Positions 1 to 64,000 of a stretch of DNA of 64,000 nt are shown piece by piece. This DNA comes from the human T2T-CHM13v2.0 reference genome, Homo sapiens. The notes beneath the pieces are model-generated. The model was not told where the DNA came from. It ran no database searches and worked only from the letters and a program-made list of their open reading frames with translations. The stretch is taken from assembly GCF_009914755.1 (NCBI RefSeq), contig NC_060947.1; one strand, 5' to 3'. Position numbers and translations under genes: made by a program. Each line of letters begins with the position of its first letter. The stretch's first letter is position 1.

Positions 1-295
1 TGTAATCCCAGCACTTTGGGAGGCCGAGGTGGGTGGATCACTTGAGGTCAGGAGTTCAAGACCAGGCTGGCCAACATGGTAAAACCCTGTGTCTCCTAAA
101 TATACAAAAAAAAAAAAAAAAAAAAATTAGCTGGGCATGGTGGCATGCTTGTATTCCCAGCTACTTGGAAGGCTGAGGCACAAGAATTACTTGAACCCGG
201 GAGGCAGAGGTTGCAGTAAGCCAAGATGGTGCCACTGCACTCCATCCTGGGTGACAGAATGAGACTCTGTCTAAAAAAAGAAAAGAAAAGAAAAA
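1..295 (+). mobile_element. Alu (window-truncated at 5' end), expanded middle A-tract
   Basis: tgtaatcccagcactttgggaggccgagg... both arms and A-rich tail. Confidence 0.95.
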
Positions 296-2591
296 CATGC
301 CACCAAAGAAAATCACCTTCAAAAAGGGAAACAAGTAGGAAAGAAGGAAGGGAAAGACCACAAAACAACAGAAAACAAACAACAAAATGGCAGGAGTAAA
401 TCCTTACTTATCAATAACATTGAATGTAAAAGGACTAAATTCTCCAATCCAAAGACATAGGCTGGCTAAATTGATAAAAAAAAAAAAAAAATAAGACCCA
501 ATTATCTGTTGAATACAAGAAACACATTTCACCTATAAAGATACACATAGCCTGAAAATAAAGGTATGGAAAAAGATATTCCATGGCCAATAGAAACCAA
601 AAGAGAGCAGAAGTAGCTATACTTAAATCAGACAAAATAGAATTCAAGACAAAAACTATAAAAAGAGGCAAAGAAGGTCACTATATAATCAAAAAGTGGC
701 CAGTTCAGCAAGAGGATATAACAATTTAAATATATATGTCCCCAACACTGGAGAACCCAGATCTATAAAGCAAATACTATTAGAGCTAAAGAGAGAGACA
801 GGCCCCCAATACAATAATAGCTGGAGACTTCAACACCCCACTTTCAGCATTGGACAGATCTTCCAGACAGAAAATCAACAACAACGAAAAATGGACTTAA
901 TTTCCACTATAGACCAAATGGATCAAATAGATATTTATAAAACATTTCATCGAATGGCTGAAGAATACACATTCTTTTTCTCAGCATATGGGTCATTCTC
1001 AAGGATAGACCATAAGTTAGGTCACAAAACAAGTCTTAAAACACTCAAAAAACTTGAATATCAAGCATTTTCTCTGACCACAATAGAATAAAACTAGAAA
1101 TCAATAACAAGAAGAATGTTGGAAACCATACAAACACATAAAAATTAAACACTAGGCTCCTGAAGGACTGCTGGGTCAATGAACAGATTAAGAAGAAAAT
1201 TCAAAAATGTCTTGAAACAAATGATAATGGAAACACAACATACCAAAATCTATAGGATACAGCAAAAACAGTACCAAAAGGGAGGTTTATAGCTATTAAG
1301 TGCTCACATCCAAAGAAGAAATACTTCAAATGAACAACCTAATAATGCATCTTAAATAACTAGAAAAGCAAGAGCAAACCAAACCCAAAATTAGTAGAAA
1401 AAAAAATAAAAGTCAGAGCAGAAATAAATGAAAAAAATAATACAGGAGATCAATCAAACAAAAAGTTGGTTTTTTGAAAAGTTAAACAAAATAGACAAAA
1501 CTTTAGCCAGACTAAGAAAAAAAGAGAGAAGATTCAAATAAATAAAATCAGAGATGAAAAAGGAGGCATTACAACTGATACCATGGAAATGCAAAGGATC
1601 ATTAGTGGTTACTATGAGCAACTATATGCCAACAAATTGGACAATCTAGGAGAAATGGACAAATTCCTAGACACACATAACCTACCAATGTTGAACTAGG
1701 AAGACATCCAAAACCAATAACAAGTAATGAGATCAAAGCCATAATAAAAAGTCTCCCAGTAAAAAAAGCCCAGGAACCAATGGCTTCACTGCTGTATTCT
1801 ACCAAACATATAGAAGAACTAATATCAATCCTACTCAAACTACTCTGAAAAATAGAGGAGGAGGGAATACTCTCAAACTCATTCTACAAAGCCAGTATTA
1901 CCCTGGTACCAAAACCAGACAAAGACACATCAAAAAAAGAAAACTACAGGTCAATATCTCTGATGAATATTGATGCAAAAATCCTTAACAAAATACTAGC
2001 AAACAGAATTCAACAATACATTAGGCACATCATCCACGATGACCAATTGAGATTTATCCCTGGATGCAAAGATGGTTCAACACATGAGAATCAAACAATG
2101 TGATACATCTTATCAACACAATGAAGGATGAAGGATAAAAACCGTATGATCCTTTCAATTGATGCTGAAAAGCATTTGATAAAATTCAACACCCCTTCAT
2201 CATAAAAACCCTCAAAAAACTGGGGATGGAAGGGACACATCTCAACATAATAAAAGCCTTATACGACAGAACGACAGACCCATGGCTAGTATCATACTGA
2301 ATGGGGAAAAACTGAAAGCCTTCTCTCTAAGATCTGCAACACAACAAGGAAAGCCACTTTCACCACTGTTATTTAACATAGTACTGGAAGTCCTAGCTAG
2401 AGCAATCAGACAAGAGAAAGAAATAAAGGGCATCCAAACTGGAAAGGAAGAAGTCAAATTATCCTTGTTTGCAGATGATATGATCTTATATTTGGAAAAA
2501 ATTAAACATGCTACTAGAAAACTATTAGAACTGATAAGTTCAGTAAAGTTGCAGAATATAAAATCAACATACAAAAATTAGTAGCGTTTCG

Positions 2592-2879
<288 letters not shown>

Positions 2880-4131
2880 CTAAAAGTGAAAGCAAGAAAG
2901 TAATCCCATTTACAATAGTTACAAATAAAATTAAATGCCTAGAGATTAACTTAGGCAAAGAAGTGAAAGTCCTCTACAGTGAAAATTGTAAAACATTGAT
3001 GCCAGAAATTAAAGATGACACAAAAAAGTAAAAAGATATTCCATCATCATGGATTAGAAGAATCAGTATTGCTAAAAATGACCCAAAGCATACTACACAA
3101 AGCAATCTACAGATTCAGTGCAATCCCTATCAAAATACCAATGACATTCTTCACAGAAATAGAAAAACAATCCTAAAATTTATATGGAACTACAAAACAA
3201 TCAGAATAGCCAAAACTATCCTGAGCAAATATAACAAAACTGGAGGAATCATATTACCTGGCTTTAAATTATACTACAAAGCTGTAGTAACCAAAAGAGC
3301 ATGGTACTGGCATAAAAACAGGCACATAGATCAATGGAACAGTATAGAGAACCCAGAAATAAATCCATACATCTACATTGAACTCATTTTTGAGAAACGT
3401 GCCAAGAACATGCATTGGGGAAAGGACAGTATCTTCAATACATGGTACTGGGAAAACTGCATCTCTATATGCAAATGAATGAAACTAGACTCCTCTCTCC
3501 CACCATATACAAAAATCAAATCAAAGTGGATTAAAGACTTAAATCTAAGACCTAAAACTGTGAAACCACTACAAAACAAATTGGAGAAACTCTCCAGGAC
3601 ATTGCATTGGTCAAAGATTTCTTGAGCAATACCTCACAAGCACAGGCAACCAAAGCAAAAAGGGATAAATGGGATCACATCAAGTTAAAACGCTTATACA
3701 CAGCAAAGGAAACAGCCAACAAAGTGAAAAGACACTAAATGGGAGAAAATATTTGCAAATTACCCATCTGACAAGATATTAATAACCAGAATATATAAAA
3801 AGCTCAAACAATTCTAGAGGAGAAAATCTAATAATCTGATTACAAATGGGCAAAAGATATGAATAGAGATTTCGCAAAAGAAAATACACAAATGCAAACA
3901 GGAATATGAAAAAGTGCTCAACATCATTGCTCACTGGAGAAATGTAAAGCAAAAATACAACAAGATATCATCTCACTCCAGTTAAAATGGCTTTTACCCA
4001 AAAAGTCAGGCAATAACAAATGCTGGCAAGGATGTGGTGAAAAGAGTACCCTCATACACTGTTTTGGGGAATGAAAATTAGTGCAACCACTATGGAGAAC
4101 AGTTTTGAGGTTCCTAAAAACACTAAAAATA

Positions 4132-4299
4132 AGCCAGCCATGGTGACTTATGCCTACAATCCCAGCACACTGGGAAGCTAAGGCAGGAGGATTGCTTGAG
4201 CCCAGGAGTTTCAGGCTGCAGTGAGCTATTATTATGGCACTTCTCTCCAGCCTCGGTGACAGAAAAAGACCTTATTTAAAAAAAAAAAAAAAAAAAAAA
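4132..4299 (+). mobile_element. Alu monomer (FAM/FRAM-like)
   Basis: single arm ...gaggattgcttgagcccaggagtt..ggctgcagtgagct... plus poly(A); ctaaaaata on both flanks. Confidence 0.85.
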
Positions 4300-5115
4300 G
4301 AACTAAATGCTAAAAATAGAGCTACCATATGTTCCAGAAATCCCACTCCTAGGTATATATACCCATAAGAAAGGAAATCAGTATATCAAAGAGATATCTG
4401 AACTCCCATGTTTATTGTAGCACTATTCACAATAGCCAAAATTTGGAAGCAACCTAGGTGTCCATCAACAGATAAATGGATAAAGAAAATGGGGTACATA
4501 AACACAATGGAATACTATTCAGCCATAAAAAAGATGAAATCCTGTCATTTGCAACAACATGGATGGAACTGGAGATCATTATGTTAAGTGAAATAAGCCA
4601 GGCACAGAAAGACAAACTTCACATGATCTCACTTATTTGTGGAAGCTAAAAATTAAAACAATTGAACTCATGGAGATAGAGAGTAGAAGGATAGTTACCA
4701 AAAGGTGGGAAGGGGAGTAGAGGAGTGTGGGGGGAAAGTGGGAATGGTAGTGGGTACTTAAAAACATAGAAATAATGCATAACGCATAAGACCTTGTATT
4801 TGCCATCACAACAAGACGACTATAGTCAAAAATAATTTAACTGTGCATTTTAAAATAACTAAAAGAGTATAACTGGATTGTTTGTAACACAAAGGATAAA
4901 TGCCTGAGGTGAGGGATACCCCATTTACCTTGATGTAATTATTATGCATTGCATGCCTATATCAATACAGCTCACATAATGCATAAATATATATACCCAC
5001 TATGTACCCACAAAATTTTTTTAAATAAAGGATATTACAAAGCATTAAAAAATTAAATAAACACAGGGGTACAGATGTCTCTTAGATATAAAAAAAAGTC
5101 TAGAAAGAATTCGTC

Positions 5116-5953
5116 ATTCTAGAGGCCATTAAGAACATTTGTGATTCATGGGAGGAGGCCAAAATATCAACAAGAGTTTGGAAGAAGTTAATTCCAATCC
5201 TCATGGGTGACTTTGAGAGGAATTCAAGACTTCAGTGGAGGAAGAAACTGCAGATGTGAGAGAACTAGCAAGAGAACTAGAAGTGGAGCCTGAAGATGTG
5301 ACTGAATTGCTGCAATCTCATGATCAGCCTTGAATGTGTGAGACGCTACTTCTCATGGATGAAAAAAAAGTGGTTCCTTGAGATGAAATATATTCCTGCT
5401 GAAGATGCTGTGAACATTGTTGAAATGACAACAAAGACTTAGAATATCACATAAACTTAGTTGATAAAGCAGTGACAAGGTTTGAGAGAATTGACTCCAA
5501 TTCTGAAAGAAGCTCTGTGGGTAAAATGCTATCAAATAGCATCACATGCTACAGAGAAATCTTTCATGAAAGGAAGTCAATCAATGCATCAAACTTCATT
5601 GTTGTCTTATTTTAAGAAATTGCCACAGATACGCCAATCTTCAACTACCACCCTGATCGGTCAGCAGCCATCCATATCAAGGCAAGACTCTCCACCAGTT
5701 AAAAGATTACAACTCACTGAAGGCTCAGATGATGATTAGCATTTTTTAGCAATAAAGCATTTTTCAATTAAGATATGTACATTGTTCTTTTTAGACATAA
5801 TGCTGTTGCATACTCAATAGACTACAGTATCGTGTAAACATAATTTTTATATGCACTCGGAAACCAAAAATTTGCGTGACTCACTTTATTTGTGTGACTC
5901 ACTTTATTGTAGTGGTCTGGAATCAAACGTGTGATATCTCTGCGGTAGGCTTG
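5116..5953 (+). mobile_element. Tigger1 DNA transposon, 3' part
   Basis: gccattaagaacatttgtgattcatgggaggagg..., gaaggctcagatgat, terminal ...gatatctctgcggtaggcttg. Confidence 0.9.
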
Positions 5954-6509
5954 TGTATAGCAGAGCTTGACATTTTTATTATTGCACTAAGTCTGATTAA
6001 CAGCAGCAAAACTAGAAGCAGCAGGGGGCCTGTATGTAGCATTCTCTCATGCAGCAGTTTTTGCAAATTGAATCCACCAAATGTTAGCCACAGTATAGAT
6101 AGAAGGAATTTTACTATTATATCCGTGTTTGAACCCTGATTTCTAATATCAGTTTGAGTATATCATTCTGTTTCTAGAAAAACAGAATTTGCACCCTTGT
6201 TTTTAGCGGAGGAATAATTTTCAGAATATAAAAGACAATGATTAGGCAGATTCTGAAGAAAATAATTTTAAACACATGTTCAAAATACTTGCAGGTATTA
6301 AAAATAGCAAAGCTTGCTCAAAATGAAGTGAAATAAGCTTATGAAAGACATAAGGTTTTAACAAAGCAGTCCATGACAATCATTTCAAATGCTTGAGAGT
6401 CTTTCTCAGTAATTTCTGACTTCAGAGTCATCCGTGTTCAATGCTAGAGCTAGACCTGTTAAGTATGATTATCACTATACATGTTTTAAATTTTTTAAAT
6501 GTTCTCTCT

Positions 6510-8112
<1,603 letters not shown>

Positions 8113-8149
8113 GTAAACTAACCCCCTGTTGAGCAATTGGGTTTTTGCT

Positions 8150-9240
8150 TTCTTAAAACCCTCTTTCTTTGGATTCTGGGACTTCACCTTCTCCTCAATC
8201 TTTTACTACATTTATAAGGAACTTCTTAGTCAAGCTTCTAGTGATTCTTAACTGGGCTTAGGACACGCCCCCCTCCCTCCTCATCCTGGTGGAAAGCATC
8301 AGCAATCAGCAACATGAGATCAGAGTGTTGCACAAAAGAAAAGCATGGAGACAGAAAAACAGATTGGGGAGTATGCCCTGCGCTCAGCCCCTCAAACATC
8401 CCATCTACTCCTCTAGTTTTAACTATTCTCTGATTTCCAAACACATGTCTCTACTCCAGACTTACTTAGCAGTTATCCAAGGTTATATAGCAGTCTAGTT
8501 ATCTGTTAGGGGTGCTACAACCTCAAAATAGCAAAAACATAAAATCATTCTCTCTTCCCATCCATCTTCCCAACATATTCTCTTTTATATCTTCTATATT
8601 TTAGTAATAATTTCTCAGATATTGTCTTGCCAATTCTACTTCCTAATTATCTCTTGAATCTGCCGCTTTCTCTTCATTCTCACTTAGTTTAAGCAATTTT
8701 TAGCTCTTGTGTGGGTTCTTTGCATAGCTCCTAGTTGCTTTCTCTACCTCCAGCCTCATATAAACACAACTCCACCCCTCTCTTCCAGTGCATCTCTTAC
8801 ATCATTCCTGAAAAGTTCTTTCCAAAATGCAAATTTGATAATATCTCTTTCCTAGGTAAAATTATCTAGAAGCTTATGATTCCCTACAGGATAAAAATCA
8901 AACCAACTTCCTTAGCAGAAGGTATAAGACCTTTTATAATTTGGAGCCTAACTACCCACCATCTCTCATCTTCTATTCCAACTTCAAAACCCTACTCAGA
9001 TGTCAACTTCTCTATGAAGGTCTTCTAACCAATCTCTCTCCCCCAAAATTAGGTTAGGCCCTCCTTTCTCTATAGCATGTACCTAATACTTTTATCATTG
9101 CTAAAATAAATTATAATTTATTTGTGTATACATGCTACTCATCTAAGAAGATGAGCTCCATGAGAAAACAGATTATCTATTTTTCCTCTTGACACACTTA
9201 GCACTTGTTTTCAATCCCAGATGATGGATGGATGGATGAT
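8150..9240 (+). mobile_element. Degenerate L2 3' region
   Basis: pyrimidine-rich L2-like motifs (aaaatgcaaatttgat, tcagatgtcaacttctctatgaag) ending in (gatg)n. Confidence 0.6.
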
Positions 9241-10296
9241 TAAAGTACAGAAGAAATCAATTAGTGAGCCAGTATGATAGTTTATTTTTCTAAACATTCC
9301 AACTGGATTTCCTAATAGTCCCAAATTAAAAAGTTCTTGCTAGCCACGATCATTTGAGTAACTGAAACAGCTATACTGGCATCTATTCTGACAATAACTT
9401 TAAAAGAAAAATAAAACCTTGTTATATATATGCAGCTTTGGGTAATAACCTTGAAAACATGCCATGAAATTTCCCCCATTTAAAAAAATCCCAATGATGA
9501 GCTCTCTGCCATAGTAATAAAATTCTGGTAAACACCGTGACCATTTATTTAGGAAAATGAGTTTGCAGCCTCAAGGGTTACATTCAAATGGAGAAGGAAT
9601 CAATGCAGCCAAGAAGAAAATCCCTGCCACACTTAAGAGGACTAAAAACTTTATCACTCTGGAATATTCCAGGTCAAATTCAAGATGTACCATTTTTTGA
9701 CATTTTAATAGGTGCAAATTAAGTAGGGTTATGGGCACATTTCACATAAAGTGAGATTTCCTACAATCAGACCACAATAAAACTCTTTTTCTCTAGTAAA
9801 AACTTAGATTTAAGAACCTTTATACTCCCATATACATGCACAATATTAAATGGACTCAGATGAGAGAACAGCAAAGCTAATCTGTGCAGATAAAAGAATG
9901 AGTCAAAGAAAGACAATAACTACTGTTGTTTTTCAAAGTAAGTTAAGTTTATTATTTCTGTTGTCTGTCATCATCAATTGCAATGAGGATATAGACCAGC
10001 AGTCTGGGAAATATTCTCTAATGAGCCAGAAGCCCCTGCTTGGCTATATCTAACTTGGACTCTGACCCACACTGACAAGAGAAACAAAATTTGCCTGAAT
10101 ATTTCAAACACCACAAAGATAATGAAAAACCTAAGCCAAATTTCAGTCATTGCCCCAACAGAGTTGATAATGTCATGCAGTGCTGACATGTTCTTGGAAT
10201 TGTAAAGCAATAAAATTATTTGTCAAAATTGAGCCTTTTCTACATGTCTCAAATTGTGTCTTTTACATTTTTTTCCATAATTTCCTGGCTTCTTTG

Positions 10297-10515
10297 ACAG
10301 CTTTAAATTGTACATAATTTTCATGTACGGTACGTTTTGAAACACATGGATGTATACACTGTGAAATGGCTAGATCAATGTAATTAACACGTATTACAGG
10401 AGGAATAAGTTCAAGAGAACTTGTACAACATGTTAATTATAGTTAATGATAATGTATTATTTTCTTGGAAATTGTTAATAGATTTTAAATGTTCTCACCA
10501 CAAAAGTGCTAAGTA
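10297..10515 (-). mobile_element. Short L1MA 3' end with an inverted 5' segment
   Basis: 10297-10397 is the antisense L1MA terminus; 10398-10515 is the adjacent upstream L1 sequence in sense orientation. Confidence 0.65.
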
Positions 10516-10599
10516 TATCACATTGTGTTATTTTATGTCTTCCTACAGCTCAAGCAAATTTTACCTTTTTATATTTCTGAAGTCATTGGTAACCAAGTG

Positions 10600-11101
10600 C
10601 TTCAGTCAGCATCCCAACAGGTTGGCATACTCAAATTAGGTTAACTTGAGGAGAATTTATTTTAAAAAAGGAACTCTTTTAAGGAGTATGGGCAAAATGC
10701 CAAGGAACTAGAAGTATCACAGAGCTAATAATATAGGAGCAGTTACTAAACCCTAGGCCCAAAGGAAAAAGGGAAAGGAGTAGTTTCCAGAACCTAAAAG
10801 GAGAGAATAGTATGCAAGTGGACACCTTGAAAAGGTTACTGAACTTCAGTAAACGTTCTCAGACAGCCCAAGGTGACCTTACAGGGAGGGAGCCAAGGGA
10901 TAAATAATTGATCTCACTCTCCTCTCTCTCTCTATCTCTCTCTCACCTATCACTGGGGCCCCCATGAGCAAAACCAACCTGGAAGCCAGAGAAAATAAGA
11001 GCTCCTTGATGAAGTTCATACAGATTAGCATCCCAGGCCAGAGAACAAGGTGAAGACAAGAGGAGAATGGCTCTGAAGGGACAAATTAAAGCTATCCAAC
11101 A
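10600..11101 (-). mobile_element. LTR33-like ERVL LTR
   Basis: reverse complement of the right end reads tgttggatagctttaatttgtcccttcagagccattctcc, like the LTR33 5' end. Confidence 0.65.
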
Positions 11102-11321
11102 CTCCATGTTTTATGGAGCAAGTTTCTTCTCCCATCCATCATCTACATCTATTTAGTGACTACTGCATGCAATATACAGTAAATTATAAGAACATGGTGA
11201 AGATGTGGGAAAAGGAAGTTGAAGATAGAGAGAGAGTCACAGAAAAATCTCCTACAGGAAATTAAAATTAAAACATGTTTCTAACCATGGCAAAACTCAA
11301 TTACCATATCTACAAGTAAAA

Positions 11322-11486
11322 ATCTACCCAAAGGGCTGTCTGTGGATCAGTAGCATCAGCATCATCTGGGAACTTGTGAGAAATGCATAATCTCAGGCTC
11401 CACCCCAGACCCACTGACTCAGAATCTTATTTTTAATCAAATCCCCAGGTGCCTATTATGCACATTAAAGTTTAAGAAGCACTGCT
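11322..11486. mobile_element. MER5A (hAT-Charlie MITE)
   Basis: cagcatcatctgggaacttgtgagaaatgca..ctcaggctccaccccagacc..aaagtttaagaagcactg. Confidence 0.85.
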
Positions 11487-12038
11487 GTAAAGACTCCCTA
11501 AATTTACTCAGGGTAATACTAAAAGTTTGGAGTAATTAAAGCTAGTGGGATTTAACATGGGAAAGTTCAAGAAGGTGTTATATTTTAGAAGTTTATTAGA
11601 ATAGCATTTTACTGAAAACATCATGTTTTTACATTTAATCGTAAAGTCAAATGGCAAATATACTTAATTAGTAACTGGATATATAATATTCATGAAATAA
11701 TATTATCAAAACTGATAGTAAATATTGTTCCATTAATACAAAGTTCTTTGGGGATAAAAAAAAATTCTTATGCTACATAAATTCTCTAAGTTCTCTAAAG
11801 AAAGGAAAAATCCAGGCTATTTAAATTGGAAAGCTGCTGCTTCAGTTTTGTGCTTTGCTGTCATTCTCGACTTAATACTATTTTCCTTTCTATTTCAGGA
11901 TCAACTCTGACACTTCATGGGTGTTCAGTAAACACTTTTTGATCGATTGAAGCCCAACTGTTTTAAAATTGTATGCTAAACTATAATAATAGATCAGCAC
12001 CAAAATCTAGTTGCAGACTGTCTTCTCTACCTAAAGAA

Positions 12039-12053
12039 CAGCACCATCTAGTG
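12039..12053 (-). promoter_or_regulatory. Possible CTCF motif
   Basis: minus strand reads cactagatggtgctg, close to the CCACTAGATGGCGC form of the CTCF core; motif match only. Confidence 0.3.
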
Positions 12054-12236
12054 TTTGCCCAACAATGTTCCATCTTCTATCAAGTGTATCTTTACTAAGC
12101 CATATGAGAAAATTCTAATGTTAAAGTTAATCCACTGTGTCATACCGTTCTACCTTACTACATATCTAACAAAGTCTTAGAATAATTTAAGTTTGCTTTT
12201 GCCATGCATCAGTTCTAGCTTTAAAATAGCAGCAGC

Positions 12237-12604
<368 letters not shown>

Positions 12605-12619
12605 TTACCTCAACATCTC

Positions 12620-13043
12620 AGTAGCCCAGCCCACATCTTCTTACTTCAATCCTTATCAACTCAGTGCATACCATCTGATTTCCCACTTCAAGAACCTATC
12701 GGCCATGCCTGAGGACTTTTTCAGGCCACCAAAAACCACCTTGCTGCTCACACTGCAGGCCAGACCTAGATTAACCCTGCCCTCAGAAGCCCCCAGCCAA
12801 GACTAATGAGAGATGATGCATAAACATCCCAGCTTCCTATCCCCTCAGGAGACAGGCTCTGTTTCCTAGAGTTTTCTCATAAGACGAAGTGCCAATCACT
12901 CACAACGGTGACTCTTTTGGCTGCCTTCTCTTCCCAGTCTCACTTTCCTACTCCCCTAGCAATGTTTCCCTCACCTCCAGATAAACTACTTGCACTGCAT
13001 TCTTACGCTGCAGTCTGCTTCTGGGAAAACCCAAATTAAGACA
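12620..13043 (+). mobile_element. LTR16-family ERVL LTR
   Basis: 3' end ...cacctccagataaactacttgcact...ctgcttctgggaaaacccaaattaagaca; start approximate. Confidence 0.7.
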
Positions 13044-13194
13044 TTCTTACTGCACCATATCCCATCGAAAGCCATTGGCTAAGAAGACAAGTAGAGAAGA
13101 AGTGTTCCATGCCTGGTTCATCATTTGCTACCCTCCCACCACCCCACCCAGTTCACCAACCTAATATATAATCACGGCATCACAGGAATATTAC

Positions 13195-13285
13195 ATAACA
13201 GCAGAGACTTTGCTTTATTCACTGCTGTATTACAACACCTAGAACAATGCCCACAAATAGTAATTGCTCAATAAATATTTGCTGA
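13195..13285 (+). mobile_element. L2 3' terminus
   Basis: ttcactgctgtat..cacctagaacaatgcc..gctcaataaatatttgctga. Confidence 0.7.
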
Positions 13286-14648
13286 CTACAAGTTAATGCT
13301 GGACATAAATATATCTCTGAGCTTTGAAAGAAGAAAGTCACCAATGGTGACCAAGATTTTATGTACAAATATTAATTTATTCTCTTTTAATTTCCAATAT
13401 TTTCTAATATGAAAACTTTTTTAGCAAAACTCAGATCTACGGATCCATACCTGATGCGCCAAGCCAGTCAGAATACCTGTCACTGGAATAAAAGTACATT
13501 ACAAATCTAAGCATTTGTGAGTATATGAAAATTAAGATAGTTATTTTCGGGGCTCATGTTTTGCCAAATTAACATTTTAATAGATACTAATATTAGAAAG
13601 GAGCTACTATGAAAATTTTAATTTATGCCTAAAGCTACATGTGTTTTTCTAATTCCTTTTCCTTCTTTTCTCTACAAAATAAAACATGGTTTTCAATGGA
13701 TTATGTCATCAAATTCAACGTGAACTTTAGATTTTTTTTAATATTGGTCACAATGACACATTAAAGTGTTCTAGCACATGAGATGTTTCCCTAATCAAAG
13801 GATATTGTAAGATTAATAGAGAAAAATGACTCAACTCTGAAAGTTTACACCAGGACAGGTTGAACAGATAGAGGATGCATTTTCTTTTACTCAGGACAGC
13901 TGTAAGGAATGCTAGATTCCAGTGACCACTCATCAGGGAAAGTGAGGTAAACAAGGATTAGGTAGTGCCTAGGAGATTTGGGCTCTCAAGGTGTGATCTA
14001 TAGCCCAATTGTCACAGTCCAAAAAGTCCTCTACCCACATAGATACCAATAATCAAGGATTTGTACATGATGGGTAGAGTCTGACACATAGCATCTTCTT
14101 GGCTCAGGAGCGGGGTTGTAAGCCTGGGTCTAAGCATAACAGAGGACAGACATATGGCTACAGGGCAAGGGAAGATTGGCAAGGGTGGGCTCTAGGCAGA
14201 TTCTTAGGACCTTAACTAAGCAGCCTAGCATGCAGAATAGGGCGGCTCAGCCCCTAAGAAGACTTTTTATGCAAACCAGGAATTAGAACAGGCCATCCTT
14301 GTTGAAGGCTGGGACACATGGCTCAGTGGGTGCTCTTAATCTGGTTCCAGGAAGACCTGAAACCAGGAAGAAACATATATTAATTCCAAATGCCCTCTGA
14401 TGGGGATGAGAATCAGGTTTGGAACTCATGTTTACAGTAACTGAGACGAGCTAGGTCTAAAGGTTAAAAGCCATCACATTCTCCAGCTGGACAGAGACAA
14501 AAGGGCATTAGGAAATAGGTAGAAGGTGGCAAATTGCCTTTCTCCAGCTACTTTCCCCTAGATAAATCCTATAAAGACCTATATTTCTTTAAAACAAGGA
14601 TTTAGCAAAGGGAATGGATTTAGGGTGAGAGATGAGTTTGATTGTTAT

Positions 14649-15186
14649 TGTTGCAGGAATCAGAGGACCAGAGAGACCAATGGATAGAACAGGAGGATTT
14701 TATTTAAGTGGCCACTGGCCCAGTGGATTCACATCCAAAGGCTAGGCCCTGAACAAAGACAGGGCTTTACTTTTATACACACTCTTGAAAGGGAGTTGGC
14801 TAGTTTGAATGGCATGGTGGGAAGCCAATGGCGTGAAACTCGTGGTGCAAGCAAGCAGGCTTACAGAAGCAGAACAAAGGCAGTTATTCAAACAGTGACA
14901 GGTTTCGTTTCCCTAGCATAGCCTGTGACCTTGCAGCTGCGTCAAATGAAAAACAGAAACTTACAAAACTTGGGAAATTGAGTAATGGTAAGCGGGATGC
15001 AGAGATAGTAAAGGAATTTGTCTTTCCTAACCTTGCTCTGAGGGGGTGTCTGGGGCCCATTCCTTTCGGCTTTGGCTTTTCAGATAGTGTTATCAAAGCT
15101 TTGCCAGGGCTCTATCTATTACTGTCCTTGGAGTGAGTTAGCTAAGTACAGGAAAACTTGTTTGTCTCTTTTTAACTCCTGCTTCA
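14649..15186 (-). mobile_element. Solo ERV LTR (538 bp, subfamily not assigned)
   Basis: TG...CA termini; 4-bp TSD ttat on both sides; antisense AATAAA (~14700) and TATA-like element (~14772). Confidence 0.75.
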
Positions 15187-16209
15187 TTATCTTCATGAGG
15201 CCTGTTAAATTATTTGAGGATAAAGCACCTTCAGAGCCCACTGAGTTTCAGAGCTATGCTCCAGAACACAGAAGAATCTGTTACTCATATCTACTCACCC
15301 ATCTGAACCTGATGGTGAACCTTTCTTCAGCTTTGTCCTGGGCTAGGAAATTTTACATTTTAATTTTAAAAAAGAATAGTACACCTTCCAAATTGCTACA
15401 TATGCCCTGAACTGAATACAAATCAAAGGCTCATGCTGCATCTGGAAAACACACATTAATAGGAATGTTCATTTGTTTGGATTATTTCCTTCCACGTGAT
15501 CTGAATGGGCCCCAAGCATTCCAGGATCACATCAGTCACAACTAAGGACTGTTCAAGGGCTATTCCTTCCAGTTTCATATAATGAAACCAGGTTCAAGGT
15601 CAACTTCAGGCAAGAATATACATGAGGCATCTTCTATGTAAAAGATATACACATCTCACCTTACCACGATCCATTTGCCCCTTTCTATCCCAACCAAGAA
15701 AGTCTGAGCTGGAGTTTTTCAAGTTAAAATGTCTTACTCTGACTTGGTTATTTTACTTTGGGTAAAAAAAGAGACACATTAAGAGCACATTTTAGAATGG
15801 CAGTGATAGAATTTTTTTACATTTTCTTAACGCATTTACGCTTTATTCTCTGAGTGCTAATAACTAAGGCATGATAATTTCCATTTGATTCCGCTTATTA
15901 TTTCTCCTGAGTAAACAAGGTAGAAAATGGTAAGGCTAACCATTTTGGTCTATTCAAAATAAGACCAGGATCTCAGCCTAAGTTAGATTCTTATTAAAAC
16001 TCAAACTCTGAACAGAAGAAAAGTTTAAAGGTTGAACAAGGTACGTCTCAAACCATGTCTCCCATCTTCAGCTTAGTCCACTGATATATCTAATGATCCA
16101 GACACAGAACCAAAGGAAATGCAGTCTACTCATTTGGGACAAGGGGAGTCAATTGGATACTACTATGGTCCAGGAGACTGAACTTGTTAAGGCAACTGTT
16201 ATCAAGTAC

Positions 16210-16786
16210 AGCAGTCCAAGACCTTCCAAGACCTCCAGTGGATGCCTGAAGTCTTTGATAGTACTGAACCCTGTATATACTATGCACGAATTTCTTTCCT
16301 CTTCACAATTTCATGGACGATTCATTCTTACCATGGATCTCAGTAACCTCAGCATATAATTTTTTTTGTTTCTTCATTAAGTTGAAAGCTTTCACCTTTT
16401 CACTTAAAGGAACTACTTTTTGGCTTCTCTTTGGCATATCCAAATTGCCAACATTACTACTTTTGCTCTCTGGGGCCATTATTAAGTAAAATAAAGGTTA
16501 CTTGAACATAAGACCTGTGATACCTGACACTCCAACTGATAACCCATATGGCTAATGGGCAGGTAGCATACAAAACACAGATACACTGGACAAAGGGATG
16601 ATTCATGTCCTGGGTGGGATGAAGTGGTACAACATGAGATTTCATCATGCTTCTCAGAATGGCATGCAATTCAAAATTTACAAATTGTTTATTTCTGGAA
16701 TTTTCCATTTAATATTTTCAGACCGTGGTTGACCATGGGTAACTGAAACTGTGGAAAGCAAATCTGTAGATAACGGGGAATGATTG
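16210..16786 (-). mobile_element. MER44 (Tigger7-derived) DNA element
   Basis: ...ctggaattttccatttaatattttcagaccgtggttgaccatgggtaactgaaac...; TA flanks. Confidence 0.82.
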
Positions 16787-16959
16787 TATCCAAAAGCAAT
16801 ATGCTCATGGGAAATGTTACAACAGACGCTTCTAACTGTCCCCCTTCTCACTCATGGTAAGGGAACTCCTGCTTTTTAGATGGATTTATGGCATCCCCAA
16901 TTTAAGACATTCCCATACTAGTCTGCAGGTAGGTGTGGTTCCATGTGTCTATGTTGTAG

Positions 16960-17275
16960 TCAAGGAAAGATTAGCTAGAGTTTACATCTTTGGGGTCATG
17001 TCCTTAGTGTCAAGGACATGGCCTCCACTGCCATTTTATACCTTTCTTGCTGGCTGAAATTCAGACATTAGGAGAGTAATCTTGGACCATGTGGGATAAG
17101 GTCAATATTCTAAGGATAGCAGAGCAACAAGATGGAGGGTGCCTGGGCCCTTGGTGACATTTCAGTAGAGAGCTGCCATAATTGCTCAGATTTTACTTTG
17201 AGAAAGAAATGAGCTTCTGTCCTCTTTAAGGCATCGTTGATTTTAATCTCTGTTAGAGCAGCTGAATGTTATACT
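16960..17275 (+). mobile_element. Old MLT1 (J/K-like) LTR fragment
   Basis: atcttggaccatg..gcagagcaacaagatggagg..ctgttagagcagctgaa. Confidence 0.6.
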
Positions 17276-17859
17276 ATTACAATTGTATGGCAAATAATTT
17301 GCTACTAATAATATTTTAAGGAAGGAAGTATGATTGTGAGTTATTTATTTTGGTATAAGTTAGAGAAGTTATCCTATTACAACATTACTTGCACTAACAT
17401 GGATTCCAAAATGTTTTATAGAGCAAGAGAAAAGGAGTGTCATTGTATGTAGCATGTCAAGAATTGTGCAAATTCCATGGTGCCCCATTGGATATGTTCA
17501 ATCTGTGAATGCCATCTGTTATGTGTACTATAGGGTAAAAACTGTTAGATTGGTACAAGAGGCTAAGAAAATCATAATATAAACCATGTTAATACCTATG
17601 TATATTTGCCTTTATACTCAGATTGTATTCCTCACCTCATTTATAAATTTGGCTAATTCACATCATAAGGTAAAACCAGAAAGAGGGCTAGATACAAAAC
17701 AATCGCCATCCTTAGAAGGGCCACATGGGGCACCAGACCTACTAGTGGGAAGGCAGCTTAATGACAGCCAAAATGACATAATAAGAGCATAATGAGCCAA
17801 CCAATAAAATGCATGTTTTGCTTAAAAAATTATCAAGAAATAAAAATAGACATATAAGA

Positions 17860-18180
17860 GCCTATATGAGAGTTAACAAACATTCTTCTATGCACACTAT
17901 TAGTAGAATGTGAGTGTAGTTTATTACAAAGAAATAGACAAATGCACAAAGATGTAAAGAGTTAAGTTGTTACTCATGGTGCTATTCATACTAGTGAGAA
18001 ATTAGATGTAATCTACATGTCCAACAACTAAGAATTAGCTAAATAAATTTGGCCAATTCCTGTGATGGAATAATTTTCAGCCATTAAAATAGAATTTTTG
18101 AAGGTTATTTAATTAGATAATATTGACAATGCAGGTTTAACAATATGTGCACTATAATCTCGATGTTGAAAAAATCATAC
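17860..18180 (+). mobile_element. Degenerate L1ME fragment
   Basis: aatctacatgtccaacaa..gatggaataattttcagccattaaaa. Confidence 0.55.
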
Positions 18181-18424
18181 TGTACAGATACAATATACAT
18201 TTGTGTTTGAAAAATTTTCTTTTTATACTTTAAGTTCTAGGGTACATGTGCACAACGTGCAGGTTTATTACATTTGTATATATGTGCCATGTTGGTGTGC
18301 TGCACCCATTAACCTGTCATTTACATTAGGTATTTCTCCTAATGCTATCCGTCTCCCCTTCCCCCACCTGAAACAGGCCCCAGTGTGTGATGTTCCCCTT
18401 CCTGTGTCCAAGTGTTCTCATAGT

Positions 18425-22260
<3,836 letters not shown>

Positions 22261-22324
22261 TATGATGTTAGCTGGTCATTTTGCTCGTTAGTTGATGCAG
22301 TTTTGTCCTAGCATCGATAGTCTT

Positions 22325-23338
22325 TACAATTTGGCATGTTTTTGCAGTGGCTGGTATCAGTTGTTCCTTTCCATGTTTAGTGTTTCCTTCAGGAGCTCTT
22401 TTAGGGCAGGCCTGGTGGTGACAAAATCTCTCAGCATTTGCTTGTCTGTAAAGTATTTTATTTCTCCTTCACTTATGAAGCTTAGTTTGGCTGGATATGA
22501 AATTCTGGCTTGAAAATTCTTTTCTTTAAGAATGTTGAATATTGGCCCCCACTCTCTTCTGGCTTGTAGAGTTTCTGCTGAGAGATCTGCCGTTAGTCTG
22601 ATGGGCTTCCCTTTGTGGGTAACCCGACCTTTCTCTCTGGCTGCCCTTAACATTTTTTCCTTCATTTCAACTTTGGTGAATCTGACAATTTTGTGTCTTG
22701 GAGTTGCTCTTCTCGAGGAGTATCTTTGTGGCATTCTCTGTATTTCCTGAATTTGAATGTTGGCCTGCCTTGCTAGATTGGGGAAGTTCTCCTAGATACT
22801 ATCCTGCAGAGTGTTTTCCAACTTGGTTCCATTCTCCCCGTCACTTTCAGGTACACCAATCAGACGTAGATTTGGTCTTTTCACATAGTCCCATATTTCT
22901 TGGAGGCTTTGTTCACTTCTTTTTATTCTTTTCTCTCTAAACTTCTGTTCTCGCTTCATTTCATTCATTTGATCTTCCATCACTGATACCCTTTCTTCCA
23001 GCTGATCGAATCGGCTACTGAAGTTTGTGCATTCTTCACGTTGTTCTCACGCCATGGTTTTCAGCTCCTTCAGGTCATTTTAAGGCCTTCTCTACATTGT
23101 TTATTCTAGTCAGCCATTCATCTAATCTTTTTTCAAGGTTTTTAACTTCTTTGCAATGGGTTCGAACTTCCTCCTTTAGCTCGGAGAAGTTTGATCGTCT
23201 GAAGCCTTCTCTCAACTCATCAAAGTCATTCTCCGACCAGCTTTGTTCCATTGCTGGTAAGGAGCTGTGTTCCTTTGAAGGAGAAGAGGGGCTCTGATTT
23301 TTAGAATTTTCAGTTTTTCTGTTCTGTTTTTTCCCCAT
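22325..23338 (-). pseudogene. L1 ORF1p remnant
   Basis: MGKKQNRKTENSKNQS..., QEIWDYVKRPNLRLIGVPE, REWGPIFNILKEKNFQ; split over several frames. Confidence 0.93.
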
Positions 23339-24729
23339 CTTTGTGGTTTTATCTACCTTTGGTCTTTGATGATGGTGACGTTCAGATGGGTTTTGGTGTA
23401 GATGTCCTTTCTGTTTGTTAATTTTCCTTCTAACAGTCAGGACCCTCAGCTGCAGGTTTGTTGGAGTTTGCTGGAGGTCCACTCCAGACCCTGTTTGCCT
23501 GGGTATCAGCAGCAGAGGCTGCAGAACAGCGGATATTGCTGAACAGCAAATGTCTGATCATTCCTCTGGAAGTTTCATCTCAGAGGGGTACCTGGCCATG
23601 GGAGGTGTCAGTCTGCCCCTACTGGGTGGTGCCTCCCAGTTAGGCTACTCGGGGGTCAGGGACCCACTTGAGGAGGCAGTCTGTCCATTCTCAGGTCTCA
23701 AACTCTGTGCTGGGAGAACCACCACTCTCTTCAAAGTGGTCAGACAGGGACATTTAAGTCTACAGAGGTTTCTGCTGCCTTTTGTTTGGCTATTCCCTGC
23801 CCCCAGAGGTGGAGTCTACAGAGGTAGGCAGGCCTCCTTGAGCTGCGGTGGCCTCCACCCAGTTCGAGCTTCCCCGCTGTTTTGTTTGCCAACTCAAACC
23901 TCAGCAATGGCAGGTGCCCCTCCCCCAGCCTCGCTGCCGCACTGCAGTTTCATCTCAAACTGCTGTGCTAGCAATGAGCGAGGCTCCGTGGGTGTGGGAC
24001 CCCTCTGAGCCAGGTGCGGGATATAATCTCCTGGTGTGCTGTTTGCTAAGACCATTGGAAAAGCTCAGTATTAGGGTGGGAGTGACCCGATTTTCCAGGT
24101 GCTGTCTGTCACAGCTTTGCTTGGCTAGGAAAGGGAATTCTCTGACCCCTTGCACTTCCCGGGTGAGACGATGCCTCGCCCTGCTTCGGCTCACGCTCAA
24201 TGCGCTGCACCCACTGTCTGACAAGTCCCAGTGAGATGAACCCGGTACCTCAGTTGGAAATGCAGATATTACCCGTCTTCTGCGTCGCTCCCGCTGGGAG
24301 CTGTAGACTAGAGCTGTTCCTATTTGGCCATCTTGGAACCGCCTCCTGTATTTGTTTTAAGCTAGAAATTAGTCCAGATAGTCTTGCCCACTACTGCCAG
24401 AAATTGAAAGTCTTACCACCTAATATACAGACTGTTGAACAGTACTTTTGGTTTTGACCCTGCCTTCACTCCTATTACTAAAGATACCTCCAGTGTTTCT
24501 AGTTATAACAGGAAATAAGGAAAGAAAACAGGATCAGAGATTGGCAGTTTACAGATTTGATGGTGGGGCTGGTGGAATTCCTGTATGATTCATTTTCTCA
24601 ATGTGGTTTGAAGTGAAGTTATTAGTTCAGAGTAGGAAAAAGAAGAAAAAGGAGAGATATGAAATAGTCATCTCGAAGAATGAAAAAACAAGCTTTCTAT
24701 TGAAACTTAATGTCATTTTCCATCTACAT

Positions 24730-25088
24730 TGCTATGGACTGAGTGTTTGTGCCTTTGCCCCAAAATTTATATGTCAAAGTCCTAATCCCCAGTGTGATGG
24801 CATTTGGAAGTGAGGGCTTTTGTGGGGCAATTAGGTCATGAGGGTGGAGCTGTCATGATGGGATTCATGTCCTTATAAGAGGCAGAAGAGAGATGTTGTC
24901 TCTCTCCACCATGTTAGGATACAGCAAGAAGGTTGCAGTCTACAAACCAAGAAGAAAGTGCTTGCCAGACACCAAATATGTTGGCCTTGATCTTGGACTT
25001 TTCAGCCTCCGTAACTGTGAGAAATAAATGTTTTTTCAAGCCACTCATCTATGACATTTTGTTATAGCAGCCCAAGTTGACTAAGACA
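24730..25088 (+). mobile_element. MLT1A-type solo LTR
   Basis: tgctatggactgagtgtttgtg...gttatagcagcccaagttgactaagaca. Confidence 0.88.
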
Positions 25089-26572
25089 AACATAAAGTAC
25101 AAATTTGAGTTTTGTGTTCATTAACAGAAAATGGGATGAGTCCACCAAGTACGTGATTGAATTCATCACAGTTTAGCTATACAGAAGAAACTGAAGTTTG
25201 GGATTTTCCAAATAATAACAATGGCGAGAAGACAAGGACATTAAGGTTATTTGCAAGAATGTGATCATAGTGAAGAACCATGGAATCGGGCTGAGATTAA
25301 GACAAGATTAACAGCACCCCAACCCCAAAAGAGAATGATGAGGTCAATGGATGAGAGACCTTGATGAAGTCAAATATCAGCTATAATTTTGGAAGTTAAG
25401 CAAGTAATCTGAAACTAAAGGATACAGGTATCTGAAATGGAGCTATTTGAATTTGAGATGTCAGGGATGGGTGGTTTTGGTTAATGAGATGTTACTGAGC
25501 ATCACTTTGGAAGTGGGTTGCTAATACAGAGTGGCAGTAAAAGCACACTGGTAATGAAGAAGTTAATGGATTGAGACCAAGTTGATGAACACTGAATTCA
25601 TCAGGAATGATGAAAGTATTGTAAATAAGAGTGTGAGAAAGCAGCATGAATGAGGACAAGACCCAGCACGGTTGGTAAGTGACAGCACTACAAAAGAGGA
25701 TAGAGTAGTATACCACTTCCATGAGCCTTAGTAGAGCAGGAGGTTTGCAAGAGGGAGGAGGAAAGGTGGTCTAGAAGCTGTAATAGAACTACTATCCCTC
25801 TTCTTGACCTGAAGTATAAAAGGTATAAGAAAATAATAATAAAAAAAGGTTTCCTCTTGAGAAGACCACACTAGCTTTTATAAATGCAATGACTGAGGTA
25901 AACAGAATATAAGGCATGCTAGGATGACTCCTAAAGTCTAAAAGAGCACATGCTCTCAGTTTTCTTAATTTTTTAGGAATTCAAATTCTTTGTATGTAAA
26001 ATGAAGAGATAAAATTTGATGGTCTATAAAGTTCTTTCACTCTCTGAAATATTGCATGTGTCACTTTAAACATCTACGATTGAGCAATGTGTATTACCAG
26101 GATTAATATTTTCATGATCTGTAACATCACGTCTTGACTCAAATCTCTATTCTGCACACTTAAGTTTAAAAGAGCATAAGTTCACAATGTTAGGTAGTTT
26201 GAACAAACTGTTACTTTTTATGGATAGGTCCTAATACTAATATTTTATGAGATTTCATCTTTGGTTTGTTCTTGCCAATCTCTGCAACTCTGCAGGGTGT
26301 TTTTACACATATATCTTTTGGCCTCAATTTTGTTAGGTGCTAATTTTAATGCTCATTTATCAGTTGCCATGAGCAAAACAGTGACGAGTTCTAATTCTCT
26401 TTCTGTCATATCCAAGTGGCCTCCATTCTTCTCTTACAAACAGATAATATTTTGACTGTGTGAACATTACAAGTGCACCTAAATTCTGCCAAATTCCAAA
26501 TAATGGCAGTGTAACTGTGAGTGAGTATAGTCTCTCTCAGCTTCATTTTATAAAGAATGGTTTTCTCTAAAT

Positions 26573-26892
26573 CAGTGTTTTTTCAGCTAAGGATTAAGAC
26601 CCATTAGTGAATTATAAAATTAATTTTTTATTAAATTAAAAGCTTGTCAAAAGTAGCATTTTTAGGGAAATAAATCAAAATAGAAAAAGAAAAAATATTC
26701 AAGTGCATATAAGAGTAAAAATTGTTTCCTGAAACTTGTTTTCATATATATGGCTATTTACAGATATAATATATATATATATTTGTTTCTGTATATACTG
26801 TGTATATACACACATATGTTTAAGTGTACTGAGTAATAATGTAAAATTCATTTCTTATTGTGGGTTGTGGTCAAAATGATTGAAAGCCACAG
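26573..26892. mobile_element. hAT-Charlie (Charlie4-like) remnant
   Basis: cagtgtttttt..gacccattagtg ... ttcttattgtgggttgtggtcaaaa..gaaagccac. Confidence 0.55.
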
Positions 26893-26974
26893 GCATAGCA
26901 AAATGTGCAAGTAGGATTTCTACTTCCTATCCTAGAATATCCCAAGTTCCCTCTTGATACCTTGAGAGAGCAAG

Positions 26975-27402
26975 TGTACTAGTCAGCTTTGCAGCGAAAC
27001 AATCTCAGAATGTTAGCAAATTGCAAAAAAAAAAACATTATTTCTTGCTCATATCATGTGTTGACACCTGCAGGTCTGCTGTTGTAGTTCCATATGTGTT
27101 TTCGTTCTGGGATCTAGATTGAGGGAGAAGCTCCTATTTGGAACATGACATTTTAATGGCAGACAAGACAAGAAAGAGAAATGGTAGAAGTCTGTGATGT
27201 TCAAAGGTGACATACATCACACCCACTCACATTCCATTGGCTAAATTATATTACACATAAAGCCCAAAAGTCAGTGTAGTGGTATTGTAAACTCCACCTT
27301 CAAGGAGGCACAACAACTCACATGGCAACAAGCAAGGACATATAAATTTCTCATCACTAAGGGAGCTAGTATTTGGGAACAATAATACAATCCTCCAGAA
27401 CA
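26975..27402 (-). mobile_element. Old MLT1 LTR remnant
   Basis: tgtactagtcagct.., cactcacattccattggctaaa.., aataatacaatc. Confidence 0.55.
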
Positions 27403-28334
27403 ATGTACTTCTCTCCTTTCCCCTTCTAATCCCCATGTGTGACAAAGGAAAACCGAACATGTCATGTTCCCTAGGTAGGAAAGAGGCCAAGGTAATGGCT
27501 AATATGAGTTGTGGCCTGGTTAGTTTCCTCTGGGTTCTGGTCAAATACTTAATTTGAGCCATTATCTTGCAAATTGACTGAGGTCTTTAAAGCATAACTA
27601 GAACAGAGCAAATGGATCCATGTACTAAAAAATACCTAGAGACATAAAAGGAAGACAATAATAATCACCAAGAAATCAAGTAAATTGCACAAACTACCCC
27701 AAAAGGGGTTAACATAGGTCTTCTTCCTAAGGGCACTAATTAATTTTTATAAACCAAGCATAAATAGCACTAATGAAACTTAAAGAGAAAGTGGATTTTT
27801 AAGGTATATCTTGAAAGGACTCATTTTCTGTTCTGTTCTCCTGTGGAAGTTTACATAAGTAAATGTTATAATCATTTCCTCAAGATCTAATTACCAGAGA
27901 TTATGCATTCCAGTGTTTCTTCCTTAATTCAAAAATGGTTCAGAAACCCAGTCATGAAGATAAGAAAAAACTAATAGTAAGTCCTATGAATGCCTATGAC
28001 TCCCTGAGAACGCTTAAAAAATGAAAAATGAGTTATTCATAAGTGAACATTATTTTAAATTTTTCAGCTAGTATGAATCAATCATTCCAAACCAAATTAC
28101 ACTAGAAATGTCCTATCCATATTAAATCCTAAATTATGCACTTAAATGGCTAACTAATAATTTATTCTTTGAAAGAACATGAACAAGACTCCAATCAATT
28201 TTCATGAGACAGGCCAAGCAAATATGAAACTACTGCCAAGTCCCAAGTGTTCCATCTTAGCAACTTTACAAAAAAAAAAAATTGAATGGAAAACCACACC
28301 ATTTTTAAAATAACTTAGCTATTAATAAAATGAA

Positions 28335-28367
28335 GTGTGTGTGAGTGTGTGTGTGTGTGTGTGTGTG
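28335..28367. repeat. (TG)n microsatellite
   Basis: direct inspection. Confidence 0.95.
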
Positions 28368-29049
28368 ATCTCATCAAACAATGCATGAATGTACTTGAGA
28401 AATGGAGTTCCAACAGACCAGGGTCACCATGAGGCCTTACGGTAAGTCTTCTTGCTCTGAACACTTTTGTGCAGTACACAAGCACACATCTCTTATGTAA
28501 TGGCCCTAAAGTCTTGGGCAAACTCCATCTTATCCATCAAAGAGAAATATAATTATTCAACACTTATTTCATTCCCAAGTGGACACTTACCTCAGTGGTC
28601 ACTACCTTAAAGAGAAATCTGAGAAGAGCCAAAGTGGCACTTCACCTTGCTGTGGCCCAAGGATGACTTTTGTTGATTATACAACCCGCTGCTCTCATTT
28701 AATTGAGAAACCAGGAGGGCTGAGGTGTGAAGGAAATCCCCCTAACATCCTGAAAAAGGTCACACTACCCATCACCTAAGCTCTGAGTAGAACACAAAAC
28801 AGTTTCTATTTCCAGACAAGGTAATTGACTTGGCTCTTGATAGTGATCCCTGGAGCAAAGGTGTTGCTGAAAGAAACACCCAACTATTTTGCTTGTGAGG
28901 AAAGGAGAAGAGTCCTCCTAAAGAACAGTTTAGACTTAGAATGTTTAAATTAAAGGACCAATAAGAGTTATTCAATCAGACCCTTTCATATGACATATAA
29001 TAAAAGAAATTCAAAGCATTTTGATGACTCTCCCAACATCACCTAGCTA

Positions 29050-29110
29050 TTTTTTTTTTTCTGAGACAGAGTCTTGCTCTGTCACCCAGGCTAGAGTGCA
29101 GTGGTGTGAT
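29050..29110 (-). mobile_element. Severely 5'-truncated Alu (about 60 bp)
   Basis: poly(T) plus gagacagagtcttgctctgtcacccagg; TSD acctagcta at 29041 and 29111. Confidence 0.88.
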
Positions 29111-29446
29111 ACCTAGCTAATTTTTGACTAAACTTAGATTTGAACCCACGTCTCACTACTCAGAGATGATTGTTCCTTCTGCTACAATTATGAAATCCCG
29201 GTTTCAGCACCAAATTCTCAAAAAGGGAGAATAGCCAGGATATTAGTGACTAATATTCAATGATGGGGCAAAAAAGGACCCCCTAGAGTGACAGAAATAT
29301 TATATATCCGATTGGGATTTTGGTCATACATGTGTATGTATTTGCCTGTATACTCATCAAACTGTATACTTAAGATCTGTACATTTCATCATAAATCATA
29401 TACTATTTTGATATTAAAATTAAAATACATAATGAAGATAATTTGT

Positions 29447-32246
29447 GAGATGCCAAGATTCCTAGAAAGATACAACCCTCCTAGCCTAAATCAGGAAGGA
29501 TTAGATACCCTGAAAAGACCAATAACAAGCAGCGAGATTGAAATGGTAATTTAAAAATTACCAACAAAAAAAGTCCAGGACCAGACAGATTCACAGCAGA
29601 ATTCTACCAGACATTCAAAGAAGAATTGGTACCAATCCTATTGACATTATTCCACCAGATAGAGAAAGAGGGAACCCTCCCTAAATCATTCTATGAAGCC
29701 AGTATAACTCTAATACCAAAACCAGGAAGGGAAATAACCAAAAAAGAAAACACAGACTGATATCCCTGATAAGCATAGATGCTAAAATCCTTAACAAAAT
29801 ATTAGCTAACTGAATCCAACAACATATCAAAAAGATAATCCACCATAATCAAGTGGGTTTCATACCAGGGATGCAGGGATGGTTTAACATATGCAAGTCA
29901 ATAAATATGATACACCATATAAACAGAATTAAAAACAAAAAACACATGATCATCTCAATAGATGCAGAAAAAGCACTCAACAAAATCCAGCATCCCTTCA
30001 TGATTAAAACTCTCAGCAAAATCAACATACAAGGAACATACCTCAATGTAATAAAAGCCATCTATGAAAAACCCACAGCCAACATAATAGTGAATGGGGA
30101 AAAGTTGAAAGCATTCCCCCTGAGAACTGGAATAAGACAAGGATGCCCACTCTCACCACTCCTCTTCAACAGTACTGGAAGTCCTAGCCAGAGCAATCAG
30201 ACAAGAGAAAGAAATAAAGGACATCCAAATCAGTAAAGAAGAAGTCAAACTGTCACTGTTTGCTGACGATATGATCATTTACCTCAAAAACCCTAAAGAC
30301 TCCTCCAGAAAGCTCCTAGAACTGATGAAAAGAATTCAGCAAAGTCTCTGGATGCAAGATTAACATACACAAATCTTCTATACACCAACAGCAACCGAGC
30401 AGAGAATCAAATCAAGAACTCAACCCCTTTTACAATAGCTGCAAAATAAAATAAAATAAAATAAAATAAAATAAAATAAAATAAAATAAAATAAAATAAA
30501 ATACTTAGGAATGTACCTAACCAAGGAGGTGAAAGACCTCTACAACAAAAACTACAAAACACTGCTGAAAGAAATCAGAGATGACACAAACAAATGGAAA
30601 CACATCCCATGCTCATGGATGGGTAAAATCAATATTGTGAAAATGACCACGCTGCCAAGAGCAATGCACAAATTCAATGCAATTCCCATCAAAATACCAC
30701 CATCATTCTTCAGAGAATTAGAAAAAAAAAATTCTAAAATTCATATGGAACCAAAAAAGAGCCCACATAGCCAAAGCAAGACTAAGCAAAAAGAACAAAT
30801 CTGGATGCATCATACTACCTGATTTCAAACTATACTATAAGGCCATAGTCACCAAAACAGCATGGTACTGGTATAAAAATAGGCACACAGACCAATGGAA
30901 CAGAATAGAGAACCCAGAAATAAACCCAAATACTTACAGCCAACTGATCTTTAACAAAGCAAACAAAAACATAAACATAAATGGGAAAGGACACGCTTTT
31001 CAGCAAATGGTCCTAGGATAATCGGCTAGCCACATGTAGGAGAATGAAACTGGATCCTCATCTCGCACCTTAAACAAAAATCAACTCAAGATGGATCAAA
31101 GACTTAAATCTAAGACCTGAAACCATAAAGATTGTGTAATAGAAGATAACCCCTTCTAGATATTGGCTTAGGCAAAGACTTCATGACCAAGAACCCAAAA
31201 GCAAATGCAACAAAAGCAAAGATAAATAGATGGGACTTAATTAAACTAAAATGCTTCTGCACAGCAAAAGAAATAATCAGCAGAGTGAACAGACAACCCA
31301 CAGAGTGGGAGAAAATACCTGCAAACTATGCATCTGACAAAGGACTAATATCCAGAATCTACAAGGAACTCAAACAAATCAGCAAGAAAAAAAACAAACA
31401 ACCCCATCAAAAAGTGGGCTAAGGACATGAATAGACAATTCTCAATAGAAAATATACAAATGGCCAACAAACATATGAAAAAGTGCTCAACAGCACAAAT
31501 GATCAGAGAAATGCATATCAAAACCACGATGCAATACCACCTTACTCCTGCAAGAATGGCCATAATTAAAAAATCAACAAATAATAGGTGTTGGCATGGA
31601 TGTGATGAAAAGGGAACACTTTCACACTGCTGGTGGGAATGTAAACTAGTACAAACACTATGGAAAACATTTGTGAAGATTCTTTAAAGAACTAAAAGTA
31701 GAACTAGCATTTGATCCAGCAAACCCACTACTGGATATCTACCCAGAGGAAAAGAAGTCGTTATATGAAAAAGACATTTGTACACAAGTTTATGGCAACA
31801 CAATTTGTAATTGCAAAAATATGGAACCAGCCTAAATGCACATCAACCAAAGAGTGGATAAAGAAAATGTGGTATATGTATATACCATGGAATATGACTC
31901 AGCCATAAAAAGGAATGAAATAATGGCATTCACAACAACCTGGATGGAGTTAAAGACCATTATTCTAAGTGAAGTAACTCAGCAATGGAAAACCAAACGT
32001 CGTAGGTTCTCATCTGTAAGTAGGAGCCTAAGCTATGAAGACACAAAGGCATAAGAATGATATAATGGACTTTGGGGACTCGGCGGGGGAAGGGTGAGAG
32101 GGGGTGAGGGATAAAAGACTACACATTGGGTACAGTATACACTGCTCAGGTGACTGATGCACCAAAATCTCAGAAATCACCACTAAAGAACTTTTCCATG
32201 CAACCAAACACCACCCATTCTCCAATAACTGTTGAGATTTTTTTAA
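29447..32246 (+). mobile_element. 5'-truncated L1PB
   Basis: degenerate ORF2 ([15 protein letters not shown]), L1PB-type 3' UTR; aagataatt on both flanks. Confidence 0.93.
30443..30503. repeat. (AAAAT)n microsatellite within L1PB
   Basis: about 12 perfect units. Confidence 0.95.
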
Positions 32247-33899
32247 AAGATAATTGCAAAAGAATAAAATAAAATAAAAGCACCCAAGAGGAATGCATGG
32301 TAGAACAGGAAGAGATGAACATAAGGGGGATCATAAAAGCCATAGGGACTAAAAGGGAATCTATTGGGTGGTCAGAGCAAAGACACTGGATGTGGCAGGG
32401 AAAGGAACTCTGAGGTTCCTGAGGAAACTGAATATGCTCTCAAAAGAGCAACAGCTCAGGATTTCCTCCACAAGACAGGGCCCCAAATTCACATTACTAC
32501 CTTCCCCACCATGCAAGGATGTGCCCTTCTCCCATTATCCTGTCTCCCTGGGCCCGTGTCTAAAGAGATAAGAAAAATCATGAGGAGAAGATATAAGAGA
32601 GGAAAAAGGAGGTAGACTGGGTCTATGCCACATGTACATATGCATAGTACATTTGTAGAAATGCAAACCTCATTGAAGTGCCAGTGTGGAATAGGCAGAA
32701 ATCCTCAACATTCAGGGGTTTAGTTTTTAGATTACTATACAAGATGGGCTTCTAACTGCTAGGAAGCAACCACAGGATCTTCGATTACTTAAGAGGGACC
32801 AGATAACTATGGGCAGATAAGGAAAGAAAAAATGCCTACACCAGTTTTCATAGGTAAGCAGAAGAATAAGAAACTCACTTATTTCCATCTCATGAGGACA
32901 AGCCACAGAAATTCATTATAATGGATGAGAACACAGTACACATGGGGGAAAGTAAAGAAAGTCTGATACAGTGAACAAATTCCCATCTGAATATGCTCCA
33001 AAGGAATTGGGCAGTCAGGCAGTCATGGTGAGTACAACAGGAGAGCACTCCACCCTGGACTATTAGAGCAGCTAAGGCAGGAAATGATGTGTCATGAAGA
33101 CATTTCAGTTTGGTGAAAGCCTAATATTCTACTATGTTAACATGGCCTTCAAAAATATGAAGGAGAAAAGTTCTCTGAGGAAACCTACTAGTCCAAATAT
33201 CCCTACTTGAAAGGTGGAGAGAATTTCCCACTAGAAATGATTAAATATTGAAAATATCTTCAAAATAAGAAGGCTATGAACCAGAGAGGGCTGAAGGGAA
33301 ACACTTATGTGGCGGGGTCTGCATGCACCCCAGCATCTCATAGAATGATGGGATGAAAGGATATTGATTTCCTACACATTATGCACTCCCATAGTTCTCC
33401 CTGAATTTATCAGTTTGCTCTCCTTTTCTCTCTCGTCCCCATTTTTCCTTTTTCTCTACTTTTCCCCATGTCTACTGTGTTCTCATTCATTACACTGAAT
33501 GATAATATACAAAGAATGCAGTGGTTATCAGGATGAGGACCATACCTCAATCATTCAGGTAGAATCTACTAGAGGTAGCAGAGCAGGCAAAATCCTTTAA
33601 GAGCTGGTATTTGGCTTGTTAAAAATATGTAATGTGCACAAGGAAATGAGCCCATAATACCTACTATTAAGGGTGTAGCTAGTGATGAGTCTGTGAGTCA
33701 ACCACATCCCTAAAGTCTGCATTGAACATGATATTGAAAGTTACATGTGCCTCATGTAAGAGCTACGGCAGAAACTCCAAAGGGTAAAATAATAAATGCT
33801 CAGTAGAACCATATTCTAAAGTAAGGTATAGGCTATCTTGCTAACAATAAACCAAAAATGGTTCTGCTGGCATTGTCCCATGGCCCAGCTCAAAAATAT

Positions 33900-36800
33900 A
33901 AGATAGTTCAGCGAAGAATTTTTAGTGAGAGTTGTCAATGTGGTAGATATGTTCTCCTGTTCTTCACCATTATGAGTCTGGGCCATACCCCCCTCACTCC
34001 CAAAAGACATAATTAAACTATTTAAACGGGAGGTACACTTCTGGGGTATCATCACACTTTTTTAATTTTTAATTTTTGTGAGTACATAGTAGGTGTATAT
34101 ATTTATGGAGTACATGAGATACTTTGACACGGGCATGCAATGCATAATCACATCATGGAAAATGGGGTATTCATGCTCTCAAGCATTCATTGTTTGTGTT
34201 ACAAACAATCCAATTACACTATTTTAGTTATTTTTAAATGTAAAATTAAATTATTGTTCACTATAGACACCTGTCATGCTATCAAATAGTAGGTCTTATT
34301 TATTCTTTGTAACTATTTTTTGTATCAATTAACCAACCCTATTCCCCCTCCTACTACCCTTCCCAGCCTCTAGTAGCCATCCATCTACTCTCTATCTCCA
34401 TGAGTTCAATTGTTTTTATTTTTTTAGATCCCACAAATAAGTGAGAACCTGTGAAGTTTGTCTTTCTGTGCCTGACTTTTTTCACTTAACATAATGACCT
34501 CCAGTTCCATCCATGTTGTTGCAAATGACAACATCTCATTCTTTTTACAGCTGAATAGTACTCCATTATGTATATGTACCACATTTTCTTTATCCATTCA
34601 TCTGTTGATGGACACTTAGGTTGTTTCCAAATCTTGGCTATTATGAATAGTGCTGCAACAAACATGGGAGTGCAGATATCTCTTTGATATACTGATTTCC
34701 TTTCTTTGGGGTAAATACTTTGCAGTGGGATTGCTGGATGATGTGATAGCTCTGTTTGAGGAATCTCCAAACTGTTGTCCATAGTGTTTTTACTAATTTA
34801 CATTCCCACCAAGAGCAAATGAGGGTTCTCTTTTCACCACATTCTCTCCAGCATTTCTTATTGCCTGTCTTTTGGATAAAAGTCATTTTAACAAGGTGAG
34901 ATGATATTTCATTGTAGTTTTGATGTGCATTTCTCTGGTGATCAATGATGTTGAACACCTTTTCATATGCCTGTTTGCCATGGTATGTTTGAGAAATTTC
35001 TATTCAAATCTCTTACAGAATTGCCACATTTAAACCCAAACTGACTTTCTAAACCATGTATTCCATTGGTTCTAAACCATGTATTCCATGAATTCCACTG
35101 GAGCTGGGCATTGGTCATCTGGTTCTCTTTTTCAGTTTCTTCTTTAAGTATCCAGGCCATCCTTCAATGACTCCTGCTACTGAAATTTTATGGACAGCAT
35201 AAACAGTTCAGCAAACATCACAGGTAGCTGAAAATGCTGGGTATAGCTTCATATAAACACAGTAATGTTCAGTCAGACTGGATGCAGTCAAGGAATCCAA
35301 ACATGAAACAAAGTCTAAGAGTCCTGGCAGGAAATTTCCACGTCTTCTGTGAGAATAAGTTTGGCAGTATCATACTCAGAAAAGGTATACAGCCATAACC
35401 AGGGGTACACTTAAAAGGAACCTGGGGTATCATCAAGTAATTCCGGCTATGGGATCTGGGGATCCCACCATACTTGACTGTGCAGTTAACAAGCTGCACA
35501 CATTTCCAGGCTCCTTGGCGTTGTGTATTCAAATTGCTAGGTCTTGTTTTGGGTCCATATCCCAAATTGTGGATGGCACTGGTCCTAAACTGGGCAGACA
35601 TGTCTGATGAGCTTGTTGATTCCACTAATTTTCCCCCAAAGGGTCTTTATCCATGGCCATTCACATAGTGCAAGAACAGAAAGTGTGTGTCTTTGGCATT
35701 CTGCTGATAATGCTTATCCCAAAAGAGTCTAAGAATTAATCATCTAGTTTTTGGCCACCAGCCACCAGTCCACACTGCCAGGACATTGGCTGCTGCCCAT
35801 GAGTCAGTAAAAAATGTAAAAAGGAGCATTTTCAGGCTTGTTTTCCATGGCAAACACCACAAGCCAGAACTCCACTCATTGAGCAGAATTGCCTTTCCAT
35901 GTACAATTATTGTAAATTCCTTTTTGGGGTTACACAGCAGCACTGACCACATAACCCACTGGCATTTAAATTAGTTGATAAGTCTATGAATCCGGCTCAG
36001 GCATCTGTAAGAAACATGGCATACTGAAGCCATCAAGATCAAGAAGAAGTCCCAGTCCATCTAATGCAGCCATACATGGAGTGACTGGACACATTTTCTG
36101 CAGGTCTAAGACACCATTCATGCCCAGTTTGCTTGCCACCTTGGTATACCGCTTACACTTAACAAGGATGCTCATTGGGCAAGACCTAATTTATGAGATT
36201 TTCCTTTGACCCTTCATTGAAAGGGATACCAGGAGGTCACAACTGCTACCCTTGGTTTGTTACTCTACTGATGTCCACCAGCACCAGAAACAAGCCAATA
36301 TTAGTCCCTGAAATGGGATCCAGGCAGTGGTGGTGTCAGGGAAGCAGCATAAGCAAAAACTATGCTGAGGAAACAGTGGTACTCAGGCACTACTTCTTGA
36401 AAGGGCTATCCTGTGCCCTAGGATACAGGACTGTTTGAAACGTCTAAATGAATAAACAAACATACACGACGGTATGTTTAAGAGTGCAGTGAGTGAAGAT
36501 GCTTTGAAGCGGACACATCTCGAAAAGTTTGTATTGAACAGGGTGTTGCAAGCAACACAACCTCTCAAGGCCATTTGAGGATTTGTTCCCCATGGCAAGC
36601 ACCACAGCCCAGAATAACACTCACTAAGCAGAATGAGTGCTTCATGTGGTCCCTCTCTAGACACACTGTAAACACATTTTTGGAGCTGCACAGCTGCATT
36701 GGCCCACATACCCCCAATGGCCTTTAACATAATTGATAAGTCAATGAAACAGACCTAAGCATACACAAAAAAAACTTGAGGTACTGAAGCCAACAAGTAG

Positions 36801-38050
36801 CCCAAGTAAACATCCCAAACCCTACATCTAAGGCAGCCATAGCTGAAGAAAGACTGGATACATTTTCTTTAGTTCTGAGACACCAATAATGCCCAGTTTA
36901 TTCTTTCCTTACTATATCACGTCCATTTAAACAAGGACGCTCATAGGCAAGAATGAATTCATGGGATTTTCATTTGACTTTTCATTGAAAGGGATGCCAG
37001 GATGGAACAACCCCTACCCTTGGTTTGTTGCTCTATTGACATCCACCAACACCAGGATCAAGCCAATATTCATCCCTGAAATAAGGTATAGGCAGTAGCA
37101 AGTTCAGAGAAGCACCATGAACAAAACCACAAACCATTACTGGATGTTATATTAATGACATAGCTTAAGGGCGTTAACAGACTATAAGCCTGTTTCATAA
37201 ACATTTAAATTTAAACATGAAGGGCGAATGGGGGAAAAAAAACCTCAGTGGATGTCCTTTCTTTATTTGGATGATTGTTCCTTAATATTTGACAGGTTTA
37301 ATCTTTCAGAGCCTATTACTCAAAATTGTACCCTCTCTCTAAAGAGGACAATATGCTGTCCTTGGCACTTCCAATCCAAATAATGTCATCTGTGTAATGG
37401 TACCAGAATACTTCCAGTGAGGTTTCAGTCTTTTCTAAGTCTCAGCCTATCCACTGGTGATAAAGTGTGGGTCTCATTGCCTTGTCATTTTAACATATAA
37501 TGTAATCCAACCATTTAAGGAAAATGGACTCTAATCATATTAATTCATCAGGATTTGAAGGAAGCAATAGCATATCCACTACTGCATACAAGGCCCTTCA
37601 GGATGCACAATAGACTCCTAGTTTGTTATGACACCTGGAAAATTATTGAGTAAGAAGACAGCTGCCACATTAAACTAGTTATAATTCACACTGAGGTGTC
37701 AATTGACCCTGACTATTTTCACAGGCCAACTGTGGCTATTGTAGGATGGTGTAGCTTCTTTAAGCACATCTGCTTCTATCAGTCCCTCACCTCTTTGCTG
37801 ACACTGCAGTGCTGGCCTTGGGTAACCTAGTAAGATATAGGTTGTCCACTCATCCTACTAACACTGTTCTAATGGTTACATTTCCCTTGTGGGTATATCC
37901 ATTACAATCAATAGAATATTTCCATGCACTTAACAAAACTTCCCACAATACACTCAGCAGTATCAGTTATATTTATGTACCTGTATTGGTCCTCTATACT
38001 GGGGGCTGGCTAGCAAGTGAACTGCTCCCCTACTATCCCACAGAGGTAAG
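33900..38050 (-). pseudogene. Class III (ERV-L-like) pro-pol copy 1, with L1MA insertion and internal duplication
   Basis: minus-strand YNSHSWPVK, *HLSVNY, WYHYTDDII (~37380-37405), FTDSWAAANVLAVWTGGW (RNase H), FGFLDCIQSD (integrase). Confidence 0.85.
34057..35012 (-). mobile_element. L1MA (MA2-like) 3' fragment inserted in copy 1
   Basis: antisense 3' UTR; [23 protein letters not shown]. Confidence 0.92.
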
Positions 38051-38574
38051 GTTAATGTTCTTCATGTGGACACATAGACCCTGAGAAAGGAAATGTTTCA
38101 AGCTTTTTCTTTACTCTAAAAGGGGAAGGGCAAAGTTTAATTCTACCTTGCTTCAAGCAAATGACAAAGACCTCCAAAAAGCTTGTTTTAAGTCTCCTGC
38201 AGTTTGTAAACACAAGGATTAGTATCTGGTTCACACAATGAACTCAGAAATCTGGCACTGAAGCTGCGCCTTTCAGAAGGTACAATAAAATACCTGGTTT
38301 TAGAGTGAGCTGCATTTCTACCACATGCAGGTTACTGTGTTTTCCAAAGACATTATGTGCTTGCTACCATGATGAGTGGTCTGAGATTGTATTAAAATTA
38401 AACCATTCAAGGAGTCCCTGGCATGAAAAGAGGGAGCCTCAAAAGGAAGATCACAAAATTCTAGGGCATAGGTTACATTTAGCAGCCAGTGAAAGAAAAG
38501 GCACATTCCTGAAATCATGTATTGAATGAGATGTCCAACACACACAATATCAAATAAGTAATTTGGCAGAGGCT

Positions 38575-38902
38575 ATCTTTTGGAGAGAGGGTCTTTACGA
38601 AATAACCAAATTAAAATGAAGTCATTATCATGGTCCTAATCCAATATGACTGGTATAAGAAGAGGAAATTTGGACACAGATACATCTGCAGGGAGAATGT
38701 CACATGAAGACAAAGGTGGCCATCTACGAGCAAAGAAGAAAGTCCTGGAAAAGACCCTTTCCTCACATACCTCAGAAGAGACAATCCATGCAAACACCTT
38801 GATTTCTCACTCTGAGCCTCCAAAACTGTAAGACAACAAATTTCAGTTGCTTAACCACCAAGTCTGTGGTACTTACCTATGGCAATCCTAGTGAACAATT
38901 AC
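38575..38902 (+). mobile_element. MLT1B-like LTR inserted in one spacer motif
   Basis: cctaatccaatatgactggt..gaggaaatttggacacaga..gcctccaaaactgtaagacaa..ggcaatcctagtgaacaattaca. Confidence 0.8.
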
Positions 38903-40106
38903 AGGATCCAAAGGCAAAGACAAAAAAAAAAGTCAAATATTTCCATATTCTAAAGTGAGGTGCTAAGCCAGCTTGAAAAGTAATGGACCCAAACGGGATC
39001 TGCTGCCATTAGCACATCACCCACTGTTGGGTGAAGGGTGGAGAAGTACACAATGAAGATGACCCTCCAAGTACAGCAAGAAGGCTCCTAAAAAGACATA
39101 CCTGAAATTAGTCACATACATGGGAGGATCTGCATGTACCCTGACAACTCAGAAAAGGATGAGATGAAGGGATACTGGGTTACATGCACAGTATAACCCA
39201 TTGGTATTCCTGAATTTCTCCCAGTCACACTACTTTTATCTCTTCTTTTCCCTTTGCCTTCTACTTTCCCTCTTTTTTCCCAACCCTTCCAAGATCCCAT
39301 TCATCATGCTGAGAGATAGCTACCTACAATGCAGTGATTCTCTAACTGAAGATAGGTACCCAATAATTCAAAGAGACATTTCTATGGGTAGCTGGACAAG
39401 GTAATCCTAATGGAATGCAATTCAACATACTCATCATCCATATGTATGGTTTCCTAAATTAGATGTATCCAAAATTAACATAGAGCAGATCTGGAATGCT
39501 CTCCCATCCTTTCACAATCCATTTGTCCTATTTCAACCATCAGGATGTGATCTCTTTTTCCCAAAAAGCACTGTTACATTACCAGGCTCCAGAAAAAGAA
39601 GGCTAAAAATCCAAGGAGTAGATTTGTCAAAATCATATGGCACCCTGACCTCCAAGTCTACACAGCAGCTTGGAATGCGGTCAACATGGACATGGGGCCT
39701 CCACAGCTTCCACCAGCACCTCAGGGAACTTTGGGCTTTTGCTTCATACCTTGTCTGCAGCTCTGATGTTGCAATCCAAACGGAAGAAAGAGTACATATG
39801 TAGGGAGCTCATTTTTGCTAAAATGAAGGGCTATGCACACTGGATATAGCAATTGAATCAGCACCTGAAGTTGGAAAAAGGCAACAGACAAAACCTGCCA
39901 AACTTTTTAAGGGTCCAATGACAATAGAAAAGAGGCCTCCAGAGAATACCTACTAAATGTTAATTCTCCCGATTTAAGTAGCAGGATCTGCAGGCACTCC
40001 ACCAATTAGAATGATGGTATGATGGAACACAGGCTTCCCTCACTTTTTAAATAAGTAAACTCAATAAATTAATCCACCCAATTACCTAATAAGAATGTAG
40101 AGAGTA

Positions 40107-40445
<339 letters not shown>

Positions 40446-40679
40446 TCAGACACATCCCTGAAAGCCTTCCTTAAACAGGATACTGAAAGCAATGTATCTT
40501 AGAATATAAGAGTTTGGCCAGAGGGTACAAAAGACAAAATAATACATTCCCAGTACCCCAAATTTTAAACCATGGTTCTCAGCTATCTTCACAAAACCTT
40601 GACCAAAAATGGTTAAGCAGACATTAGCCCATCACCCACCTCTGGGATATAAAACATTTGGGTAGAAGAAGGAAGAGGG

Positions 40680-43600
40680 AGATTTTGGAGGGTGTGGACA
40701 ATGAGATATGCATTTCTATCCCATCCTGACTCTGGGCATCCTCAACCCCTCCTCTGCCTCATAATTAAACATTCTATTTAAATGGGAAGTACTGGCTGGG
40801 GAAATGCCACATTTAGAGCCCAAATTTGTCTTCTTAGCCTATGCTCCACTGGGACCTTAGTCTGGTTCGTACTCCTATTTTATTCAGTCTCTTCTCTAAG
40901 AATCCAGGCAATTTCTCAATAGTCCCTGATGTTGGTAAAAGATGTGGCACATGGTTGCATCCACCAGAAGTCCCATGAAGCCTCTCACTACTGGGTAACT
41001 TTTCCTCTGAAAGTGCCACCATTGTCTCATTGAATGTGGTTGCTGAATACAAATATAAGACACAGTCCAAATAAGAGTTCTGGTATGTTGCTTCCCCTTG
41101 CTATGGAAATGAGGATGTCAGTGCCATTTTTTATAAAGGTACCTACTGCATCCTTGGCCAGCAGTATCCTTGAAAGAAGGTTAGGGTACCAAGTCTGGTA
41201 TTTCTGCCTATCTGAAAAGGAGATTCCCCCTCCACTGGGTTGTATAGCCAGCATCTTAGGCGCATTCTCCAGGTTTCCTTGGCCTCATGGGATGGAATCA
41301 GTAGGTGTTGTTTTGGTGCCAGATCCTGAATTGAAGTTGGATTTTCATGCTTTGTTGCATACTTTATCCAGATTGTTTGGTACTAACCTGGCCAAAACAT
41401 GTCTGATCAGCTTGTTGATTCCATTGAATTTCATTCTCAAAAGCTCCTTATCCATGCACATCACATGGTGAATGAGTAGGAGTTGTGTGTCTTATGATAT
41501 TGGTTGATAATATTTTCTAAGCCTGAGTCTTGATCAGGCTTCCTGCATCCAAGCAACAGTCCACATTTTCACCAAATGGACACATGCTTGGGAATTAATC
41601 GAAAGGTAAGAAGGTGCATTTTGGGAAGCGATTTCCAGGGCAAGCACCACAGCCTGTAACTCCAACTACTGAGTAGAATGTCCCTTTTCACACGTAGATG
41701 CAAGCAGTTTTCTTGGGGGTTGTACAGCTTCTACACCTCACAAATCCTTCGGTCTTAAACTTAGCTGATAAGTCCATAAATCACATCCAGGCATCCTGGG
41801 GACTCTGAGTGTACCAAAGCCACCAAGAAGGCCAAGATGCTGGGCACAGTTCCTGTACCTGAGACAGCCACATCTAGAAAGCAACTGGATGCTTTTTCTT
41901 ATACCTCTGAGAAACCATTAACGCATGGTTTATGCATTCCTTTGATATACCACTTTCACTTATAAATGGATATTCCTTGGGTAATATCTACTTTGTTGGT
42001 GTTCACATATGGCACTCTTCTGTGATAGAAAACTCAAGCCATATTACACCTGATCTTGCTTCATTACTTGCCCAATGTACAATAACACCCACTAATAAAT
42101 CTCTCAAATGGGGCACATAAGGTGGTGGTTTCAGTCATACATTAAGAACAAAACCCAAAAGGTTCTACTTTCTAATGGCCACATCTTTTTGCTGCAGGCT
42201 CCAGTCTGTATCAATATCATTCACTGACAACTTTCTCAAAAATACTGCACAGAGAATGATCTGAGTAGAAAGGTGGACTTACACTGCTGCCCAGAGAGTT
42301 TCTAAAATAGGTTGATGGTCAAATTACATGTACTTAAAGATAAGTTGTGCAATGGTCTGAGCAAGATCCCAAAGTGAGGTATAAAGTAAAACAATACTGA
42401 AAAAGTTTATTATAAGTGGTGCAAAATATGATTTCCTGGAGGCTTTTAGACTATCAGTTTTTCTTGAACAAATTCATGGATTGTTTTTGGACATCAACCA
42501 ACATGGTTTCCAAAAACTATACTTCAGTGGCTGGCCCCCAATTCTTATAGAGTTAATCTTCAAGTTCTGGTTACTCAGATATCAATCTACCTACCTAAGA
42601 CAGACAGTATGTATTCCTTAGTCTACCTAATTTGAATAATGTCATCCATGTAATGTTACCAAGACAGCTTGGCTGCTCTTTCAATCTTCTGTATTTCTGG
42701 GCCTATGTAATGTTGAAAAAAACAAGGGAGGTGTTAGGTCATCTTGAGGCAGCACATTGAACATGTGTTGTAATCTGAGCCCCATGAAGTCAAATAGGCT
42801 CCAATCCCACGGATGCAGTGGGATTGAAAGAAAGCATTATCATGTCCACCACCAAGAACAAGACCCCATGGTCTGTGCAATGGATCCCATGATCATTAAC
42901 CCTTGAAATGCAGGTACAAGGACTACTCTGCATTCAGCTTGCTGTATGACACAGTGAGGCATCAAATACTCATTGTATTTTATCACCAACTATACTGGGC
43001 TAATACAGGGTAGTATACTTTCCTTAAGCACCTCTCTCTCCATTAGTTCCTTAATCAGTGTATGGACCTTCTTTCATCCTCTGCCCTCAACCTGGTATCT
43101 TACATGGCTTGACTGATATATCACAGCTTGTACCGTGGAAGCCTAGTGGGATCTTGGTTGTCAACTCGTCCCACTACCATATCCTAATTGTGGCATTTCC
43201 CCATTGGGAACATCCCTTACCATCACAAGAAGAATTACTGACTCTCAGACTGAAGGATGTTTACTCTCAGACTAAATGAGTGTTTAAGAGAATCCTTTCT
43301 GGCCAATACACTCTGCAGTCTCGCCTACAACACTTTGGATGTGTATTGGCCAGAAAGGACTCACCTCAAAACTCATTTTAAATACATTCTTCAGCCTGAG
43401 AGTCAGTGTAAATCTTCATAAGAACATCAGGGGTCACTACACAGCACAGCGATTTGTTCCCCAGTGTCCAAAATTGCAGAAAAGATTGTTCAACCTGGGA
43501 ACAGTCAATTCCCCCATACACTCAAATCAGTACATAAAGCCTCCATTTGCTATTATAACTGAAAGGTCCTTGACATCTATCCTAGACTCTTTTTTACTTC

Positions 43601-44550
43601 TAAGAAGTAAGGTCTAAGTAGAAAGGTGGAGTGCTTGATGTTAGATAACCTTATGAATAGCATCAAACTCAGCAAAGTTTTCTAGGTCTTCTTGGTCCTC
43701 CTTTGTCATTAGTGAGAATGTCATAGCCAGACTAACTTAAAAAATGAGAGCTCAGTCACAGACGACTGGGTGATCTCCATTCCTTCTTCTCCAGCACGAT
43801 GTGGAGGGTTCCCTCATCTACTAGACAAGGAGTCAAGTATATACAGGCTCAATGGGTGCTTGTCCAAAATTCTTCAATATTACTTCTCAGCCAAGCATGA
43901 TGGCTCATGCCTGTAAATCCAACACTTTGGGAGGCTGAGGCAGGAGGATGGCTTAAGCCAAGGAGTTCAAGACCTAGGCAATATGGTGAGACTGCGTCTC
44001 TACAAAAAAAAAAAAAAGTTTAGAAATTAGCAGGACATGGTGGCGTGCGCCTGTGGTCCCAGCTACTCAGGAGGCTGAGGCGGGAAGATCACTTGATCCC
44101 AGGAGATCGAGGCTGCAGTGAGCCATGATCCTGCTACTGCACTCCAGCCTGGGTGACAGGGTGAGACTCGGTCTCAAAAAAATAATAATAATAACTTATT
44201 TCCCACTAAATGTAGGAATAGACTTCACATTTTTAAATAACCAACTGCCCCTTTACAACAGACACTTTTTCAAAAAGGTCTACCACTGCCTTGCAGATAC
44301 CGTACCATACTTAGACAGTCAACCTGCAGATTCTCACCTAATTCCCTAAAAAGGGCACTGTGGCCTTACCAGCCTCCAAGAAAAGGGGTTAAAATCACAT
44401 GTAGTAAGTTCCTCAAAAAGAGGTTGGTCAAAGGCCTGTGTGGTATTGCCTCTTTTACTACAGGATAAATGAGCCAGTCAGTATTTACAACAGTTTTGTA
44501 GGAGCAACAAGTTTTCTCTCAGAACGTAGAATTCTTGGACATTTTTTTCT
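40680..44550 (-). pseudogene. ERV-L-like pro-pol copy 2
   Basis: *CLTVSYSKLN, QHMFNVLPQD, HYMDDII (~42636-42657), QWNQQADQTC, HVPHLLPTSGTIEKLPGFLEKRL. Confidence 0.85.
43889..44193 (+). mobile_element. AluJ
   Basis: dimer with J-type ggaggatggcttaagcc and ggctgcagtgagccatgat. Confidence 0.92.
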
Positions 44551-44597
44551 AATAGGACACAATCCATTTGTCCTATTTCAACCATCAGGATCTGATC

Positions 44598-44680
44598 TGA
44601 GCCAAGATTGCGCCACTGCACTCTAGCCTGGGCGACAGAGCAGAGACTCCATCTCCCAAAAAAAAAAAAAAAAAAAAAAA
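44598..44680 (+). mobile_element. Alu 3' fragment with poly(A)
   Basis: tgagccaagattgcgccactgcactctagcctgggcgacagagc..(A)n. Confidence 0.9.
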
Positions 44681-45240
44681 GATGTCTAAGAAAAAAAAAA
44701 AAGACAGCAGTACTGAGTGTGTGAACTCACTTAAGTTATTTTGAGTACAATAACTGGCAGGCGGGCCCTGATTTTGCTAGGGATCTAAATTCTCCTTTGC
44801 CGGGGGCACCCAAGGACATAAAGAATGCCACCTTCAACTTGCCAATCAACAAAACATCATTGTAGAGTAAAAACTTTGGAAATCAGGAATTTTTTTCTCA
44901 TACAAAATAAACATTCAAAACTCAAAAACATGACAAATTACAGAGACAAAGATATTGAATGCAATATGTCCCCTCATGTAAGAGATATGGCAGATACTCC
45001 AAAGGATAAAACATTAAATGCCCAGGACTCAATATTTTAAAGTGAAGTGCTGCACAATCTTGCCAAGAAATAGACCATAACTGGTTCCACGTATTGTCAC
45101 ATGACCCAGCCCTAAGATATTAAATAATTTAGTTATTAAATAGAAGAAATACAGCATTTTGTGAGAGTTGTCAATGTAAGAGACACTCTTCACCATCATG
45201 AGTTTGGGCCAAGTATCCCCACTCCTTAACTAAATAATTA

Positions 45241-45540
<300 letters not shown>

Positions 45541-46289
45541 AAACATTCTATTTAAATGGGAGGTACCCTTCTGAGGAATTATCACATTTAGTACCCATAC
45601 TGACTTTCTTAAACATGTGCTCCACTGGGAGCTGAAAATAAGTCATCTAGTTCTCATTTTTAGGCTATTCCTTAAGAATCCATGCCATTCTCCAACACAA
45701 CATGCTACCTGGCTATTATTCAGAGTGTGAAGCAAACAAGCCAGGCAGCTGCCCACTAATGGGTACTTCCTATAAACCTGGCATCATTATCTGATTATAT
45801 GCAGTCAATGAATCCAGCCATGTAGAAAAATCTAAGAGTACCTGCATAGAATTATCCTGTCTGCTGTGGAAATGGGTTGGCTGTGTGACACTAAAAACAG
45901 TAATCTAATGCAATCCACGATCATCAGTACCCTTGAAAAGAGGGTACGGGGGTCAGTTCTGGTACTTCTGGCTATGGGACCTGGAGATCCTCTCTCTACT
46001 TGACTGTGCAGCAGGCACACTCTGTACCTTTTCTAGAATTCTTTGGCCTCGTGTGTTGGAAACACTAGATCATATTTTGAGGCCAGGTCTCAAATTGTAG
46101 ATACATTATCATGTCTTGTTGCATAGTCAATCCACATTACCATGGTCCTAACCTGGGCAGGACATGTCTGATGAGCTTCTTGGTTCCTCTGATTTTGATA
46201 CTAAAACAATCCTTATTCATGGTTATCCACATAAAGCACGAAAAGGAAATATGTGTCTTGGGAATTCTGCTGCTAAGATTCATCCCCAC

Positions 46290-46863
46290 GAGATTCCCTG
46301 AAGAGCTAAAGGTAGATCTACCATTCAATCCAGCAATCTCACTACTGGGTATCTACCCAAAAGAAAATAAGTCATTATATTAAAAAGACACTTGCACGCA
46401 TATATTTATAGCGGTAAAATTCACAATTGCAAAGATGTGGAACCACCCTACATACCTGTCAACAAATGAGTGGATAAAGAAAATGTGGTACATATACACC
46501 ATGGAATACTACTCATCCATTAAAAGGAATGAAATAATGTCCTTTCCAGCAACTTGGATGGAGCTGGAGGCCATTATTCTCTAAGTAACACAGGAGTGGA
46601 AAACCAAAAACCATATGTTCTTACTTATAAGTGGGAGCTAAGCTACTAGTATGCAAAGGCATACAGAATGAGATCGCGGACTTCAGAGACTCAGAAGAGG
46701 GGAGGGTAAGAAGGGGCTAGGGATTGAAAAAACTACACATTAGGTACAATGTACACTACTTGGGTGAGGGGTGCACTAAAATCTCATAATTCACCACTAT
46801 ATAATTCATTAATATAACAAAAAATCACTTGTACCCTAAAAGCTATTGAAAAAAAAATTTTTT
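46290..46863 (+). mobile_element. L1PB 3' fragment
   Basis: 16-bp TSD taagattcatccccac at 46274-46289 and 46864-46879. Confidence 0.93.
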
Positions 46864-47312
46864 TAAGATTCATCCCCACAGAGACTATGTGTCATCTAGT
46901 CCTTCATCCATCAGCCACCAGCCCACGCTGCCAGGCTATTGGCAGCTACTCCAGAGTCACTCAAAATGTAACAATGTATATTTGGGAACTTGATCTCCAG
47001 GGCAATCAACACAGCCCAGATCTTCACTCTGAAAATTTTCATTTCCATGTAATTGTTAACAGTTTGGGGGACGTTGCACAGATGCACTGGCCCACATACC
47101 TCTTTTCCTTTATCTTAGATGATAAGTCCCTGAACAAGATGTAGATATCCACCAGAAATTTGTTGTATTAAGGCCACCAAGAAGTCCAAGGTGTCACAGT
47201 TGCTGCAACTATGACAGCCTTTTCTGGAGAGTAACTGAACACACTGTCCTATAGCTCTGAGATATCATTAATGCCTGGTATCTGTCTTTCTTAGATATAT
47301 ATGTTACAGTTA

Positions 47313-47622
<310 letters not shown>

Positions 47623-48607
47623 AAAAGAGGATGTTACTTGGGCAAGACCCACTTTATTGGTATTTTCATTTAGGACAAATCCCATGGTATGGAAATCAGG
47701 GCATAACACCATCTGTCTTGCTTTGTTACTTTCTCAGTGTCCACTGGCAACCAATAACAAGCCAACAATAATCTCTCAAATGGAGTATATCAGGTAGCAA
47801 TGTCAAGCAAGCACTATGAGCAAATCCCAAATGGTGAAGACATCGTATTGCCACTGGGTCCTGCAAAAATGTTAGTCACTGACACTTTCTCTCAAAACAT
47901 AATGCAAGGGTACCAGGCTGAGAGAAAATCTGGTCTGTACAGCTTGTTGAAGAGGTTGTAAGTCATGTTGTTGTCCAAAGTGTAAGCGTTTCAAGTAATC
48001 TTAGGTAATGTGCTAAGCAGGACCCCCATAGTAGATATGAAATGCATCCCATACTGAATGAAGTTATCATATTTTATGTTTCATGTGGGTTGCTATAGAT
48101 TTGAGGCCATAAGTTTTTCTTTAAAAAGTTCCAGGATTGTTCTTTGGGCATCAGCCACATTCTTTCCATTAGTGGCTGGCTGCTAATATGAGTCTGGGTT
48201 AATCTTCCAGCCCTGGTCTCTTGGTTTTCAGACCATCTTTCTCAGGTATATGGTATGCTGCCCATAGCCTGCCAATCTGAATAATGTCATCGTGTAAGGT
48301 TACCAGGACCCCTCTGGTGAGGTTTCAGTCTTATTTTGGTCATGGAATACCCACTGATGAAAAATTGCTTGAAAGTATAGGTCAATGTGGAGCGGCACAG
48401 TGGACATATATTGTCATATGAGCTTTATGAGTCAAATATGCTTTGATCATATGGTTGCAGTGGTATCTGAAGAAAGCTTCACATTAATATGTCTACCACA
48501 GGATTCCAGGTTCTTCATGCTGTGCAATAGACTCCACAACTATTATGATGTCTGGAAAAGCAGGGCAAGTATTAGGAAAACTGCTGTTATATTGATCTTA
48601 TGAGTCA

Positions 48608-48941
<334 letters not shown>

Positions 48942-49377
48942 TCACTGGTAAAATAGGGCTGTTGTAGAATACCATAGTCTTGTGAAACATCTCTGCTTCC
49001 ATTACTTCCTTGGTCAGTGTAGAGTCCTCCTTTCACCACCAAACCCCAAATCACAGCATCCTACCACACTTGGTTGTTACCTCATGGCTGGTCTGAGGAA
49101 GCCTGGTGGGCTCTGATCGCTCACTTATCCCACTGCCACTGTTCTATATTGGCATTTCCCTATTGGAAACATCCCTTACAATCAAGAAAATAATTACAAA
49201 TCTTAACACAACTCTTACCACAATACACTTACCAGTACCAGTTTATAACACCTTTCATATGTATTGACATGAAACGGCTCAACTATAAACATACATAAGT
49301 CCATTATCCAATATGAGGACTATTTTCAATCAAGTCAAAGTAAAATTTTGATTGTGCTTTGGATGCATCAAAGCAGC

Positions 49378-50184
49378 TGATATGGTTTGGCTGTGTCCCC
49401 ACTCAAATCTCATCTTGAATTGTAGCTCCCGCAATTCCCACGTATTGTGGGAGGGACCTGGTGGGAGGTAATTGAATGATGGAGGCAGGTATTTCCTGTG
49501 CTGTTCTTGTGATAGTGAATAAGTCTCACGAGATCTGATGGTTTGATAAAGGGGAGTCTCCCTGCACAGGTCCTCTTCTCGTCAGCTGCCATGTGAGACG
49601 TGCCTTTTGCCTTCTGCCATGATTGTGAGGCCTCCCCAGCCACGTGGAACTGTGAACCCATTAAACCTTTTTTTCCTTATAAATTACCCAGTCTGAGGTA
49701 CGTCTTTATCAGGAGCGTGAAAATGGACTAATACACTAAATTGGTGTACTGGTGTAGAGTGGGGCACTGCTGAAAAAACACCCAAAAATGTGGAAGCAAC
49801 TTTGGAACTGGGTAACAGACAGAGGTTGGAACAGTTTGGAGGGCTCAGAAGAAGACAGGAAAATGTGGGAAAGTTTGGAACTTCCTAGAGACTTGTTGAA
49901 TGGCTTTGACCAAAATGCTGATAATGATATGGACAATGAAATCCAGGCTGAAGTGGTCTCAGGTGGACATGAGAAACTTGTTGAGAACTGGAGCAAAAGC
50001 GACTCTTGTTATGTTTTAGCAAAGAGACTGGTGGCATTTTGCCCCTGCCCTAGGGATTTGTGGAACTTTGAACTTGAGAGAGACGATTTAGGGTATCTGG
50101 TGGAAGAAATTTCTAAGCAGCAAAGCATTCAAGAGGTGACTTGGGTGCTGTTAAAAGCATTCAGTTTTAAAAGGGAAACAGAGC
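49378..50184 (+). mobile_element. THE1B-like LTR (49378-49735) plus truncated THE1 internal sequence
   Basis: tgatatggtttggctgtgtcccc...ggactaataca, then MaLR-int aatgtggaagcaactttggaactgggtaac. Confidence 0.92.
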
Positions 50185-50406
50185 AAAAGCAGGAGCAAGA
50201 GGGAGACAGCAAGATGCCATACTCTTTTAAACCACCAGATCTCATGAGAGATCTGCGGCAAGGACAGCACCAAGGGGATGGTGCTAAGCCATTCATGAGA
50301 AATCCACCCCCATGATCCAGTCACCTCTCACCAGGTCCCACATCCAACACTGGGGATTACAATTCAACATGAGATTTAGGCAGGGACACACTTCCAAACT
50401 ATATTA
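50185..50406 (-). mobile_element. MST-type LTR fragment
   Basis: gccattcatgagaaatccacccccatgatcc..gggacacacttccaaactatatta. Confidence 0.8.
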
Positions 50407-50409
50407 ACT

Positions 50410-51100
50410 AGCTATGCTGGCAGGGTCAAACTGCTCCCAGGCCTCCAGGCAGGGTACTCAAGCAGGGCAGCAGGGGCTATGCTGTGGTCACCCTCCTGCA
50501 GGAGCATCCACGCAGGCAGTCTTGGGAGGGGCCGGCAAGCAAAGGGGCATATGAATCAGGTGTGCCCCAATTCCGCAGCAGTAGTGGCCCTGCTCTCTGC
50601 CAGCCCGGCAGACAGCAGGAACAGCAGCCACTGACTGCAAAATGGAAAGCCTTGGAGGATAGGCAGCTATGGTCATGCTTTCCCGCAGCTGCACCACTCA
50701 GCAACCTTCTGTGCTCTGTACAGGTTCAAGTTCTGCCACTGTCTGATCTCTGGGTGGCTCCCCTTGCCAGTTCAAATCTCTATGCAGGTCGTAAAAACTC
50801 CTATGGTTGGGATCCCAGAAGTTAGCCGTGGGAGTCTGTGCCCTGGAGTTCCTTCACTCACACTTTCCTTAGGTCTCATTCATGGCCAGGGACCTGTCCT
50901 CATGCCCAGTGTCTCCAGGCAGGCTTCCCAGCTTCCTCCCTCTTCAACTATGGTGTCTGTGTCACCTCTCTATCGATTTTCAGTGATTTCTCTCAAAAGA
51001 TCTGTTCAAAGTGTGATGGTTTACTTGAAATTGTGGTTTCTCTTGGTGGAAGAGGCATTTTCCAGCCACATCCAGTAAGCCATCTTGCCCCTCTCCCACT
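50410..51100 (-). mobile_element. Old L1M 5' UTR fragment
   Basis: GC-rich; ends ...gatctgttcaaagtgtgatggtttactt...gccatcttg, the antisense of an L1 start (caagatggc). Confidence 0.65.
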
Positions 51101-51534
51101 CTGCTGAAAGCCTATCTTGAACTGGATGTTTAATGCAATATGTTTTCAGGTGTGCCAAACAAAGAGATTTAGCAAAGGCACTAAATGCCAAAATAAGAAA
51201 CGTATAGGATAATAAACTACTAATCAACAAAAACCTGATCAAAGCTGAGTCAGCAGACATCTAATTCCTTTTGAACTCATGAGTATGAAAAGTTGAGGTA
51301 GAAAAAGAGGAAAGAAACTTTGGAAACAGTTATCATTGTAGTAGGCATTTTCTTCCTCAGACTGAATCTAGGCCTCTGCTCTTCTCCTCCTCCTCTCCCC
51401 AACAAAATTATTAAACATTCCTGCTGGGGAAATGCCACATGTAGACCCAAACTGACTTTCTTAAGTGTGTGCTCCACTGAGAGTTGAGCATCAGTCATAC
51501 ATTTCTATTTAAATTTTTTTCTTTAAGAATTCTA

Positions 51535-52145
<611 letters not shown>

Positions 52146-52675
52146 TTTAAATATCTGACTGAAAAAACTTACATACAATTCTTCCATCTGCTGGGCAGAA
52201 GGTTGGCAGTGGCATACTCAGATAAGAAATCAACTGTAGTCCATACCCAGCCCAGCAACCTTGAATAGAGGGAATGGGATAGATTGAACACCTCTGCATT
52301 TGGAAGGTGGAGATCCCCACTCTACTCGACCATGTAGCTGATGGTCTTGACACATTTCCAGGCTTCCTTGGCCTCATGTGCTGGAAACACTAGGTCTTGT
52401 GCTTGGGCCAGGTCCTGAATTATAGATGAATCACAATGACTTGTTGCAGAGTCTATCCAGGTTGCTACGGTGCTGAGTTGGGCAGGACATGCCTTATCAG
52501 CTTATTGATTCCTAGAATTTTAATCTGAAAGGGTCCTAATCCATACATAGTCACATGGGCCATGAACAGGTATGCATCTTCTGAAATCGACTAATAATAT
52601 CTACCACCTCGGAGGCTGAGACTGGATAAACTAGTCATCACACCACCAGACCCTCCAGGAGTCCATCTAAATGTT

Positions 52676-53130
52676 TTTTGTTTTTTGCTTTTTTATTATT
52701 ATACTTTAAGTTCTAGGGTACATGTGCACAACGTGCAGGTTTGTTACATATGTATACATGTGCCATGCACGTGTGCTGTACCCATTAACTCCTCATTTAC
52801 ATTAGGCATATCCCCTAATGCTATCGCTCCCCCCTCCCCCCACTCCACTACAGGCCCCGGTGTGTGATGTTCCCCTTCCTGTGTCCAAGTGTTCTCATTG
52901 TTCAGTTCCCACCTATGAGTGAGAACATGCGGTGTTTGGTTTTTTGTCCTTGTGATAGTTTGCTGAGAATGATGGTTTCCAGCTTCATCCATGTCCCTAC
53001 AAAGGACATGAACTCATCATTTTTTATGGCTGCATAGTATTCCATGGTGTATATGTGCCATATTTTCTTAATCCAGTCTATCATTGTTGGACATTTGGGT
53101 TGGTTCCAAGTCTTTGCTATTGTGAATAGT
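52676..53130 (-). mobile_element. 5'-truncated L1PA
   Basis: 18-bp TSD ggagtccatctaaatgtt at 52658-52675 and 53131-53148. Confidence 0.96.
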
Positions 53131-53516
53131 GGAGTCCATCTAAATGTTAAAAGATGTATTTAAGGGATATTTTCAAGGTAAAATGCACAGCCCATACCTC
53201 CATCCCAATCATTAAGCAGAACTCCCTTTTCCATGCATAGGTACAAGCAGTTTTCTTTGGTGTTGTATACCTTCCACAGCTACTATAACTAGTCTGTCTT
53301 TAGCTCAGCAGATGTATCCATGTACTAAACCCAGGTATCCTGAGGAACCTGGGTGTCCCAAACCAGCAGAAGACAGAGTGCTGTCATGGTCCCTGCATGT
53401 CAGTCAACTGCATGTGGAGAGTGACTGGACATTTTTTCCAGCACCTCTAAGACACCATTAATGCCCAGTTTACTTCTTCAAGTTACATATCACTTCCACT
53501 TAAAAATGGATATTAT

Positions 53517-53801
53517 GGCTGGGAATGGTGGCTCACATCTATAATCTCAACACTTTGAGAGGCTGAGGCAGGAGAATTGCTTGAGCCCAGGAGTTGGAGG
53601 CTAACCTGGGCAACATGGTGAGACCCTATCTCTACAAAAAAATTTAAAAATTAGCTGGGCATGGTGGTGCATGTCTGTAGTCCCAACTACTCAGGAGGCT
53701 GAGGTGAAAGGATTGCTTGAGCCTGGGAGGTCAAGGCTGCAGTGAGCCCTGATCATGCCACTGCACTTCAACCTGGGACACAGAGCAAGACCCTGTCTCA
53801 A
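53517..53801 (+). mobile_element. AluJ
   Basis: TSD aaaaatggatatta; J-type diagnostic positions. Confidence 0.93.
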
Positions 53802-56800
53802 AAAAATGGATATTACTTGGGCAATACCTACATTATCTGAGTTCTCATTTGAGACCTGTCCCATGATAGGGAAGTTAGGCCATTACAACCCTTGCTCTTG
53901 CTTGTGACTTTTTCTATGTCCACCAGCACCTGATAACAGGCAGCAATCGTCTATCAAATGGCATACCTTGAGTGGTGATGTCAGGCAAAGGTCATGAAAA
54001 AAGAGTGCCACTGCCTTGTGGACTACAGCTTTGCCAGTCATTATATTCTGAATAACTGTCGATTACTGACACATTGTGTCAAAATGGTGGGCACTGATGA
54101 CTGGCCCAAGTGGAAAGGTGGTCTGTGCAGCTTGTTGCACAGTTTCTAAGGCATGTTGTTGGTCAAAGTGGTGCCTTTCCAATAATCTTACGTAATGGGA
54201 TGAACGGGGTCCTCTTGAGATAAGAAATTCATGTGATACTGGTCAAATATATCATATGCTATGCCACACTTGGTTTTCAGAAGGTTTAAGGCCATCAGTT
54301 TTTCTTGAACAGGCTCTGGGATTGTTATCTGGGCAGCAGCCTACATGATTCACCAGAACTATATCTGGGTGGCAGGCCACTGATTCTTGTCAGAATTAAA
54401 CTTTCGGTGCTGGTTATTCAAATTTCAGCCGTATATCTAAGACAGAAAATATGCTGTCTTTACTGCTTCCAATCAGAATACAGTCATATTTACTGGTACC
54501 AGGACTCTGGTGAGAACTCAGTCTTTTGCAGGTCTTGACCAATCCACTTGTGAGAAATCGTGTAAAGGGTTAAGTGTCTATGTGGCAGAATAGAGCTTAT
54601 TTTGCATGCTAAGCCCCCATAAAGGCTCTGATCCCCTGATTATAGTGGGATATGAAGAAAACATTAATATATCCAGCATTACATACCAGGCCCTTCAATC
54701 TGTACAATGGAGTCTGTGACCACTATGATATCTAAAACAGCAGGGGTAAGGAGGACAGGCTGCCACAAAAAGCTTGCAGTTATCCACAGTAAGGGGTCAA
54801 GCAGCACTGGTTTTTCTCACTGATCACAGGAGGCTATTGTAGTATGCTACTGTCTCTTTAAGCAACTCTGCATCTATAAGTTCCTTGATAAGTGTAGGGA
54901 TCTCTTATCACTTGGTCCCTAACATAGAATCCTACACTGCTTTATTGGTCATTATTGGCTTAGTGGAGATGTCTGTGGGGCTTAAGGTTTTTCATTTGTA
55001 TCACTACCACTGTTCTAATCATAGCATTTCCCCATCGGAAACATCCCTTACAATCAAGAGAAGAATTACACACACTTAACATAGTTATTCCCCATAATAC
55101 TCAGATATGTCATTTACAACAACTTGCATGTGTATTGGACCATAGAGGCAGAGCCATAAACTCCTATCAGTTCATAGTCCAATCTGAGAGATATTTCAAC
55201 ATTCAGAGTACATTTTTGACCATGCGTGTGGATACTTCCACTCAGCAGAGTGACTTCTGCCTCACGTCCATAATGACCGAAAAAGTTTAAAACATGTCTA
55301 CTGTCAAGTCCCCCCAATATCCTTTGACCAGTGGGTAAAGCCTTCTGGTCCAGTTAGAGAAGGTTCAGGGTCTTAAACTCTACCTTAGAACTTCTTTTAA
55401 GAGCAAGAAACGGTGGTGTTGAATGTGTTAGATAAACAGTCAGAAGAAAACAGATCTCAGAAAGATTTTCTAGGTGTTCGAGTTCCTCCTCTAAACATTA
55501 CCCAGGTGCTTATGGGCTGAGTGGCTGGAATACCGGAATGGTCAATAGGCCATTGGGTAATTTTAACTCCTTCCCCTCCAGCACAACTGATAGAGCTCCC
55601 ACATTTGCTTGTCAAGGAGGAATCCTATAGTTCATTAAAGTTTTGACCAAACTTATCCTTAATGTCCCTCCACTTCTGCTCATTGGAAAAACAGGCCTCA
55701 ATACATTTCTGTAAATGACCACCACTGATCAGCAGGGAGGAATTCATTTATGGTCAGGGCTAGTAGCCAGAGGAAAGGAGTTTTAGTTTCTCAGTGACAC
55801 AGATGGGTGCCCAATAACTACGTAATGCTTTTATTAGATTTATGTGGTCCTACCCAATTTATGTCTAGCTCAAACCACCTTTGCAACTCGGCAGGGAACT
55901 CAGGAAAATGGTGAAAGATCACTTGGCCCCATGTCACCAAAGATTTGGGCAGCATGGTCTTACAATGTGCCAGAGCTGTGAACACTAACATGTTTTCTAT
56001 TCTGTAGCTCTCTTCTGGAGGTAAATGGACAGGAAAAAGCCTTATATCTCAAAAGACCACAGAGGGGAAGAGAAACTGCCCCATAACAACCTTTCATAAG
56101 AGATAAAGAGGCAAGTGGGAGACAGCATTTGGAGCAATTCTTCACATGCCTCCCATTGTCCTGCATTTTAGAGGGATCACAAAGTGTTCTGTCGCACTCA
56201 GAAGAGCTTTGCTGAAGCTTATCCCTCTGTGGCTTATATGGATATGTTCAAGGTCACCAGGGCAAAAATGCAGAGCAATGCCCTACATGTGGTTAACACC
56301 AGGACATTCCTCCTCCTCAGACACTCATAAGTCGCATAATCATCCACGGAAGAAGCTGACACTGTCCATTACCTACCACCTGTTTCTCTGTACTCAGTTG
56401 CACGACTGGAGACCCACGATGGATTATGAAATGAGTGATAGGATGGCTGACACAAGAGCAACAGATTCCAAGAGCTGCACTCATGATCCTGACTTATTGG
56501 AACACAGATACCAATTGATTCATATAGGAAAAGAATCTGGGGCAGGAGTTGCTCCTTTTACAAGAGAAGAAGTGGGCTTCCTTGCGAGTTAACTACAATT
56601 AATTCTGCCTCCTGTCGAAGAAACACTTGTGCTCTCCATGTAGATAATGTGGACCCTGAGAAAGGTATTATGGTGGGCTTTTTTCTACCCTGAAGAGGAA
56701 GGGACAAATTTTACTTCCCCTTTTACTTCAAGCAAATGACAAGGAACTTAAGAAAGCTTGCTTTATATCCCCCTGGAACTCATAAAAACACAGGGGTAAT

Positions 56801-57209
56801 GTCTAACTCTCACAAGTGAAGTCAAAGTCTTGGGCTGGATGGGCCCCTGCCAGAAAGTACAATAAGAAGGTTAGCTTGGGAGTGAACTACAAATGTACCA
56901 CATACAGAATAAAGCCTGTGCTTTCCAATATCCACATATAGGCACTGTGAGGGTGAGTGGCCTGAGACTGTATTAAATGAAAGCACCACAAAGAGCCCTT
57001 AGAAAGAAAGGAGGGGGCACAGCAGAGAGATGGCTCACAAAATTCAAGAAGGTAGAACATTTCTAGTGGGCAGTCAAGGGAAGGCCTGATCCTGCAAGCC
57101 TGTAGTGAACAGGATATTGAATACCTTCTCAGGGAACAGACTTGTCAGAGGCTACAAACACCAGAACAATAAATGACAAATACTCCCATATTCTAAAGTA
57201 AGACGCTAA

Positions 57210-57320
57210 GGATTCGCTAATTACCCAGATTTAATCATTACATGATGTATATATGTATCAAAACATCACATTGTGCCCCATAAATGTATACAATTGTTGT
57301 GTCAATTAAAACTAAAATAC
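57210..57320 (+). mobile_element. L1MA 3' terminus fragment
   Basis: gctaattacccagatttaatcattaca..atcaaaacatcacattgtgccccataaat. Confidence 0.75.
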
Positions 57321-57386
57321 TTTTTAAGTGGAATCAAATGGATATTATTAGACCACCATCCACCACAGAGATACGAAATAATTGAT

Positions 57387-57690
57387 GCTGGGCACAGTGG
57401 CTCATGCTTATAATCCTAACACTTTGGGAAGCCAAGGCAGAAGGATTGCTTGAGCCCAGGAGCTCACGACCAGCCTGGGCAACATAGCAAGACCCTATCT
57501 CTAAAAAAAATTTTTTTTTAATTAGCTGGGTGTGGTGGCACACACCTGTAGCCCTACCTACTCAGGAGGCTGAGGCAGGAGAATCACTTGAGCCCGAGAA
57601 TTTGAGGTTTCAGTGAGCTATAATCATGCCATTGCACCCCAGCCTGGGCAACAGAGCAAGACTCTGTCTCAAAAAAATAAATAAATAAAA
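57387..57690 (+). mobile_element. AluJ
   Basis: dimer with (aaat)n tail. Confidence 0.93.
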
Positions 57691-58911
57691 GAATTGACAT
57701 GGAAGAAGCAAAAATAATTTAGGGAGAAAGTTGTCAGTGTATTCAGCATTTTATCCCCAGGGATAGGGACTGTTTCTTCCTCACTACAAATCACTCACTG
57801 ACTACAAATCAAGAGCTTCAGAAAACTTGACTGATGCCCTGGTAGGCTGGTTGAGAAACATAGAACTAATGTCTGACTCACGTCAGTAAAATTAACATGC
57901 TGGGGCTTGAAGTACCCCTAAAGAAGGGAGAGTAACAGTGTATCTTTGATTGAAAAGCAAATTCAACCTTTACAGAAGCAAGATCTTTGATTTCCAGGGT
58001 TGATATATGGACCTTGGGAAAAAGAGTGGCCTGAGAGTAACTTAAAAGATATGTCAATCAAAAAAACCTGCTGGAGAAGCAAATGACCCCAGAAGAGGTG
58101 AAGGCCATAAAAGGCCTCAAAACTGAGTGAGAACCTAGTGATCAGTCAGATAAAAGGCACTCGATGTGACAGGAACATGAAGTCTGAGGTCCCTATAGAA
58201 AAATGAAAATGTCCCCACGAGAGGCTCTGCTCAGTATTTCCTCCATATCTCAAAGCCCAATGCCCACAAAACAACTTAACCAGCTATGCAAGAATGTGCT
58301 CTTCTGGAGTCTTCCTCTTTCTGAGTTTGGCATCAATGAAAATGAACAGTGGCACAGTTGGAGAGAACATGGAAAAAAGGCAAAACCTGAGTGCCTATTT
58401 CCACCCAACACCCATGCACAAATATCACATGCAGAATTCCAATCTTTAAGCAGGCCTCAGGAGGGAGTGGAAGATAATTCCCAATATTCAAAAATTAGGA
58501 CTTTGATTATACACTGTAATCAGCTTCATAAAGATTGCAAATGGCTACAGGACATTTGGCTTCATAAGAGGAAACAAAGTCTATGGGACCTACCTGGACT
58601 TTCATCACAGACATGGGAACAACAGATCCAAGCCAGTTTGCACAGTGAAAAAGAAAATGAATAGTTTCTCTTGGAACTCATCAAAAGGAATTTGAATTAA
58701 GAAACAGTGGTGAATTTCTAATGTGAATATGCTACAAATTTATTTGACAAACTGGAATTCATAGTGAGTGCTGCAGGAGAGCAACCATCATATGCACTAC
58801 CTGATATCACAAGGCAGGAAATAGCGGCACATTTTGACTTCTCAGCTATCCACAAATATGTTTTACTAATAACGTAAGGGGCCTTCAAAATGGCAAAAGA
58901 AAAGACCTGAA

Positions 58912-59210
58912 AGCCGGGCGTGGTGGCTCACACCTGTAATCCCAGCACTTTGGGAGGCCGAGGTGGGCAGATCACTTGAGGTCAGGAGTTCAAGATCAGC
59001 CTGGCCAACATGGTAAAACCCTATCTCCACTAAAAATACAAAAACCAGCCAGGCGTGGTGGCACGTGCCTGTAGTCCCAGCTACTCGGGAGGCTGAGGCA
59101 CAAGAATCGCTTGAACCTGGGGGCAGAGGTGGCAGTGAGCCATGATCATGCCACTGCACTCTTGCCTGGATGACAGAGCGAGACTCCGTCTCAGAAAAAA
59201 AAAAAAAAAA
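58912..59210 (+). mobile_element. AluS
   Basis: dimer plus poly(A). Confidence 0.95.
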
Positions 59211-59904
59211 GACAAGACAAGGCCTGGAACATGAACATGTCACATTACAGTAGGAAGACAGAGTAAAAATGCAGAATCTGGTGTTATCCAAAATGAAGGT
59301 TTACCCATTGATTGGACTAGGTGCCTGAAGCTGCAGTGAAATCAATAACCAACAAATACCAAGTTTTTTAAGGAACCTTGAAATATACAAAACAGGCTCT
59401 ATGAGAAAACCCACAAGACTAAATACTCAGGCTTGAAAGTACAGGGACAATTGGCTTTCCCTCACTTTATCCTACCATGACCTCCTGGTAGTCTCCTACA
59501 TCTCCTTTCATCCTTTCTCTTCCAGATTCTCTTATTACTCAACCTTTCTGCTATTCTCAATCAATCTTCTGATGAATGTAAGAAAACAATGCAGTGGTTC
59601 TCTGGCTCCAATCAGGACTCCTATCCTACAGGGAAATTTCTTGGAGAAACTTGAGCACAGAGAGTCTTAATGGAATCAATTTCCCCATTCTCATCTTTTA
59701 ATTGTATGTTTTCCTAAAGAACATCAATGTATGAAGGATTCTGGAACTAAGGCAGGCCTTCCTCCATCCCCTTTCACAAAGTCTGTCAATTTACAAAAAC
59801 AAGGAGAAAATCTCACTAACTCCCATTTTGAAAGGGTGCACTGCCCAGAATGTAGACATCTGGGAGCTCCAAATGATCTGGACTCCAGGTATCAAAAGAA
59901 CTCA

Positions 59905-60075
59905 CATCAGATGGCAGAGTAGGAGACCCTAGGCATCAATCTGTCCACCAGAACAACTACTGAGCTGGCAAAATCTGTCTGGAGCATTAAATTTATAGCT
60001 CTGCAAACTAGTTGAACACTTACAGCATCAGGGGAGCATGTGATGAAGAAAAAGGCTGAAAAATGTCAGTGAAAT
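59905..60075 (+). mobile_element. Possible old L1M 5'-end fragment
   Basis: agatggcagagtaggag..gctggcaaaatctgtctg. Confidence 0.4.
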
Positions 60076-61519
60076 TTTAAGCCCCCAGAAGCTAGAGGGG
60101 CTAAATCACTGAGGAAGAGAAGTTAGACTTAGAGCTGCCCCTGTCAGAGGCACAATAAGAGGACTGGTTTAGGAGAGAACTACACTTTCACTATATGCAG
60201 GAAAAAGGAATATATTCTCCGTGGGAGATACGTGGAACCTAAGAAAAAGAGTTGCTGGTTATTTTCTCCTCACTCATGAGGGAGGGACAAAGATCAGTTG
60301 ATTCTTGCTTCAAGCAAATAACAGAGGTTCAAAAAGCTTCTCTTATGTCCCCTGAAACACATTAACCAGTGTCTCATTCTTCCAAGTGATGACAAGAATC
60401 TGGGGATGGAGCAACCCTAAAAAAAGGCACAACAAGGATGACTTGGAAAATGAACTGCAGCTCCAACATGATGGTGGGGCCATAGTAGAAATATGCTGCC
60501 ACCACAACACATGTAAACTTGAGCTCCTGCCAAGCCTAGAACTCATCACTGTGTGCCTGAAGCTCTGGCATATTACAATACAACCAAAATATTGAGTAGA
60601 AATGTGAGGGGGAAAAGTGTTTGCAAAAGAAAGGGTTACACACTGGCTGGCCCAGAATGAACAGATGGCTGAATCCAGTAGACATAAAGACTTTTCAAGA
60701 GGTCTTTAAATATGTATGTGCCTGGAGCCCCAGCATAAATTGTCAAAAAAAAATATGAGAACTGACCTCCCCACACATATGGTTGCTCAGGACCAGGTTC
60801 ACTTGGAGATGAGGCCCCTAAAACTGCTATCACCAACACAAAGTGGCAATCTCACTTCCTACTTTAGTGTGTAGAACTCCAATATGTAGTAATCCAAATG
60901 CCAGAAAGAATACAAATGCCGAGAACTAGGTTTTGCTAAATTAAATGCTACACACACTGATCACCAGAATCAAATTCATACCTGAAGCTGGAGTAAACAA
61001 ATACCAAGTTTTTTTAAGGGGACTTTGAAAAACAAAGAAGGCTCTCAGAAAACATCCACTAGCCGAGATATCTATGCTTGAAAGTTTGGCAGATAATTTT
61101 GCACTGGATATAATCCAACATAAAAATTCTGGGATCAACAGAGGCACTAAGTACAGAAAGAGCTGAAGGAAGTCAAATATATGGCAGGATTTGCATGCAT
61201 GCTAACAACACAAAGAATGAGGGGTGATGCTGACTCACCCTCACATTTGATGTAAGTAAAGTGAATAAGCTAATGGACCTGAGTATCTAAGATAAGGGTG
61301 AAAATACATATGTACAACTATTATGTATCCATAAAAATTACAAATTAAAAAACACCCTTGCCAGAGGCTCCAAAGAACAGAACAATAAATGTCAAGTACT
61401 CTGTATTCTAAAACAAGGTTCTGAGACATCTCACCAAAAACTTGACCTAAACTGATTCTACTAGATTAGCCCATCACATACCTCTGTAATATAAAAAGTT
61501 GTGTTGAAAGAGAAGGAAA

Positions 61520-63300
61520 AGAATTTTGAAAGGAGTTGTCTCTGTGGTAGACATTTTCTTCTCCATCCTGACTCTGGGCCTCCTCTATCCTCTCCTCAAC
61601 TTCTTGCTTTGTTATTCTCTCAATGTCACTAACTAGAAGTCATTTCTCAATGGTGGTATATCAGGTGGCAGTTTTAGGCAAGGACCACATACGAATCCCA
61701 AAGTGGCCACAACATTTTACCACAGTTCCTGTGAGCATTAATATTCATTGCTAAAACTTTCTTTCAAAACGTGACTGACTGGCCTGAGTGAAACAATGGT
61801 CTGTACAGCTTGACAGATAATATCAAAGGCAGGTTGTTGGTCAACTCAAATGACTTTTGAGTAATCTTATATAATGAGCTGAGCAGGATCCCCACATGAG
61901 GTATAAAGTCAACTCAATACGCTCAAGCTTATCATGTGCTCTCTCAAATTTGTTTTTCTGGTGTTTTTAAGGCCATCAGTTTTTCTTGAGCAGACTCAAG
62001 GAGTATACTCTGGGCATCAATTCACATGTTTCATCAGAACTTTATCTGGGTTCTGGCTACTGGGTCTTGTCAGGGTTATTAATCTTCCAGTGCTGGTTAC
62101 TCAGATATTGGACCATCTATCTACCACAGACAATATGCTGTCCTTAGTGCTTCCAATCAGAATGATGCCAGTCATATAATGGGACCAGGACACCTCTGGT
62201 GAGAATTCAGTCTTTCCTAGGACTCGGCCTATCCACCAGTGAGAAATCATGGGAAAGTTTAGGTCACACTGGGGCAGCAAGGTGAATACATGTTGTAATC
62301 AGATCCCCAAGAAGCTAATTAGACTTTCAACACACAATGGGATCTGAAAAAAACATTGGTATGTCCACTATTGCAGACCAAGCCATTCATTCTGCACATG
62401 ACCATGAACATTACAATATCTGGAAGTAAAGGAACAAGGAGGACTACTGCTACATTGAGCTCATGGCAAAAAGACAGTGAGGTTTCAGTTACTATATTGG
62501 TTTTTTGATTAGTTAAGGGTCCTTCTTTCACATGTCCCACCTCCCACCCCAACTCAGTATCTGATATGGTTTGGCTGTGTCCCCACCCAAATCTCAACTT
62601 GAATTGTAGCTCCCAGAATTCCCACATGTTGTGGGAGGGACCCAGGTGAAGTAATTGAATCATGGGGGCTGGTCTTTCCCGTGCTATTCTCATGATAGTG
62701 GATAAGTCTCACGAGATCTGATGGGTTTATCAAGGGTTTCCGCTTTTGCTGCTTCTTCATTTTTCTCTTGCTGCCGCCATATAAGAGGTGCCTTTTGCCT
62801 CCCGCCATGATTCTGAGGCCTCCTCAGCCATGTGGAACTGTAAGTCCAATTAAAACTTTTTTTTCTTTCCAGTCTCAGGTGTGTCTTTATCAGCAGTGGG
62901 AAAATGGACTAATACAGTATCTTAAACTGCTTTAACAATGCCTCTAGGCTGGGAATCCTGGTGGGTTCCCAGTTGTATTAATGCCCCACTACCACTATTC
63001 TATTGTGGCATTTCCCCATTGAGAACATCTCTTACAAACAAGGACATCCCTTACAAACAAGAAAATATTTAACACAACTCTTCCCACAGCACATTCAGCA
63101 GTATCAATTACAACAACTTGCCTGTCTATTTGACCAGGGGAGCCCACCCATAAACTCTCATTAGTCCATAGTCCAATCTGAGAGGCATGTACACATCCAA
63201 CGTAAATTTCATTTTTGCTTACAAAAAAGTATTAGAACTGGCAAATATGCCCTAAATCTTGCTGGGGATCACAAGTCTCCCTTGCTGGAGGGCATCAAAG
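61520..63300 (-). pseudogene. ERV-L-like pro-pol copy 5 (most of RNase H/IN deleted)
   Basis: *NLTVFCHELN, QHVFTLLPQ, WSHYMTGIILIG (~62152-62190), protease-region anchor at ~63008. Confidence 0.8.
62562..62916 (+). mobile_element. THE1A solo LTR
   Basis: tgatatggtttggc...ggactaataca; 5-bp TSD gtatc. Confidence 0.95.
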
Positions 63301-64000
63301 GCCATAGAGAATGAATGACACCTTCAACTTACCAATTAACAAAACACCATTATAAAGTGAAAGAACTGAACATCAGAGGAATTTTTCTCTGAAACCATAT
63401 GAACATTCACAATTCAAACACGTACCACATTTCAACACCAATTACACATTATTATATACTGTATACAATGAGTTGGCTTGCAGGTCTCCAAATGACAAAA
63501 TCACTTTTAATTATTTATCTTTTCACCACAAGTTATACAGTTGCATTCAGACACTTTTTACAGGAACACAGACCATGGATATTTTTATAACGTGAGTTTC
63601 CAGGAGACTCCTTGGGTGGAAGTTTCTACTCTCCTGGGATGGAAGCTTGAAAAATAAAAGGGGGAGCATACAGGCAGAGCAACTGGCACAGTAAGCAAAG
63701 ATTTTCACATACTTTCAACCATTCTAAGGCCACAAAAAATGTGCTTATAACAACAATTAGGCACAAATCAGACAGGTGATTCCAATCCCACCTATTGCTG
63801 CCTAACCCCCAAAACTTTCTTCAAAACGTAGCATACATTATCAGATACCAGAGAATCTGTCTTACCCCTAACCTGGTCCACACACCCTGGAAGACTAAAC
63901 AGTGGAAGGACTCTCATGTCCTTGTAGACAAGGGTGGGCTACCAGACCCTAGGGAGCCATACCTCTCATAATCTGGCCCCCACTGCTCTACCAGGTCCAG

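What the first reader, a model, noticed from the sequence alone, without database searches (positions are those of the whole stretch)
32300..63300. Hidden ~31-kb head-to-tail array of five ancient LTR-less ERV-L-like pro-pol copies
Seen in sequence: five collinear minus-strand units (~33.9-38.0, 40.7-44.5, 45.2-49.4, 51.3-56.6, 61.5-63.3 kb). They share protease-region, RT (YNSP, LTVDY, LPQ, YxDD), RNase H (TDSW..N.LA.W) and integrase (FG...IQSD, GxIE) remnants, are separated by shared spacer modules, and show no recognisable LTRs. Established: YTDSWAVANGLAGW is the HERV-L/MuERV-L RNase H signature, and proviruses normally insert singly and decay to solo LTRs. Inference: this is segmental tandem amplification of one proviral region that has persisted despite deep divergence, possibly a co-opted locus. 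I cannot tell whether it has been described.
Basis: partly seen in the sequence, partly recalled or inferred. Interest (0 to 1): 0.9.

Follow-up and report, generated by a model that had tools for sequence, protein, structure and literature searches.

The report
Ancient tandem array of retroviral relics
About 86 kb of the human X chromosome just upstream of PRDX4 consists of eight or nine very old, decayed head-to-tail copies of a roughly 10-kb block carrying a retrovirus remnant, most likely multiplied by local DNA duplication and showing no sign of present function.

Summary
The five minus-strand units are real, and they are the left part of a larger array. Direct repeats run from window 32,281 to about 54.7 kb beyond the window's end (chrX:23,158,281-23,244,722, about 86 kb). 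Of 225 self-matches, 224 are direct, and shuffled controls gave none. The repeating block is a composite of about 10 kb: an IN-RNaseH-RT-protease-like stretch plus about 3.5 kb of further modules. Those modules have copies nowhere else in the genome. The pol part has only about six dispersed relatives. In a tree, all local units fall on one side of a 100/100 branch, away from four dispersed copies. Local units are 61-73% identical (K80 about 0.48), which implies duplication about 100 Myr ago or earlier. This supports local DNA-level amplification and argues against independent insertions.

Retroviral identity is only partly shown. RT matches a genuine pol (E = 2e-7, reversed control 0.096). 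Pfam and PDB searches found nothing. No dUTPase is present, so the unit is ERV-L-related but not a demonstrated ERV-L. "LTR-less" is unresolved, because a locus-specific module flanks the internal part at both ends. I found no evidence of co-option. The array is a curiosity of a known kind.

The parts
32281..64000 (-). The part of the tandem array that lies inside the window. The array continues for about 54.7 kb beyond the window's end, to chrX:23,244,722.
   Evidence: Of 225 self-HSPs, 224 are direct. Direct repeats cover 79% of the 62,430 bases left after masking. No array module lies left of 32.2 kb.
32281..33596 (-). Left-end spacer modules: an R7 fragment (32332-33154), an S/R11 piece (33173-33352) and R9 (33267-33596).
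   Evidence: 32332-33154 matches 58106-58890. 33173-33352 matches 61042-61224. 33267-33596 matches 39078-39408.
33692..39023 (-). Unit A. In plus-strand order: m3 (R6+R1) 33692-34059; L1 insert 34065-35016; IN 35087-35720; RNase H-like 35716-36172; internal duplicate 36574-37126; RT 37261-37787 (YTDD at 37385-37396); protease-like 37793-37992; R5-end/X 38056-38575; second R6 copy 38907-39023.
   Evidence: tblastn with L050 RT gave E=0.004 at 37337-37471. The internal duplicate is 72% identical (E=2e-88).
39078..40089 (-). A-B spacer: R9 (39078-39481), S/R11 and R8-like pieces (39624-40089). The R7 and R10 modules are missing here.
40440..44942 (-). Unit B. m3 40440-40903; IN 40845-41530; RNase H-like 41598-41974; RT plus protease-like 41967-43410 (YMDD at 42641-42652); start of R5 to 43832; Alu 43885-44200; alternative 5' region 44201-44942, shared with unit E and with unit H outside the window.
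   Evidence: tblastn with L050 RT gave E=0.04.
44951..49369 (-). Unit C. m3 44951-45220 and 45549-45679 (split by an Alu); IN 45614-46286; L1 insert 46288-46800; RNase H-like 46872-47324; RT 47636-48625; protease-like 48937-49369. The 5' part is cut off by a MaLR-like insertion.
51104..57202 (-). Unit D, used as the reference unit. R1/m3 51104-51530; IN 52167-52650; RNase H-like 53132-53514; RT plus protease-like 53807-55390; R5 55406-57153, whose end is X1 (56526-57076); R6 57089-57202.
   Evidence: R5 is 66% identical over 1830 bp to the unit at 82728-84508 outside the window.
57694..61300 (-). D-E spacer, specific to this locus: R7 57694-58911 (contains X2 57805-58148); S1/R8 59222-59450; R9 59440-59800; R10 59909-60475 (contains X3 60112-60459); S2/R11 60740-61300.
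   Evidence: for the module map. Searches found copies of these modules only in chrX:23.19-23.245 Mb. No Pfam domain appeared in their ORFs on either strand.
61351..63885 (-). Unit E. m3 61351-61618 is joined directly to RT 61602-62505, so IN and RNase H are deleted. MaLR-like LTR insert 62561-62919; protease-like 62926-63220; alternative 5' region 63227-63885.
   Evidence: tblastn at 62119-62355 gave E=2e-7 with L050 RT and E=4e-4 with a HERV-K-type RT.

Best explanation
This is the decayed remnant of an ancient local DNA amplification.

Inferred sequence of events:
1. One provirus of a low-copy, ERV-L-related (class III-like) family sat in this intergenic region. Its protease-RT-RNaseH-integrase part survives.
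2. That provirus, together with about 3.5 kb of neighbouring or rearranged sequence found only in this locus, was copied head to tail. The likely route is repeated unequal crossing-over or replication slippage.
3. The result was eight or nine units of about 10 kb spanning about 86 kb.
4. This happened about 100 Myr ago or earlier. Since then the units have drifted neutrally to about 65% identity, lost different parts by deletion, and taken up Alu, L1 and MaLR insertions.
5. Two pieces were later copied elsewhere: a 92-94% identical patch at chrX:13.84 Mb, and probably the old fragment on chr2.

Shown here: the array, its extent, its composite unit, the locus-restricted modules, the grouping of local copies, and the RT homology.

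Inferred: the duplication mechanism, the date, and the lack of function.
For: 1. Direct-repeat structure. Of 225 self-HSPs (E<=1e-10, >=100 bp), 224 are direct and cover 79% of the unmasked array. Five block-shuffled controls gave 0 HSPs.
2. Conserved module order. The order R5/X1-R6-R7(X2)-S1-R9-R10(X3)-S2-R6-R1-pol recurs, with small variations in the placing of R9, in the D-E, 74-78 kb, 84-87 kb and 100-103 kb intervals.
3. Spacer modules are confined to this locus.
   - R7: all 4 matches are local.
   - 59218-61350: 8 of 42 matches are local. Of the rest, 33 cover only the last 47 bases and 1 is a 60-bp match.
   - R5: 7 of 41 matches are local. The other 34 cover only a roughly 110-bp high-copy repeat at 57210-57334.
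4. The pol family is rare, and most of it sits here. With unit B as query, 12 of 21 DNA matches lie in chrX:23.16-23.24 Mb, 1 is the 13.84-Mb copy, and 8 fall in five other places.
5. Tree of 14 copies. The chr20, chrX:54 Mb, chr3 and chr14 copies form a 100/100 clade. All local units lie on the other side. Terminal branches are 0.19-0.26 and internal branches are short.
6. Divergence. The 27 local pairs have mean identity 0.654 and mean K80 0.476.
7. No Alu is shared at matching positions between units. The insertions therefore came after the duplication.
Against: - The chr2 fragment nests among the local units. Forcing the local units into an exclusive clade costs 9.5 log-likelihood units (p-AU 0.047). 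The local copies are therefore not cleanly monophyletic. I read chr2 as a secondary copy but did not show it.
- The "locus-specific" modules could be viral parts (leader, gag, LTR) of this particular provirus that the short dispersed fragments simply lack.
- The genome DNA search needs roughly 65-70% identity and scores only the best candidates.
- No other mammal could be examined, so the date rests on recalled substitution rates.
- The tree is star-like and gives no order of duplications.
Confidence: 0.72

Rival explanations
1. The whole roughly 10-kb unit is viral. On this view, a complete provirus (LTR-leader/gag-pro-pol-3' region-LTR) was multiplied by unequal recombination between its own LTRs, giving LTR-int-LTR-int. 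The so-called spacer modules would then be LTR and non-pol viral sequence.
For: - R6 (about 110 bp) followed by X (350-550 bp) lies at the 5' end of unit D (57202 down to 56526). The same pair lies just 3' of unit E's integrase end (61417-61351, then X3 60459-60112), and at both ends of unit A (33706-33887 and 38907-39023).
- X1 versus X3 within a unit is 63% identical. That is slightly lower than X1 versus X1 between units (66-70%), as expected for an LTR pair older than the amplification.
Against: - About 2.5-3 kb (R7, S1, R9, the rest of R10) lies between the putative 3' LTR of one unit and the 5' LTR of the next. Units therefore do not share a single LTR.
- X occurs three times per unit and S twice.
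- None of these modules appears in the five dispersed loci examined or elsewhere in the genome.
- In three dispersed copies the integrase end is instead followed by a different module, which occurs only once in the array.
- No gag, env or other domain was found in 120 spacer ORFs.
- A recalled primer-binding-site motif was not found.
Confidence: 0.15
2. The units are independent integrations of one retroviral family into an insertion-prone spot, all by chance in the same orientation.
For: - Divergence between local units (K80 0.35-0.57) overlaps that between local and dispersed copies (0.44-0.69).
- The chr2 copy nests among the local units.
Against: - At least eight copies of a family with about six detectable copies elsewhere would have to land within 86 kb, all in one orientation.
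- The copies share non-pol modules in the same order.
- Those modules are unique to the locus.
- The units lack the 3' module seen in dispersed copies.
Confidence: 0.03
3. The array has been kept by selection as a working element upstream of PRDX4, for example a chromatin-organising tandem repeat, a regulatory block or a small-RNA source. This would be in addition to its origin by duplication.
For: - A roughly 86-kb array has survived without collapsing, and it ends about 6 kb before PRDX4 (and the gene table supplied with the finding).
- Slightly higher identity (0.70-0.75) in one roughly 100-column stretch of the integrase-end module.
Against: - Unit identity is at the neutral level throughout: 0.52-0.75 in 60-column windows of the m3 alignment, against a 0.65 mean in pol.
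- Units have lost different parts.
- No Rfam family was found in 30000-64000.
- One CTCF-type motif match against 0.55 expected by chance.
- No conserved open frame.
- RefSeq lists no functional element here (the supplied table).
Confidence: 0.05

Closest known systems
MHC class I duplicons carrying HERV16 / ERV3-16A3_I
   Same: An old class III ERV internal sequence was multiplied together with its neighbouring DNA by unequal crossing-over, not by new integrations. [quoted passage not shown]
   Different: The MHC units carry working genes (HLA class I, MIC) and a named, abundant ERV family. By recall, those duplications date from mammalian and primate times. Here no gene is present, the ERV family is rare, the units are about 65% identical, and the locus is Xp22.11.
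HERV-L / ERVL lineage (represented here by the copy at locus L050)
   Same: RT similarity: 32% identity over 81 residues, E=2e-7. Same order of RT, then connection, then RNase H. The RNase H motif of unit A matches 10 of 14 positions of YTDSWAVANGLAGW, which L050 carries exactly.
   Different: No dUTPase follows integrase in the units or in their dispersed relatives. PMC5753468 (passages read) gives dUTPase as the mark of the ERVL lineage and its absence as the mark of ERVS. DNA similarity to L050-type copies was too low for the DNA search to find them.
Tandem proviruses that share a central LTR (LTR-int-LTR-int-LTR), as reported for HERV-K
   Same: Proviral internal regions arranged head to tail.
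   Different: By recall, those arrays have two or three young, near-identical copies joined by exactly one LTR. Here there are at least eight old copies separated by 2.5-3.5 kb of other sequence. Of the literature I saw only a search listing of an HML-2 pangenome preprint that mentions tandem arrays.
X-linked macrosatellites such as DXZ4 (recalled)
   Same: Kilobase-scale tandem units on the X chromosome.
   Different: By recall, macrosatellites are kept highly similar by concerted evolution and bind CTCF. Here units are 61-73% identical and the CTCF-type motif is not enriched.

Membership tests
Retroviral (ERV) pol remnant | Reverse transcriptase homology | tested here: met
   tblastn with the RT open frame of L050 (Pfam RVT_1, E=7e-28) gave: unit E 2e-7, unit G (outside the window) 1.5e-4, A 0.004, B 0.04. 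The best hit on the reversed-sequence control was 0.096. Pfam RVT_1 itself found nothing in 147 ORF pieces.
Retroviral (ERV) pol remnant | RNase H, integrase and protease domains in retroviral order | tested here: inconclusive
   Only motif-level support and weak hits. RNase H gave E=0.085 over 19 residues in unit A. The connection region gave E=3e-4 in unit G. Integrase gave E=0.47 at an out-of-order position. Motifs are listed. Pfam found none and PDB searches found none.
Retroviral (ERV) provirus | Paired LTRs, primer-binding site and target-site duplication | tested here: inconclusive
   The R6+X modules sit at both ends of units D/E and A, but they are locus-specific and X occurs three times per unit. 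A recalled tRNA-Leu-type primer-binding motif gave one plus-strand match with 3 mismatches against 0.44 expected. Target-site duplications were not examined.
ERVL lineage of ERV3 (class III) | dUTPase domain (PMC5753468, passages read) | tested here: not met
   No dUTPase at E<=1 in three read-through frames of the integrase-end region of five units (A, B, D, F, H). No tblastn hit better than E=0.02 in a tiny database, using one ERV-L-type, one unclassified and two HERV-K-type dUTPase pieces against unit ends and the dispersed copies' 3' module. Loss through decay cannot be excluded.
ERVL lineage of ERV3 (class III) | Closest pol relatives are ERV-L-type copies | tested here: inconclusive
   The RT piece of unit E finds 38 non-local places at 30-45% identity. 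I characterised one of the 38 (L050): RVT_1, RNase_H and rve, followed by dUTPase at E=0.045. L050 RT scores 45 bits against 33 bits for a HERV-K-type RT. No class I reference was tested.
Segmental tandem duplication | Units share non-mobile flanking sequence in the same order and orientation | tested here: met
Segmental tandem duplication | Local copies are each other's closest relatives | tested here: inconclusive
   All local units lie on one side of a 100/100 branch, away from four dispersed copies. However, the chr2 fragment nests among them, and exclusive monophyly has p-AU 0.047.

The most novel reading that the evidence does not exclude
The array may be a structure shared across placental mammals and retained upstream of PRDX4 because the repeated block does something. 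It could organise chromatin on the X, or serve as a unit-periodic regulatory or small-RNA source. In that case its survival for about 100 Myr would not be mere neutral persistence.
Probability: 0.05. Interest if true: 0.7.

Novelty: new member of a known kind. Interest (0 to 1): 0.35.

Why it matters
- **Copy number without reinfection.** The array shows that an endogenous retrovirus can increase its copy number through host DNA duplication rather than reinfection. Most detectable copies of this rare family sit in one locus. That would bias family counts, age estimates and insertion-site statistics if each copy were treated as an integration.
- **A marker for Xp22.11.** The array gives a deep-time structural marker for the PTCHD1-PRDX4 interval that can be followed across mammals.
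- **Limited wider interest.** The kind of event is already known from the MHC, and nothing here points to function.

Tried and rejected
**Domain and structure searches that found nothing useful**
- Pfam on three 3,600-residue read-through frames of 32001-42800: no retroviral hit. A first attempt with nine frames was too large to print.
- Pfam on ORF pieces:
  - 147 pieces from the five units: none at E<=1.
  - 65 of the 91 listed pieces from units G and H and five dispersed copies: only RT_RNaseH at E=0.054, in the chr3 copy. I dropped 26 overlapping or Alu-like pieces before the call.
  - 120 of 125 spacer pieces on both strands: nothing meaningful.
- PDB sequence search with RNase H-region pieces of unit C and of the chr20 copy: 0 hits at E<=10.

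**Search for a reference ERV-L copy**
- A genome search for dUTPase returned mostly gag-dUTPase-protease (HERV-K-type) loci. I scanned 34 of the 50 listed ORFs. One locus (L028) remained unclassified.
- A gag reference upstream of L050 was uninformative.

**Motif and feature tests**
- dUTPase in the units: none.
- Rfam: none.
- Recalled primer-binding-site motif: chance level.
- Recalled CTCF-type motif: chance level.
- Genome search with the 3' module of the dispersed copies was swamped by a neighbouring high-copy repeat. It gave one further copy, on chr1.
- Conservation scan of the integrase-end module: neutral level.

**Literature and earlier notes**
- Three literature searches and one preprint checked by term search turned up no description of this array.

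Full report
**Observation**

A self-comparison of the window first showed many diverged direct matches (64-72% identical) between 33 and 63 kb, alongside Alu and L1 matches. I masked the young repeats identified there (nine Alu stretches, three L1 pieces, two MaLR-like LTRs). A more permissive BLAST of 32-64 kb against itself then gave 77 HSPs, of which 76 were direct. These define five units:

| Unit | Window coordinates |
|---|---|
| A | 33692-39023 |
| B | 40440-43832, plus 44201-44942 |
| C | 44951-49369 |
| D | 51104-57202 |
| E | 61351-63885 |

All carry the presumed pol on the minus strand.

**The array is larger than reported**

- A genome search with unit B found further same-strand copies outside the window.
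- I fetched 60 kb to the right. Array modules continue, always in direct orientation, to about 118.7 kb in window-plus-flank coordinates.
- No array module lies left of 32.2 kb.
- Over 32,201-119,000 (86.8 kb, of which 62,430 bases remain after masking), 224 of 225 self-HSPs (E<=1e-10, >=100 bp) are direct. They cover 79% of the unmasked bases. Five block-shuffled controls gave no HSP.
- The array therefore spans about chrX:23,158,281-23,244,722. It ends about 6 kb before PRDX4, according to the supplied gene table.

**Anatomy of the repeat unit**

I used unit D plus the following spacer (51051-61350) as a yardstick. The unit is a composite of about 10 kb. In plus-strand order:

| Module | Coordinates | Note |
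|---|---|---|
| R1 (integrase-end module; the upper part of m3, whose lower end is a further R6 copy) | 51104-51530 | |
| Integrase-like | 52167-52650 | |
| RNase H-like | 53132-53514 | |
| RT and protease-like | 53807-55390 | |
| R5 | 55406-57153 | its end is X1, 56526-57076 |
| R6 | 57089-57202 | |
| R7 | 57694-58911 | contains X2, a second copy of X |
| S1 | 59222-59450 | |
| R9 | 59440-59800 | |
| R10 | 59909-60475 | contains X3 |
| S2 | 60740-61300 | |
| next unit's R6 and R1 | from 61351 | |

- The same module order recurs, with small variations in the placing of R9, in the 74-78 kb, 84-87 kb and 100-103 kb intervals.
- Eight units carry pol sequence: A-E in the window, and F, G and H outside it. 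F has only the integrase end.
- Further units have lost pol and keep only R5, R7 and the S/R9 modules.
- Units differ by large deletions. E lacks integrase and RNase H. C lacks everything 5' of the protease-like part. The A-B spacer lacks R7 and R10.
- Unit A has an internal 0.5-kb duplication (72% identical).
- B, E and H share an alternative 5' region not seen in D and G.

**Is it retroviral?**

Pfam does not detect it:
- No hit at E<=0.1 in three long read-through frames.
- No retroviral family at E<=1 in 147 minus-strand ORF pieces of the five units.
- One RT_RNaseH hit at E=0.054 among 65 pieces from units G and H and the dispersed copies.
- PDB sequence searches with two RNase H-region pieces found nothing at E<=10.

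I therefore looked for a genuine pol in the same genome:
- The 65-residue RT-like frame of unit E (62104-62298) matched 41 places at E<=0.01. Three of these belong to the array or its 13.84-Mb copy, and 38 lie elsewhere at 30-45% identity.
- I fetched one of the 38, L050. It carries RVT_1 (E=7e-28), RNase_H (1e-6) and rve (9e-8) in order.
- Directly after integrase, L050 has a frame-split dUTPase remnant (E=0.045).

tblastn with L050's frames against the array:

| Target | L050 RT E-value |
|---|---|
| Unit E | 2e-7 |
| Unit G | 1.5e-4 |
| Unit A | 0.004 |
| Unit B | 0.04 |
| Reversed-sequence control (best hit by any query) | 0.096 |

- All hits were on the minus strand.
- A HERV-K-type RT matched unit E more weakly (E=4e-4, 33 bits against 45).
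- RNase H, integrase and protease are supported only by weak hits and by motifs present in one to three of the five units each.

RT homology is shown. The other domains are plausible from their order and motifs, but they are not shown.

**Is it ERV-L?**

- PMC5753468 (passages read) states that the ERVL lineage encodes a dUTPase and the ERVS lineage does not.
- I found no dUTPase signal in the integrase-end region of five units.
- I also found none by tblastn in the unit ends or in the 3' module of the dispersed relatives.
- At the DNA level the family is distinct and rare. Unit B found only 21 matches: 12 in this locus, 1 in the 13.84-Mb copy, and 8 in five other places. A sixth place, on chr14, came from a protein search.
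- I therefore call the units ERV-L-related by their RT and RNase H motifs, but I do not file them as ERV-L.
- I could not name the Repbase or Dfam family, because no repeat library was available.

**Duplication or independent insertion?**

Three lines of evidence favour duplication.

1. The non-pol modules are repeated in a fixed order with each unit.
2. Those modules exist only in this locus.
   - R7 matched only this locus (4 of 4 matches).
   - 59218-61350 had 8 local matches. The other 34 were confined to a 47-base terminal stretch or a single 60-bp match.
   - R5 had 7 local matches. The other 34 were confined to a roughly 110-bp high-copy repeat at 57210-57334.
   - The five dispersed loci I fetched contain only pol sequence, plus a different module after the integrase end in three of them. 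That module occurs once in the array.
3. The tree of 14 copies (2151 columns) separates local from dispersed copies.
   - The chr20, chrX:54 Mb, chr3 and chr14 copies form a 100/100 clade.
   - All local units lie on the other side.
   - Supported pairs are A with its own internal duplicate (100/98), E with H (95/95), and B with the 13.84-Mb copy (100/100).
   - Rows left out: unit F (too short) and the 68-bp chr9 match.

Against a clean picture:
- The chr2 fragment nests among the local units. An exclusive local clade is borderline rejected (p-AU 0.047).
- I read chr2 as an old secondary copy, like the younger 13.84-Mb one, but this is inference.

**LTRs**

- R6 followed by X lies at the 5' end of unit D, and again just 3' of unit E's integrase end (there interrupted by S2). 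R6 lies at both ends of unit A.
- This could be an LTR pair. X1 and X3 are 63% identical, slightly less than X1 copies between units (66-70%), as expected if the pair predates the amplification.
- However, X occurs three times per unit and S twice. Neither has dispersed copies. 2.5-3 kb of other sequence separates one unit's candidate 3' LTR from the next unit's 5' LTR.
- "LTR-less" is therefore open. I give the all-viral-unit reading 0.15.

**Age**

- The 27 local pairs are 61-73% identical, with mean K80 0.476. Terminal branches are 0.19-0.26.
- With recalled mammalian neutral rates of about 2e-9 per site per year, this puts the amplification at about 100 Myr or more, near or before the placental radiation. 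This is inference. No other mammal could be searched.
- Alu insertions differ between units, which fits the date.

**Function**

Nothing points to function:
- Frames are broken throughout.
- Rfam found nothing in 30000-64000.
- A recalled CTCF-type motif was at chance level.
- Identity along the integrase-end module stays at 0.52-0.75.
- RefSeq lists no functional element here (the supplied table).

**Known or new?**

- The closest described case is the MHC class I region. There, HERV16/ERV3-16A3_I copies were multiplied with HLA and MIC genes by unequal crossing-over (PMC7848197, passages read).
- Three full-text searches and one preprint checked by term search did not turn up this Xp22.11 array. 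I did not examine any supplements.
- I rate it a new member of a known kind, of modest interest.

Noticed in passing
Window 40065-42721 and 33652-33800; copy at chrX:13,840,717-13,843,501 (loci L017/L018): A 2.8-kb chimeric patch lies inverted 9.3 Mb away. It is 92% identical to unit B, including B's Alu (window 40112-40420). It is followed directly by 150 bp that are 94% identical to unit A's integrase-end module. The patch sits inside an L1, between positions matching window 19440 and 19750. It looks like a primate-era templated insertion or conversion patch.
   Followed up: partly
chr2:33,718,625-33,720,158 (locus L019, 6625-8158): A 1.5-kb RT/RNase H fragment of the same family nests among the array units in the tree instead of grouping with the other dispersed copies. 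It may be an ancient secondary copy of an array unit.
   Followed up: partly
Window 49377-51050 (plus strand) and 62561-62919: By recall, a THE1/MST-type (MaLR) LTR plus internal part with a 185-residue open frame (49758-50315). It lies between units C and D. A second LTR of the same kind (80% identical) lies inside unit E. The two are at non-matching positions, so they are independent insertions.
   Followed up: partly
Window 35830-36358 and 36574-37126: Internal 0.5-kb tandem duplication of the RNase H-like part within unit A. At 72% identity it is younger than the array itself.
   Followed up: yes
Outside the window: locus L012, 6319-6445 (chrX:23,206,319-23,206,445): A 127-bp piece of the integrase-end module (76% identical to window 40803-40928) sits in the middle of unit G's RT. 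It lies exactly between the equivalents of unit B positions 42774 and 42778. It is an odd small patch within the array.
   Followed up: no
Window 56107-56589 and 58188-58661 (plus strand): Two open frames of 161 and 158 residues on the strand opposite the pol remnant. Neither has a Pfam match, and neither stays open in the matching parts of other units.
   Followed up: partly
Window 57210-57334: A roughly 110-bp stretch next to an Alu matches more than 30 places across the genome at 81-86% identity. It is a high-copy short repeat and not part of the array unit.
   Followed up: no
Outside the window: chrX:23,229,462-23,234,760 (loci L014/L015): A 5.3-kb L1, 94% identical to the L1 at window 18.2-23.7 kb, splits unit H between its integrase-end module and the rest of integrase.
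   Followed up: no
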